Of a DNA stretch of 64,000 bases, positions 1 to 64,000 are shown in pieces. Location of the stretch: the NCBI GenBank assembly GCA_977862235.1, contig OZ374563.1, forward strand, positions 1,178,001 to 1,242,000. The letters run 5' to 3'. The position numbers were made by a program, and so were the translations under genes. This stretch comes from Dudresnaya verticillata (Eukaryota). Positions within the stretch are counted from its first letter, which is position 1; every line of letters starts with the position of its first letter. Below the pieces are notes generated by a model that was given only the letters and a program-made list of their open reading frames with translations, ran no database searches and was not told the DNA's origin.

Positions 1-33
1 CCCCCCCCCTCAAGCGCGAACGCCTCGGTCGCG
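1..33 (-). promoter_or_regulatory. Polypurine tract and conserved PPT-proximal motif of G1
   Basis: Plus-strand C9-TCAAGCGCGAACGCCTCGGTCGCG closely matches CTCAAGAGCGAACGTCCCGGTCGCG beside the G2 PPT/LTR junction at 19681-19716. Confidence 0.85.
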
Positions 34-332
34 ACCGTTACAACGCGCACGCTGTGGGGTGGCCAAGACGGCGCCCGGGATTGGCCAGCAGGCTCCCGGG
101 CATCCGTCGGTGACGGGCGTCGATGCCACGTCGGGTGTGCCCGCGCTGAGCCGCGACGGGCTATTTAGGGAGCCGCCTCTGCGGCTCCGAGCGGTGGGTC
201 GTCTGGTCATCGCTCACCACGACCACCAACACTCCCTCCCCCACGCGTACAGCTGCCTGTCGACCAGTGCCATACGCGCCAAGCTTTCGACGCTCTTAAC
301 TTCCTCCCCCCATCGCCAGCGTCGACGCGGCG

Positions 333-3135
333 ATGGAGTCACGCGAACCGATCGCGGACGGCGCCCCCGCCGAGGGGGCGCCGGTTACCAAGCCCACCTC
401 CTCGACTGAGTCAGTCGTAGGGGGTGGGCCTGCCGAGCCGGTGCCAAGGGCGCCGGCTGGCGGAGAGGCGCGGGCTTCGAAGGCCGCGCCAACCGCAGAG
501 CGACCTTCGACGGTCGCTACAGAAGAGGCGCAACCTTCGACGGTTGCGCCAGAAGAAGCGCCCCCATCGAAGGGTGCGCCGGGAAAGGCCGGGGCTGCTG
601 CGCCGGCTTCGTCCGCCGGGGCGGGTGGCGTCGACGCCAACCCCACCCCAACGCCCGCCGCTGACGTCTGGTCAGAGGCGGTGGCCCTTGCTGCGGCGCA
701 GGGCAAGAGAGTGAAGGACCCGAGTGGGGCGGCCTCTGCCGCCCCGCGCCCAGTAGCGGCGGCTCGGGTCTTTCAGCCGACTGGCCCGCCTCGCGCAGGG
801 CCTACGGCTCACAGCAATCAACCCGCGTCGACGCGAGGAGGGGCATCCGCGGAGCAGCCTTCGCGCTCCGCGGTGCCGATGGTGGCGAGGGTGCTCGACC
901 TGAGTCGGTCGAGGTCACCCACGCCATCAGGGTCGGGGAAAGTCCCCGCAGCGGCGGCACCCTTTGTGCCGCGCGATTCTAGTGGCTTGGGGCCGTCGAC
1001 GGCCCCGACGCCGTCTTTCGTGGCCTCTGCCAACGCAGAGGGGGAGGCCGCGGGCGTGGGTGAGTCCACCGCTGCGCCCGTCGAGCCTCTTGTTGGGGTG
1101 TCGGTCTCAGTCGGACCGCCCCTCATGGGCCAGGCGCCCCCTGGACAGCACGCGCCCCCGACCGAGACGGTCTTCGCCTGGGGGGCGCCGCGCCACCAGA
1201 TCCCGCTGGATCAGTGGCGCGGGCTGCAGGAGCCTCGAGCAGACGTCCGGCGGCTCCTGAGGGTGGCCCACGCGAGCGTGGACGGAGGGGCGGCAGCGTA
1301 TGCCGCTTTCCTCCCGGCGGACGCCATAGTCTGTCTCACGCCGTTGGGGTTACCCTGCGACGTTTCTTACGTCGCTTCCCTTGAGGAGCTTCGGCGGGTG
1401 GACAGGGCAGCCGATGCCCTCTTCCTGACACCCGCCGATGAGTGGGCCCCGCCCCTGCCTGTCACCACCCCCGAGATGCGCACGGTGCCCGTCGACGAGC
1501 CCGTGGACCTCGCGCACCGTCTGGCCGATGCCGACTCTGCCCGCCGCCTCTTTGGGGTGTGCTTCGGGGAGCGGGATTGGGACGTGTGCAAGGCCCCGGG
1601 CGAAGGACGCCCGTCAAAGGGGTGCAAGTTGCACCCGGCGCTCGATGCGGCCTGGTTCCCATCAGCGGAGTGGTACTCCCACCGGGAGACTCCATCGGGA
1701 TTCACTATCCCGTGGATAACCGTAGACCGGTATTTCCACTACGCGACAGTCGGTCGCGTAGCTGCTCGTCGTGAGCTCCTGGCTAGGCGCTCAGATGAAT
1801 ACGCCTTCGAGGTGGGCCGCCGCTACTGCAGCGAGCTCCTCGCGAAGGGGACAGGCTGGGTCTTCGACGACCGCCTGATTAATTTCCTCGCGACCGGCTG
1901 GTCAAGCGAGAGGCCGTGTTTCCCAGACTTGCTCCGTCCTTCGGATGGCACGTCTTTTGGCTTCGGCGAGCTACTCGGCGTAGTCCGCCGAGTGGCTGCG
2001 GCAACCGAGAAGCACACGCGGAGGCGTCACTTCTCTTCACGCGTCAACGCGTTCGTGTGTGGCTTCTTGTCAGAGACAGGGGGCCTCTATAAGATCTAGC
2101 GCAATCGTGGCGCACGTGGCTGGCCGGCGGGAGCGCGTCGAGCGCTCCGGGTTCGCCTCGATGGCCGACATGGCCCGCACTGAGCGCGCCGGTCGTCGCC
2201 GTCGTGGCGTGGGTGCTAACCCTGGGTCAGCCGCGGCCGTCATGGCGGCGGAGACCGAGTCATACATCCCGCCGCCCGCAAGGGCGTCTGCGCGTCGTGC
2301 GCCAGCCGCCGCTGCGGCAGTCGGCGGACCGGCTGCTGCGGGGCCGTCGACGGCCCGCGCCCCTCCGGCCGCTGCCGTTGAGGTGTACCAGCCCCCGCCG
2401 GCCCCGTCTGGATCGCCGGCGGTGGCTTATGTCCCACCTCCTCCAGTGGTCGACCCACTGGACGAGGCGGTGAGTGCGGCAGTCTGGGCCGATCCGACTG
2501 TACGCAGCGCGGCCTCCTTGGCGCGCGTCGGGCAAGGCGTGTCGACACGCACGCTCCTGCAGGCCCTGGCATCGAGCGCAGTGGCGCTGCAGGAGGACGT
2601 CAACGCCTCCAATGCCGTCGCGGTTCGATACCGCGACGAGCGGGACGGCTTTGCCCGCGAGGTGCAGAGGCTCCGCGGGGAAGTCCAGCGCATGTCTTAT
2701 GCGCCGGCGCGCAAGAGGCTTCGCGAGGAGTACCAGCCGCCCCCGACGGGGTATGCGTCGATGCAGCCGATGCAGTCGTACGCTCCGGGCCCTTCTGGCC
2801 GGGCTGCCCCTTGGCAAGGCGCCAGGCAACTGATTTATCCAGGCGCTCAGGGCGGCGCAGGCGCGCCGCCCAGTGCTGCAGGCGTCGTGCCACAGCAAGT
2901 GGTTCTTCCGCAAGTGAGGGGCCCGTCGATGGGCCCTTACCACCCTGCAGCTCCCATAGGTGGGGGCGCAGTGGCGTACGGAGGCTCGGCGACTCCGCTT
3001 CCCGCCGGGGGTCTTCCACCAGCGCCACCGGCAACCACAACGGTGGTTGAAGGCTACGGGCCCGCGGCGCCGGGGGCAGCGGGCTCTGCGCCCGCCTTTC
3101 CCTGCATGGGTCCTGGGGGCGAGGCCGCCCAGTAG
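333..3135 (+). pseudogene. G1 antisense accessory gene (ORFs 333-2099 and 2059-3135, probably one disrupted ORF), unknown function
   Basis: TPLGLPCDVSY and SDEYAFEVGR...WVFD match G2 TPMGLPCDVSY and DSEYRFELGR...WVLD. C-terminal coiled coil followed by RKRLREEY. Confidence 0.8.
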
Positions 3136-4606
3136 TTATGCCGTAGTGGCTTATGCTGTAGAAGCATCCTAGTTCGAGGCGGTCGATCGCCTCGCTAGTT
3201 TTTAGACCGCCGATGCGTGTCTGGTTCATTAAAGAGCAAGGGGTGGGCGAAGACTTCGGTCCGCGTCGACGCGTTTTCAACAGCTGCGCCTTCGACCGCG
3301 CGGCTGCGTGCGAGCTATGCTCGCTGTAGCAGGTGGTGGGACTTCGACGCCCCACCTCCTCATGGGTGCTATTGTGCCTGACCCGCGTCGAAGCGGGTGG
3401 CGGTCCGCAGTGCTGGCGTCGACACAACACAGGGGCTGCCAGCGCGCGCAACGCCGCGTCGATGCGGAGCGTCAGCGCGGAGCGGGTGCCCCTAGTGGCG
3501 TCGCGGCTTTGCGCCGGAGGTGACCGCGTCGACGGGGTCCCCTCCGCCGGGAGTAGCCACGAGCGTGGCGGGGGCTTGTGCAGCCAACCCCAGGCCAGGG
3601 GCGTCGATGCCCCTGGATGATTGGGCAGAGGCCCGGGGGTGTCGGACCCCATTGGGCGTTCCCAGTTATTTGTGTTTTGGCTACAGTAGACACTGTAGCC
3701 TGAACACAAATCTGCGCCTCTGCGCTTGTGGGTGTGGCGCACGCGTCCCAAATATGGGTAAGCGCGCGCCTGTATTTGGCAGGGGCCGGTCGTCTGCCGC
3801 GGTGCCCTCGGCCTTCCCATCGTCGCGGTGGTTGTGCCGCTCACGCGTCGAAGCGCAGCGGTGCAACTCGAAGGACGCCGGCCTTCTTGGCTCTGGCGCC
3901 CCACATCGACGTGGGGGCTGTGCGCGTTGGCACCCCGCCCGGCTAGGCGCCAGGTCGGTGGGTGTTGGCCGAATATTACGCGCGGCCGCGGCGCGGCGTT
4001 GGTGAAGGGGGCGTCGACGCCTGCCCTCCGCCATCTGCGTGCAGCTGCCACTTGACGTCAAAGTCGGTGGCGCTTCGGCTTGGATGGCTCAGTGGTTTCT
4101 CCAGCCTGGTCGCGTCGAGCTTCGACGCTCGTTTCGCGTGCGCATATGACGAGGGCCCTCCGTCCGAGTCGACTCGGCGTGCGCGTTCCCTCGTTTTTGC
4201 CTGGGCTTCTGCCGCGTGGCGGTGGAGAAGGGGGCGTCGACGCCTGCCCTTCGCCACCTGTGCGCGGCTTCGCGGCGGCGTTGGTCAGACAACCCCCGAC
4301 GGTGCGGGTTGTCTTCCGCGTAGCGGGACTTCGCTACTGCCGGGCGTCGAGCCGGTAGTGGCGAGGGGCGTCGTGCCCAGCGTCCCTGCGATGCGCAGTT
4401 CGCAGAGCACCCCTGCTCCTTGGCCTCTGCCATTGGCGCGGGGTGCTTTCGGCTTGGGCCGCCGGCTTAGGCAGCCGCAATTCATGCCCTTACCGTGGGG
4501 CTTAGGCCCCACGTGTTCCCGTCGCTGGGAAAAAGCAAAGGGTGCCTGGATGAGGGTAATAACAGGCAAAGAATGCCTGAGGCAAAGAATGCCTGGGGCC
4601 CCCTCC

Positions 4607-7600
4607 TTAAGTACGAGGCGCCCCCGCCGAGGGGGCGAGTGGAGGGGATGGGGCGTCGAGCCCAGAGCCCTTCCGACGCTTCTGCGCGCGGAAGTATTGG
4701 CTCACCATCTCCTCCGGCAAATGGGATCGAGGTTCCCAAGTCGGCTTAGAGTAGCCGGTCCACTTGACCTGAAAGAGCATCGTGCCGTCTTCGGCCGTGC
4801 CATGGTCAAGTACCTTGTCCACCACGAACCGCGGGCCGTCGACGGCCTTGGACGCGAGATCTTTGGCGGTGGGCAAGTACGCGCTTCGACGCGCGGTGTC
4901 TTCCCGCAGAGGCGGGGGACAGAAGATGGCTCGGTCCGCTGCGATGCGTTCGACCAAGCCGTCTCTGTCGATAAACAACGTGCGCTCGTCGTTGAGCAGC
5001 ACGCGATAAGGCCCGATGGCCGGGCTCTGCAACTTCGGTGGTTTCGTCACCCCATCAGTTGCGTCGATGAAGACATAGTCTCCGGCCTTGATGCGGGAGT
5101 TGACCTTCCGGACCCGTCGGTCAAAGTCCTTTTTGTAACGCCTCTGCGTTTTGGCCAGGGCGGCAGAAGCCAGGCCCATAGCGGTGTCTAACCGCTTGAG
5201 GAAGTCCGTTCGGACATCCTCACTAGATTTCGGGCGGTCGACCGCCGAGTGAAACTTAGTAAATTCCGGCGGAGGCCGTGACAGCACTAAGCTGAATGGA
5301 GTCGTCCGTGTCGAGCGGTGCACGTGACAGTTGTAGGAATACGTCAACGCAGAGGCGTATCGATCCCAATCGTTTTGGTGATCGTTGACGTAGTTCCTCA
5401 ACATGGCCATGACGGTCCGGTTGTAGCGTTCAGCCTGCCCATTCGACTGGGGGTGATACGCGGAGGTGAACACGTTGTTCAAACCTAAATACCGGCAGAC
5501 GGCTTGGAAGAACTTCGATGTGAACTGCTTTCCGTTATCGGAAAGCAAGGACCTAGGCGGCCCGTAGTGGAAGACCCACTGTTCACAGAAGACAACTGCG
5601 ACGTTGTAAGCCGTAATGGTGCGCAGAGGCGCGACTTGCGTCAGCTTAGTAAAGCGGTCCGTCATGACGACGAGGAATTTGCGACCAGACTTGGTCTTGG
5701 GCAAGGGGCCCAGTATGTCGATAGCGACGGATTCCAGCGGCCTGGTGGCCGGGAACAGCTTCAGTCTATGAAGGTGTCTGCGCAGTCGAATGCGGTTACG
5801 GGCACAGTGCCTGCAGTTTCTTACTGTCATGGCGATTCTGGCCGCCATATGCGGCCAGTAGTAGGTCTCACGCAGGGAATAGAACATCTTGTTCTGCCCT
5901 GGGTGGCCCGCGAGGAGGGAGTGGTGCGCGAGCGTGAGCAGCCGAGGCTGTAACGACTCGGGCACCACTATCTGGTCTAGCGAAGCTATGACCGGATGAT
6001 GGCGGCATAGAAGCCCATCCCCGTCCTCGTAAAAATGGCTATCCCGTCGACGGGACTGCCTGGCCAGTACGGTCTGGCAGAAGGAGTCGTGCCGCTGCGC
6101 GTCCACAAATTCCTCGACGGAAATAGGTGAAGGGAGCTTCACTGGCGCCGCGGACGTCAAGTCCGATGGCTCGTCTCCCGCGTCGACGCGGAGGAGATCG
6201 AAGAGGTCGACGTCGTCGGTGTCGTCCCACGCCGCTTCGTCGGCCAAGTCCGGTGGTTCGTCTGCCGCGACCGTCTTGGGCGCGGTGCCGGTGATGCTTC
6301 CCCGGACTGGCTTCGGGATGGGCTGCGCTGGGGCCGAACCCGTAGATGCGTTGGCCCGCGAGCGTGTGGTTACCAAGACGGGAGCCGCGGGTTCTGTACC
6401 CGAACGTGCCACCGGCGTCTCAGCCGAGGACTCCCCTTGCTGGCAGTCGATCGCCGGGGGGTCAAAGGTAGGGACGTCGTCGTCAACCTCCTCCTGTTTC
6501 CGCTGGGGTCGAACCAAGCGGGACAAGGCATCCGGGACTTGGTGTACCCGCCCGGGGCGGTACTCGATCTGGAAGTCGAATTCCGCGAGCCGCAGGCGCC
6601 ACCGGGTCAGTCGACCCGAAGAGTCGGTCAGCGACATCAGCCATCGAAGCGCATCGTGATCGGTTCGAACCGTTAATCGCGTGCCTTCGATGTATAGCCG
6701 CAGGGTTGTGATCGACCACACCACTGCGAAGCACTCACGCTCAGTGGCGGAGTAATTGCGCTCCGCCGAGTTGAGCGAGTAGGACCAGTACCCGACTGGG
6801 TGTAGCTGGCCGTCCTCCTGCTCCTGCAGTAGGGCGCATCCGAGCTGATAAGCCGATGCGTCCGTATCGAGGACGTAGGTCTACCCGTTTTGGGGAGCCG
6901 TAGGATAGGGGGCGATATGAGCTTCGCTCTGAGCGTCTCATATGCCTCGAGCGCGTCGGCGCTTGGATTGTCGAAATCCACATCCGCGTCTTTGCGGGTC
7001 ATGTTCGTCAGAGGACGCGCGATCTTCGCGAAGTTGCGCGCGAAGCGGCGATAGACATTGCACGCGCCGACGAACGACCTCACCTTAGTCAGGGAGGTCG
7101 GGAACTGCGCATGGCGGAAAGCGTCGCTGCTCATCTGCGCCATGCGTAGCTTCCCCGGTTCGATGACGTGGCCGAGATAGCCAACGCGTGACTGAAAGAA
7201 GTGGCACTTCTTCAGTTTCAGGGATACTCCTCCCTTGTGCAACAGAGTCAGCACTTGGTCTAGATGACCAACGTGCTCCGCGATCGACCGCGAGAAAATG
7301 ATCACATCGTCTAGATAGATCAGGCAGCACTGCCATCGGACTCCGCTGAGGATGATGTCCAGTGCGCGCTGGAAAGTCGAGGGGGCGTTCTTCAGCCCGA
7401 AGGGCATTCGCAAGTAGCGAAACGTCCCTAAGAACGAAGTGAACGTGGTCTTATCACTGTCAGCCTCTGCGACAGGGATTTGCCAGTACCCCGCGTTGCA
7501 GTCCAACGTCGAGAAGACGGCTGCGTCGCCTAGACTGTCGATGCAGTCGTCCATCCTCAGTATAAGGTACGCATCACTTAGTGTTTTCGTGTTGAGACGT

Positions 7601-9236
7601 CGATAGTCCACGCAAAACCTAAGTGTGCCGTCCTTCTTGGGCGCCAGGACGACTGGCGATGCCCATTCCGAGGTGGCGGGTTCGATAACCCCAGCACGAA
7701 GCATGTTATCCACCTCGTCCTGCACCAGCTTGCGCATGGCAGGGCCCTGTCGGTAGGGCATGGAGCGGATGGGCGAGTGCCCCGTTCCACGTCGATGTGG
7801 TGTCGGGTGGCGGCAATAGTGCCCAGCCTCCCGTCCCACATGGACTGATGCTTCCTGAGCATGGAGAGGACCTCCGTGCGGGTCACCTCGTCTTCGATAG
7901 ACGAGAGATCGACCTGCGCCTCCCATTCCTCTACGGACGGGTTGGCCTTCGCTGCGGCGGTAGCTGCGCCCTGCAGCGGCTGGGCGTCGGTGCCCTTCGC
8001 CGTCGACGGCGAGGTGGATTGTTCCACGGCACCCTGATTGACCGGGGGCCTCTGCCCACGTGGTGGTAGGGTGGTGATGTTCATCACCCGCCCAAACTCC
8101 TCCGCGACTTTGCGGTCTGGAGTTATCAGTGCCACCGGGTCCCTAACCGCGTAGCCGACAACGGTACCCTTAGGTAGGGTCCGAGGCTTGTCGGTGAAGT
8201 TCCCGACGATGACCCCGAAAGGTCGCATCGACTCGACGTCGTGCACCCCGTTGGTAAGTCTCACGCCGTGGCGGAACTGCAACGAGGGTTTGGGTTCGGT
8301 GTGGATCAGCCCACTTGCTCCTGACGTCACGGAGACGAGCCTTTGGGAATAGGCTGGGAGCACCATCTGCCTAGAGAGGCGGATGGTGTGGGTGTCGTGA
8401 TCCCAGCCGAGGAGCTCCCTCTGGTGCCTCCTCGACAAACCCGTCGACGGGTTCTTCGGCTTCGATGCTGGCTTGCGGTCCTCGGCAGGTCTACTGCGCT
8501 TGAGGAGGGGCACCGAGCCCCCACGTCGGAGCGATAGGCGTTTCGACTCGACGTCGATGCCTCGCACGTGCGCATTGAGGAACTGCGTTCCCACCAGGAC
8601 GTCGACGGCCAAGGTGTCTGCCACTATGAATGGCACGCGGAACGTCGTGTTCCCCAACCTCATCGAGAGGTGCGCCACCCCTGATAGGCTCAGTGGGGTC
8701 TTATCAGCCCCGGCGAGGCGAGGAGTCGACTCCATCGCCGCCGCGTGCTGATCCCATCCGGGCGGCAGCGCCCGCTTCGCGATGAGGTTGTACCCGGAGC
8801 CGGTGTCCACCGCAATGGTGTGGGGTATCATTACCCCTGGGTCAGCGCCGAGCGACCCAGACACGCGGTATATCTCCTAGGACAAGAGGAACACATACCC
8901 GTAGGGGGTAGTGGCCGGCTCCGCGTCGACGCAGTGAGCCATGGCACCTTTGCGTCGAGCGGAGGGTGCCTCGTGATCCGTCGACGGACCCCTATGCGCT
9001 CGGCGTCGTGCCTGTCGCTTGCGTCGACGCCGCGGGGGCCAAGGTGGCCTGGAGCGCGTGGCTTTCGACGGCTCGTCGCAAAGCAGCCCCTCAGCGCTGC
9101 TTGGCGAGGGGGTCCTTCGTTGGTTGGGACTCGACGTCCTGCCTGCCGTCGACGGCTTGGCGGAGGATGGTGGGTCTGGGGTAGAGAGAGACGGTGCGCG
9201 CGACCGCACGAACGGCGCCGCCTTTACTCTTTTTCC
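4607..9236 (-). pseudogene. pol: G1 pol: protease, RT, RNase H, integrase, chromodomain
   Basis: [41 protein letters not shown]...CRHC, SDNGKQF, GQAERYN and chromodomain FQVKWTGY. In-frame stop at 8877 and frameshifts near 7780 and 6880. Confidence 0.95.
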
Positions 9237-11643
9237 GGTTCGATCCGGTCAAAATTATTTTCGGAATCCGAGCTTTCTTCCTCGGATCCCATTGGCTGGC
9301 TAGGGGCCGGGCCGGCGCCTCGCGTCGATCGCGGCGGCGTGTCAAAAAGGAGCGGGGGCTGCTCGACCTGCCCCCTGGCGGACTCGCCCTTGCTCTGCGC
9401 GTCGAGCGCTCGCGGGAGCCACTCGTCGGCTGCTAGCCCGGTGTGCTCCTGCACGGTCATCACTGCCCGAAGCAGTTCGCGCTGCGGCTCGGGTCTCGAG
9501 GGCGTCGACGCCCGAGGTTGGCGACCGGCTTGGTCATCAAACCCGACCCGCTTGTCGCGAGTGAGGAACCGCGGGACGTCTGCCCTTCGGTATTCGCGGC
9601 GCGGATCTCGACGATCCCCGCGGTACTTTCGCGGCTCCCCGCGATACCTTTGCGCGTCGAAGCGCTGCGGGGGACCCCTATCGTCGAAGCGTCGGGCCCC
9701 ACCCCGCTGCGCGTCGAAGCGTCTTGCGGGGTAACTTGCCTTGGCGCCTGCCGGCATGCGCTCGTCGATGAGCTGCTGCAAGTTGTTGCGCGCGTGCGGC
9801 TGCGTCTCCAGTCTATGGTTGCAGTTCGCATACGCGCAGTACAACTGCTGTTCCTTAGTCAGGAATGGGCACGAGTACATGATGTGCCCAAGTTCTCGGC
9901 AGAACCAGCAGATGTACCACCCCTGTCGATCAGGGGTGACAGCGCGGGCCATGGCCTCTTGCGCCGGTGTGAGCGGAGGGATCCTCCTCGGCAGGACGGC
10001 GTCGATGCGTCCTGAGATGTCGAGGGTCTCCTCGGCTTGCGCCGCCCCGGCTGTCGACAGCGCAGGCACGACCATGACGGGCTCGAAACCATCGTCATCG
10101 GGCGCCACCAACATCGTCCCGTCGAAGGCCGCTTCCCTATCAGGTTGTGTGGCGCCTCGATAAGCAGCGTGCGGCCGCTTGGCGAACTGCTTCCCCTACC
10201 GCGCCCCGAAACGATGGCCGGCGTCGACGCCTTGGCCATGCGGGCGCGGTAGGTTGTGCCCTCACTGTGGGCGATCCGACGAACGGTACTGAAGTTGGTC
10301 TGCTCGACCATTGGCATCTGCCTTACCTTCTCCGCTACTGCGGGTCGGGTGGTCGGAAGCAGACCACGCAGGAACTGGTGCGTCACGTTCTCGTCGGAGT
10401 AGACGCCGGCACAGTCATCTGCGTAGCCCTCTAGACGAGAGGCGAACTCGAGTTCTGACTCGGCGTCCCGCTGCCGGGCGGTCGTCAGTCGGTCGTGCGC
10501 GTCGGCGATCACGTCGTCGGTGACGAACCTCTCGACGAGGGTATTGACTACCGAGGCCCAGCACGGGGGGGTGCCGCGACTAGTCGCCCGGAACCCCGAG
10601 AAAAGGTGAGTCGAATACACCTGGGATGCCGTTCCGTCTAGGAACCAGGACACCACTCGCGCTGCTGCGCCTTCCGACAGGCCGACGCCGTTGAAGGCTT
10701 GGCGTAGCTGTCTAAGCAGGCCAAGCAAGCGGATGGACTCCTTGCCGTCGTAGCGATCTAGCCGCGGCATGAGAGCCTTCATCCGGCTGACAATCTTGGC
10801 GGTGTTGCCATTGCAGACTTGCTGCTGATTGTCCCGCTGGCTTATGTCGTCTAGACGATAGGAGCGGTAGTCGATTGCCTTCGCGAATTCGGGGACCAAG
10901 GTGCTCAGCGGCTCGACGCCCGGCATCAATGGCCCCCAGTGCCAGTAGGCCGACACGGGACCTTCGTGTGGTGAGGGGCTAGACGCCCCTCCAACTCCGC
11001 GCCCGTCGAGGGCGCGTTGTAGTAGCTTGGGGTCGACCCCGTAGAAGGGGTCGTCATCTCTTGTAGGGCGAGGGGACCCTTGCCCACTCCTAGGCGGAGA
11101 GGCCGGTGGAGAAAAAGGGTTTCGCTGAGCACGACGCTCAGCGAGGAGGGCTTTGGCCAGTTCGCGAACCGGATCCGCTTGAGACGGCGATCGCGGAGGA
11201 CGGCTCCGCACCGGCGACGGGCTAGGCGCCCGTCGGTCATACCGCACCGGTGCGTGCTCAATCAACTCAACGCGTTGGCGTAGCTCGTCGAGGAGCCCTT
11301 GAGTTCGGGTTAATCCTTCCTCGACGGAGGCGAGAGTTCCGCGTCGAAGCGACTCCAGGTCACGTTGACCTTGTGCCCGCGCGTCTGCGACTGAGGCCAT
11401 GCAGGTGTCGTACACTTCCGAAAGTGAGTCCATCGTCTCCTCGTAGAGTAGCTGGAGGTCGGTCGCAGAGACCGCTGTCCCTCGTAGGGCCTTGGCTATA
11501 GCCGCCCTGCGCTCGATGCGCGGTTCCTCTAGGGGAGCTCCTGAGACGCCGACGTTACTCAGCAAGGAAGTGCGTCGACCGCCAACTTCACCTGCCACGG
11601 CGTCTGCCGGACCGGCAGCGGCCGAAGTAGGTAGCGGCGGCAT
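9224..11643 (-). pseudogene. gag: G1 gag with CCHC zinc knuckle, frameshifted near 10150
   Basis: CWFCRELGHIMYSC (CX2CX4HX4C). Homologous to G2 gag (GPVSxxWHWGPL...YRSYRL). Confidence 0.88.
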
Positions 11644-11684
11644 TCTTGGCCTCGATCGCGTCGACGCGAGAGGTGATAGGGTCT

Positions 11685-12202
11685 GGGCAAGCCTGGCGTA
11701 GGCTGGCTTCCCTTGGTTTACTGAAGCCCAGAGGGGCGACTACTAGATATACTACAGGGCCTGCGGCGGAACCAACCCGGGAGGTGCGCCGGCGCGCCCC
11801 AACACGCGTCGACGCGTACGGGTAACGGTAACCCGGGGGCGCGCGTAGGCGGAACGGTCCACACGTACTCAACGGCTCGACGCCGGAGTGCGCGCGCGCG
11901 TGTCACGCACTCAACGGCTCTGCGCCGGAGTACGTGCGCACAGCGCGCGGGACAGCAGGGCGTTCGACCGCTGCTTACACTAGAGGGTGCTGTACACTTA
12001 CAAAACAATAAACGTAGAAGTTACATGGGAGTTTCAGTGTCACACGCGAACGTGTACACGTGGGCGGCACTGCGCACTCCCTTACAGTTCAGCGGGGCTT
12101 CGGCGCCACCGGCTGACAGCGTGCGCACAGCAGTGCACACGTGGCGCAGCTGGTCTTACAGCTGCGCGTGCGTGGCACAGCTGGTCTTACAGATATTCCA
12201 CA
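11685..12202 (-). repeat. G1 5' LTR, internally truncated (about 320 bp of the LTR 3' part and the PBS are missing)
   Basis: Reverse complement of 33947-34465. Starts TGTGGAATATC versus TGTGGCATAGC in the solo copy. Homology stops about 40 bp before the gag ATG. Confidence 0.88.
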
Positions 12203-13885
12203 AAACGGTCATCCAACAAGAGGATATGCGCAATGAGACCCTTACCCGTGAGGAGTTCATAGGCGCGCAAGCAACAGATACTTTCTGCAAGCTTAAAGCC
12301 GAATCGGTGGGATCCCCCGGATCACAATTTGACTACGACCGACATGGGTTTCTTGTGCGCAAGTCTGCCCTCGACGGCGCACTCCAAAAGGTGGTACCGC
12401 AACAGATGCGCGGCAGGGTCCTGTATCTTGCCCACTACACCTCGATTTCGGGACACCCTGGCGGAATTAAGATGTACTACACCTTACGGAGAGAATACTA
12501 CTGGCCACATATGGCTAACGATGTATTCGAGACCGTTCGGAGTTGCCGCTCATGTATCAAAACCAAGGGCACGCGGTTTAAGCATCAGAAGTTCATGAAG
12601 CTATTTCCCGAGAGTGGCGCACTGGAGTTTGTCGCTACGGACATACTGGGCCCGCTACCGAAAACCAAACGGGGATACGTCTTTGTACTGGTTATCACCG
12701 ATCGGTTTTCTAAACTAACACGCTGCATTCCGTTACGGAAGATTACAGTCGTCGTGGTGGCAAACGCATTTTTAGACCATTGGGTGCATGCGTATGGCGC
12801 ACCTAAATTTGTACTCACCGACAATGGAAGACAGTTCACAGCGAAGTTCTTCGACGCTTTCTGTGCCCCACTCGGAGTGCGACATTTGCTGACCGCCGCC
12901 TATCACCCGCAAACCAACGGGCAAGCCGAGCGGTTTAACAAAACCATCGCGCATCGCCTCCAGCACTACGTCGAGGATCACCACACCGATTGGGATTTAT
13001 ATCTACAGCCGTTAACCTATTCCTACAATATGCAGATACACCGAATCACGGATACTACCCCTTTCGACTTGGTGTTAACTCGACACCCATCGGATATTAT
13101 TGTGCGTGGCACCCCTGTGGAGTTGGAAGAAACCGTTACGGAGGGGCGTATGACGCCCGTACTCCAAAAGCGGGGAACCATGCGGCGTTTGCGTTTTGAA
13201 GTCCAAGGCCCTATTCGACCGTAAGGTGCGTTTCCGACCGGTGGTTCGCGGTGGCGATCAGGTCTACGTAGACCGCCGGCCTCGTAATCTACGGCCCACC
13301 GAACGGAAAGAACGCGACCGATTGGGTCAAGGCCCTGACCACGTCGGTGAATTTGCGGAGCAAATGAAGAAGCTCCTCCCAAGATCGACGGGCCCCTATG
13401 AGGTGCACACCGCAACGGATACTGTAGTCACTATCAAGAAGGATGGCGTCCTGATTCCCATCAGCATCGATCGCATCACTAAGGTACCAATTGGAGTTCC
13501 CGTGCAACCGGCGCCACTATTGGCTCCGCCGGTTCCGCCACACACCGACGTGGACGGTGCAGTATTCCAGCAGGCGGGAGGCACCACAGTAGTACCCCAA
13601 ACACCAGGTGGTATTACTGTAACGCCCCAAACGCCAGGCGGTATTTCTGTCCCCGTGCCGGAAACAATTGATGCCAACACGGAGTATGTCATCGAGCAGA
13701 TCGTGGGACACCGCGAAGAACCCACGGGCATGACCTACAAGGTGCGTTGGTACGGCTACCCACCAGACCAGGACACGTATGAACCCGCTGAGGAGTTGCC
13801 GCAAAACTTCATACACCGCTATTGGAATAGAAAGCGCACAGCAGCCGCTGCAGCTCGACGTCGCAGAGCTTCCACGCGCCGATAG
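12203..13885 (+). pseudogene. pol: G3 integrase-chromodomain, cut by the G1 insertion and frameshifted near 13200
   Basis: HYTSISGHPG...CRSC, DILGPLP, TDNGRQF, GQAERFN and YVIEQIVGH...YKVRWYGY...DTYEP. Confidence 0.93.
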
Positions 13886-13920
13886 CCAGTCGCTACTCAC
13901 CAACGCAGTAGGGGTTTGGC

Positions 13921-14077
13921 AAAATCGGGCATGACCCGTGGACTCCTTGTTCACAGAACCCTTGCCCAAGGGGCTTTACTCCATATTGGTGACTTGGCGC
14001 TGGTACAAAATGGGCATGACCTCCGGACTCTGGAACCACAGAACCCTTGCCCAAGGGGTTCTATTCCATATTGGTGA
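13921..14077 (+). repeat. Two-copy tandem repeat (about 86 bp) downstream of G3 pol
   Basis: AAAAT(C)GGGCATGACC...CACAGAACCCTTGCCCAAGGGG...TCCATATTGGTGA occurs twice and contains CCCTTG/CAAGGG dyads. Confidence 0.85.
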
Positions 14078-14267
14078 ATCGCCGTCAAGCGAGCAACCAC
14101 TTCTGGTATGAGATGGTCGTCAACCGGCCGCAAAGCCTTGTGAGGGGTAGGGTAGCCCCTCCACTTCACGACTCACTCCACAGTGGTGTTATTCCACTTC
14201 CCCTCCGCCAGCGGAAGGGGGGCTCACACAAATCACAAGATTTTATTGACAAGTGGCATTTCTACGC

Positions 14268-16993
14268 TTACACCGCATTTCGCGGACGCTTCGCTGGCGG
14301 CGCCAGGTCGGCCTCCGTATCTTCCTCCTTGGCCGCACTCTCCTCCAAGTCGGGAATATCTTCACCATACACCCTTGCGGTAATCATGGTTAGTCTCCTG
14401 CCGGTGTCTGCCATGCGTCGACGCAGAGCGCGAATGGTACGCCTTAGGCGCGCCAGACACCCGACCCACAGCACGGCGGAGTTAATGACTTCGTTCGCCG
14501 ACGCTGGAAGGGGCATGCCCGCATCTCTACACCCTTCGCGGAGTCGCTGCAGGGCAGCCCCATCTACGCGCAACTCCGCTTCGATCCAACTCGGCATCTC
14601 CTTCGGGGCATCCTCCTCTTGTTCCACCACCACGGGGTCGATATGACGGGGTGGCCCTCCACCTGGATCCGCAGCGGCCACAAACGTCACGGAGTCACTC
14701 GACGCGGGCGACACCGGTTTGGCAACTTCACCCCGCTTCGGTGTAGGGGTCTTCACTGCTACTCCAGGCCGTGTGTTCGCGAGTTCCTCCACTTGGTCGG
14801 TCTCCACTGGTGCAGCGTCCTCTTTCATCTCGGAGTCGTCGTGCTCCCCGACGGGACCCAACCTAGCCACGGCCGCCGCCACTACCATGGGCTTCCCTAC
14901 CGCTACGGTATCGGCCGCCTTGTCTAACTTGGTCTTCGTGTTGACCACCGACGAGACAGCCGGTTTCGACACCCCGATTGGTGTAGACGCTGCGGCCACC
15001 CCCGACAAACCCCCCTGCGCCTCGATCTCCGCTCCTACAGGAGGAGACTCCGTTACAGTCTTCTTGGGCGACGAAGTTGTGCGGTCGCCCCACGCCTTTA
15101 TGGCTTCTCCACCAGGGGATTCTCTTGGCACGAGGACCCTTGGGTCCCCGCGCCCCTTCTCAACCTTGTCAACCCCCACCGGTGTAATCTCGTCTGCAGG
15201 CGGACTGTCGAGGCATCCCTGTTGATACGGCACACCGGATGGAGTACCCCACTCACGTGATGGCGGAGCCCTCGATGGCCCCTCCGTCACGGGGTAGAAC
15301 CTTGAGCGGGCGCGCATCGCGTGCCAGTTGGACATCTTCTCGTCGATCAACCACGCCGGCTCGGGGTCTTCTTCCGATAGGAAATACGCCATACCACACC
15401 CGGAGTTTAGCGGTGGCACCGACAACACGCGGTCGTCATTCCAATGATAACCGATGAACCCTGGCGTTCGCTCCCAATTGGTGTCTGTGTGAATCGTGAA
15501 GAGGCGTTCCACACGCGCCAAGGGGTATTCGGTCCCCTCAACCAACCGGTCTACTCCAACTTGGTGTATAAGGGTAACCACCGGCCCTGGTAGCTTGAAT
15601 ATGCGCCCACACTCGCCACCTTCCGGATCCGTTCTGCTCCACGGGTACGCCCTCCAGTCGGTCATCTTGGTATTGGCTCTTACACCCCTGTAGGTGACCT
15701 GTAACCAGGAGAAGAGGACTAACATGGCCCATTCCGCTTGGAGTATCCGACCCAACGCCGTCATCAGCGGATGGTCGATTGACTTCTATCCGCCTGGGCG
15801 TGCAGCTTGCCAGTCGCGATGCTGAATGAACCGGTTGGAGAAGTACGCCACCACTGTCGGCGTTGGCACTGACAACCAACGGGTGACTTCATACTCAGCC
15901 CACCAATCCGGGGCGGTGCAGTACAAGCGACGGTGCGCTCCCGGCGGCACCTGGATGAATTCGTTGGTGTTCCAAGTGTGGAGTATCGCCCTTCCGAGAC
16001 GGCGTCCATCTCTACTCCGTAACCGGAGTCGATGCTCTTTCGCTGCGTCGTCGGCCCACCGCTGCGGATTCGCAAACCAGTGAACCCCTTGGTCATACGG
16101 CTTCTCGTAGCACAGGAACTCGACACCAACAGGATGCTCTCGCAGACGATGGGCCATGGCCAACAAGCGGCACACCTTATCGGGATAGCCTTCTTCTTCC
16201 TGACACCTCAGCCACACGATTTCACACCCGGTTGGAGTTCGCACTCTGCAGTTTGAGTGAATCCCCCGGCTCTCCACATCTCCTCACGCCGATTCGGGAA
16301 CGGCTTGTTGTTGATTAACCCACCGGCGTCAGTAACAGCACTGTACCGACGCCCTTCGAGGGTGCCACCATAGTTGGAAACGAACACCGAAACGGGCATG
16401 GGGAGACGCACCATATCGCGCTCCTCCTCGGTACGCTGACGCCGCCCGGCGCGGTGATCATACTCCCGGCCAGGCCAAGTTCCCTCGTCGGTGTGCCCCA
16501 TTGAGTCCACACGCCCGTGGTAGCTCCCCGGTGTCCCCGGCGCGTATGGCAGCGAACCCGACGGTCCGCCGCCGACACCCAATCGGAGTGGGGGTGAGGT
16601 TACTCCACCCCCAACCTGACCAACCTGGGGACCTTGCGCGTAAGTCTCATAGCGCCCATGCGGAGTGCCGCGACGATATCTCCCAAACTCCATCTCGGCG
16701 TTGCCTTTTGGAAGACCGGGTCGTTGTGCCCCCGGCCCAACCTGCCGATCCGGAAGCGGAGTAGGCGCCTTTCGAGCCTCGCCGTCATCGCGCCGTCGCG
16801 GCAGCCTCGGGCTACCCGCACGTGCTGGCAGCGTCGGCGTGGCGCCCGCTGCCGCCGCAACTCCCGCTATGGTGTCCGCAAGCCCGCCGCCTCCTCCCTC
16901 TTCTGCCTCCGGCGCCGGACCCGCTCCCACCGACGATGCACGCCGTGTCGGTTGGAAGGGGCTCCGTGCGCGGTCGGTGTTCCCGCCCGCCAT
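14268..16993 (-). pseudogene. G3 antisense accessory gene, frameshifted; homologue of the G1 and G2 antisense genes
   Basis: Successive minus-strand ORFs containing PDWW...VPTPTVVAYF, EGCRDAGM, a coiled coil and PPAKRPR. Confidence 0.72.
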
Positions 16994-17149
16994 TGCTAGC
17001 GGTACACCGATCTGGACCCGTCCGTTGGTTGACCTGCCTGAAGTGGAGTGTACTGATGCGGCTCTCTCCGTTGTTGGGTACACCTGAGTGGAGTGGTAGA
17101 AGACGTGCTGAGGCGCACGAGGACGTGTCGCCATTTAAGGAGGGGGGTC

Positions 17150-17824
17150 TGTGGTGAAGCGGCCGTTGTGGAGTGCCGACCACGGTTGAGCCGACTTGCG
17201 ACCGGCGCCCCGGTGAACTGGCGCCAAAATCCGAACGGGAGTGCAGCGACACAGTAGCACTGTACGCCTTGCTGGAGTCTGCGCGCACCACCAATAGGAG
17301 CCAAGTAGTTGATTTATTTGTAATTAGGTAATTGTAATGATGCTGTACAGTACGTAGTGTCAGCCGGCCAATGAGAATGCCGAACATGTCCGCAACGGTG
17401 ACCGGGACCAGTAGGGCCGGACCCACCTGGTGGCCCAGACCCATTGGGGTCTGGCCCACACGGACCGGACCGCGGGGCGTATCTCCCAGTATATTAATGG
17501 GTGGCCACCGCGAGTCCTACAGTAAACGGGTACGCAACCCTGGGCAAAGTGACTTACCCTAAGCCTTACCCTCATACTGCTTTACGGTTTCCCCTCGCCA
17601 GCCCCGTGCACGGATTCCTCCTACCTCCGTCCCGGTGTAGCTGCCCTGGCACTGTACTGTCCCCCTTGTCTGTTGCGTCCCTTTGCTCCTTACAGGTGTT
17701 GCCGCTCGAGGTGCTCCCTTCGGTCTACGAACTAAGGTCTACCACCCCGGTGCCGTGTGAGATCACTCCTTATTGGGATTGCCTGATCAGCTCTCCTTAC
17801 AGGTGTGCCTTTCACTTCACCACA
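17150..17824 (+). repeat. G3 3' LTR (675 bp)
   Basis: TGTGGTGAAG...CTTCACCACA perfect terminal inverted repeat directly after the PPT. TATA-like TATATTAA near 17490. Confidence 0.88.
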
Positions 17825-18041
17825 GCTCCGTCGAGCAATGGACGTGCACAAGAGCATGAGGGCCGTCTACGAGTATGAGGCAAACTACATGCCACACTAC
17901 ATCAATTCGGTGGGTTACTGGATGGCGTTCCATGACGCGGCGATCGCCCTGTGCCACGAGGCCCTGGAGGACAAGAAATACGACGATGTGCAGCTGTTCC
18001 ATGTCTGTGCCATCATTGCCGTGCGTTAAGGGCTTCGTGTT

Positions 18042-18834
18042 GTGGGTTTTTCTGGTATAACGAAGTCCACGGTGACGCTGCGACGTCTCGCACTGTAAGG
18101 AATAGCCTCGGAGCCTAACTAATGGCCTCGTAGCCTAACGGAGAAACGAAAAGGGGGTCTTAGGGTGGTAGAGCGGAGCGCCCAACACGGAGGACCACGT
18201 TGTCAACGTATTCGTGTGCGGAAGGGAGAACTCGAGCGATCGATCACCGGGGATGTGGTATAGACGCTATACGCAAAACGTGTCCGTGGTCTACGTGAAA
18301 ATAATCGAGAAATACGAATTTCGAAGTGACTCCGTGAATGCGCACGCCACGACGGCAAACGTATTACAGTGCGCATACTGTGCGCGCGCCACGATGGAAT
18401 TCGCATTACAGCACGCACGTGATACGAAATCGCTGACATCTCCGGACGAATACCGAGCCGACTTCGTGATCGCGTGCGCCGCGATGGCATTCGCATTACA
18501 GTGCGCACCCGATACGAAATCGCTGACACCTTCGTGACTTTCCCGTTGTTTCCCGCGCGTAACGGCATCGAGGCCCACGAAGCGTGCCCACCTCCGTATG
18601 CATCGCTGGCGCACCTCGCAACCGCCACCATACGTGTGGCGACCGTTCGTTGGCACCGAGTTCGTTACGAATCATGCGAGTACGAACCGTCTCCCGCGTT
18701 GAGGCGCATTCGTGCTCACGTAGTATTACTTAGCCAGTCGTCTGGCACAACCTCCGAGGGTTTCCGGTAAGCGACTAGCGCCCGGATCTCGGAGTCTTCG
18801 GTAAACGCCTGTTTCTTCGAGTTCGGTGTCTTCG
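18042..18834. repeat. Extra G2-family LTR fragments: direct about 210-bp piece (18042-18255) plus inverted about 580-bp piece (18254-18834)
   Basis: 18051-18255 matches the start of 18835-19680. 18254-18834 is the reverse complement of its distal part and begins at the TGTGGTATAGAC terminus. Confidence 0.9.
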
Positions 18835-19680
18835 TGTGGTATAACGAAGTCCACGGAGACGCGGGGAAGTCTCGCACTGTAAGGAATGGCCTCGGAGCCT
18901 AACGAATGGCCTCGTAGCCTAACGGAGAAACGAAAAGGGGTGGTAGCGTGGTAGAGCGGAGCGACCAACACAAAGGACCACGGTGTCAACGTATTCGTGT
19001 GCGGAAGGGAGAACTCGAGCGATCGATCACCGGGGATGACTCCGGGTGCGCGTGGCTATCGAAAACGAGACTCGACCGTATCCGCGGTCACGAAGACGAA
19101 GACACCGAACTCGAAGAAGCAGGCGTTTACCGAAGACTCCGAGGTCCGGGCGCTAGTCCCTTATCGGGAACCCTCGGAGGTTGTGCCAGACGACTGGCTA
19201 CTAAGTAGTACTACGTGAGCACGAATGCGCGTCAACGCGGGAGACGGTTCGTACTCGAATGATTCGTAACGGCTTCGGTGCCAACGAACGGTCGCCTCAC
19301 GTATGGTGGCGGTTGCGAAGTGCGCCAGCGATGCATACGGAGTTGCGCGTGTCTCGTGGGCCCCGGTGCCGTTACGAGCGGGAAACAACGGCAAAGTCAC
19401 GAAGGTGTCAGCGATTTAGTATCGGGTGCGCGCTGTAATGCGAATGCCATCGTGGCGCGCGCGATCACGAAGTCGGATCGGGATTCATCCGGAGGTGTCA
19501 GCGATTTCGTATCACGTGCGTGCTGTAATGCGTATGCCATCGTGGCGCGCGCGCGGTATGCGCTCTGTAATACGTGTGCCATCGTGGCGTGCGCATTCAC
19601 GAAGTCACTCTGAAATTCGTATTTCTCGGCTATTTTCACGTAGATCACGGAGTCATTTCACGAATAGCGTCTATACCACA
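18835..19680 (-). repeat. G2 3' LTR
   Basis: TGTGGTATA...TATACCACA termini. Direct repeat of 30866-31712 with internal ~65-80 bp tandem sub-repeats. PPT at 19681-19693. Confidence 0.95.
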
Positions 19681-20340
19681 CGGCCCCCCGCCTCAAGAGC
19701 GAACGTCCCGGTCGCGGGTTACGAATTACGAAATGGCGTGGCCCGGTTTCCCTCGGTGGAGCGTGGGTGGAGCCATCCGAGTGGCGGCGCGGAGATTGCT
19801 TCGAGCTCACGGTGTCGGACAGCGGTGCCTCGGGGCTTACGAATTTGAATTCGGATCACGTGTGCGATGGCGCCTTCGTATTGGCTAATCACGAAGATAT
19901 TTTTTGCGTACGTAGAACGGGTTAGGGCTGCGGCGCCGTCCGTCGACGCGTGCGCGCGCAGATCACGGAGACGGGTCGCGAGCCGCGTGGGTTATTTCAA
20001 CTTCGTGTTGCGCTGGGTCCGAGCCCCTTGCTTCTCCGGTCATTGCGCACACTCACAACTCGCTTCAGCTCCTTGGCTTTCGGTCTTCGCGGTCCGTTTG
20101 CTTCTTCGTGTGCGCTGGTGCGTCCTTTCGCGTCTCTTCGCGCATCGTTCGCTCCGCTCCGTGGCGTTCGTGTTGTTGCTTCGTTGGCCTCGGTGGTTTG
20201 CGGTGGTCGGTTGCTGGTCGTGGGTCTCGGTGTTGGGGCAAGTGCGGCTGGTCCTCCGTGGAGTTCGTGAGGGCCTCGTCGAGATTCGCTTTCGTTCCTC
20301 CGTGGGTTGCTGTGTTTTTCGTGACGAGCTTCGCGTAACG

Positions 20341-22356
20341 ATGTCGGACACGGGTCACGAAGAGGGAACCGGGTCCCAGGAAAAACGTGCGGAGGGCGTT
20401 CGTCGCCGCCTCGATGGCGAGCTCGCGGCTGCTACGGCGGGTCAGTTGGCTCCGAAGCCTTCGGGTCCTTCTTCGGATGTCGCGGGCCCTTCGGGTGGTG
20501 ACTCCGAATACGTACCGCGGACTCTCGCGATTCCACACGTTTTGGATATCGGGGCCTCGGAGTCAGCGGGGATCACGGATCGCGATAGCCCTTTCGTAAG
20601 TTCGGGCGGCTCGAATCCGCAATTCGTGAATCGGGGTTGGCAGCCGAGTGCTTCGTTGGGTCCTCCGAAATTCGGGACAAAGGATGAGAGTGCTCCGAGG
20701 CTTCCGTCTGCGCAGCTGCACTTCGCGTGGGACGAGTTCGCGGTCTCCGGAGTTGCTCACGAAGAGGTTGCTGCCTACAATGGCCGTGTTCGTCCGGATC
20801 TCGCTCGCTTTCGTGCACTGTGCGAGGGTCGTGACGATAACGGAGCTGGCGTATTTCACGTATTCTGGCCCCGTGTCCCCGTGTATCCGACTCCGATGGG
20901 TCTTCCGTGCGACGTCTCCTACGCGACCACGGTTGACGAGGTTGCTTACGTAGATGCGTGCGCGCACGTGCTCCTGGCACCGGGTGCGGGTATCTCCGTG
21001 GACTCTCCGGTGGTCGCGATTACTCGCTTTCGTGATTATCCGGAGTTCGAATCTGCCGCGGGAAACGTATGGCGTCACGTAGACTCGATTTCGCGCATCC
21101 TCGGAGTGCACATCGGTGCCGGAGACTGGTCGCTATTCCGTGGTGCGGGCTCGATGCCTGATCGCGTGGATACGAATTCGCGTCTCGATGACCGCGTGCC
21201 TCTGAGCATGTTTGCGAGTTCGTTCTGGCTCGATGCTTCGTGTATTCGGGCCCCCGCGGGCTTAGTCGTGCCACCTCCGAGGGTGATTCGTTATTTCAGG
21301 CTCGTGGTCGACCTGTTCGCGGAACCTTCGAAGAAGTGCTTCGTGCGTTTCCGGGATTCCGAATATCGCTTCGAGCTTGGTCGCGCGTTGATTTCGGATG
21401 TCACGCAGCGTCAATACGTATGGGTGCTCGATGCTTCGTTGCGTAATTTCGTTCGTGATCGTTGGTCGAAGTCGTTCTCCGAGGATGGCGGGTATCCGGA
21501 TCTTTCGCTCCGGGGCTCGTATCGCGCGATGCCGTTCACGAAGATACTCGCGATTGCCATCGAGGCTGCGGATCGGGGGGAGCTCCAGTCGACGCGTCGC
21601 GATTTTCCGACGGGACAGTGGTCCCAAGTGGTCGGAAACGACGGGGGCTCCGGGGCCTGGTTCGATTGGCGCCACAACCGTCCGTCACGAGGAGGGCGCG
21701 GTCCGCGAGTTGATCCGTTTTCGCATCCGAGTGCCGCGGTTCGTGCCATCGGAGGCGAGGTTGGGCCGTTGCCGCGCGTTCCTCGTTCTGTAGCTCCGGT
21801 TCCTTCGTCGTCGCTGACTCCGGGGTCATCTCTTGGCACCGGGGCTGTCGCGTTGGTGCCGAGCGCTTCGGGGTCTTAGATCGCGAGTCTCGAGATGCGC
21901 TGTCCTACGGATATTCGCAGTCTCGACTGCGTGAGCGATGCGTGTCGCGAAGCGGGCATCTCCCCCGATGGGACTCTTCGACAACTGCTGGACGATCTCG
22001 GCGGAAGTTTCCTTCGCGCGGTTACGGAGGTGAGTCGCCTTCGTAGGCAGCTTCGTGATCGGGATGCGGAGATAGCGGACCTTCGTCATCGTAGTCGCGA
22101 CCTCGAGTTGAGCGGTAAGCGTCGGCGCGAAGATTACGGTTACCCGATTTACGATGCTCCGCGTTACGGGTCTGGCTCCGGAGGCCCTTCGGGCTTCGGA
22201 CCCAGCGGTGGCGACGGTTACGATGGTCACCGCGGACAATCGCAGACATCGGATCCGTATGCGCCGAACTTTCTTCGCGTGACTCGAGATGAGAACGGAA
22301 ACGATCCTCGTGATAATCCGCCATACGACTCCGCAAACCCGTATGGTCGCTCGTAA
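20341..22356 (+). pseudogene. G2 antisense accessory gene (20341-21879 and 21895-22356, same frame, separated by one TAG)
   Basis: TPMGLPCDVSY, PPPRVIRYF, DACREAGI, coiled coil and GKRRREDY. The TAG at 21877 is followed 15 nt later by an in-frame ATG. Confidence 0.8.
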
Positions 22357-23740
22357 CCGTACGTAGTATTAGCACCGAGGCTTTCTCTTTTAGCTTCGTA
22401 GCTGCGTGGTTTCTCGTTTTCGGTATCGGGCGCCTTGTTCTCGGAGCTCACGGTGGCGGGGTCTCGGTCTCGTGGTATCGTCTCGAGTAAACGTTTTTCT
22501 TGCCCGACTCTTCTTTGCCTCGTAGTGATAGTCACGTAGTTGTTAGCATCGTAGCTTTTAACTTCGTAGCTTCTCGTAAACGAGCTTCGTGCTCAGTGTG
22601 CGAATCGGGAACTTGTTCGTGGCGCGGCTTCGTTTTTCTCGACTCCGTGGTCTACGTGATGCGTGTTCGAGTTTCCTTCGCGGAGTTGAGTCATCGAGAC
22701 TTCGTGAAGTATGCGTGCACGGCCCCCTCCTCAAGACGACGGCGTCCGCGCCGATGTGCTTGGGGGGGTGGGTTGCGGTTAGCGTGTTGAACAAGTCGCG
22801 TGTGCTCCGGGGCTGTCGTGGGCGCGTTGCTCGAGTGGGCGCATGTGCGCATCAGTGCGGGCGGAACGTATGCGTAACGGGGCACCGAGGCCATGTGGTA
22901 GGACTGCTGTTGGCGTCAAACGAGGACTCCGTGGTCTTGTCGAAAGTGCGTCGTAACGGGGTGAGCTCCGTGGCTCAAGTGGGGGGTTGAGTCGGCATCT
23001 GCGCTGCTCCGAGGCAAGCGATCGGGCGAAGTCGCCGTGAGGCGCGGGTTGCGAAGGCGAAGTGCGCGTTGCGGGTGGCATCGGCCTCGAAGTATGACGT
23101 CAGGCGCGTATGACAAGTTACGGATAGGGCACCGTGTCCGTCCGTCGCGGTGTCAGCCCCTGTAATGCGAGTGCCGCGGTGCAACCGGGTGCGCGGTGCG
23201 CGCGTTGCGCCTGTGCGGATTTCACTAGGGGTGTTGAGGTGGCGCGGGGGTGGTCGACACCGCCCGACAGCGTGGAGCGCAACTTCGTGGGGGCAAGGGC
23301 TTCGTGATCGCGTATCGTTGATGCGGTGGCGTGTCGTCTCCGAGGACCTCGGTGTCGTGCGGCGCGCGGCCGAGGAGTGGCGCGACGAACGCAATCCGGT
23401 GCGGTTCGAGCTAAGCGAAGACGGATATCACGAAGCGTGCTGTGTCGAAGGCGACTTCGTGAATGTTGCGGGGAAGACTGCGGGGTGGCGGTTGTCTGCT
23501 CCGAGGCATCCCTGTGTATCGGGGCAGGGGTCGTGCGACGGAGTCGCGTTGCGAAATACGGAGACAAGAATCACGAAGTTGGGGCACGAGAGGCGCGTAG
23601 CGGTATCACGCAAACGTATGCTCCGGGGCAATCGAAATGAGCACTTTCGTGATCGGCACGTGATGCAATAACGTAGTGGGGCGCCGGGGCCGTTCGTGTG
23701 GTGAGCCTCGTGTGCCGCGCAACTCGAGTGGGCGGAGGCG

Positions 23741-26700
23741 TTATTCGGGCTGCGGGGTGCGGATCGCGAATTCGGGGCCACGGAACAACTCGGGGTCCCA
23801 GTCGGAGAACCATTCGTGGGCGAGTAGCACGGGATCACGCGGGTCCGCTTGGCTTCGAAGCCTTGCGAAGTAGCGCGAAACGAGTTCTTCGGGCACGTGC
23901 GTACGAGGTTCCCACGTAGGTGTCGCGTAGCCGTCCCACTTGATATGAAACACGAATTTTCCGGCGTCGTCGGTCGAGTGATCGAGGATGCGATCGACAA
24001 CGTATTCGGGGCCTTCGGTGACCTTTTCCGCAATGTCTTCGGGTCGCGTAATCGATGGTCGCGAATTCGTAGGTGGTGGCGCGTAGATGCAGCGGTCCGC
24101 GGAGACGCGTTCAACGAGGCCCTTGCGATCGATTACGAGTGTTCGCGTGTCGTTGAAGAGCACTCTGTACGGCCCCTCCGCGGGGGATTTCAACTTCGGA
24201 AGTTTCGTTTTCCCATCGTGGGTATCGAGGTACACGTAGTCTCCGGGTTTGACGCGGCTCTTCGTGTGGCGGATGCACTTATCGAAGTCGCGTTTGTAAC
24301 GATTCTGAACTCGCTGTAACGAAGTGCGTGCGGAGTCGATTGCTAAATCGAGTCGCTTAACGAAATCGTTGCGAAGGTCCTCCGTGGGTTTTGGCCGATG
24401 CTTTCGGGAGCGATGTTTCACGGTGAACTCGGGAGGCGGTCGCGATAAAACGAGATTGAACGGAGTTGTCTTCGTAGACAGATGAACGTGGCAATTGTAC
24501 GAATACGTTAACGCGGAAACGTAGCGGTCCCAATCGTTTTGGTGGTCGTTCACGTAGTTACGAAGCATCGCGAGGATAGTGCGGTTATAGCGTTCGGTTT
24601 GTCCATTCGTTTGCGGATGATACGCGGAAGTGAATACGTTCGATAACCCGAGTAAGCGACAGACGCCCTGAAAGAACTTCGAAGTAAACTGTTTCCCGTT
24701 ATCCGAGAGCACCGAGGCTGGCGTTCCATACTTGAATATCCAAACTTCGCAAAAGGCAACGGCCACGCGGTTATTACTCGTAGTGTGGCCACCTGGGTCA
24801 ACTTCGCAAAGCGATCCGTAATCACGAGGATGAACTTGCGTCCGGATTTTGTTCGTGGCAACGGGCCTAAGATGTCAATCGCGACCGATTCAAGTGGGCG
24901 CGTAGCGGGGAAGAGCTTCAAGCGATGAAGATTCCTTCGGAGACGGATTCGATTCCTTGCGCAATGTTTGCAATTTCGAACCGTGGATGCGATATCGGCT
25001 GCCATGTAAGGCCAGTAATACGTTTCCCGAAGCGAGTAGAACATACGATTTTGCCCCGGGTGGCCAGCGAGTAACGAATGATGCGCCAGCGTGAGCAAGC
25101 GAGGTCGGAGCGTCTCGGGCAATACGATTTGCGTTAGCTTCGGAATCGTGGGGTGCATTCGTCGCAGGAGACCGTCTCCATCTTCGTGAAAGAGACTATC
25201 CTTCGTTTTCGATTGTCGTGATTGCACCGTTTGGCAGAACGAATCAATACGTTGTCCTTCGAGGATTTCGGTTACCGTAATAGGCGCAGGTAGGTCCACG
25301 GGTTTCACGTCGGTGAGGTCACTCGGTTCTTCGTTGGGGCCAATTCGATAAAGGTCAAACGGATCATCGTCATCGATATCGTCCCATAAGTCGCAGTCAT
25401 CGTAGACATCCTTTTGTCCTGCGTATTCATCGCGTAGTTCTGCGTCGTGTTCGTGTTCGCAGCCTTCGTGGCACTTATGAATGTGGGGTTCGGAACCCGT
25501 GGTGACCTCCGTGGGTCGTGGCGTATTGCCTGCTCGATGTACGCGTTTCGCTGGTGTAGTCTTTCGCATAGAGTCGTGGCGAATCGCGGTGGGCTTCGAT
25601 TGACGTTTGCGGGATCGCGTAGTAATGAGAACCGGTTCTCTTTCGTTTTCGATGGTTTTCGTGATGTCGTTGCGGAAACATTCTTCGTTCTGCACTGCGA
25701 TTTGATCCGAGTCAAACGTAGGAACTTCGTCGTCGATTGCGGGTTGTTCGCGATGCGGAAGTAGCAATCGCGAGAGGGCATCGGGAATCTGGTGGACGCG
25801 ACCGGGGCGATACACGATTTCGAAGTCGAATTCGGCTAAGCGAAGCCTCCATCGCGTGAGTCGCCCGGACGAATCGGTAAGGGAAAGAAGCCATCAGAGC
25901 GCATTGTGGTCCGTACGCACGGTGAACCGGGTCCCTTCAATATACGGACGCAACGAAGTAACCGCCCATTCGACTGCGTAGCATTCGCGCTCGGTTGCGG
26001 AGTAGTTCTTCTCGGCATCGTTTAACGAATACGACCAGTAGCCCACGGGTTGGAATTCTTCGTTATCTTGTTCCTGTAGCAACGCGCATCCGAGTTGATA
26101 CGCAGACGCGTCCGTATCGATAATGTAACGTTTCCCGAGTTGCGGTAACCGGAGTATCGGCGGTGACACGAGCTTTCGTTTGAGCGTTTCGAATGCGGTA
26201 ACGTGATCCTCCGTGGGATTCTCGTAGTCGGGATCCGCGTCCTTTCGCGGCATGTTCGTCAACGGTCGCGCAATTTTCGCGAAGTCTTTCACGAATCTTC
26301 GGTATACGTTACACGCGCCGAGGAACGAACGGACTTGCGTGAGTGTCTTCGGGAACTTCGCGTATCGGAATGCTTCGGGGCTCTTCTCGGCCATACTCAG
26401 CTTCCCCGGGGAAATTACGTGTCCGAGATAGTCGACTCGCTTTCGGAAAAGGAAGCACTTCTTCATCTTGAGCGAAACTCCGGAGTTACTAAGTAGCGTG
26501 AGAACTTGATCGAGATGCGCGATGTGTTCACGAAGATTCGCGGAGAAAACGATCACGTCATCGAGGTAAACGAGACAGCACTGCCAACGGACTCCGGATA
26601 GAATGATGTCGAGTGCGCGTTGAAACGTAGCGGGCGCGTTTTTCAATCCGAAGGGCATACGAAGATAACGATAAGTTCCGAGAAACGAAGTAAACGTAGT

Positions 26701-28356
26701 CTTATCGCGGTCTTCCGGGGCAACCGGAATCTGCCAGTACCCGCTGTTACAATCGAGTGTCGAGAAAATCGAAGCGTCTCCGAGTGAATCGATACAATCT
26801 TCCATCCGGGGAAGTGGGTACGCGTCGGATAGCGTCTTCGTATTGAGTCTTCGGTAATCTACGCAAAAACGAAGTGTTCCGTCTTTCTTCTGTGCGAGGA
26901 CTACGGGGGACGCCCACTCCGAGGTGGCTGGTTCGATTACTCCGGCTTCGAGCATACTGTCGATTTCGTTACGCACGATTTCACGTATTGCGGGCCCTTG
27001 ACGATAGGGCATCGAACGAATAGGTCGAGTACCGGGTTGTAGATCGATCCGATGCTCCGTGGCTGCGATCGTTCCGAGGTCTCCGTTCCACATCGATTCG
27101 TGCTTACGTAGCATCTCGAGGACCTCGTTTCGCATAGTTTCATCGGGTATGTTCGAAAGGTCTACGCGTTCTTCCCAATCGCGGGAACTCGAATTGGCTT
27201 CTGCTGCTGCAGTCACGGCACCCTTCGTGAGCTGCTTTTCCTTCGTGGATACGGATTCTTCGGGTGGCTTCGAGTCGTCGTGCTCACGTAGCGTAGAGAT
27301 GATGAGCACCTTGGCAAACGAATCCGCGACTTCGAGATCGGGTGTCAGAATCGCGAGCGGGTTTCGGGCTGCGTATCCGATGACGGTTCCCTTCGGTAGA
27401 GCTCGAGGCTTATCCGTGAAGTTCGCCATCAACACCGAAAACTCGCGATTCGGACTGACTTCGTGTATCCCGTTCGTTAACCGTACTCCGTGTCGGTGTT
27501 GTAATGAAGGCTTCGGTTCGATATGAATTAGTCCGAGTGCTTCCGAGGTCACGGTGACTAGCTTCTGCGAATAACTCGGTATGGTGACGCGGCGGTTCAA
27601 ACGAATGGTACGGGTATCTCGGTCCCAATCGTGGAGCTCACGTTGGTGTCGCTTCGATAGCGTTTTCTCGAATTTCTGCTTCGGATTTTTCGAATTAGTA
27701 GCGGGTGGAGCCGATCCAGCAATGCGGTTGATAATCGGAATCGTGCTTCCACTCTTCGTGATGAGCCTCCGTGGGCTGAGCTCGATACTTCGTAAATGCG
27801 CGTCCATCCACGAAGTTCCAAGGAGAACATCGACCGCGAGTTTCTCCGCAACCACGAAGGGTACGCGGTATCGAACGTTCCCAAGGCGGACTGTCAGGTA
27901 AACGATGCCATCGAGTCGCAACGGGGTGCGATCAGCGGACGCGAGCCTCGGAGCTGATTCAATCGTGGACGCGTTCGCTTCCCAACCGGTGGGTAACGCA
28001 GCCCGGGCTATTAGGTTGTAACCGGAACACGTATCGACTGCAATCGTATGCGGCGTCATTACGGAGGCATCGAGGCCAATGGATCCGGTCACGAGGAAGA
28101 TCTCCGAAGTCATTAAGCAAACGTATCCCTCGGTGGTAACTTCGGGTTCGGTCTTCGAGATCGGTTTCGTCTTCGAATTGTTTTCGCACGAAGCGTCTTT
28201 CGCGAGGACTCGACATCGCTTTCGGTCTCGTCGTCGTGCAGCGCGCTTCCTTCGCATCGTAGCGGCTCTCGGAATCGGAATACGCGGTGTGTCTCGGGGA
28301 ACGGATTCAGACGAAGTACGTGACACAACGGGCGTCTTCGCCTTTACTCGTTTTCC
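23741..28356 (-). pseudogene. pol: G2 pol: protease, RT, RNase H, integrase, chromodomain
   Basis: VDTCSG (variant catalytic motif), [24 protein letters not shown]...CKHC, SDNGKQF and FHIKWDGY. Frameshifts near 25894 and 24766. Confidence 0.95.
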
Positions 28357-30794
28357 GAACTCGAACTAGAATCCGAATTGCGAGCGTCCGCGTCCAATGG
28401 GGAGGTTGATCGATCACCTCTTCCGTTGTTCGCGGAGTCTTCGTAAGCCTCCGAGGGCAGGTTCGGGTGACTCGGCTCAATCGCGTCAACGTTTTCACGG
28501 ACTGCGAGAACCGGTTGACGGCCCGGGGCCTGCGCGTGTCTCGGATTGCGGAGGACGGTCGGCGGTCCTCGACGCTCGAAGCTGACTTGACGCTGGGCTC
28601 GGTCCCTCGGGTGCCGCGTATCGCCTTGACGAAGATTTCGGTTCACGCGATTGTCACGTGATCCTCGGGAGTCTTGTCCACGGTGACCTTGATTGTCAAC
28701 GGACGCGAACGAATTCCCTCTTGATGCGCCGCGATTCACGAAGTTATTACGCGTATACGGTCTCGTCTCGAGTTGGTACAAGTAGTTCTGGTACGCGCAA
28801 TAGAGTTGTTGCTCCTTCTTGAGATACGGACACGAATACATGAGGTGACCAATTTCGCGACAGAACCAACACGGCCACGCATCTTGATTCTTCGGTATCA
28901 TCGAACTCGCCATCTCGATTTGCTCCGGGGTCATCGGGGGGACACGCGCGGGTACGAAACGCTCGATGCGACTCGTGAGATCTAACGTATCGTCCACGGA
29001 GACCGTTGTCGAAGTAGTCGGTGTAGCGGATGTGGACCCGGTTCCTGAACGAATCATCATCACGGCCATTTGCGGGTCTTCGTTCATCGGGTACTCGTAT
29101 TCACTCCCGGGAGTGTCGCAAGCTTCGATAAGCATCGTGCGTCCGGGCGCTTGGCGACTCTTCGGGTACGTAGGAGACACTTGGTTCTTCGAATCACGCG
29201 ACTGTTGGGCCGCGGTGTCACGTAGTTCGCGAGCTCGGAATGTCGTGCCTTCGGCTTGCGCGATTCGTTACACGCTCATAAAATGCTTCTGCTCGGACAG
29301 CGGTAAACGGCGAACCTGGTCGGCCACGATAGGATACGTAGTAGGTAGTAATCCACGAATAATCTGGTGCGTTAACGAAGAGTCATCGTAGACACCGGAG
29401 CAGACATCCGCGTAGCCTTGCAAACAAGTCGCGAACTCCATCTCGGTTTCATCGGACTTCTGCTTCGCGGTTATCACGCGATCGTGTGCGTCTGCGACTA
29501 CGTCTTCCGTGAGAAATCGCTGTAGTAACACGTTCACGATCGCGGACCAGCAAACCGGGTTGCCCGTACGAACGCCTCCGAAGGCATAGTGTTGATACAC
29601 CTTGAGCGCGGTCTCATCGAGAAACCACGAAATCGTACGAACTACTGCTCCTTCGGTGAGCCCGACTCCGTTCAGCGCTTGTCGAATATCACGAAGAAAT
29701 GCGAGAACCTTAATCGGGTCGCGTCCCGTAAACTTCTCGAGTCTCAGCATCATCGAACGCATGCGTGAAACGGTTTTCGACGTGTTACCTCGGAATACTT
29801 CGTGTTGAATATCCCGAGGTGACGAATTCCTGAGTCGATACGATCGATAGCTTACGGCCCGCGCGAATTCTGGAATGAGCGTCGGTATCGGTTCGACGCC
29901 CGGCCCGAGCGGTCCCCAGTGCCAGAACGATGACACGGGTCCCGCGAGCGCTAACAGATTTTCGATTACGGGTCCTCCGGGGGACATCGGTGGTTGAAGC
30001 GAATCTCGGAATACTGCGGGGTTGATACGGGGGTTGTCGGAGGCATCGGTTGCCTGATGCGATAAAGGGTGCGGGGACGGATTCGGATACGTGTTTTTCG
30101 GTAACGTAGATTGGGTACCCGGGCCTTGCACGGGTTGAACTAGCGGCGAATTGCGGGGGTCAGGACGGGCTTCGGAATGATCTTCACGACTTCGAGACTT
30201 CGGTAACGCTGCGGACATGATGTCACGAATAGCGTTCAACTGTTCCTCGGAGAACGCGTGCGAGCTGCGAACGGGAAGCGAGTGACTCGCCTTGCCCACG
30301 GGGGTGGATACGTTGCGCTCGAGCACGAGAAACCGATTGCTGACTCCCGAGACGAGATCCCGGAGACTCTCGAGTGAGTCTTCGATCCTACGGACCTTGC
30401 CAGCGCGGAGATTGTTGAACTCTTCGTGAACTCGATTGTGCGTATTACGAATTGAAAGCTGCGTGATACGGTACGCGGTAGAAAGCGCATCGATGACCTC
30501 TTCGTAGAGTAAACGTAGTTCTGAACCGGAGACTTCCTTCATCGAGAAGAGTCGATCGACGGTATCCGAGGGAACGATTTCCAACGGAGTGTACGTATAC
30601 GAAAGGTCGGACTGGCTACCGTGAGCCTGCGAACGCGAGTCTGTGCGAAGATCGGGTACCGTTATTCGTGAAGCGCGAGTGCGAGAAAACGGTTCTCGGT
30701 CACTCGCGTTCGAGTCGAACAACGGGAGCTCCGGAATCGGTACGTCATCGGGTTTCGGTACCGGCGAATCGGGACGACTCTGAGCGTGAGACAT
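28344..30794 (-). pseudogene. gag: G2 gag with CCHC knuckle and a premature stop at 29268
   Basis: CWFCREIGHLMYSC. The two ORF halves are in the same frame. Confidence 0.9.
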
Positions 30795-30846
30795 CGTATC
30801 TCGAATAGAAACGAATTACGAATAAATGCGAAACTTCGGGACCACG

Positions 30847-30864
30847 TTCTAGGTCGGGAGACCA
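30847..30864 (-). promoter_or_regulatory. G2 primer binding site
   Basis: TGGTCTCCCGACCTAGAA begins 1 nt after the LTR end (...CCACA). It is complementary to a tRNA ending GGGAGACCA (tRNA-Tyr-like, tentative). Confidence 0.75.
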
Positions 30865-30865
30865 G

Positions 30866-31712
30866 TGTGGTATAACGAAGTCCACGGAGACGCGGGGAAG
30901 TCTCGCACTGTAAGGAATGGCCTCGGAGCCTAACGAATGGCCTCGTAGCCTAACGGAGAAACGAAAAGGGGTGGTATCGTGGTAGAGCGGAGCGACCAAC
31001 ACGAAGGACCACGGTGTCAACGTATTCGTGTGCGGAAGGGAGAACTCGAGCGATCGATCACCGGGGATGACTCCGGGTGCGCGGGGCTATCGAAAGCGAG
31101 ACTCGACCGTATCCGCGGTCACGAAGACGAAGACACCGAACTCGAAGAAACATGCGTTTACCGAAGACTCCGAGGTCCGGGCGCTAGTCGCTTATCGGGA
31201 ACCCTCGGAGGTTGTGCCAGACGACTGGCTACTAAGTAGTACTACGTGAGCACGAGTGCGCGTCAACGCGGGAGACGGTTCGTACTCGAATGATTCGTAA
31301 CGGCCTCGGTTCCAACGAACGGTCGTCTCACGTATGGTGGCGGTTACGAAGTGCGCCAGGGATGCATACGGAGGTGCGCACGCTTCGTGGGCCTCGATGC
31401 CGTTACGCGCGGGAAACAACGGGAAAGTCACAAAGGTGTCAGCGATTTCGTATCGGGTGCGCACTGTAATGCGAATGCCATCGTGGCGCGCGCGATCACG
31501 AAGTCAGCTTGGAATCCGTCCGGAGCTGTCAGCGATTTCGCATCACGTGCGTGCTGTAAAGCGAATGCCATCGTGGCACGCGCAGAGTATGCGCACTGTA
31601 ATACGTTTGCCATCGTGGCGTGCGCATTCACGGAGTCACTTCGAAATTCGTATTTCTCGACTATTTTTCACGTAGACCACGGAGTCGTTTTGCGCATAGC
31701 GTCTATACCACA
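30866..31712 (-). repeat. G2 5' LTR
   Basis: Direct repeat of 18835-19680, followed by TSD copy GTGTT at 31713-31717. Confidence 0.95.
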
Positions 31713-31944
31713 GTGTTCGATCGGAATTCTACAAGATGGTTGCTGACGACCCTGTCCAAACCAAGTTGATGATGCCTGTCTTCGAGAAGAAGAACGGCAT
31801 CGCTGCTTCCGATGATCTGGTCGAGCCAATGGAGAAGCTCGACAGCCTCATGTCCAACCAGCTTATGAAGGAGGTCGCCACACTAAGTGCCAGCAACGCA
31901 ACGAAACGTGCAGGCAAAGGTGGTGCCGGTGGCGACAATTAGTC

Positions 31945-33911
31945 GGCATACGTTCTCGGCGCCCTCTTTGGCGTGGGACGCAGTCTCGCGTCGGGGCATG
32001 GCGCCAACTCGGCTGCTCGGAGTTCCTCTGCCGAGCAGTCCGATTTGGGATATTCGACCATCCAGATATCCCTTTTCAGCCAGGGGCTGGGGAAGAGTTG
32101 CCGAGTATCCCACAGTCCGCAGAGGACAAGGCCTTTGCAGAAGCAGACCTTACAGAGGGGTGCTTATCCGGGATATACAACGAAGTTACCCCGTCGTATG
32201 CTGCAGAGGCCAAGGCCCGGGGCTCTATTTTGTCATCTGCCTTTGTTGTAAGGCAGGATGGCGCAGAGGAGGGCCCGAAGGGCCGCTTCGTCGTGAATCT
32301 CGCGAAACCGTCAAAGCACTCGCGCAAGGGGTCAGTTCGGAAGGAGTCGATGTCGGACTTCGCGATGCAGATCCAAGAAGGAGACCACTTCCTATCAATG
32401 GACATGTACAAAGGCTACCGTCATTTTCACCTCGCTCCTGCCATGCGCGACTGGTTTCTGTTCCACTATCAGGGCCGTTACTACCAGTGTGTGGCGCTGC
32501 CCTTTGGTTGGGGCGGTCTCCATTATGGTTCACGCAGCTAATGGTTCCCTTCGTTCAGGAGTTGCGCAAGCAAGGCTTTCGAGTTCTAGCGTATCTGGAC
32601 GAGTTTCTGATAGTGTCGTCAGTGCTAGGGATCGTCGCCACTCTCCGGCATTGCCACTTTGCAGCGAAGAAAATTGGCAAGCTGCTTCTCTCACTCGGGC
32701 TCCGTCGTCACCCCGAGATGGGATGTTGGTTGGGAAGTACCAACATCGAGCACCTTGGCGTTCGGATAGACAGCGTGGCGATGCGATTCTTCATCGCCAC
32801 AAGGAAGGTGGACTAGGTTCAGTCACTCGCCCGCAAACTACTTTGAGAGGTTCGCTCGGGCCGGCGCTGGGTGAGCAAGACAGTGTTGGCGCACTTCTGT
32901 GGTGCTTGTGTTTCCCATACGCTGGCTATGCCCTGGGCAAGATTTTATACGCGTGCACTGTATTGGTACATGTCGTAAAGAAAGCAGTCTCGCGATGGTC
33001 GGGGTCGCGTGAGGTTATCGCATCAGAGCATCCGTGATTTGCGCAAATGGCGGGAACGCAGTGCGCAGGAATTGGCAGGCCGCCCCATGTTTCCGCCACC
33101 GCCGACAGCGGCGTTGCATTCGGACGCAGCCGATGTTGGCTACGGCGGCACTCTGAACTTCGAGGACTTACGCCGCGGGGTCGATGGGAAATGGCGCGCG
33201 CAGGGGATCTGGAGTTGGAGAGACCGAACCAACTCCATCAGCTATCGAGATCTCAAGACAGTCCGAATGCTACTCACCGGGTCCTTGGGCGCCAAGGTTT
33301 TGGAGGGACAGCATCGAAGCTTTCTTTTACATATAGACAATCAAGCAGCCGTCCACTTCACCAACGCCCTTGTCTCCGGCAGCCGCCCCATGATGAGGGA
33401 ACTGCGCAGGTTGAAGACCGTCCTCGATCGCCACGGCCTGTTTATCAAGGCGGAATGGATACCCTCCGCGGTGAACAAGTTCGCCGACGGATTGTCGCGA
33501 CGCTTCTAACGCGGAGACTTGCGGGTCAGGAGGCAGCTGCGGCGTTCCTTCCCGGCTGGAATGAGGGCTCCGAGGGACGCTTTCCCCTATCGCCCCGTCG
33601 GGGAGAACCCCGTCATGGCACGGCGGCAGGCGTACAACGAGCTGTCGGCTCCGTGGAAGCCGGACGAGGTACGCCTGCTTTGTCCTCCGATCGACCTGAT
33701 CCCAGCGACCTTACACAAGCTGCGAACGACGGCGGCCCCGCCGATGATGCTAATTCCAGATTGGCCTCGTCAGGGCTGGTATGCCCAAGCTGTCCGTATC
33801 GCGACGCGGGTGCAGAGGCTCTACAACCACACGGCCGAGGAGACGTGGGCCGGGTACCGTCGTCTGAACCCACAGTGGCGGGCGCTGCTCCTCGACATGA
33901 ACCTCGCTTGA
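31945..33911 (+). pseudogene. DIRS RT - RNase H - Dam-like methyltransferase remnant
   Basis: KGRFVVNL, SMDMYKGYRH, LPFGW, YLDE (variant of YLDD), HSDAADVGYGG, IDNQ, WIPSAVNKFADGLSR and MT-like CPPIDLIPATLHKL...LIPDWPRQGWY. Several stops and frameshifts. Confidence 0.9.
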
Positions 33912-33931
33912 CCGGCCGATCTGCTGGCCGG

Positions 33932-35757
33932 ATGGCGCTTGCCGATTGTGGCATAGCTGTAAGACCAGCTGTGCCACGCAAGCGCAGCTGTAAGACCAGC
34001 TGCGCCACGTGTGCACTGCTGTGCGCACGCTGTCAGACCGGTGGCGCCGAAGCCCCGCTGAACTGTAAGGAAGTGCGCAGTGGCGCCCACGTGTGCACGC
34101 GTTCGCGTGTGACACTGAAACTCCCATGTAATATCTACGTTTATTGTTTTGTAGTGTACAGCACCGTCTAGTGTAAGCGGCGGTCGAACGCCCTGCTGTC
34201 CTGCGCACTGTGCGCACGCACTCCGGCGCAGAGCCGTTGAGTGCGTGACACGCGCGCGCGTACTCCGGCGTCGAGCCGTTGAGTACGTGTGGACCGTTTC
34301 GCCTACGCGCGCCCCCGGGTTACCGTTACCCGTACACGTCGACGCGTGTTGGGGCGCGCCGGAGCGCTTCCCGGGTTGGTGCCGCCGCAGGCCCTGTAGT
34401 ATATCTAGTAGTCGCCCCTCTGGGCTTCAGTAAACCAGGCAAGCCAGCCTACGCCAGGCTTGCCCTTTCTGCTTTGGGTATCTTTCCCAGTCCTTCGCCC
34501 TACGGCTTCCCTCTTTCCCTAGCCGCCTAGGCTTTCCTTTTCCTTTCCCTACCGTCGGCTTCGTGAGGCCCCACGACAGGGACGCAGGGATCCGGCCGCT
34601 GCCGCCCGCGTATGGTACGCCCCGTGCGCGCTCAGGCTTCGACGCCGTTGATCCGCGACCGTCGACGGCGCGCGCGACCGACACCGCCGCTCTACCACCA
34701 CAGTTACCACCCTTCGACGGGTCTGGGTGCGACTGATCGACCAGCGCAGCTAGACGTCAGTTCGACCTGACGTATATGCCACACCGATGCCGCCTTGGCC
34801 CGAATGGGCGCACATGTGCCCACGCTGGGAATGATCCGGTCGTCGCGCCTATTGGCGGACTTCGTCTGGAGTGGACGCACAGCCGCCACGCGGAATTCCC
34901 AGTGGCGGGCGTGGTTCGAGTTCTGCACTGTAGAGCAGCGGACGCTTCTCCCAGCCACGGAGGTGCACTTGGTGGCGTTTGTGGGATGGCTGGTGGCGGA
35001 ACGGGAGGCCAAGCTGCGGAGAGTTGCAGCGTCATCGCTGCCGCAATATTTCAGTGCGGTCCGGCAGATGCAGGTCATCCTGACTGGGTTCCTGTGCCGC
35101 CTTTCCCATTCCTTTCGCACGTCCTGCGCGCCTACTCACGGTGGGAGGAGACCGAGTTCCCGCAACCGGAGACGCGTTGCGGCATCCTGCTTCCGCGGTG
35201 CAGACAATCTGGGGCATGGGAATGACGACGTCCAGCCCCAGCAGTCTACGCGACGCAGCTATGGTTGTGTTCGCATTCTGCCTCAATGGCCTCCACGAGA
35301 GCTCGGTGACATCGCTGCCCGCGGCGGCCGTGCGCATCACGACGGACGCTGTGGTGGCGCACTTGGCTGTGGCTAAGGGCCAAATGGCCAGCTATGTGCC
35401 CCTGGTACGCTACGAGCGACTCTCTGGAGAGCACCCTTCACCGCTCGGCCTGTGGCAGCGCTGGGTGCAGGCACGCGGCGGCCACCCCTGCTTCTTCGGC
35501 CTTGATGGCGAGCGCCCCACGCTTCCGCCTGGCGTGATGACGCGGGCTTTGGAAAGCTGCCTTCGCGCTGTGGGAGTAACGCCGCCAGCCGGTGGGAAAT
35601 ATAACCTCATTCGCTGCGCATAGGATCGCACACGGAACAGGTGCTGTTAGGATTCCCGTTAGAGTTAGTGCGATTGGCGCGCTTCGGTTGGGGACCTCGT
35701 AGCGCAGAGATAGCGGCGACTTACTTTGACCGGACGATACAGCTGTCCGCGGCGTAG
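33932..35757 (+). pseudogene. DIRS tyrosine recombinase, interrupted by the solo LTR
   Basis: MALAD|AALARM... rejoins across the TSD. N-terminal TRNSQWRAWFEFC, NGLHES (R to H), HSLRIG, RFGWG and TYFDR. Confidence 0.87.
33947..34783 (+). repeat. Solo LTR of the G1 family (837 bp)
   Basis: TGTGGCATA...TATGCCACA termini with 5-bp TSD CCGAT at 33942-33946 and 34784-34788. Confidence 0.93.
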
Positions 35758-36019
35758 TTCTGGGTGTTCGGGCTGTCAGCCGGACGGCAGCCCGTTTCCC
35801 CCGTTATGGTGTAGCGGCCGGCGCTCACTGGGAGGTCTGCTGGCTTGTGGATGCGCTCGCTGGCGCCATGGTCCGCTTCGGACGACGCACTCGCGGAGTG
35901 CAGGTGTTGTGGAGTTTCGTCTTGTATAGACCCTGGGTTTTATGCTGATGAAATTGTAATCACCAAAATAGCAAGGCCGGCCACACAAGGTGGCGATGCG
36001 CGACGCGTACGAATGGCTC

Positions 36020-39000
36020 TGTGATACAGCTCTTTGAGCCGGATCTGATCTGTTCTCGCTGCCGCCGTCGCATCTCGATAAGAGATCACCCGCCGGGGGA
36101 ACAAGATGTTCTCCTCACCCTCCGTTCTCCTCTCTCTTTCCCCACCCTCCCGCCCTTTTCGAAACTTGGAAACATGCCTCTCTGTATCTTTGTTTTTATT
36201 TAGATGGGATATGGGGTAAGGGGGGAAGTCAGAACTTTTACACTTGGCAAAAGGCACGGGGCACCGCCGGCTAATCAGGTGAAGAAGCGGACGGGTAAGG
36301 TATTTATATCGAACCCCGCCGAAGTTGGACAGGTCCAGAGTTCAGAGTTCGAGCCTTCCCGGTGATACGCCGACAATAATCGTTTTGTAGAAATACTTTA
36401 CGAAGTTCGCTGTCACTTCAGATAGAAGGGGACCGGCAGTAGAGTATTGCCCACGCGTAAATGGATTACTGTTTCAACAGTCTGGAGGCGGAAACCCATA
36501 CGACTTTCCACCGCACTGCCATTTCGATCTCCTCCATGCCTCGAACTCAAGACGCCTCCTCTTCCTCTTTCTTACCTTCAGACATCCTCCGTAGAAGGCA
36601 GAAGATGCCGCCGAGACGACACTCTGGTTGACATCGTAAGGAAGTTGCCGACGGCATGTAGTAGAATGGTTTTCAAGCCAGAGTAGACGGCCACACAGCA
36701 CGACAGCTATCCTGAAAGCGTGATCCCACTCGCGTGGTTGGTAGCTCAAAAAGGGGTGGTAGAGACTTGAGAGGGCTGCAAGCCCTGCAAAAGAGGGATA
36801 AAAGGGAAGGCGAACCGTACTGCTTAGAGCAGTCGTCGTAGGTAGCACGGCTTGTAAACGCCTAACGGGGGTTGTAGCGATGATACCGTGAGAGTCCAAC
36901 AAAATGGAAAACCCCAAGGCACACACCTCTGCCCGATTAGTGCGGGGCCCCTGCTACTCAGGGGCCTAATAAATATGGTGGGAGCCGGAAAGATACTACC
37001 CGCTCAGTTAGAGCTAACATGCTAACAGTGAGCTAATACTGTACACTAACAGTTTCACTAGCGATTAAAAATAGAAATGAGCGGTCATACCGCTTCCGTA
37101 CGTACGGTGTAAGACGCCGCGCACAAAATAGGCGTGAAATCATGGTGCGTATCCACCAATCAGCGAGCATAGTGCTCACGTAGTTAATTGTCCAATGGCA
37201 AGCAGCCATCTCACTCCTGTGTCCCACGCCTTACAGGCGTCGTGTGTACACGTGGCTCCTAACAGCGCCCCAGCGCTCGTTATACCACACGGCCCCCTTC
37301 TTAAAACTGAGCGCCCGCGCTCAGTAGAGAGCTGTACAGCGATGCTGTTTCCAAAGCCTGTGGCCGTTGAGATTCGAAATCTCGGTCCGTTCGTCGGCCC
37401 AATAGCCACGGATGTGAAAACGACTCCTTTCAACCGTCTCAACGGTGAGGCCAAGTCAGCGCGACTTGAGCCGTCGGCGTTGGCACGACCGGTATCGATT
37501 GCGGGAAACGCCAGACGGGCGTGCGCCTATTTCAACGCCGGCTCCTAGCCGTCTCCGCTCTCACTGTGCCCAGCACACTCACACCCCCTGCTCCACCGAC
37601 GCCATCTCTTTCCCAAGCGCTCGGCCGCTTCCGGCGTTGACGTCCTCCACAGCTCACAGCCGTTGTCGGGTACGCAGTCGGTGTCGACAGCTTTCCCAGG
37701 TTGCACGCGTGTCAGCGTTCGCCGGCTCCCGGCCGCTTTGTCAGGTCGCGCTCGTCAGCCTTAAGGCTTGGCTTTGGAGCCGACGGTCAGATTCAAGAAC
37801 GGCTTCCGCGCCGGAGAAGGTTGCTCAGGTCGCGTTCATTGGTAAAACTGGTTTTGGAGCCGACAGTCAGGCAGAAGAACGGCTTCCGCGCCGTAGGCGT
37901 CATCAGGTCGTGCTCACTACCCAGCAGGGTCAGTTGTGGAGCCGACGCCAACCAAGGAAAAGGTCTTCGAACCTTAGGATATTTGATCCCCGGACGGCTT
38001 GGAAGTCGTTGGGGTATTCGCTCGCCATAGCGAAATGGCTCCGCCACACTTGGCGTATGGGGCGGCAGGCTCGAGTGCCAATGTCTTGGGACATGAGGTG
38101 GATGCGGCTGGCGTGCCGATAGCGATCTTCCACAGCCGCAACTGGCTCTTGCGTACCGATCTAACACATGTAAAGATGTGGGCAGGAGCTAGTCGCAAGG
38201 AGGTTCGCGGCATCGGGGGGAGGATGGCTCAAAGCCGTGTTTGGAATTGCCTCATGCGCACGCGCGTCAGCATCTTGAACGGTACCAACCGGTTCCTCCC
38301 GCGCCTTGATGGCGATGCCGAGACATTGCAATGGGATCTTGCCTATGTAAGGTTTAGGCACGAGGTTGCGTGGAGCAATAACTTGACTCAGAACTTAACT
38401 TCGCAGGCCGCTCTGTTCATGAGATTCACCAGAGCGGCGAGTCGGACCTTCGACTGGTCATGCATGAGCGTCCACTCATTCGGCAGGGGAGGGATAACTT
38501 CCCGTATAGAATGGCCCGCGTGGTGCGGTGGGATGAGTCATCCAACTTAAAATATGCCCTGAATAACCCCCAGACGGCTATGCCGTTGGAGCATTCCCGC
38601 TTCGAGCGAAAGCAACGCCAAAGACAGGGTGTCTCATCCCTTGCCACTGTCAAGAGGTGACGGCTATTAAGCCGGAGTGGTATAACGGGAAGTACCCCCA
38701 GATTCCAGACGATCATAAGAATCTCGAGGTCTCAAACTCAATGCCCGTTGGAGCTCCGACTATCGTCGCTTACCTCGGTCTAGAAATGATGGCTAAGGCC
38801 ATGGATGACAGTGTACTGTGGAGTATCTTCCGCCATGAGTGTATTGACCTCGTCGTACAGACCTTGGTCTATGAGGCTCGTCGAGGCCTTTTGTATTTCA
38901 TCGGCCAACCATTGCGCGTGGCCATTCGGGCTCTGAGCCCGACGGCTCTTACGGCGGACGCTGAAGACGCCAAGGACATAGAAGTCCTACTCGTATTCAT

Positions 39001-39181
39001 AGAGCGTATCCGCTGGAGCGAAATTTCCAAGATGAATCGACATCTTCCGGATAATACCGGTCATCTGACTCCAGTCTTCAATCGTGGAGACTGGGTGGAT
39101 TTTGATCCTCAGAAGTGGCATCCACTCTTAACACAGGTTTCCCGCGTTTCAGAATGTACTTTCAAAAACAGAGTGAACTAA
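36020..39181 (-). mobile_element. Truncated fourth Gypsy-like element G4: probable 3' LTR (~36020-37289), PPT and antisense gene; no gag or pol present
   Basis: TATACCACA-CGGCCCCCTTC at 37281-37300 has the same LTR/PPT junction as G2. The left LTR end (TGTGATAC at 36020) is tentative. Confidence 0.62.
37700..39181 (+). pseudogene. G4 antisense gene remnant with an N-terminal ~80-bp tandem repeat (37740-37945)
   Basis: PEWY...PVGAPTIVAYL...FRHECIDLV aligns by eye with G1 AEWY...IPWITVDRYF...SDEYAFEV and G3 PTVVAYF...QAEWAMLV. Confidence 0.55.
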
Positions 39182-40201
39182 AACCCTTCCAAAGTACATG
39201 CGTTGGAAAGGGCAGCGTCCCCTGAGCACGCTGGTGCAAACGGAGTAGAGAACTAAGTAGTAGTTCGCGAGTTATGTCGGTTGGCGTGCTAACCCGGCAG
39301 CGTGTCTGAAATAGTTAATTTTGCTGTAATTTCTGAACTTTTTTAATTCGGATTTTGAGGTAACCTGGGCTACTTCCATGGGCCCCTCTCCGCGCAGTAT
39401 ACGCTGCCCCGACAGTACAGAACTACTCGTCAGTTCAATGCCGCTCTCCCCGTGACATGCAGAGTACTGCAGCACTGCCAGTAATTCCCTTCCCGGACAC
39501 ACTCCGGTGCAACTTCGGGCATTCGTCACCCGTCAACTGCACGCTACACTCTCTACTGCCATGCACTCTCTGCTCTTCCCTAGGCGTCAGGACTTGCTCT
39601 GCGCATTCGCACTCGCCCGCCACACTCTCCCTCCTCACCGGCACATCGGCTCGTTGTCCTTCGCGACAACCAAAAACCCCACCCAGGTATTGTAATCCCT
39701 GTTTCCCCAACGTTACAGCATGTGCTGCACAGTGCGACGGCATTCATGTAGCGCTGTTCCCAGTGTATACCGTCCTCTCCGTCGACCTACTCCATGTGGT
39801 TTGGACTGGGCTCCGGTACTGAATTTTGTCCCACATTGCCGTGAATTCGCCGTGGTAATAAGTTAGACCTCGTTCCCCGCTCCGGACACCTCTTACTTCA
39901 CCCGTGCAGTTCCCTACACATGTTAGCTGAAGCTCGCCAGACACTCCGGTCAAAACCACAAACGCCCATTTCTAGTCATGCACTTGAACCAACTTCGAAA
40001 GTGCACTCAAAGCCGTCTCCCGTAGTAGTCCACACCACGATTCCTTACTTGCGCCTGTTCCCCTCTTCAAGCGCCTCAGCATGATAAACATACACAACCG
40101 CTCCCGTACTCACTTTATCTGTAACTAACACTCCTCAACTACCTTTACCCTAAACCTCAGTCCGCTTCAGACTCCGGGTCTTCTTCATCGACCTCCACCA
40201 G

Positions 40202-40426
40202 CTAACACCCTAAGAAGACTAGTATTCCCTCCAGCACCACCTTCACCGCCTCCCCAACTGCGACAGCATCCGCAATCATGTCCCATGCCCGCTCCATCAA
40301 GTCCAGACGAAGCCACATGGCGTCACTGGTATGACGCCTAGCTCGCGCCCGAGCTTCTTCTAGCTCGGCGCGCAGTTTCCGCACCTCCAGCACCAACGCT
40401 TCCGGTGCTTCATCGCAACTCTCCAT
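40202..40426 (-). CDS. Small coiled-coil protein, unknown
   Basis: Intact 74-aa ORF with heptad-like EVRKLRAELEEARAR. TATAAAAG lies about 45 bp upstream (40471-40478). Confidence 0.5.
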   Translation of the reverse strand: MESCDEAPEALVLEVRKLRAELEEARARARRHTSDAMWLRLDLMERAWDMIADAVAVGEAVKVVLEGILVFLGC

Positions 40427-40608
40427 CTAAGTCGTCTCCACCAACCCTCAAACCGACACTGTACCACTCCCTTTTATAGACGGAACCGGGCACCATTCTG
40501 AAGTTTAGTTGACCTCGTTTACACCAACTGTGCACATCTTTTCCCTATTGCGACACCGCTGCAACGTCGGGAATCTTTAGCATGCAAACCGTTCTTGGTG
40601 CTTAGTTG

Positions 40609-41112
40609 TTATTCTTTTAGCGGACGCGGCGAATCCCAATCGATGGGAGTACCTGGTGGCGGAATGTTCACAATGTTCATCCCTGCGATTCTGCGCTTCT
40701 CTTCATGGACTTTGGGAACTGCTGTCTCATACTGCCGACGTTCTCGTGCTGACAAGTTATCCATGTCTATAAGCAGAGGGTTGGGAGCCATCTCACGCAG
40801 CTTCTGCATTCCTCTCTCCCTTGCATCCCTGAGAAAGTTTCTCAATGCGAAATCTTGCCCGCGCCCTGCCACACTGTATTTCCCTTCTTTCCCTATTACA
40901 TCCGTCATGAAACTCTTGAAGACCGACGTGTCAAAGAGCTTGATGCTCAGAGTTTCTAGACCGATTATTTCCTTCCCTGCGCTGCTGAAGTATATCAATA
41001 TACTCTCCAATCTAGCCACTCCGATCCGTTTCAGGATGTCCTTCGCACACTCCCCTTCCTTGCACAAGTCGGCTACATTCAGGGACTCCATTTTCTGGCC
41101 CACTTCCACCAT
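40609..41112 (-). CDS. Hypothetical protein; start uncertain
   Basis: 167-aa ORF with protein-like composition and no recognised motif. Confidence 0.45.
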   Translation of the reverse strand: MVEVGQKMESLNVADLCKEGECAKDILKRIGVARLESILIYFSSAGKEIIGLETLSIKLFDTSVFKSFMTDVIGKEGKYSVAGRGQDFALRNFLRDARERGMQKLREMAPNPLLIDMDNLSARERRQYETAVPKVHEEKRRIAGMNIVNIPPPGTPIDWDSPRPLKE

Positions 41113-41824
41113 ATCAAATGTTACGTCCTGCAGCTCTGTCAGACATTAACGGTGTCAGACGGGTTTCTGTGCTCCAATCTGTTATGCTCGATAGTGCCAT
41201 TCATGTACCATGCACGATTCAAGTTCAATGGCATGCAGTCCTGAGTAACTGAGCGTGAGCAACTTCCGAGACTCGGTGAGGGGCGCTTCCTGTTGCAGCA
41301 GTTATCTCAACATCGCGGTGGCGGGCTTCGGTCTTCATTATTGCTTCGTGCCGTAAACTGTCGTGAGAGATGTCTTACAGGATATATTGTTCCCACTTCT
41401 CTCCACAATGTGTATGGGAGAGAGACCGAGCTCATCACATGAACCTGAGATTCGAATTGCCCACGTATTAATTGGCACGCGTATTAGCACACGTTTTTGT
41501 CCTACCCAAATTTAATTGACGAGAATCAGAATCTCCCTTCCACCACCGTTTCGGTTGCACTCAAACTGTACGGTCGTCCCCAGGGCAGTTACATGACGTA
41601 AAGACACGTATCTTTATTCCGTCGTTGAAAGAAGGCACACAGGGTCTCCATGCGATACACAGTGTGATGTCTGTCTCCAAGGCTTAGACTATAGCGGTAG
41701 TCTGTGCGGTCAATGCGGGAAAGCTCACTTGCCACCTTGCACGCCCCTTACGGGGTTTGACTAAGTTCTTGAATTCGCTCTACAATCCTTCACGGCCATC
41801 TAGGTAATCACCTTCATATTCGGA

Positions 41825-44754
41825 ATGGGTGGTGGGAAGCGAAAGTCGAGAGGTGCTGGACCTAAACAGATTCCTCGATCCACGCAGACCGCAAAAGCTC
41901 TATTCGCCGACTTAATAGATGGTTCCGTCAACACAAGAGTAGACCCCGCTTCCTGTATTCCATTGACGGCCATTCGTCGTATTGTGAGGTCTGGACTGGA
42001 GCGTTTGAAGGCACGCTTTGATGTGTCGCGCAAGGACCTCCACGATCCTCGAGCCAGTGCAATTGGATATGTTGCTGGTTCTGACGCTCCCATTGTAATT
42101 GAAATGTCTGGGTCCTTTCGATCTTCGGTAATTGAGCACTTCCAACAAAAGTTGAAAAATGCGGAACGTCATACTCGCAAAAAGAATCCGTGGAAATGTC
42201 AAAAACTCGAGCGAAATGGTATGGAGTAGTGGACGGGATGCACAGACTTATAGCTATCACAGAACTCCGGGAGGAGGATTACGGGACGTGGAAATCTTTC
42301 TCATGGCCTGTTACTGTTCTGAGAGGGAGCCATGAATTGCAGTCACTTCGAAAATTGGCTCGTCACCAAAATGACAAGCACGATTCTTCATTCTACATCG
42401 AGACTACCTTCTTCGATACTCTTCGAGGCCTGAGAGAGGAGGCAGATCGTCTCACAGCGGGGAATGGCGGAAAACTTCCGAATGCCACGAGGATTGCTGA
42501 AGCCTATGACGGATGCAACCATTTCAGGGACAATACTGTTAAACAGACTGCTCAGACTGTCCTTAGACTTGACCGCGCAGTGATTGCCACAATCGGAGAC
42601 ATTATAGACGAGAATAGGGGTGATATGGTCTCGATTCGATCTACAACTGTGGATCACAAGGACATCAATAAGAGTATGGACTGTCGAGTGTACCGCACGT
42701 TCATCAATGTAACATCTCTCAAGTCCGCAACAGTGTTCATGAACGCGTCAAAAGCACCGGATGGTGTACAAGCACAGATTGCGACTTTATACCGTTTGAG
42801 AGAATTGCACCGTTTACACAACTTCAAAACGCTGTCTTACCGGTACACCGTGGAACAGTTTCAGAAGGCCACCGCCGCTCTTCACGAGGTTCGTAAGTTT
42901 GAAGCTCTCCGGGAAAGTCACGAGTGACCAGAGTCCATGCAGGTGCTTCAATCTAACCTTCTCAATACACAGAAGATGGATGACGAGGTTGCGGAGAATA
43001 TAGGAAATGACAAGGACATTGTGGCATCTATACTGGAATTGTACAGGGATGTCTGTCCCCAGGAAGCTGCTGTTAAGGAGAAGAAGCATGCCGACTTGCT
43101 TAAGAGCTTTGGCGGAAATAAGACAACACATAGTTCAGGACAGTGTCCAGATAATGCCGCTCTGGAAGGGTCGCACTTGCACTGTGATAGTGCCGAGCGC
43201 ACTGATTGTGGAGATTCCGCTCCTTCACCAAAACCTGGGGCACCTGTTGATAAACAGAATTGCAAGTCTGTCGCCGCGGGATGTGTTGGCAGTACTACTG
43301 GTTCCGGAACAAACCCTTCAGAACCGCAGGGAAACGAGCAGGAATCACCAAATGAGGATGGCAACTGTGGCAAAACACATGAACACAAGAAAGGGACCGC
43401 TAATAGCCATGCTGGAGACACTGGGGAGGACACGAATGGCCATCTGGAAGGGAATGCAAAACATACACGATCGTCCGCGTCTACCATACAGTCTGAAAAG
43501 CTCGAAACATCAGGTAATGAAGAAGTCGATGCACTGAATTCAATGAGGATCAGCTGCCATCACATGAGGTGGCAGACGTATGACCAGTCCGTTCGAAACG
43601 ATTCGAGCCCACTGTTAGACCTCGTACTGACGGACCCTCCGTACGGAATACCGCCTAGTAGTTCGAATTCTGGTACATCTTACGACAATTATATCAGCGA
43701 TGGGGAGATTAAGCAACTCATCGAATTCTGTCGAAGGGTCGTTAAACCTGGTCACTGGGTTTTCATCTTCTGCAGTTTCATTAACTTCGCAAAGTATCAA
43801 CGTGCTCTGGTTGATGCTGGGTTCGACTGCCGGGAATATCCCGATACCAGGACATTGCAGGGACATCGTAATGACTATCCACATAATGATACGGAAATAG
43901 CCGCGTTTGGTCGCCGACGGGGAACGTGTGGGGAAAATTCAAGCCTGACATCTCCAGTCCACTTCACTTCTTGGGAAGCAAAGAGCGGCGAAATTTCGCA
44001 ACCTTCTCAAGTGTTACAGTATCGAGACAAAAGCTGCTGAAGCCAGGGACCAAATCCCCTGTTCTGGTAGAGGAGAAGAACGTTTTGGCTCTAATGGAGG
44101 TCATGACAAATTTCTGTCCCGATGGTGGACGGGTTTTGGATGCCTACCGAGGTACCCTGACCACTTGCATTGCAGGTTTGAGAACGGGGCGTCCGACTGT
44201 GGGCATCGAGCAGAACCCTGCAACATTCAGACTGGTATATGATCGTTTGAAGAAAATCGCAGTCGATGTGTGTAATGAAAAGCAGCGCTCTTCCACACTC
44301 ACTGTCGTCAAACGGCAACACCGCGAAACGACTACCGATACTGATTCCGCTGCGAAGAGACGGAAAGTAGTAAAGAATGAGGAGAATGTGATAACTTCAA
44401 CTGTAACAGACCATGAACCCGCCAAACAGAAACGAACTAGTCCGGAAGGCTCAGAATATGATCCTCTGCGGGGTGCTTCGAAGGTAGTCCTGCTTCAAAG
44501 ACGGAGATAAGGTCGGAACAGCATCTGTGAAACGAAGTGCTGAGAGTTCCAAAATAACTGAGCCTCTTCACGGAGTGTCGTTGTCGAAGGTTGCCAGGGA
44601 AGGAGAACAGCTCGTCTCTCTTTACGGATTCAGCACATTACCTGGATGTGAGTCCCGGAAGTATCCGTATAGTTTCACATGCCAAGAGGAAGCGCTGGAG
44701 ACGCTGAGTGGGCTGGTGGGGTTCTTTGCATGGGATTTGCACAAGTTAGAATAG
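41825..44754 (+). pseudogene. ParB/Srx-like domain fused to a beta-class (permuted) amino-DNA methyltransferase, probably N6-adenine; disrupted
   Basis: YGVVDGMHRLIAI (ParB-like). LDLVLTDPPYG (motif IV) precedes VLDAYRGTLTT...GIEQ (motif I region). Frameshifts near 42190 and 43930; stops at 42927 and 44510. Confidence 0.82.
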
Positions 44755-45504
44755 TCATACAATCATCTCTCGATAAGAGGAACCAGTCCGTCGACCCAAG
44801 TTGTTCCTCTAATAGGGCGGTTTTACTTAGGAAAAGGTAGAAAAAATTTTAATATCAACCTGAAGAGAGTAAACAACCCTCATACCGCACAGTACTTAAA
44901 AAATCTACTGGAAGTAGTTCTCTATCCTAGTCTGCCTGGCAGATGTGCATGACTCCGCCTTGACAGCCCGCTGTTTCTGCGCAATACAACGTCTAAAGGG
45001 CGGCGTGTCCTCCCCATATCTCTCCGCAATTCGCTGGCAAATTTTTTTCTGGAGAATTGTGAGGGTTATAAGCGTCATTGTAGAGTGTCTGGGACTTAGT
45101 CTACTCTAGCGTTGCCGTGAAAGGCGTTTATGTTAAATAAGGCTGCGTTTCAGCTCTACCGCCGTCGTTATCATCGCCTGGAGGCCTTTAACGGTCGTTT
45201 TTTACAATATGAACGTTGTAGTGGTGCCCCTCGGGCGTGAAGTGTCGGTTTTAGATATCGAAAGTGGAACTACTGTTGTTTTTTGATATAATTTCGCTTC
45301 TCCCAAGTGCGGAGACCCGTTTCGGTTTCTGTAATAGGGGGTTGCCCGTTATGACGGGTTTCACTAATCGAGAGATGACTGTAGTACGATATTACCGTTA
45401 GAGTAACCTCCGAGATGCATATTGGGTATAATCGAGCTTTTCAGAATCCTCCGTCTACAGCATTTATTCCAGATCAAATGCGGCTTTGCTGCAATGGCCT
45501 TGCA

Positions 45505-46194
45505 ATGTCTGGAACGTGGACAACGACATACCCCATGAACTCCTCACATGTACATCGCGACCGAATTCCGAGTCTTGACCCCACGACAATGTTGCGTGTA
45601 GTTCAGACTCTTCGGGCTGAGGTTCTTGAGATGAGGTCGTTCATTGACGACGTAGGACTGCGCCTGGATGCCGTATATAGCGATTTTTCAACCGCGTGGG
45701 AAAGGTGGTTGTACAGGTGATGAGGTTTGCCAGGCAGGCTCGGGACAGACTACGTTTAATTGAAGAAAGGTTGGGAATTGAACACAGAGAGGAGGTGGAC
45801 ATCGAGTTGGATTCAGATCCGGAATCACATTTGCCTGCCCCTCCAGTTTGATCGCCATTGCACTGCACACCGACATGCCTAGTGAGAAGCGGCTAGAAGA
45901 GAAATCAGAATCACGCGTCAAACACTCCAGGAGCTGAGAGATGAGATTGACGACCTCCGTCTGCAGGTTCGACAACTGCAGACGAGAGCAAACTATCTCG
46001 ATAACCAACTTCGGGCCGTGGCACAAGCCGTGAGAGAGATTGTGTATGGTGAAGGCAGGCGTGCTGTGAACGCGCTGAGGAGCATTAGGGGGATAGTCAT
46101 TGCCCTATACAGGGCGATTACCAGAATGTATGGTCCAGCACAGAACGAACAGAACCCCGGTTCGGATGGAGGGGGGGATACTGGAAATGTGTAG
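45505..46194 (+). pseudogene. Two tandem small coiled-coil ORF remnants (45505-45851 and 45875-46194)
   Basis: VVQTLRAEVLEMR...LRLD and TLQELRDEIDDLRLQVRQLQ heptads. Each needs one frameshift. Confidence 0.4.
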
Positions 46195-46571
46195 CCATCG
46201 GCAATCTTTAGAGTGGTCCTGTGCCTCGCCAGAAACTGAAATGTAAACTGCGTTGTGTTGCATCTTTCCATCTCTTCTCACGCTCGAATAACACGACACG
46301 CGCCATTATCCGTGCCTGACGGTAATGCCGCGGAGGACGACTTCCTGTGCTGTGCGCTGTGCGCAGGACATTTGGCCATGCGAGAGCGTTTCTGCGTCAC
46401 ATGGACGCCGGCTCTAAACCCGGCGCGGGGTCAGCAACCATAGCCTCGGCGTGAACAGGAAGAACGGGCGGCAGTGTGGATGGTGCGCGGCATGGTGCGC
46501 GAGGTGCACGCACAAATCTGGCGACGAGCGCCGGCAGGCGGCGGACTGTGTACGACCGAGCCCCGGGAGCC

Positions 46572-46913
46572 CCGGATAGGTTTTCACATCACGACCTTGC
46601 AGAAACCTAAAAACTATTATTAATATTGACGAATAGATTTTCACGGCGCGCGAGATCGAGTATCAGTTTAATAGGTATTTCTACACTGAATCTGGAAATA
46701 CCTATATAGGTCTTTTCTAAATCACTTTCACAAAACCTATTGCAATAGGTTTTGCTGTTGCCGCGTCAGAAATACCATTATAGGTATTTGCAAGCACGCA
46801 AACAGAATACCTATTAGAAAGGTTTTTGCGTCGCCGGGTCGAGAAAACCTAAAAACTAATATCGATATTGCCGGATATGTCCTGGCGGCTCGCATTCGCA
46901 GAAACCTATCCGG
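46572..46913. repeat. Dyad-symmetric array of eight 35-bp inverted-repeat units (ATAGGT-N23-ACCTAT consensus)
   Basis: Units start at 46576, 46633, 46671, 46706, 46745, 46780, 46818 and 46875. Gaps are 22, 3, 0, 4, 0, 3, 22. CCGG flanks both ends. Confidence 0.9.
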
Positions 46914-47229
46914 TCATCTCGGAATCACACAGTCCCGTCGCTGCAGGCACGCGACCGCGCGGTCGGTATGACACACATCAGAATAGCTGCATCTGCTTCC
47001 CTGCCCAAAACTACCCCTGCATATCACACCCACACCCTCAGCTGTATGTGCCGCCCTGAGCAGGCTGCAGTCGCAGCACAGCGTCGACGTCCGCCTGGTG
47101 TGGTCGAGGTCTGCCGCGTCTGCTGCTGCGCTAATCGAGCGTAGAAGCGCGCGCAATACGCTCCCATCATCATCGCGATATTGTTCCCACAGCGGCCGCG
47201 CCCACGCCTCCGGGCTGCTTCCGTGTTGC

Positions 47230-49200
47230 CTAATATGGAACCGATGTGTATGGGTACCTCAGAGTACAAGGCGGCACTACGAGCTCTTCGCAAGGATACA
47301 TACGTCGATGTAGTTCAGCTGGTCGAGACTCATGAGGAGAGGGAGCGCTAACCCTTCAAGCTGGCTAAGGAAAAGGTTGCACGCACGTGGGCGTCTGAAT
47401 TCAGCCCGTGCAAACCGAGTAATGCTGCATGTTGGCCGTCCAAGTCTTCTTCAATCCTCTTGTCAACTTTCCATGTCAAAGGCAGCAATTCCCGCGGCTA
47501 AGGCCGGCTCAGCGGCTGCGTCGGTGATCAATCCTTCCCAGCACACCAAGCTTCCTCAGACCGATTAGGCCATATACCTCGGTCCAACTATGGGGAGCGT
47601 CGATCCGCCGTAAAGTCTCGGCGATGTGAGGCACGTAGTAAATCATGGAATGGGATGCTCGCACAGCTTCCTCGTGAATTGTCCGTGGAGCCCCGCTCAC
47701 AACAGAATGCGGCAGCTGCGAAAACCGAGGGCCAGGTATTGTCAGGCTGGGGTAAGCACGCCAACGACGCCGCAAGAAAGGCACTAAGCATTAAGCTCAC
47801 TACGCCGACGGACGAAAAACGCCCCGAGTCGGCTAGTCGATCAGACTTGCAAGGCTCTGAGAGCGCTTCAGCTGAGGCGCTTAAGCGAATCAAGGATCGG
47901 GACCACCAACGATGAGCGTGGAAGAGTTTGGAATAGCTGCTGGAGATGATCAGCGACATCTTCGATGGCAACGTCATTGGCATCGAATACCGCTACAAAC
48001 GAAGGAGTGACTACCGAGCCAACGTCTAGACATGGAGGTGAGTTTTTCCGAGGTTTCTTTCCGAAACGGCGTTAACAACTGAGTGATCCTATCCCGTGCA
48101 TCCTGTATTGTGTTATTCCAGTCCTATTAGGCAGTGTAAACAGGTCATCTGGGTTCACAGCGTTGTTGATATCAACTGCGCAGTGCCTGCCAAGCACCCA
48201 GTGGGTGGCACGCACAGCAGTGCTCGTTTCTGCAGACAAGCAAGTGAGACCTGTAACATTATGCTTGGCTTTCCTATCGCACGCACGGATAGGATAATCA
48301 TGACTTGTCGTTTTGGAGAGCTTGCTCCTTGAACGAGGATCAGTGGGAGGACTGGCAGGAAATAGAAACTCTCCTCGGCGGCTGTCGCAGTGAGAACGAG
48401 GTTGCGAAAGGATGCAATCGGGGGGATGTGCACAGTACAAACAGATTTCCTTGTTCAAGACGAAGGTGCACGCAGCAACAGTCTAAGCAACCACGAACCC
48501 AACCTTTTGGGGTGTCCTCTAAGTAGAAGATATATAGACTCTACATGTGTTAATCGAAGAGGTTCAGCTTGCGCTGCATGGCCCCCGCGCGGTGATGACA
48601 AGGAAGCGACCGTGCCTGGCCAGTAGTGAGAGGTTCTAATTGACTCACATGGGTGTGATTACGGCAGAGGCCCATATGCGGTGGTCTTGTGTCGACAAGT
48701 ATGTCATGGAGAGAAGGTTTTCGATGCGTTCTGCGAACAGGCATTTGATGGGAGAGTTCGAGAACTACATATATCCTCTTGGATTCGCGGCAGTCAGGAA
48801 ATGCACCTTGGGAGAAAAGACAGACTCAGAGTCACTGCCCGAACGAGCACGTTGTAAAACACAAGTTGTCCCTATTGAATACAATAGAGCGTGTCAAGGT
48901 TGTAGATGAGAAAGTGTTGCGTAGTGCTACACGACAAGATGTTTGCAGCCAACCAGAAGTGTGCCGGCACTATCTACGCTTCATTAAAGTTTTGTGTGTC
49001 ACGCTACAACGACGGTTACCGTCTATCTCGCAAATTGCGAGAAGAGACGCGCCACGCTCCCAACACGCGCTCTCCCGCGGCCGCCAACCGCAAATGCAAC
49101 AGCGGCGCAATGGGCAAGCTGCCCGACCTGAGCCACCTCGAGAGCTCACTTGGATATGAAATGCGCAAGACTCCAAATGATGCACCAGAAGCGTAAACAG
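47230..49200 (+). pseudogene. Heavily decayed coding-like sequence, unidentified
   Basis: Protein-like fragments (EYKAALRALRKD..., LEMISDIFDGNVIGIEYRY...) broken by many stops. Confidence 0.3.
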
Positions 49201-49217
49201 TTGAATGGTCTGTCGTG

Positions 49218-52200
49218 CTACGATTTCTGTAGGGAGTCTCGTATCTTCTTCTTAACGGCTTGGGGCAGGCATCTATTAGACAGCTTCTTAAACTCAACGA
49301 GGACAGACGCGGCATCAACATCGTCAGCCCATTCCTTCTTGGTTCTGGCGTAGACAGAAGGGCGATATTTACCGTCCCACGCGTCCTGTCCTGAACCAAC
49401 CTCATACCACTTGATTGAAAGGGTGCAAACAACACCTGCGATATCCTTCTTCCAGCCCTGTACCTGTGCGATCCAGAAAGTCACATTGTTGTCCTTAATG
49501 TTTAATACCACGAAACGGTTGACACCATTCTGAACCATTCTGAAGCGGCCGAAATCAGTGTTACGGGCGCGGTAGGTTGTGCCCTCGCTATGGGCAATCC
49601 GACGAACGGTACTAAAATTGGTCTGTTCGACCATAGGCAGCTGCCTGACCTTCTCCGCTACTGCGGGTCTTGTCGTGGGCAGTAGGCCCCGAAGGAACTG
49701 ATGTGTCAAGTTCTCATCGGAGTACACGCCAGCGCAGGCGTCCACATACCCTTCGAGGCGAGTAGCGAACTCAAGCTCGGACTCGGCGTCCCTCTGCTTG
49801 GCGGTGGTCAACCGGTCATGGGCGTCTGCGATGACGTCGTACGTGACGAACCTCTCGACGAGGGTATTGACCACCGAGGCCCAGCAGGGTGGGATGCCGC
49901 GCTGCGTTGTGCGCACTCCAGAGAACAGGTGACTCGAGTACACCTGCGACGCGGTTCCATCGAGGAACCAGGACACCACACGTGCCGCTGCGCCTTCGGA
50001 TAGTCCAACGCAATTGAATGCTTGGCGTAGCTTTCGAAGCACACCAAGCAGGCGAATCGGCTCCTTGCCGTCGAACCGGTCGAGCCGGGGCATCAGGGCC
50101 TTCGTGCGGCTGAAAATCTTCGCAGTGTTGCCACTGCACACCTGCTGTTGGTTGTCTCGCTGATCTACGTCATCGAGACGGTAAGAGCGGTAGTCGATCG
50201 CCTTAGCGAACTCTGCCACCAACGTGGTTAACGGCTCGATGCCTGCCATGAGTGGGCCCCAATGCCAATAGGCAGAGACGGGGCCCTCGTGCTGTTGGGA
50301 GGTCGGTCCCCCCTTTGTGTTTTGCCCGTCGAGGGCTTGTTGGACCAGCCTGGGGTCGACCCCGTAGAACGGATTGCGGTCCCCACTCGGATAGTGCGAC
50401 CCCGCCGCACTCCTCGGTGGAGATGGCGGCGGTGAAGGAAAGCGATGCCGAGCTCGTTGCTCGGCAAGTATTGCAGCGGCCAATTCTTGAACTGCACCCG
50501 CTGGTGACTGCGGTCGCGGAGGAGAGCGCTGCGCCGACGACGGGCCCGTAGCCCGCTGGCGTTGCCGCGTCGGCGCGCGCTCTATCAACTCAACGCGGCG
50601 GCGGAGCTCATCGAGGAGGCCCTGTGACCGGGTTATTATGTCCTCGATGGACGCCAAAGGACCGCGTGGAAGCGTGTCCAGGTCGTGCTGGCCGTCAGCC
50701 TTCGCCGTAGCTATCGAAGCTGTAAGGTGGTCGTACACCTCGGCTAGCGAGTCCATGGTATCCTCATACAGCAGGCTTCCCATCCTTTCCCTTCTCCGAA
50801 AACCATGGATAATGATAGAAACGACCTCCTCTTCGGGTGAAGGCTTTTTCCCCATGTATATTGACAAGTATGCCGTCCTCGTTAGACGAAAGGAACAAGC
50901 TCTTGGGGTAGAATGTCTCGTTGTTTTCAACCGACAGCTAGTACTGGTGTCCCCGAGACAACCCGTGCACGAGCTTCATTTCAGAAGCACTAGGTTCCAT
51001 GACCGTAACGTCGCCTCGGAGAACCATCACGCTGTACGGTGGGATTGTTACCAGCTTGGAAGCAACACAGCCCAACATCAATTCCCTCGTTTCGTCGTAC
51101 CTCATGTTCCGGTAGATATGGGACGCGGGCCAGATGCACAGCACCGTAGGTTGTCGGCCAGTGAACTTCACAGTCACGTTCGAGATGTAGGGCGCTTCTG
51201 CATACACAGGCAATTTCCGCTCGGAACGGTAAGTCCTGTCCGGATTCCACCGGGAGGAGGTGGCGCAAATTTCGTGTGAGGAAACGTCCTCATGAATCCT
51301 TCTCCTACGCAAACCAAATAGGATCCACCCAACGGCATCTCCAAATCAGTGTCGTCCAACGGAAGGCCGAGGCTGCCAAGAAAGGAAGCAATCAATGTGT
51401 CCCCAAAAACCTTCGCCCTTAAAGCTTCTTCGATGCGTGTCGTTGCGCCTCTACTTGAAGGTGTTCCGTATGCGCTATCGCGATAGGACGATGAACTGCC
51501 TCCTGGGACATTACTCTCGATTTCTGTTGTGAACCAAAGATTTGAGCTCTTGACCCAGAGATTCTTCATGGCCACTTTTCGGTTCTTCTCCCAATCCTGA
51601 GCTAACGAAATTTCAACACTTCCACGGTTGTACATGACTTGAGTCCAGGGATGTTTAAGGTTGAGCTCCAGGGAGTGCATGTTGTTTCCACAAGCATCAA
51701 TTTCATCCCGAACAGGTACATCGGCATGGTTGAAAGCAGCTTGCATGAAATCTATGTACGCGTCAGTATTTGACTTCAGGCCTCGTCCTCCAACGCCTCT
51801 AGAAAGTGCACCAATGTCAACAACAAACCCCTCGCCCTGTAGACGCTTGGAAAGCACGTGAAAGTGGCATTTGTTGTTCATGGTTGCTTCGTCAACGTGC
51901 TAGCCAAAGACGCGGGTTCCGGGCACATTCTTCGAAGGACCGTCCTTTCCACTTACTGCAAACAGTAACGCCATGTTGATCTCGGCAACGTCGCCCCACT
52001 CAAGGTAGTAGGAAAACCTTGACTTACCCTGAATTCCGTCTGGCAACATCTCAACGCCTTTCATCCTTGATGTGTAAGGACTGAAGACCATCCAGTCCGG
52101 CAGGTTGGGAGTACCTTGTCTATGAGATTCCCGCACTTCCCTATCCTGAACGGCATGGAAATATGATCCGGAACGGCTTGGTATGCGTGAAATGGGCCTC

Positions 52201-54971
52201 TCCCCGGGCATAGGACGACGAGTTCCATTATCTATGCCCGCTTCCTTTGAGACATCCAAGTTTCTGCCACTGGCAGGATGGGATGCAACTTGGCCAGCCC
52301 CCTTCTTCTGTCCGATGTACGGATATGAAGAACCATCGGTATCTGTCTCATCTGACATCTCCATATCTGACGCTCTCATGGAAAGGTCAATTTCTGGTAG
52401 TGAATCAAGACTTGGCGCTCGTGGCTCTTGCGCTACCGCGGCTGCATCAACTGCGAATGGAGGAGAGTCCAATCGGCTTCGAACTACACGTACTGCAGGT
52501 CCTTTCACGGGTCGCCTTTGGGGACTTGCTTCTTGTGCGTGTGATCCTTTCGCCAGTGCATTAGGCGAAATGCCGTCGCTAGTCTTCTCTAGAGGCGCCT
52601 TATCGAAAATATCTCCAGAAATATCCTCCTCGCCTGTCACTTCGTGGACCTTGCCTTCAGATTGTAAACCATGCCCTGGGGCACGTGCCGTGTGGGTACC
52701 CACATCACGTTGCACAGAATTACTTTCCACGTCGCCCGCATCTCGTTCGTTTGGTGGAGTGCTCTCAAGATTTGGAAAGCATTCAGAACAGAATGCCAAC
52801 ACATCTATCCGGATATTCCCCGGCCAAGGGCAGGCCCTCCCGGCCATTGTCGATAACTGCCGATTGATCGGAAGCATGCAAAGTTGCATCTGGCTCGGAG
52901 TCGGATGAACTAGCTTCGAGAATTGCTATCATCTCCTTCACTCTTTCCTCCTCCAACCTTTCTCTATATCTCCTCTCCATATCCTCGTATCAGTTCGGTG
53001 GTACGGTGTTCATAGGCCTAGTTCTATTCGATTGGCGACCAGGACCCTTGCGTCTGGCATCCTTGTTGATTGCAGCCACACGCGAGAGTTCTTGTTGCTC
53101 TTGAATTGGCATTCTCTTGATGGCTCGCTTCATTGCTGTCGTCCTTGCTCCATAACTCTCTTGGATCCTTCTCCAGACCTCACTTGCAGTCTCCTGTTTG
53201 TCCGGGGTTGGAAATTGTGCCGGTGAGATGCCGGCTGACGCGTCATCTTCAGATTCACTGATCGAAATTGGTTGTTTTCCACAGAACGTCCTTGCTTCTT
53301 GTTGACTGCCGACCTCGGGGGCTCCCTTTGCTTGGCTGCGATGTCGACATCGCATGTCTTCGACGCGCGTTTGGGCATCTGTCGAACCTCTCCTCTCGCG
53401 AAATTCGTTTTCGGTGAACGACCTGACCTCGATAAAGGACGTTTCCCTCTGTCATCGTGCATTTCTGGAGACTTGCGCCCGACCTTGCTACGCGGTTCGG
53501 CTCCAGGAATATCTTGTGCTCCAACACCAGCAGGGTCTTGCACATGTATATCTTTGGAAAGGGTACTTGATGTACGCCCCACAGATGGGAATCTACCCGT
53601 CCTTTCATTGCTAGCAATGCCTGCGATGAATGCCCGAGCATCCGCAGTATTACTAAACGGGGGCGGGATGCCAGTACCGGATATGCCTTCGTGCGGAACG
53701 CGGGTTGTAGGCATAACACGTGGTGAACGGCGAAGTCCCTGTCGCCCGCTTCGGTTTCCGATGTCTTGACTTGGGCCATCAGAGGATATTCCAATTCTTC
53801 GGCGCACTGTACCTTCACCAGGACTACGCACGGACTCGGTTTCCTGCTCCAAACTGTTGCGACGAAGCGTACGCTCGCGCACTCTCTTGGCACGTTTCCC
53901 TGGGTCACCTGTACGACCTCCTTCGCTGCGACGGCGTTGTTGAATCGAACCTTGCCTTTCTCCACCTACAACTTCCATGGAAGGGGCCCTATCGCGAGAT
54001 CCAATCCCATTCCTAGAGCCCCGCAACGCAGGAGTCGCGACGCTTTTTCAAGTGATAGAGTTGGAAAGGATGGGTGGCAATATTATGTCCTGCGCGGACC
54101 AGATCGCATTTCCGTCGCTGTTTCCTCCATCCGACACCGAGTTTTTTTCACTGAGTCTCGCGATGACACGGTCCAGCAACGCCTTGAGAGATATGATTTG
54201 TGAGCCGACAATACCATCTGCAGCTGCTTCTGACAAGCTACCCCCGAGCGGGATCTCTAGCGTTTTGCCAATCTCTGCAACGATCGCTAGAATACCGCCA
54301 TTCACATTCACACTCCCAATCCGATACGATCCTTTAACCCAAATCCGGTTGGACACTTCGGGTCGTTCCCGCAGGAGTTCTGCAGAGAACTGCACCAGTC
54401 TTCTAATCGTAAACACGAAGTTTCGAACGAAGACTGCGGGCCACTCCTTCTTGCGATTCTCCGAACGTTCCAACATACACCTTGTTGACGTTGCAATCAA
54501 CACCGCAACCTTCTCCACGCATCCGCATTCATGAAATTCGTGGCACTTGAACACCTCGTACACAACCGCAAAACCACCATCGCATTCCAGCAACCGCATA
54601 TACACGTCGAATGCGCGCTGCATTTCTGCTCCAGTCATGGAATGCGCAGTATCAAAGTAGATACTTTTCGTTGTACGCGACGCAGAGTGAAACGCAAGGT
54701 CCACTTCGTTCCCTGCAACCACTTCCTCAATCCGACGAACTTGTCTCTCAAAGAGCTCATAAAGCCTTGTATTGTTTTCCAGCTTGTCGTTGAAGGAGCG
54801 CACGTTTTGGGAATGGAGAAAATCGCGCAGCATGCCCATGACGACTCGCTTCATCTTGCAAGCTTGTCCTAGGATGACTAAACCCCAGCTGTGCAAGGAG
54901 AAAGGTCCTTGAAAGGACAAATCGCGAATCCCGGAAAGAGCGCGAGTTCGGTCGAACTGTACAGACATCAC
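49218..54971 (-). pseudogene. Long disrupted gene: N-terminal globular region, disordered linker with a Cys cluster, 2OG-Fe(II)/PhyH-like segment, BAH/SH3-like C-terminus
   Basis: Abutting ORFs are joined by in-frame stops (52990, 51900) and frameshifts. Motifs FPHTK, LCIWPASH, IPPYSVMVLRGD and FWIAQV...SIKWYE...YRP. Continuity across the gag insert is unproven. Confidence 0.5.
49564..50774 (-). mobile_element. gag: LTR-less gag fragment of a G1-related family
   Basis: LLYEDTMDSL...EGTTYRAR is collinear with G1 gag (about 10241-11452). No LTR or TSD. Confidence 0.92.
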
Positions 54972-55438
54972 GACGTCAAACTAGCACCAGCAAGGCCAAA
55001 TCACAACGTTGTAATCTGTGTGGCGGTCGCCACGCGAACAGATTTCGCGACGCGTCTAGACTGAGTGCACCCGACTGTGACACCGACCTTGCAGATAGGC
55101 TCCGGTGGCGAGCGGTCTTCTGAGGTAGCGGAGAAGGGGCGCGACCTGGCGAAATGTAAAAAGGTTTCGGCGGTGTTTCGAAACACAGTTGTGCACTTGT
55201 GCGCAGCAGCCCGTTCGCGATACGCGCTTTGGTGAGCTTCCCTTCCCCCGACTGCCGTCAGGGTCAGGTGGGTGGGCAGTTGGGTGTTGGCTTGTGGGGC
55301 GCCAAGGGGGCGGGTGTGCGCGCAGAAGTGTCGACAAGAGGTATTGTTTCGCACCAGTCGGAGCACGCGCGTGCTGCCCGTGTTGCGTTTCACAATTTCT
55401 AAACCTGTAAGGTTCGTGCGAACGCGCGAACCTGCGCG

Positions 55439-55942
55439 TCAGAAGGGAATTCCCAACGATCGGCGGGCAACGGAAGCAACCGGCAAACAACAGCGTTCTG
55501 AAATTACAAAAAAGACAGGCCTGTGAAATGCCGGCATTTCCTTCAACAATTTCTCAGATAAAATACATGGGCCAAGCGCTTGAACAGCTCTGGACCGTGT
55601 CCCTGCAGGCATGCCCTCACGGCATGCCACAATTACAATTTCCGTGCCCTGGGTTCGATGGAAACCCACGTCGACACGCACAGGCTCCACTCCAGGTTTC
55701 TGGAATGGCTTCAGGAACAAGCCTCCGTGGTGAACACTCCAATAACAAGCAACTATCGCGTATTTGTGAAGGGAGGTCTGGTTATCACCACGTGTTCCAA
55801 TCAAGTGTTGCGGATGATGGTGCTGTATTGCGGTATCAACTGCTGGACACCTATCAATGTGTATCATATCATAAAGATCCCTCCCGAACCCTGCTTTCCT
55901 CACAATGCGTTGCAGAGCAGGTACCGCTTTATCGTGAAACAT
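55439..55942 (-). CDS. Hypothetical protein fragment, weakly 2OG-Fe(II) dioxygenase-like
   Basis: TAIQHHHPQHLIGTRGD...VACYWSV...GGLF spacing recalls the double-stranded beta-helix core, but the HxD motif reads RGD. Confidence 0.3.
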   Translation of the reverse strand: MFHDKAVPALQRIVRKAGFGRDLYDMIHIDRCPAVDTAIQHHHPQHLIGTRGDNQTSLHKYAIVACYWSVHHGGLFLKPFQKPGVEPVRVDVGFHRTQGTEIVIVACREGMPAGTRSRAVQALGPCILSEKLLKEMPAFHRPVFFVISERCCLPVASVARRSLGIPF

Positions 55943-57684
55943 TTTGAGTACTCAAATGGGATTAATCCAATAGAGTAAGTGTGCAAGCTTGGAAATGATG
56001 ATATGCATCTCATCGTGAGGGATTTAGCGCTCGGTTGCCACGGCTGCATGCGGTCTGAGTTCCAGTTTTCCCGTTCGGGATGTGTCGACACCCAGATGCG
56101 TCTCGGGGAAACACAGTTTTTGCAGTTTGCAGTTTCCCCTTTTGTGGTTTGTGAATGCACAAATGCTGCTTGCCTTCAGACAAGAGGTCTTGCTCCTACC
56201 TATACCTATAGGTAATTCTATTTCCTTTCCGATGTGTTTCTAACGGCATGGTCATTACGTTATACTATTATAGCTACAATACTGGGATATATCGTATATT
56301 GTAGCAACAAAGTCTTTTCTTGTCGATGTGAAGGGGTCCGGGGAACCCTTCGTAATTTTTTCCGGTGAAGAGTTGTATTTTGTTTCTCTGCATTGAAAGA
56401 GTAAGTCTAACCTTACTGCTAGGTTTGTAGCCAAACGCATATATGCGTTTGTATACGGTATATATTTGTATATAAGAATAATTACTCATGAAGCCTCTGT
56501 CATCCTTTCGGCCGAGGTACTCGGCACTTCAGTAAGTATTCTATAGTTACTGAAATAAGTAAGTCAGTAAGTATCTGAATTCTACTTCAGTAAGTATTCT
56601 ATACAGCTACGATCCTTTCCCTTCTTTGGAAAGGATGCCTCTAAGAAATCTTGTACATGTACTAGAAGCTCAGAGTGGTGTTCCACTAGAGTTCCCTGTG
56701 GTGCAATGGCCGTACGCGGCTGTAGAGCACCCCCGAGAGTTCGGGCTCGGGAAGGTAGCTGCGCGATCACGCGTGAGAAAGGCGTAAACGCGGTGGTAGA
56801 GCTAGGAAGCAATCCGGCGGCGGACTGTAAACACCGTCGGGTTGTGTGTGGGCGTGGACGCCAGCAGTAGGTGTAAACACCAGTGAAGGGGCGTAGACGC
56901 CAAAGGTGAAGGGAGGATGAAGGGATAAGGGGAGGACCGGAAGGGGTGTGCTGGAGAGGTAGAAACGGGGGAAATGAAGGGAGCCGAGCGCGGCGCGGGG
57001 AGGAGCAGCAGGGAGGTGCGCGTAGGGAGCGTCGGGCAGGCGGTTGGCACGGGTTGCGCTAGCCTTAGCCCGCGGTGACGCCGAGCAACGAGCTCGTGGG
57101 TCAGGCGCGGGGGAACTCAGCTGCAGAGCCCATGCTTGGGGTTGGTTTACTGAGGGTGGCCGGCGCCACTCGCCTTAAGTCCCTGGCCACGGCGGTAGGA
57201 TAGCTAGGGCTACCATACACTACCTACAATAAACTAACACTGACACCTCAGTGTACCTAGTGTACACTGAGTGTCGACTACTGTAAAGGGAAATGTAAGT
57301 AATAAGAGCGCGCGCGGGCAGGCCCAGAATGGGCTGCGCGCGTCCGAAGTGGGCCGGCGTGGCCACGTGTGCTACCTAACGAACACAAGTGTGTACGCCT
57401 TCGCGAGTAACGCGCTGATCACGTGTTAACACGAAAAGGGGCAATATCGTTGCACTACATTCCCCATATTCCAACTAGGAGTACCACGGGAAAGGTTAAG
57501 TTCTTCGCGCTCGCACTCCAAATCCCTGCACCCTTCGGGTAGTTGCTCAAGAAATTGAGGGCGCCCTCCCCGGGGACTTCCTGGCCAGGAAGGCGAACAG
57601 TCCCGAAGCCGAAGTTGTTTCGATTAGCCTAGGCCTAGGCAGACCGCCTCGAATCGATTGGGATTCTAATCGTCTTCCAACGTC

Positions 57685-60600
57685 ATGAATGGAAGCGAAC
57701 TAGCTGAGATACTTTCCGAGTTCCTCCGTCAATTTCCAGGTGCACATGAGGATATGTTTGACCAAGACGTATCCTCTGCGCTATGCGAAGCCCAACGTCT
57801 TTCTGGGACCATGGTTCCTTCATCTCTGCGTGCCAGATGCAAAACTATCATCCGTCTTCTTTGGACCTCCATGGATGCGATACCCGCTGTCGTCATATCC
57901 TTTCGCATCTATCTTCAAGGCTAAAGGATGGTTTACATTCCCACTTAGCAATGGGAAGAGGAGGTTGAATAACATCTCATTCTTGAAGAGACTTGCTGTC
58001 ATGCATGGAGACGAGGATAAGAAAGGTCCAGTGCGCCCTTCCTTACACAAAGGTTTCGTTCGGGACTTTGCCCAGGTCGACCCCGCTGGATGGAGATGTA
58101 TTCTTACATTTTCTATTCATCTCATGGGGATACAATCTACCATCGAGGACATCAAAAGTGCGCAACAACGGAAAAGAAGGGATGGGCACCGGCGGAACAG
58201 AATATTTGGTCCCGAACAGACCCTCCTTGATCCATTGCAGTTTACAAGAAGTTACTACGGTGAAACGGTACTGGTACACTCACCTCTACTCGAAAACGAC
58301 GTGTATCCAGCTTTCGAAAGCTTCGCTGGGAATGTAGGTGTGTTGAAGGAAGTCGAACGGATTCTAAAATCCTTCACGACATATGTCGTTTCTCACCAGC
58401 AGTCACAGGATTCCGGGTAATCCCGTAGACGATGTGGACTTCTTGAAGGCGTGTGCAGGGTGACGAGCGAAAACGTTGCATACTACGTCGATTCATGCGC
58501 GAGAAGGTGCATTGGAAAAGAAATTCTTTCAAGACTTCGTGCAGCAGTGGATCTCGAAGAAGGTAATGGTGAGCATGGTTCTGGAACCGCCGTTCTTCGG
58601 TCCACATACCCGCCATCACCTCAGGATTTCGGTTGTGGACGGGCAGAAACTAGGTTTGGACCTTTTCCTCGAAGGGTGCTACCATGCCATCTCAAGCTCT
58701 TTTGAAACCGGTGATAACAGATTGGATTGCCAAATTCTTGCAAAGCAGTGGGTCCGGAGCGTTTTCCACGACGGGCCTGCGGGGTTGATAGTAACCGACG
58801 CCCCGAATATGGTTGCAAACAAGTCCGGTGCGGATGCGAACCAAGCGGAAGTGACATCGTTTCGAAAGGATGATTGTGCAGAATCACGCTTCTATGGTCT
58901 GCAGTCTTTCATGTCAGCAAGTTGTGCAGAAGGCAACATACGTGTACCGCATCAACATTATCATGCAGTGATGCATGAAGGAGCGTCCCAAGCTGAGGTG
59001 ATGAAGGTACACTCTTTTCAAGACATCATGGATTTTCGTTGAATCAGAACATAGGTGTTTTACAAAACCACCCGAACTGGAAAGCTGCGAAACTTCCATT
59101 GAGCCGGGAAAGGTTATAGACACCCGACCTCTTCCGACGTTTGTCAAATATAGAAGGGATAAGAGACCAGGGGCCCCTGGTCTCCTGATACCGGAACCAA
59201 GTGGGAAAAGCCGATGTCTGGATACCACTACAGTTGAGAGAATTATGTCATCACTTTCAGGATTCAGTAGGCTCGAAATCTTGGACGTCCTCCAGGAGAA
59301 CTACATAACCCCAGTGTCTATTCAAGACATGATGGAACTACTGCGAGGTATAACACCCAGATCAAAAGCTCAAGATTTCGTTCGGTTGTGGAAGCAAGCC
59401 ATTCAATATTCAGTCCTACATATTCTTACGGAATGACCATCCCAGACATCATTCGAGGCCAGTGAAGAACGATCTATGGGTCCAGAAATACAGGTTCTCG
59501 AAGCCAAGCGCGGTGGAAAATGAATGATTGTCAGTATCGCGTTCAAAAGCCAACCTAGTCTTCGTAGAAACGACTGGTTTGAGATTTTGATGAAAGGAAA
59601 CAGCGCAAGATGCCTTGTCTCAAGAACATATCGCAAATCGAAGGAAAGGATGAAAATTGAACAATGATTTGCAAGTTGCAAGGAAGACTGGGTGCTTCTA
59701 AAAAGTAAACCACAAGAGCGACGCTTTCGCACTGTTATCTGTAAAAACATGACTGCCTTCTTCGACCAGATGAAGGCCTTCGATGAAGTCCATTTGGCGT
59801 AAGGAATCTTGCTACAAATACTATTGAATGAACGTGGACCTGAAACCCTTCCGGCTCTTACCTGGAAGAAAATCTGGGACCTGCTTCCTTCGGGGACTCG
59901 AACAGCTATTGCGTGCTTAGGCGAAAATCCATGTACTACCATCAAGGAAAGTCTTCAGGCTGAGATAGAAGGTGTAATGTGCTACAATCTTCGTGTCACG
60001 AAGATGTACCTCCCCAGTTTTGAAATGGGTGAAATATTCTACCTCGTCCGACACAACTCTGAGCAAATTGATAGGAAGCTTGTCGTGGATACAGTCTGTT
60101 ACATGCTGGAGGGTTTTCCTACAAAAGCAAACAGGGCCAAGGGTGAGGATTATACAGCAGCAGAGCAGACCCTTCGTTGGGCTCAAGTCAATTTTCTCTT
60201 CGCTGACTATACGGCCGCTATCTTCCCAGGGCGTGGGGAAGACGATGATGATTGTATAACCTCTCCGGTGGCGTGTATACAAATTTTAGTGTTAACCTCC
60301 TCACATATGGAAACAGGTCTTGTGAGACAAGTCTTTTCGAAAGCAAGAGTCGGTCAGGATGGAGATTTGACTGCTCCCGTTGAGGTCCGCACGGTCACCC
60401 GTTGTCGAGAAAGGACAGATACGAAAAACGTTGTACAAGCTTGTTCTTTCGAAGGAAGCATGTCATTCTATGTAGCATTGATGATCTACATGAACTGCAA
60501 CGCCTCATGGATCGCGCAAGAAAGAGAAAGAGGTTGCACATTCCGAACTTTCGTTCCATTATTCTGGTTAATGGGGATCGCGTGTCTGTCCCAGCGTTTA

Positions 60601-60830
60601 TTCACCTCCTCACTTTCGCTTCCAGTATTACGGCAGCCTTCACCATATTCGGTAGGTATGAAAACGATTCAGGCGGGGAAGAAGGTGGCGCAGAATTCTG
60701 GAGAGGCAAGGTTGCCGCAACAGATTTGTCCATTATGGAAATGATGTGGAACATGAAGAGCCTCGACTTCCGCAGGCTCGATGCGCGATTCTCAACGGCG
60801 AATGAAACTTGCTCTTCACTGTGTTAAGTT
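57685..60830 (+). pseudogene. Long disrupted hypothetical gene(s)
   Basis: Consecutive plus-strand ORFs (57740-58420, 58476-59042, 59809-60744) with protein-like composition and no recognised family. Confidence 0.45.
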
Positions 60831-61848
60831 GGACAAGAAAAAGCCGACATTAGCGCCGCTTCATTGGTCAGGACGACAGTGCATGCCCCGATGCGGAATG
60901 TGCCTTCTGTGAGAAGACGACTTTTCCCGTAGTCTAATGGCATGATCTAGAAGCAAGGTTATGCCAAGCATACAGTTACCCAATCCACACAGAGCTTTTC
61001 TCTTTAGTAAATCAGTTAACTGAGAATTCCCACATCAGTACTACAGCCTTTCAAAAGATGTTACTGAACTGATTGAAAGGACGGACGCTGCCGACGCTTC
61101 ACAACGAAATCATGCAAGCTTATCTTTTTACCCCATTGCAATTGCCTGCTAATTCACTCCCTGCATGGCAATATATGTATACATCCAGATCGCTTTCCGG
61201 TTACTTCCGTTTCAAACATTTTCGAAACGGTAGCGAAGCTATCCCTTCTGTGCTTCACGGTATACAAAATAAATTGCATATCCTTTCGTACATTTTAATT
61301 GCACCAACCTTTCCTGGAGCTCCAGAGCCTAGGCTCCCGAAAATATTTTCTGGAGCCTTCAGGAAAGCTTGTTGCCATCATATGTTGACTCATTGCAGGC
61401 AACTGGCATCCGCCTTTCTATCAATGCGTTTGTGCACAGAAAGGTCTGCGTCACGAGGCATTGGAATTAACGGAATTCCGTATTACTTAAAGGAACTCGA
61501 GTCCCTTTTCTTGTAAAATGACACATGGATCCAGGGAGCGAAAGGATGGCCATTCGGGTACATCTTGTCATATTGTTGTTCTTCATTGCTATGCTGAATC
61601 ATTGTTTAGCTCAAACTCGATATTCAGGGAATGGATATAGATCTGAGCGTTCGATTGTTTACTTTAAGTACACGCAAGGATGATGGTGACCGAATATTTT
61701 TACCGCAAGGAGAATTTGAAACTAAAATTGGCTGCGTGTAGTTATAACGTTGTACAAATTGGTCAAACACAAAGCATTTATGCAAGTGTATGCCGATACG
61801 TAACATAGACTTTTGTCGTTATCTACGGTGCGGTTCATGTCAGTGAAA

Positions 61849-63815
61849 TCAGAAGAATGGGTCAAGCTCCTCGTCATCGAAACGGTGAAGCTTTTCCTCG
61901 TCAATAACTCCATCATCATCCATTGAACAACTGTTTTGGAATGTCTCTTCGCGCTCATGAGTCTCTTGCTGAACTCTAGTCTTTGATAAATGCTCCTCAT
62001 ATTCAGCCCTTGACCGCGAAAATCTGCTTGCAAGTCTGGCACGAATCTTATCCTTGTCCAAGATCATAAGCCCCGTAAATGCATCATGGCCTGTAGGAGC
62101 ACCCACGCCTTCGTCCAGTCCCCGGCGGATACTGTGATTCCCTTCGATGATATCATCCTCAGGCCTTGCCACCATCGTTGCATCCTTCCGGGCTACAGTG
62201 TACAATGTGATGGCGTCTAGGAGAAACTGCTCCATTTTGCTCAATTCCGATCCAAGGCTTGACAATATGATGGCACGGAAAGTAATTGCAATTGTATGCA
62301 AAGCTCTCAGAGAAAGTTTGGTGGACCTCAGAACATTCTTCACTCTCTCCGCTCGTGACGCCTCCATTAGGACCCGAAGTGCAACTGCGTGGAGCGACAC
62401 CTGCTCGTACTGGATCCATTTCCGTTCGATCAAGGGAGCTCTTTCCGAAGCCCTGTTTGATGTTTTCAACCTTTCCTCGTACACTGCCTCATACCATAGT
62501 GTACAGGTTAAGGAAGGGAAATAGGATTGAAGTTTTATGAACTGGATTTCATTTGTCTTATCCACGTTCTCCTTCTCTGTCTCTCCATCCCCAATCTCAA
62601 GTGTCGAAGCTGTACCGACAACTGTCACCAGGCTGAGCTTAGGCATGTACAATTGCATTTCTTCCGCAGAAAGAGGAGGGAGTTTTATTCCATACTCTTC
62701 TGAAACAGTTGCCTTGTACTCATCGAAATATGCAAGGATGAAACCAAACGACTTAAATAGCACGTTTCGGACAGACATCCTTCCCGTGTTAATGGTCCTT
62801 GCAGTTTGCTTCCGTAGAATCTCAGCGGAGCCCATAAACGTCTTCTCCGAAGACCAGTACTTCCTTTCGTCGCCACTCTGAGAAACAGTACAACGTAACG
62901 GGTCTTCACGGGCGCGCTTATGACCGCCCTCCCTAGATTCATGGGCTTTCATGAAAACTTGAACCACCTGTCCTTTCATAGTCTTCTTCTCGAATGTGCG
63001 GACATGTTACATTTCTGTCCTGGATAAACTATTGAACAGTTCACCCATCATTTCCAGAGTGACTGTGTCGATTCTTTTTCCGTCAATGGAAAGTGAGGCA
63101 CAGCCGAGTCTAGAATTCCCTATTGCTCGCCTCGCAGAACGAAGGAAAAATACGTACAGCCATTCGGGCATTGAAACAGATGTGTGTGGTACATTCTCCC
63201 GGCCAGGGTAGGGCACGAAGAATAAAGCCTTCCCCGCCCTCGATGACAAAATCAAACGAAGGACCATTTCAGAGTAGCGCTCCCTCCCCCTGTGCTTGCT
63301 ATAGAAGATTTTTGCATCGTCTTAGTATCGACGCGCTTCCGGCAGAAGAGATACGAGGGAAAAGTGGGAATCGTTCTGAATCGAGATTCGATACCGACGT
63401 CATCACCAACGGAAGTCTCATGAGATGCAGCAGGTGTATCAAGCGAATCTTCCAGAGCTTCAGTTAAATCCGAGTCAAGGTTGGCAGTGAGTGTTCGTAG
63501 AATGATCCACGTTAACCGCGCCCGATCCGCAATGAGTGGTAGCCCAGGAATCTGTTCAAGCTTGTCGAATTTCACATCTTCCTCATACCCGAACTTCTTG
63601 CGCTTGCCGGTACCATCCTTTCGCGACTGCTTGCGCTGCGTACTCATGACATTTGCGTTGTCCATGCTTTGCTTCAGTCCATCAGCAATCGTAGATATCT
63701 TCTGCACTTCGTCTTGTACTTCTTTCTTCAAGGAATCAAACCGGGTGTTGATGAAGTCTTTGATTTCTCGCAACTCCCGTTGGACGACGGAAGCAATCTG
63801 GAGGTTGAAATTCAC
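61849..63815 (-). pseudogene. Hypothetical gene with an N-terminal coiled coil and acidic tail; one frameshift and one stop
   Basis: 63815-63252, 63267-63007 and 62979-61849 join; the last two are in frame across a TAA. Confidence 0.55.
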
Positions 63816-64000
63816 GTCGGGATCGGTGGTACGGGAACAAGCACGACGTGAGTCGTTAGCACAACACTTGTTCTACTGTAGCTGTATCTGCATGTTCATC
63901 GGACCAGAGCCAGTCCTGATTCGACCTCGCTCTTGCGATGCGGATGCTACTATTGCAGATTTTGTCATTTCGGATAGCACCGCTGTGGGGTCCGGCTTGT

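What the first reader, a model, noticed from the sequence alone, without database searches (positions are those of the whole stretch)
333..39181. Four divergent Gypsy families all carry a homologous antisense gene of unknown function
Seen: G1 (333-3135), G3 (14268-16993), G2 (20341-22356) and G4 (~37700-39181) each have an opposite-strand gene next to the PPT, despite unrelated LTR interiors. G1 and G2 share TP[LM]GLPCDVSY. All four share a W-x-P-x-[TR]V-x-x-Y[FL] block (ITVDRYF, PRVIRYF, PTVVAYF, PTIVAYL) followed by E[YWC]. G2 and G3 share a CRxAG helix. G1-G3 end with a coiled coil and KR motif (RKRLREEY, KRRREDY, AKRPR). Known: antisense extra ORFs with coiled coils and NLS occur in plant Tat/Retand elements (Grande, RIRE2) but are not a standard feature of chromodomain Gypsy elements. 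Inference: an old, selected, nuclear accessory protein, possibly an anti-silencing or targeting factor.
Basis: partly seen in the sequence, partly recalled or inferred. Interest (0 to 1): 0.88.

Follow-up and report, generated by a model that had tools for sequence, protein, structure and literature searches.

The report
Antisense new-fold gene in Gypsy retrotransposons
Two related jumping genes here carry, backwards near their right end, broken copies of an old conserved gene whose protein core is predicted to fold unlike any solved structure; two more elements likely carry distant versions, and the protein likely works in the nucleus to help the element stay expressed.

Summary
The antisense gene is real. 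G1 and G2 are chromodomain Gypsy elements, and each encodes, opposite to pol and just inside the PPT, a ~335-aa domain: 28% identical, E 2e-25. A profile finds 18 unnamed relatives among 1.84 billion proteins. Five look whole: disordered N-terminus, core, coiled coil, disordered tail. The core folds confidently (pLDDT 86) and matches nothing in Pfam, PDB or BFVD. 'All four' is weaker than stated. G3 is a probable distant member and G4 a possible one: they rank 3 and 4 of 1524 window ORFs, but neither is significant alone (E 0.26-0.64). G4 has no gag or pol beside it and no coiled coil. G1 and G2 are sister families (RT 76% identical). All four copies are broken. The layout is known from plant Grande, RIRE2 and Retand and from fungal Boty; this protein family appears undescribed. 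Best reading: an oligomeric, probably nuclear accessory factor that supports the element's expression. Function, expression, host organism and the genomic context of the 18 relatives are untested.

The parts
1..12 (-). G1 polypurine tract; the 3' LTR lies left of the window
   Evidence: the first ~60 bp inside it resemble the same place in G2 (score 54 against 25-33 for the other 5 pairs)
333..2099 (+). G1 antisense gene, part 1: disordered N-terminus plus conserved core (core 1101-2093); the frame breaks right after the core
   Evidence: (E 1.8e-47 to a profile built without window rows)
1984..3135 (+). G1 antisense gene, part 2 (other frame, stop to stop): linker, helical/coiled-coil stretch, RKRLREEY, Gly/Pro-rich tail
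   Evidence: weak heptad score (1.15)
4607..11684 (-). G1 gag-pol in several broken frames, integrase with chromodomain; 5' end cut by a DIRS-like fragment
   Evidence: Pfam rve, Chromo, RVT_1, Retrotrans_gag
12204..13885 (+). G3 integrase and chromodomain (5' part of the element missing)
   Evidence: Pfam Integrase_H2C2, rve, Chromo E 2.7e-12
14268..17134 (-). G3 antisense gene, probable distant member. First ATG abuts the PPT; frame change near 16210-16283; in-frame stop at 15786-15788; core about 16240-15430; CRxAG helix, coiled coil and AKRPR at the end
17134..17824 (+). G3 PPT (17134-17149) and 3' LTR (17150-17824, TGTGGT...ACCACA)
18835..19697 (-). G2 3' LTR (18835-19680) and PPT
20341..22356 (+). 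G2 antisense gene, one frame with one in-frame stop at 21877-21879; core 20647-21666; then CRxAG helix, coiled coil, KRRREDY, tail with [DN]PY motifs
   Evidence: (E 1.3e-63)
23741..30815 (-). G2 gag-pol in several broken frames, integrase with chromodomain; RT closest to Ty3 among solved structures
   Evidence: (7q5b Ty3 Gag-Pol, E 1e-78)
30866..31712 (-). G2 5' LTR; 795 of 845 aligned bases match the 3' LTR (K2P 0.062); no target-site duplication seen
37281..37303 (-). G4 LTR terminus (ends 37289) and PPT; the other LTR end was not located
37987..38550 (+). G4 upstream ORF; motifs like the N-half of the core by eye only
   Evidence: not significant (restricted E 0.31-0.49)
38567..39181 (+). 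G4 downstream ORF, possible distant member (C-half of the core); no coiled coil follows; no gag or pol nearby

Best explanation
G1 and G2 are chromodomain Gypsy elements that carry broken copies of a conserved third gene on the opposite strand between pol and the PPT, G3 likely and G4 possibly carry distant versions, and its product is likely an oligomeric nuclear accessory protein that helps the element stay expressed. Shown: position, strand, G1-G2 homology, a family of 18 further proteins, conservation of the antisense frame only, and broken frames. Predicted: a compact ~335-aa core with no solved structural match, a coiled coil, disordered ends, no membrane helix. Inferred: (1) it is transcribed from its own promoter in or next to the 3' LTR, as Grande gene23 is from its own upstream region; (2) it enters the nucleus through variable basic motifs; (3) it self-associates through the coiled coil; (4) the non-basic core binds a host chromatin or silencing protein and so shields the element's transcription in trans. 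Odds: real selected accessory gene about 0.9; G3 homologous about 0.85; G4 about 0.7; this mechanism rather than a rival about 0.4.
For: G1-G2 E 2e-25 over 326 aa. 18 relatives at E<=0.001, 7 of them at <=1e-10; 5 of the 18 are 585-835 aa single ORFs with the whole layout. A profile from 17 non-window rows recovers G2 (1e-63) and G1 (2e-47) and ranks the G3 and G4 ORFs third and fourth of 1524. Among antisense-side candidates only, G3 scores E 0.011-0.013 of 41 and G4 0.007-0.018 of 43; sense-side controls score 0.18-0.69. G3 aligns collinearly over 179 columns and tops 571 background chunks. G3-G4 core p 0.0016 and G2-G3 C-terminal helix p 0.0014 by shuffling. Third codon positions are saturated. 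AlphaFold pLDDT 86.1, pTM 0.86. Coiled-coil families hit P0002, P0003 and P0005 below cut-off. Highest 19-residue hydropathy 1.71. Precedent: nuclear Grande gene23 with its own promoter and an SMC-like PvRetro13 ORF2 (PMC7264820); coiled-coil oligomers predicted for Athila and VANC accessory proteins (PMC13547354).
Against: No expression, localisation or binding data. The DNA around the 18 relatives was not seen, so their place in Gypsy elements is assumed. G3's lead over background in hhalign is thin (21.4 against 20.2) and G4 is background there (15.6). G4 block-chain p values were 0.11, 0.29, 0.065 and 0.011 in four runs, the best with blocks chosen after seeing the hit. In the frameshift-tolerant alignment both G3 and G4 were seen above the reversed null in 1 of 3 settings; in a second G3 barely was and G4 was not; in the third neither was displayed. 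No basic run was found in 2 of 5 intact relatives. No sequence link to PMD, VANC/DUF1985 or TRP28. All four copies are broken, and G4 lacks the coiled coil.
Confidence: 0.55

Rival explanations
1. Same gene, but it works on RNA: a Rev/CERV-like adaptor that exports or packages the unspliced genomic RNA.
For: Oligomeric layout with Arg-rich stretches. CERV of C. elegans Cer1 is a nuclear LTR-element protein needed for genomic RNA export (PMC10309623 abstract). The review raises Rev-like roles (PMC7264820).
Against: CERV comes from a spliced Cer1 mRNA; that it is on the sense strand is recalled. No RNA-binding family was hit. The core is near neutral or acidic.
Confidence: 0.2
2. The core is an enzyme of a new fold acting on nucleic acid or on a host defence protein.
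For: Near-invariant charged and aromatic residues (R51, D53, R56, D91, E100, D105, R152, D162, W30, P85, P134) in a confidently folded domain. Orchid Gypsy elements with an m6A demethylase domain are a precedent (search listing only).
Against: No conserved Cys/His set. No catalytic fold among 48,161 chains (best Z 3.1, rmsd 3.5, 71 aligned). Whether the conserved residues cluster in a pocket could not be inspected.
Confidence: 0.15
3. It imports the pre-integration complex or steers integration, together with the chromodomain integrase.
For: Basic motifs in G1-G3; the review names nuclear import as a candidate role.
Against: The integrases already carry a chromodomain. The accessory core diverges much faster than integrase between G1 and G2 (30% against 65%), which fits host-facing work better than a fixed partnership.
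Confidence: 0.1
4. Only G1 and G2 share the gene; the G3 and G4 ORFs are unrelated antisense genes and the shared block is chance.
For: Pairwise scores to G1/G2 are not significant. Whole-window E 0.26-0.64. The short motif occurs 4 more times elsewhere in the window.
Against: Both rank directly behind G1/G2 among 1524 ORFs, at the same profile position. G3 scores 36.9 against 14.2 for the next of 520 windows (blocks chosen after seeing G3) and p 0.002 with blocks set by conservation alone. G3 and G4 resemble each other.
Confidence: 0.15
5. A captured host gene or passenger with no role in the element's cycle.
For: Context of the 18 relatives is unknown; gene capture by LTR elements is known (PMC7264820).
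Against: Same strand and place in elements whose third codon positions are saturated. None of the 18 clusters carries a name or accession. Many hits are short fragments, as expected of decaying copies.
Confidence: 0.07

Closest known systems
Antisense additional ORFs between pol and the 3' LTR (aORF-3R) of plant Ty3/Gypsy: maize Grande gene23, rice RIRE2, Silene Retand, bean PvRetro13; TRP28 (PF04195) proteins
   Same: Place, strand, a separate gene of unknown function, a folded domain with coiled-coil (SMC-like) parts; nuclear location shown for Grande (PMC7264820, parts 1-2 of 3 read; PMC11963269 passages).
   Different: Retand is a non-chromovirus lineage of flowering plants (listing); these elements carry a chromodomain. 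No PF04195 hit in 19 of 19 family rows at E<=10.
brtn, the antisense gene of Boty-like Gypsy elements of Botrytis cinerea and Sclerotinia
   Same: An antisense extra gene in a non-plant Gypsy element (Zhao et al. 2011 seen only as a citation).
   Different: No sequence comparison was possible. Unchecked notes of this scan describe related fungal genes as small six-cysteine coiled-coil proteins; this family is 585-835 aa with no conserved cysteine cluster.
Plant mobile domain (PMD-A on retrotransposons) and VANC/DUF1985 anti-silencing proteins
   Same: Transposon-borne accessory proteins acting on chromatin; VANC is predicted to oligomerise by a coiled coil (passages).
   Different: No Pfam hit to either. 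PMD-C is described with a predicted DNA-binding surface, whereas this core is mostly non-basic. No predicted-structure library of cellular proteins was available for a fold comparison.
CERV of C. elegans Cer1
   Same: A novel nuclear accessory protein of an LTR retrotransposon (abstract).
   Different: Made from a spliced Cer1 mRNA; no similarity was tested.
env-like sense ORF3 (Athila, Bagy2, errantiviruses)
   Same: Lies between pol and the 3' LTR.
   Different: Opposite strand here, and no membrane helix.

Membership tests
Chromodomain Ty3/Gypsy element | gag-PR-RT-RH-IN order with a C-terminal chromodomain | tested here: met
   G1 and G2 in full, G3 integrase and chromodomain only
Chromodomain Ty3/Gypsy element | G4 carries gag-pol | tested here: not met
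   No tblastn match of 10 gag/pol queries beside G4, best E 0.25; a PPT and an LTR end are present
aORF-3R (antisense ORF between pol and 3' LTR) | ORF antisense to gag-pol, between pol and the PPT | tested here: met
   G1, G2, G3; G4 meets it relative to the PPT only
aORF-3R (antisense ORF between pol and 3' LTR) | Conserved at protein level across families | tested here: met
   G1-G2; probable for G3, weak for G4
aORF-3R (antisense ORF between pol and 3' LTR) | Present in most copies of a family | not testable with these tools
   No genome held; one copy per family in the window
aORF-3R (antisense ORF between pol and 3' LTR) | Antisense transcript from its own promoter; nuclear product | not testable with these tools
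   No expression or localisation data could be obtained
TRP28 / Transposase_28 (PF04195) | Pfam domain hit | tested here: not met
   0 of 19 rows at E<=10; HMMER's filters drop weak matches, so remote kinship is not excluded
PMD / VANC-DUF1985 anti-silencing proteins | Pfam domain hit | tested here: not met
   0 of 19 rows
PMD / VANC-DUF1985 anti-silencing proteins | Shared fold | tested here: inconclusive
   It is not known whether such a structure is in the libraries searched
env-like ORF3 | Sense strand and transmembrane helix | tested here: not met
   Antisense; highest 19-residue hydropathy 1.71
brtn (Boty) | Sequence similarity to brtn | not tested
   No brtn sequence was in hand

The most novel reading that the evidence does not exclude
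A whole chromovirus lineage has kept, since before its integrases drifted to 50% identity, a third gene for a protein fold not yet seen in any solved structure. It is a retrotransposon-borne suppressor of host silencing, invented independently of VANC, PMD and TRP28, and G4-like elements keep it even without gag-pol beside it.
Probability: 0.2. Interest if true: 0.8.

Novelty: new variant of a known kind. Interest (0 to 1): 0.52.

Why it matters
What antisense extra genes of LTR retrotransposons do is an open question (PMC7264820). This family adds an apparently undescribed, well-folded, deeply conserved domain outside the Tat/Retand lineage. Intact natural members (P0001, P0002, P0003, P0005, P0008) are ready for structure, localisation and interaction work. 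If it counters silencing, it is a separate solution to the transposon-host conflict. The layout itself is not new, and the copies here are broken.

Tried and rejected
No whole genome held, so no copy count and no dN/dS. Sequencing runs: none was listed. ESM Atlas gave no result. Word-based protein searches: none for the G2 core, 1 already-known hit for A3, none for the G3/G4 alignment at E<=1. DNA context: none confirmed in metagenome contigs (77 and 66 pattern stretches) or viral contigs; an RT query gave 4 distant loci at 30-34%, not followed. Families: no match for the core in Pfam, NCBIfam or PHROGs (two single-member hits, best E 0.00066, not examined). Folds: Foldseek PDB 0 at E<=0.001, BFVD 0, VIA best Z 3.1 for the whole core and for the N-half, PDB sequences best E 0.26. 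These blanks do not prove a new fold, and the first ~110 residues were barely aligned in either VIA run. Self-association: no verdict. G4's two ORFs read as one chain gave no better profile match (E 0.26). Sense-strand or env reading rejected. Introns as the cause of the breaks were considered by eye only and not shown; plain decay is simpler because gag-pol is broken too. A tree of 16 of 19 core rows (3 short rows dropped) is mostly unresolved, 3 of 13 branches firm. Earlier findings by place, sequence and first word set: nothing. Nine paper searches listed no description of this family; subscription journals, Repbase, GyDB and REXdb entries were not searchable.
Full report
Setting. The window is a nest of mobile elements. 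No whole genome is held and no call named the host; my impression of a red alga is recalled, not tested. G1 (gag-pol on the minus strand, 4607-11684) and G2 (23741-30815) have gag, protease, RT, RNase H and an integrase with a chromodomain; G3 keeps only integrase and chromodomain on the plus strand. G2's RT is closest to Ty3 among solved structures. G2 has both LTRs, identical at 795 of 845 aligned bases, with no target-site duplication. G2, G3 and G4 each show a PPT followed by an LTR starting TGTGGT; G1's PPT is at bases 1-12 and its LTR is outside the window. G4 has no gag or pol nearby.

The observation. All four genes are broken: G1 changes frame right after the core, G2 has one in-frame stop, G3 a frame change and a stop, G4 two ORFs in different frames. 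G1 and G2 align over 326 residues at 28% identity, E 2e-25; 0 of 500 shuffles reach the score. Among all frames of the four 3' regions, only the G1/G2 antisense pair matches. Codon-position identity is 0.44/0.51/0.30, like gag at 0.56/0.67/0.35, which points to purifying selection on this frame; the alignment is protein-guided, so this is not a dN/dS. G1 and G2 are sister families (RT 76%); G3's integrase is 44-55% identical to theirs.

The family. A profile of the two cores found 18 proteins at E<=0.001 among 1.84 billion, 7 at <=1e-10. All 18 clusters come from ENA or Logan assemblies and none has a name or accession. Five are long single ORFs of 585-835 aa: disordered N-terminus, ~335-aa core, linker, helical and coiled-coil region, disordered tail. 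Four of these five have DPY motifs in the C-terminal part. The alignment of G1, G2 and 17 of the 18 hits (P0011 left out) shows near-invariant W30, R51, D53, R56, P85, D105, P134, R152 and D162. I could not get DNA around any relative, so their place in Gypsy elements is assumed.

Are G3 and G4 members? A profile from the 17 non-window rows gives G2 1e-63 and G1 2e-47; the G3 and G4 ORFs come third and fourth of 1524 ORFs, at the same profile position, with E 0.39 and 0.64, or 0.47 and 0.26 when fragments are handled. Restricted to antisense-side ORFs, G3 scores E 0.011-0.013 of 41 and G4 0.007-0.018 of 43; sense-side controls score 0.18-0.69. G3, read through its stop, aligns collinearly over 179 columns (P 0.029) and is the best of 571 background chunks by a thin margin (21.4 against 20.2). 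Chained conserved blocks give G3 36.9 against 14.2 (blocks chosen after seeing G3) and p 0.002, 0.01, 0.0007, 0.001 in four runs; G4 gives 0.11, 0.29, 0.065, 0.011. A frameshift-tolerant alignment showed both above a reversed null in 1 of 3 settings, G3 alone and barely in another, and displayed neither in the third. By shuffling, G3-G4 p 0.0016, G2-G3 C-terminal helix p 0.0014, G3-P0002 0.004, G4-P0001 0.003 (best of 10 relatives each, uncorrected), while G3 and G4 against G1 or G2 cores are not significant. G4 is background in hhalign. No closer relatives of G3 or G4 were found. Verdict: G3 about 0.85, G4 about 0.7.

Structure. AlphaFold2 on the G2 core gave pLDDT 86.1 and pTM 0.86 from 19 sequences, a mainly helical domain with short strands and a terminal hairpin. 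Foldseek found nothing at E<=0.001 in PDB or BFVD; VIA's best was Z 3.1 among 48,161 chains. The N-half alone (pLDDT 78.3) also found nothing. Pfam, NCBIfam and PHROGs gave no match for the core. A blank does not prove a new fold, and AlphaFold DB was not available. The core is near neutral or acidic in 6 of 8 rows and no chain has a clear membrane helix. Basic runs occur in G1-G3 and in 3 of 5 intact relatives, at varying places.

How it likely works. Shown: a selected protein-coding gene on the antisense strand. Inferred: it needs its own promoter, in or beside the 3' LTR, since its first ATG lies about 320 bases (G1), 660 bases (G2) or directly (G3) inside the PPT. The product is soluble, likely oligomeric and likely nuclear. 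Its core diverges faster than any other protein of the element (30% against 45-76%) and is not basic, which fits binding to host proteins. I put a chromatin or anti-silencing adaptor first (about 0.4), then an RNA export adaptor (0.2), an enzyme (0.15), an import or targeting factor (0.1) and a passenger (0.07).

What is known. Antisense ORFs between pol and the 3' LTR are described for Grande, RIRE2, Retand, PvRetro13 and fungal Boty; their function is unknown, and Grande's product is nuclear with its own promoter (PMC7264820, parts 1-2 of 3 read). 97% of Retand clusters encode TRP28 there (PMC11963269, passages). brtn is cited in PMC8365987 (passages). PMD/VANC kinship and predicted accessory-protein oligomers are from passages of bioRxiv 10.1101/2024.09.27.615353 and PMC13547354; CERV from the abstract of PMC10309623. 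Passages of PMC6431247 and PMC2864245 added nothing on this gene. No supplements were opened. Unchecked notes of this scan report many such genes in fungal Gypsy elements (27 findings, 8 shown). Nine searches listed no description of this family.

Verdict. It is filed as an aORF-3R by layout, and not as TRP28, PMD/VANC or env by sequence. The kind is known; the domain appears new and folds well. The four-family claim is probable for three elements and possible for the fourth. Interest 0.52.

Noticed in passing
window 31713-35800 (+): A decayed DIRS-like element: weak RT (E 0.017-0.036) and a Phage_int_SAM_1 hit (E 0.04) before a recombinase-like ORF. G2's 5' LTR abuts it.
   Followed up: partly
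window 11685-12203 and 33946-34465: A 520-bp piece of the DIRS-like element, 95% identical and inverted, sits exactly where G1's 5' end and G3's 5' part are lost; it may mark a rearrangement.
   Followed up: partly
window 42136-44510 (+): An ORF with a VVDGMHR stretch (ParB-like by recall; no Pfam hit) is followed by a split N6_N4_Mtase DNA methylase (E 1.8e-05 and 0.00035), inside a long gene-like region (42-64 kb) with no other informative family hit; possibly a giant DNA transposon.
   Followed up: partly
window 49563-50774 (-): A lone gag 77% identical in protein to G1's gag, without pol.
   Followed up: partly
window 18033-18835: Two partial G2-family LTR pieces, one inverted, directly abut G2's 3' LTR.
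   Followed up: no
window 22718-22737 (-): A second PPT-like tract, close in sequence to G2's real PPT, lies just downstream of the antisense gene; possibly a central PPT.
   Followed up: no
window 18835-19680, 30866-31712, 17150-17824: These LTRs end in inverted repeats longer than the usual TG...CA (TGTGGTATA...TATACCACA in G2).
   Followed up: no
window 22250-22350; P0001, P0002, P0005, P0008: Repeated [DN]PY motifs, mostly in the disordered C-terminal parts, 1-4 per protein in 4 of 5 intact relatives and 2 in G2; a candidate short binding motif.
   Followed up: no
window 3988-4269, 13920-14084, 37769-37916: Short two-copy repeats (59-78 bp) in the 3' internal regions of G1, G3 and G4, like the tandem repeats reported for Retand 3' regions.
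   Followed up: no

Follow-up and report, generated by a model that had tools for sequence, protein, structure and literature searches.

Positions 41825 to 44754 of the window, which is the whole 64-kb stretch of DNA analysed here, hold a single gene that three frameshifts and a premature stop codon have disrupted. It predicts a protein in which a ParB-like N-terminal half is fused to an amino-methyltransferase, the domain identity of the two halves being assigned with very high confidence, and the locus is a genuine, dead representative of a class of transposon accessory genes that was described recently. By analogy with published algal transposons, the gene is probably transposon cargo. As an explanation of the whole, we lean towards a broken ParB-fold and amino-methyltransferase fusion gene that was likely accessory cargo, intact copies of which would mark their own DNA. 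The locus itself is dead and is not a discovery; its added value is a large family, one clade of which looks active, and a precisely defined candidate binding array. The features are listed in Table 1.

Table 1. Features of the ParB-like/methyltransferase locus and of the adjacent repeat array (window positions).
Feature	Position	Strand	Evidence
ParB-like / helical / linker / N6_N4_Mtase / C-terminal-domain pseudogene, ~950 aa	41825..44754	+	profile and alignments
ParB/Sulfiredoxin-fold N-terminal domain (predicted), approximate limits	41880..42400	+	fold of homologue P0007; cut by frameshift 1
Frameshift 1	42145..42181 (placement range)	+	12/12 frameshift-aware alignments
Helical region, predicted helix-turn-helix, approximate limits	42400..43080	+	P0007 secondary structure; holds the premature TGA
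Premature in-frame TGA	42925..42927	+	12/12 alignments; Trp in all 8 clade-mates
Low-complexity linker, unconserved	about 43090..43540	+	sequence and homologue alignment
Beta-order amino-methyltransferase domain	43550..44260	+	Pfam and PDB sequence matches; frameshift 2 and deletion inside
Frameshift 2	43917..43947	+	12/12 alignments
Conserved ~90-aa C-terminal domain, after frameshift 3	about 44480..44754	+	homologue profile and alignments
Frameshift 3	44491..44509	+	10/12 alignments; other two stop short of the site
Spaced inverted-repeat array, candidate binding array	46572..46915	.	shuffles and motif-blind scan

Extent of the gene and its lesions

The gene begins with an ATG at 41825, and its last stop codon is at 44752-44754. 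In frameshift-aware alignments it is colinear with 12 uninterrupted homologues at 32-44% identity. A profile built from 13 homologues matches the window in four segments that lie in three plus-strand frames (iE 1e-33, 2e-184, 2e-48 and 2e-15), and across all six frames of the window it returned just two further rows, both at iE 6. The motifs named in the initial annotation (VDGMHR, the linker, DPPY and the motif-I-like segment) were recovered where it had placed them. That annotation had also called the copy dead, and the same three frameshifts and TGA indeed recur across the homologue alignments.

Breaks of this kind could be sequencing or assembly errors in a gene that is intact in the organism. 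Frameshifts 1 and 2 are at or beside homopolymer runs of 4-5 bases, against a background in the gene of a run of 4 or more in 24% of 25-base windows, and neighbouring retroelement ORFs are frameshifted too. However, other lesions are of a kind that argues against error. The TGA falls at an invariant Trp, a small in-frame deletion near 43840 has removed two invariant methyltransferase residues, and an Arg occupies the small-residue position of motif I. The copy also deviates at 25 of the 180 columns that are invariant among its 8 closest relatives, and when each of the 8 clade-mates was left out in turn, the window copy always missed more invariant columns than the one left out. The lesions are better explained by decay than by assembly error; a gene still intact in the organism is very unlikely, and this copy is very probably dead.

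The ParB-like N-terminal half

The initial annotation had proposed profile searches for ParBc and N6_N4_Mtase. The second found both methyltransferase fragments, each below the curated cut-off, and ParB Pfam profiles found no match in the window; the ParB assignment was drawn from the predicted fold of the homologue P0007. An AF2 model of the N-terminal part of P0007, built on a 105-sequence alignment, reached pLDDT 86.5, while an earlier full-length fold on a 10-sequence alignment (pLDDT 41) was unusable. Searched against the PDB with Foldseek, the P0007 model gave nothing at E<=0.001, and the best 9 rows were all ParB or Noc (E 0.02-0.2). In BFVD the best match had E 1.8e-4 and ParB/Spo0J rows were numerous. 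In VIA-align a plasmid ParB came out on top (Z 8.2, rmsd 4.4, 213 aligned), ahead of PadC (Z 7.0, rmsd 2.7, 97 aligned) and then KorB, sulfiredoxin and Spo0J, a Z of 7-8 being the usual top score for models without a clear match. The structural alignments to 5k5d and Spo0J extend through the helical region of P0007.

The nucleotide-binding motif of the ParB/Sulfiredoxin superfamily is GxxRxxA, and it is present in the window as GMHRLIA, overlapping VDGMHR at 42229-42246. The same motif attracted weak matches to DndB (E 5e-4, 1/52 relatives), DGQHR (E 0.02, 2/32) and phrog_1033 (E 0.03-0.08, 3/32). On the modelled fold, the N-terminal half is a predicted member of the ParB superfamily; each structural result is modest and all are concordant.

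The methyltransferase half

The DPPY tetrapeptide at 43633-43644 lies upstream of a motif-I-like DAYRGTL at 44139-44159. The catalytic motif IV, [DNS]PP[YFW], thus precedes the SAM-binding motif I, which is the beta order that the initial annotation had read here. Pfam N6_N4_Mtase matches both fragments of the window copy (E 1.8e-5 and 3.5e-4; 25.2 and 21 bits), each separately below the curated PF01555 cut-off of 26.7 bits. That cut-off is exceeded in 3 of 7 uninterrupted homologues, the other 4 of which stop upstream of the domain, and in 9/10 of a second homologue set.

Sequence searches of the PDB with this half placed DpnA, 8urk and CcrM on top (E 3e-20 to 1e-11), with the N4-cytosine enzymes PvuII (3e-4) and N4CMT (7e-3) below them. 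The ranking favours N6-adenine over N4-cytosine without deciding it. Specificity is not readable from the domain itself, since both specificities have evolved repeatedly in N6_N4_Mtase, according to the available text of PMC8885841.

DpnA, CcrM, M.RsrI, M.MboIIA and the bdelloid N4CMT are beta-class enzymes that share PF01555 with the catalytic motif ahead of the SAM-binding motif, whereas the window family differs from them in its ParB fusion and in a non-canonical motif I. The canonical motif I consensus is FxGxG. Where the PDB alignment shows the canonical-type DPFMGSGTT, the window reads DAYRGTLTT. In the 13 representatives that carry a DPPY-type motif, motif I takes the form D-x-[YF]-[AG]-G-T-[LMF], the last glycine of FxGxG being lost in 13/13. 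This alteration, read from the alignments, is a caveat for any predicted activity.

The conserved C-terminal domain, absent from the initial annotation, is common to many relatives. A resemblance to Tnp1/DUF8039-type domains from CACTA proteins of plants was noted but set aside as an identity, since neither Pfam (19 proteins) nor Atlas gave such a match, or a match to any other family.

The homologue family

Searching with the N-terminal ORF brought up 7 proteins (48-57% identity), of which 3 are 887-946 aa long and carry PF01555; an alignment search brought up 17 proteins, and 11 of these measure 887-1042 aa. These uninterrupted proteins have both halves in one chain, so the fusion claimed by the initial annotation stands, and its counter-case, that the halves are never fused in intact copies, came out false. 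In a library clustered at 50% identity, 308 representatives were found at E<=1e-30, and the motif counts given here rest on the 150 of them that were listed. Pfam scans of 52 longer representatives placed PF01555 (E<=0.2) in 49 and found no SET and no ParB_N; the N-terminal half is also covered in most of them. The ParB-like and methyltransferase fusion is the norm in the family.

Forty-seven of the 150 listed representatives are near-complete, defined as covering the ParB motif, motif IV and motif I. DG..R is retained in 18 of these 47. [DNS]PP[YFW] is present in 13 and lost in 34, and DG..R is retained by 10 of the 13 keepers vs 8 of the 34 non-keepers (Fisher p 0.0017, uncorrected for relatedness). 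Such joint retention of DPPY and DGxxR suggests an active subfamily. A midpoint-rooted FastTree phylogeny was built from 58 sequences, with 11 near-duplicates removed. It groups the window copy with its 8 clade-mates (support 0.986), and this clade has DPPY in 9/9 and DGMHR in 8/9; a large sister clade has lost DPPY.

These patterns bear on whether the protein is an enzyme at all. It may instead be an accessory factor that is mainly DNA-binding or structural and that binds arrays for transposition or transcription, its methyltransferase fold being mostly a non-catalytic relic that binds DNA or SAM; TnpA of CACTA elements is an analogy. Loss of the DPPY-type motif in 34 of the 47, the large sister clade that lacks it, and a motif I that is non-canonical even in the 13 keepers are in keeping with such a factor, as is the location of the most conserved columns of the 105-sequence alignment in the N-terminal half. 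However, the window's clade has kept DPPY in every member at about 40-57% identity, and the joint retention of the two motifs points to an active subfamily. A largely non-catalytic factor is the main rival, judged rather unlikely, and catalysis by intact members is preferred. With the DPPY-type motif in just 13 of 47 and an altered motif I in all 13, self-marking is no more than plausible.

The members P0035, P0056, P0060, P0063-P0070 and P0079-P0097 form a large clade of uninterrupted proteins that has kept both domains, with DPPY changed to EPPS, ALPS, QVPR and others, and with DGxHR mostly replaced.

Comparison with phage and bacterial proteins

The initial annotation described the fusion as phage-type, which holds for the domain architecture and does not hold for the sequence, none of the 113 matching phage records covering 80% of a homologue. 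Phage ParB_N and N6_N4_Mtase proteins have the same domain order, ParB then methyltransferase, with the catalytic motif first, but their Atlas clusters are 404-513 aa long vs about 950 aa for the window family. As no more than a lead, language-model features of a homologue resemble those viral clusters (score 0.88); this agrees with a distant phage source for the architecture. Phage ParB-terminase methyltransferases and a ParB-HTH-fused chlorophyte Dam are covered in the available text of PMC4738411; unlike the phage ParB-terminase loci, the window has no terminase among its 134 ORFs searched with Pfam.

That resemblance is what could be said for the locus being phage or bacterial DNA, present as contamination or as a recent insertion. 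Against it, 113 phage records match a homologue and the best 20 of these match the methyltransferase part alone at 25-31% identity. Pattern scans, which reach just fairly close relatives, retained 0/21 candidates from prokaryote genomes and 0/160 and 0/94 from viral contigs; from metagenomes they retained one locus of 1003 bp out of 232 candidate stretches. The flanks moreover consist of chromodomain Ty3 elements and a DIRS-like remnant. Phage or bacterial DNA is already largely refuted and is extremely improbable as the source of the locus.

Genomic surroundings

The first 36 kb of the window hold the chromodomain Ty3 retroelements and the DIRS-like remnant, and a Ty3 gag fragment lies at 49563-50774. 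Together these mark the sequence as eukaryotic repeat DNA, in agreement with the repeat region seen in the initial annotation; a red seaweed is a guess at the host, made on the strength of published parallels. The large DNA element that it had also supposed was not recovered: Pfam found no transposase among the 134 window ORFs (105 beyond 36 kb, 29 before), and the gene is not bracketed by any inverted match of >16 bases. The search for terminal repeats gave just three inverted matches, 13-16 bases long, and these were treated as chance. The flanks of the pseudogene are decayed and interrupted by the gag fragment. Beyond 36 kb, and the gag fragment aside, no ORF has a family match above the curated cut-off, and weak PHROGs matches were seen.

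A host gene, or one acquired horizontally on its own, to which the repeat array described below is unrelated, would agree with the failure to find a transposase or terminal repeats and with neighbouring ORFs that gave weak PHROGs matches and no family match above the curated cut-off. It sits poorly, however, with hundreds of diverged, apparently intronless relatives and with a pseudogenised copy in a repeat-dense setting, and there are published examples of such genes within transposons in the available parts of PMC12477816 and bioRxiv 10.1101/2025.02.11.637652. We regard a host origin as very improbable and retain transposon cargo as the preferred reading.

A spaced inverted-repeat array

The array, 1.8 kb downstream of the pseudogene, is made up of six good TAGGTWTT-N17-AAWACCTA sites, at 46577, 46672, 46707, 46746, 46781 and 46819, together with two degenerate sites; the repeat period is about 35 bp. 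Its core half-sites number 10, against a mean of 0.17 and a maximum of 2 in 2000 shuffles. A motif-blind scan found it to be the sole array of its kind in the 64 kb and found none in 10 shuffles, and a scan of viral contigs for the array pattern found it absent.

Half-sites and the 17-bp spacing are conserved across the sites and the spacer sequence is not, which gives the array the look of a multi-site protein-binding array. On this sequence pattern it is likely to be one. The chance that the ParB-like methyltransferase is the protein bound there is put at slightly short of even; the array may instead serve a different protein or be part of a different element.

A perfect 24-bp palindrome at 46731-46754 forms the approximate centre of symmetry of the array, whose outer ends (CCGGATAGGTTT) are inverted copies of each other. 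No target-site duplication was spotted by eye. The array may be a small non-autonomous element, though this lacks support.

Relationship to known transposon accessory proteins

ParABS systems combine ParB with a ParA partner and with unspaced parS palindromes of ~16 bp. No ParA was found among the 134 window ORFs with Pfam, and the window array differs from parS in its constant 17-bp spacer. The ParB-like methyltransferase works at most like ParB and is not a ParABS system.

In the available text of PMC12477816, the 21.5-kb Ectocarpus DNA transposon Sola1-1_Ec32 encodes a 1104-aa accessory protein with a ParB-like and an N4C/N6A methyltransferase domain, and the authors suggest that proteins of this kind attach to the transposon encoding them and modify it. 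As described there, it resembles the window protein in combining both domains in one ORF of ~1000 aa. By contrast, the window copy is dead and has no transposase found in the window, its family adds the conserved C-terminal domain, and the window adds a defined spaced-repeat array.

Red-seaweed Plavaka elements carry a cassette of related parts. According to the accessible text of bioRxiv 10.1101/2025.02.11.637652, PAG2 is a methyltransferase (PF01555) with SET, and PAG3 is an N-terminal ParB-like domain with a 2OG oxygenase, with 7BNR as its best match; 7BNR is also Foldseek rank 2 for the P0007 model. Tandem inverted-repeat arrays adjoin PAG3 in Plavaka elements, and the cassette is mobile between Plavaka, Mutator, Zisupton and Fanzor-encoding elements. 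A full cassette would place PAG1, PAG3 and a Plavaka transposase less than 15 kb apart; the ORFs around the window gene gave no family match above the curated cut-off, the gag fragment aside. As far as these descriptions go, an array beside a ParB-domain gene is found in the window as well, but the second domain of the window protein is a methyltransferase instead of the oxygenase of PAG3, and the SET domain of PAG2 was found in none of the relatives scanned (0/7, 0/10, 0/52 and 0/19). The window protein falls outside the definitions given there for PAG2 and PAG3 while holding parts of each; it may nonetheless be a homologue of PAG2, with the N-terminus left unannotated. Chondrus EnSpm elements are given as 16-20 kb with 4-5 ORFs in the available text of PMC6431247.

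The design has already been published, in the accessory gene of Sola1-1_Ec32 and in the Plavaka cassette of red algae. The idea of a self-marking transposon protein is likewise not new: the accessible text of PMC12477816 states it for Ectocarpus, and binding and chemical marking of the own transposon DNA by algal ParB-methylase accessory genes is proposed there and in bioRxiv 10.1101/2025.02.11.637652. No experimental test of such proteins was found in the literature covered, in which subscription papers are mostly absent.

Predicted function

The intact protein would be an accessory gene product of a large eukaryotic DNA transposon. Its ParB/helix-turn-helix half would recognise the spaced inverted repeats of the element itself, probably binding as a dimer because each array site has two inverted half-sites, and this would bring the DPPY domain onto the element's DNA. 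There the domain would add an exocyclic-amino methyl mark, more likely to N6 of adenine than to N4 of cytosine, and the mark would help the element stay transcribed or would regulate its transposition. Active self-methylation by the intact clade-mates, predicted from their motifs, is put forward tentatively.

A stronger and more speculative version, which we consider doubtful, is that intact members of the DPPY clade are eukaryotic ParB-type sliding clamps with a methyltransferase attached, which would load on the TAGGTWTT-N17-AAWACCTA array of their own transposon and spread a bacterial-type mark, 6mA or 4mC, over the element, while sister clades that have lost catalysis would serve as readers or decoys. 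If true, this would be a private, transposon-encoded epigenetic system. The material for a test is at hand in a clade of uninterrupted proteins with both catalytic-type motifs, a precise candidate site, and sister clades that naturally lack the motifs and could serve as controls. Should such a test succeed, it would mean a ParB clamp in eukaryotes and one more independent path by which bacterial amino-methylation has entered their DNA.

Other features of the window

A 178-aa ORF with no family match (40612-41145, minus strand) is head-to-head with the ParB-methyltransferase gene, about 680 bp upstream, and small broken coiled-coil-like ORFs flank the gene at 45385-46191 (plus strand) and 40170-40440 (minus strand), with generic coiled-coil matches alone at 45886-46191.

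The region 49221-55951 (minus strand) is probably one long decayed gene, interrupted by the gag fragment, with a folded N-terminal part, a long disordered linker, a folded part and a short C-terminal part. A PAG3-like gene was suspected here from VDVGFHR near 55600 and was set aside, as profile comparison, homologue search and PDB sequence searches gave nothing. Long decayed ORFs at 57704-60741 (plus strand) and 61852-63872 (minus strand), with no family match above cut-off, are possibly genes of the same or another large element.

The DIRS-like remnant occupies 31816-35620 (plus strand), with weak RVT_1 matches (E 0.02-0.04) followed by a weak match to the N-terminal part of phage integrase (E 0.04). 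Long near-identical repeats (90-94%) at 18033-19680 and 30865-31712, in direct and inverted orientation, are likely LTRs with internal short repeats. Another inverted pair, 95% identical, lies at 11685-12203 and 33946-34465.

Follow-up and report, generated by a model that had tools for sequence, protein, structure and literature searches.

The locus and its surroundings

The window, that is the whole 64-kb stretch of DNA that was analysed, is eukaryotic in character and rich in transposons. Chromodomain Gypsy elements occupy much of its first 31 kb, and a lower-GC block of broken reading frames extends from about 36 to 64 kb. Within this block lies a 342-base array of eight palindromic units of 35 bp each. 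On either side of the array is a reading frame of the same strand; a decayed frame starts about 330 bp downstream of it. A broken gene for a ParB-like protein lies upstream of the array; a preliminary description of this DNA had placed the gene about 2 kb off, and it is indeed nearby, with 1.8 kb separating its end (near 44754) from the array. The features are listed below in window coordinates; the array and its parts have no strand.

41825-44754, plus strand: broken gene for a ParB-like protein with an N6/N4 DNA methyltransferase, candidate binder of the array; four frame pieces, fold taken from the homolog P0007
45886-46194, plus strand: short frame to the left of the array, coiled-coil-like; weak coiled-coil matches only, all below the cut-off, and no family
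46572-46913: whole array; CCGG, eight 35-bp units read as four doublets (A-B-B-A), CCGG
46576-46610: unit 1; centre 46593, in CG
46611-46632: linker 1, 22 bp; imperfect 12-bp palindrome at 46616-46627 (10/12)
46633-46667: unit 2; right half-site degenerate; centre 46650, in CG
46671-46705: unit 3; centre 46688, in TG
46706-46740: unit 4; centre 46723, in CA
46731-46754: perfect 24-bp palindrome surrounding the central TGCA (46741-46744)
46745-46779: unit 5; centre 46762, in CG
46780-46814: unit 6; centre 46797, in CG
46818-46852: unit 7; centre 46835, in CG
46853-46874: linker 2, 22 bp; direct copy of linker 1 (17/22); perfect 12-bp palindrome at 46858-46869; third CCGG at its end
46875-46909: unit 8; left half-site degenerate; centre 46892, in CG
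49556-50760, minus strand: Gypsy gag fragment in the low-GC block; bounds approximate

No transposase was found with Pfam in 69 and 47 window frames (the 47 being shorter frames between 35.9 and 49.6 kb) or in the six frames of 50-64 kb, with PHROGs in 15 window frames, with Atlas for 54051-54980, or by a homolog search for 61852-63006. Long inverted element ends were absent from 35.5-64 kb. Neither a transposase nor termini of the Sola-1 or EnSpm/Plavaka kind were identified (window frames; 35.5-64 kb for inverted ends). Because neither a transposase nor element ends were identified, the array and the ParB-like gene may belong to separate nested elements. The surrounding DNA is probably a decayed eukaryotic mobile element, and the copy in the window is probably dead. 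The host organism may be an alga, judging by the related systems in the literature. A sigma-70 scan was at chance level.

Other repeats were noted in the surrounding DNA. The region 31816-35900 contains broken reverse-transcriptase-like and tyrosine-recombinase-like frames that appear DIRS-like by eye, with no Pfam match; an LTR-like repeat at about 33.9-34.5 kb splits it. Inverted arms of 480 bp are found at 18254-19680 and 30857-31712, with subrepeats of 42, 90 and 132 bp inside and a further copy 12 kb off. Just past the end of the ParB-like gene there is a 38-bp inverted repeat (44751-44788 and 45353-45390, 79%), which could bound a small insertion.

Geometry of the array

Each of the eight units consists of a 9-bp half-site, a 17-nt core and the inverted half-site, with no indel in any of them. 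The units start at 46576, 46633, 46671, 46706, 46745, 46780, 46818 and 46875. The gaps between them are 22-3-0-4-0-3-22, with TGCA in the middle (46741-46744) and CCGG at both borders (46572-46575 and 46910-46913). Units, gaps, centre and borders all lie where the preliminary description had put them; the core length of 13-16 nt given there is replaced by 17 nt between 9-bp half-sites in all eight units. The consensus of the 16 half-sites is ATAGGTWTT, and at eight of its nine columns 13 to 16 of the 16 bases are kept. Units 2 and 8 had been singled out as degenerate. Both are, and two mismatches in the hexamers are found in each of units 5 and 7 as well. Half-sites of neighbouring units abut at only two of the seven junctions.

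The array is real and looks selected. The pattern ATAGGT-N23-ACCTAT with up to two mismatches has seven matches in the window, all inside the array, against a mean of 0.85 and a maximum of 3 in 100 shuffles. A motif-free scan for any pair of 5-mers with a spacer of 8-40 picked out the array alone in the window, with four exact copies; among 15 simulations three copies were reached once and four copies never. The two 22-bp linkers had been taken for direct repeats, and they are identical at 17 of 22 positions. The 12-bp palindromes within them are possibly a second kind of site.

The mirror symmetry claimed for the array holds for its gaps and fails for its descent. The outer blocks (unit 1-linker-unit 2 and unit 7-linker-unit 8) match at 55/92 positions as direct copies versus 42/92 when inverted, and the inner four units, compared in pairs, match at 42/70 direct versus 41/70 inverted. 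The mirror symmetry is one of geometry, not of descent, and four tandem doublets in the order A-B-B-A describe the array better. Two origins for the array were considered and ruled out: a foldback duplication of the whole array, because the linkers are direct copies, and nested insertions, which would require duplications of 4, 22, 3 and 0 bp.

The start-to-start steps of the units are 57, 38, 35, 39, 35, 38 and 57, so that every second unit is separated by 95, 73, 74, 74, 73 and 95 bp. These distances equal nine or seven turns of 10.5 bp to within half a base, and the 22-bp linkers contribute about two helical turns. Such phasing of alternate units is reached by 37 of 8192 tested gap sets, and the best-fitting period is 10.5; just three of the distances are independent, and the pattern was noticed post hoc. 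As a separate observation, the inner four units (46671-46814) cover 144 bp, and units 2 and 6, like units 3 and 7, are 147 bp apart; these values are about that of a nucleosome core and may be coincidental.

The cores had been described as all different, even in mirror partners. This is upheld by their identity, which ranges from 1 to 10 of 17 bases over all 28 pairs, with mirror partners no closer. The centre of the core is an exception. The symmetry axis falls on base 18, and every one of the eight units has C or G there; the centre is overlapped by CG in six of them and by TG or CA, one transition away, in the other two. When cores were rotated, the central CG count, an enrichment noticed post hoc, had a p of 0.0003, rising to 0.019 when any dinucleotide at the centre was allowed and to 0.25 when any core position was allowed. 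The cores are thus not wholly free, their centre being held to CG or TG/CA, which is suggestive and not proven. The central CG may be a bend point or a methylation site.

The neighbouring gene and related systems

The ParB-like gene has frame changes near 42150, 43950 and 44400-44500 and an in-frame stop at 42925. It retains DGMHR near 42234, a predicted helix-turn-helix near 42470-42575 and DPPY at 43633-43644, and is collinear with intact homologs of 887-1015 aa. Seven homologs match it at 48-57%, and the family is large: a cut-off of E<=0.001 gives 1127 clusters, and one of 1e-30 gives 161. PF01555 was found in 38 of the 45 long family members scanned, and the solved enzymes nearest to the methyltransferase domain are DpnA, CcrM and MboIIA. 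Intact homologs (P0002, P0003, P0005, P0010 and P0023) carry the ParB-like N-terminus and the methyltransferase in a single frame.

Pfam recognised no domain in the N-terminal part of the family, and its fold was taken from a structure model of P0007 (110 sequences, pLDDT 86). The model matched VIA PadC with Z 9.9 (97 aligned, rmsd 2.3), pNOB8 ParB with Z 8.9 (211 residues, rmsd 4.1) and KorB with Z 8.3, while its residues 201-257 matched helix-turn-helix domains with Z 4-5. With Foldseek the first ten ranks were all ParB or Noc, at weak E-values (best 0.028). The family is accordingly modelled as a ParB/Srx fold followed by a helix-turn-helix, with an N6/N4 methyltransferase as fusion partner. 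Family members differ from one another in the second helix of the helix-turn-helix. The arginine of DGMHR matches that of the GxxR nucleotide-binding motif, and R occupies this position in 51 of 110 aligned rows, 9 rows being gapped. Of 52 long members just 19 keep DPP[YF]; EPP, ALP or similar is common among the others, and for this reason much of the family may be binders rather than enzymes.

With tblastn against phages 181 records matched, all in the methyltransferase part only, and a second homolog search in the range 1657-4730 aa gave no match. No further locus with the ParB-like gene was confirmed in metagenome stretches (136), genome contigs (67) or viral contigs (89, 13, 15 and 83 stretches). 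The single-unit pattern matched 120 viral stretches, none of which had more than two loose units. The two-unit pattern matched at no viral, 103 metagenome and 6 genome loci, and none of the 103 metagenome loci resembled the window or the protein family. At least three loose units within 400 bp were present in 23 of the 109 loci; the nine that were inspected are satellites or low-complexity DNA, with cores that are near-identical or of low complexity. These scans brought up no second locus carrying either the gene or the array.

In 25 of the 109 loci (L224-L226, L228, L229 and 20 metagenome loci, L124, L137, L138, L147, L151 and others) a two-unit site precedes a small regulator gene, which is homologous between the loci and encodes a 200-aa helix-turn-helix protein. 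In these sites 2 bp separate a pair of 35-bp TAGGT-N23-ACCTA units, whose cores are AT-rich and TATA-like. In five archaeal genome loci the two-unit site is directly upstream of this gene, and in several loci a nucleotidyltransferase-like gene follows it. The arrangement resembles an AbiE-type autoregulated operon. These prokaryotic promoters differ from the array at half-site positions 7-9, and have two units only with a 2-bp gap. They serve as an analogy only, the shared hexamer being set by the query pattern.

The general pairing has been proposed before, published work having described inverted-repeat arrays next to ParB-like genes of transposons. The red-algal Plavaka elements (EnSpm/CACTA) have tandem inverted-repeat arrays beside ParB-like PAG3 genes, for which self-binding was proposed (Petroll et al., bioRxiv 10.1101/2025.02.11.637652). 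The window shares with this cassette a tandem inverted-repeat array close to a gene whose product has a ParB-like N-terminus, here at 1.8 kb, and self-binding and self-modification of a mobile element is the role suggested for both. PAG3 is a 2OG oxygenase fusion, whereas the window protein is fused to an N6/N4 methyltransferase (PF01555), and no Plavaka transposase was identified in the window frames scanned. The text of 10.1101/2025.02.11.637652 gives no unit geometry to set beside the split half-sites, phasing and central CG of the array. The accessory protein of Sola1-1_Ec32 of Ectocarpus is a ParB-like and N4/N6 methyltransferase fusion of 1104 aa (PMC12477816). It resembles the window protein in its domains and in a length of about 1000 aa (887-1015 in the close homologs of the window gene). 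The AACCG termini and Sola transposase of that element were not identified in the window, and its account in PMC12477816 describes no array.

The canonical parS is a compact palindrome, 14 bp as crystallised (PMC7383237). ParB-parS and Noc-NBS resemble the locus in combining a ParB/Srx domain with a helix-turn-helix, as predicted here from the model, and in having palindromic sites in several copies (PMC7383237). The window unit differs from parS in being bipartite, with a 17-bp free spacer in all eight units and half-sites that are not adjacent. The context is eukaryotic, and no ParA ATPase had a Pfam match among the window frames scanned, in a region that is decayed.

Two eukaryotic systems bear on function. 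VANC of the Arabidopsis VANDAL elements is encoded by the element, and the short motifs to which it binds have multiplied through tandem duplication within non-coding DNA of the element (PMC5735166). Its motif is 9 bp long and non-palindromic, its binding causes loss of methylation, and its domains are DUF1985 and DUF287 (PMC5735166). VANDAL/VANC is a tested works-like model for an array with an accessory protein; its motif has no fixed bipartite spacing in the account of PMC5735166, unlike the array, and its domains differ from those of the window protein. N4CMT of bdelloid rotifers is a eukaryotic beta-class amino-methyltransferase that prefers a CG-centred symmetric site (PMC10406627). Both it and the window protein are eukaryotic amino-methyltransferases, with SPPY in N4CMT and DPPY in the window copy. 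No ParB-like domain is mentioned for N4CMT in PMC10406627, unlike the window protein.

Interpretation of the array

The array likely formed a platform for binding of the ParB-like methyltransferase fusion whose broken gene ends 1.8 kb upstream, the two lying in what is probably a decayed mobile element; we assign this reading a probability of about 0.5. The selected protein-binding scaffold that had been suggested for the array finds partial agreement here: the array fits a selected scaffold because its spacing is fixed, its cores are free, 8 of 13 half-site changes break pairing and alternate units are phased, and the neighbour has a predicted ParB fold. The narrower forms of that suggestion fare less well. 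A classical parS is not what the units represent, with half-sites 17 bp apart rather than adjacent, and nothing in the analysis supports an origin or a recombination site.

A ParB-like dimer would read the two half-sites with its two helix-turn-helix domains, the 17-bp spacer would act as a ruler, and the central CG step would either be the place where the DNA bends or carry a methyl mark to be read or written. The in-phase doublets would then assemble an ordered complex, which would mark the element's own DNA or shield it from host silencing, like VANC for VANDAL. An unusual dimer geometry must be assumed for a ParB binder, with half-sites 17 bp apart compared with the compact ParB palindromes. 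The DPPY of the window copy, as in the adenine enzyme CcrM and not the SPPY of N4CMT, would appear to weaken direct methylation of the central CG. A stricter form, in which the dimer grips the half-sites so that the fused methyltransferase is held over exactly the central CG and the phased doublets form a clamp-loading platform that marks element DNA against silencing, is rather unlikely.

Several other readings were weighed. In the main rival reading the half-sites would be bound by a transposase or a TnpA-like protein. The array would then be a non-autonomous element of 334 bp (46576-46909) flanked by a target duplication of CCGG, two ends joined across TGCA, or a subterminal region; we consider this possible, albeit doubtful. 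CCGG directly flanks both ends like a 4-bp target duplication, and the ends are inverted half-sites. Sola-1 has 4-bp duplications and complex subterminal palindromes occur in Ectocarpus EnSpm (PMC12477816), while TnpA works via motif clusters at element termini (10.64898/2026.08.24.746577). CCGG need not be a target duplication, however, because it is palindromic, also precedes unit 8 internally and occurs nine times in 1.1 kb. The flanks prolong neither the inverted nor the direct match (p 0.23 and 0.93), and the halves of the array are not inverted copies. The same CCGG at both sides would suit a MITE or other non-autonomous TIR element, yet the array is present as one copy in the 64-kb window. 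A site for another DNA-binding machine is unlikely, whether for a transcription factor of the host or the element, for positioning nucleosomes or for a recombinase. The place of the array between two same-strand frames, about 330 bp upstream of the decayed one, the spans of 144 and 147 bp and the archaeal promoters, in which paired TAGGT-N23-ACCTA units precede a small regulator gene, are in favour of this reading. Those archaeal sites depart from the array in the half-site and layout features given above, and no recombinase gene was found nearby, the sole tyrosine-recombinase-like frame (by eye) lying in the DIRS-like element 11 kb off. The cores of the array all differ, which disfavours unit-to-unit crossover of the kind that needs identical cores.

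The array suits a double-stranded DNA site more than an RNA stem, since the departures from the half-site consensus are mostly uncompensated: of the 13, eight break pairing, four give G-U and one is compensated. A repeat-spacer RNA locus, with transcribed unit hairpins whose unique loops serve as guides, is highly improbable, most departures abolishing pairing and units 2 and 8 forming no hairpin. The region does fold strongly as RNA (z -5.65), and complementarity of positions 1-15 to their own partner is slightly above that to permuted partners (p 0.045; 0.099 with G-U; one locus). The strong fold arises because the array is repetitive, and it pairs half-sites from different units. Helical phasing would be meaningless for RNA, and an Rfam scan of 40-54 kb gave no match. 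Equally remote is a neutral satellite without function, built from a palindromic monomer and since decayed. Direct copying of the outer blocks and the many broken frames around the array agree with it, but neutral decay should hit half-sites and cores alike and permit indels. Instead the identity between cores is no higher than chance, eight of the nine half-site columns retain 13-16 of 16 bases and indels are absent, and the nine look-alikes inspected are ordinary satellites with near-identical or low-complexity cores.

To the known kind of gene-array pairing the array adds a split site with a fixed spacer, helical phasing and CG at the unit centres. A literature search made by topic, not motif, and without bioRxiv figures or supplements, turned up no account of such units. 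The value of the locus is limited by its being a single decayed copy of a pairing already proposed in general. The array nonetheless yields three sharp predictions, namely that the half-site is 9 bp long, that the spacer must be exactly 17 bp, and that the central CG and the 73.5-bp phase play a part. If these hold, a bacterial-type clamp protein would have been put to a new use, the marking of eukaryotic DNA according to its sequence and geometry.

Two minor features of the low-GC block were also recorded. Isolated palindromes of 18-28 bp, unrelated to the array motif, occur at 53337-53354, 56432-56451, 59163-59184 and 61331-61358. The same 13-bp and 11-bp words, in the same order and with different spacing, are seen by eye at about 41386-41420 and 47178-47255, where they precede the ParB-like gene and the decayed frame right of the array.
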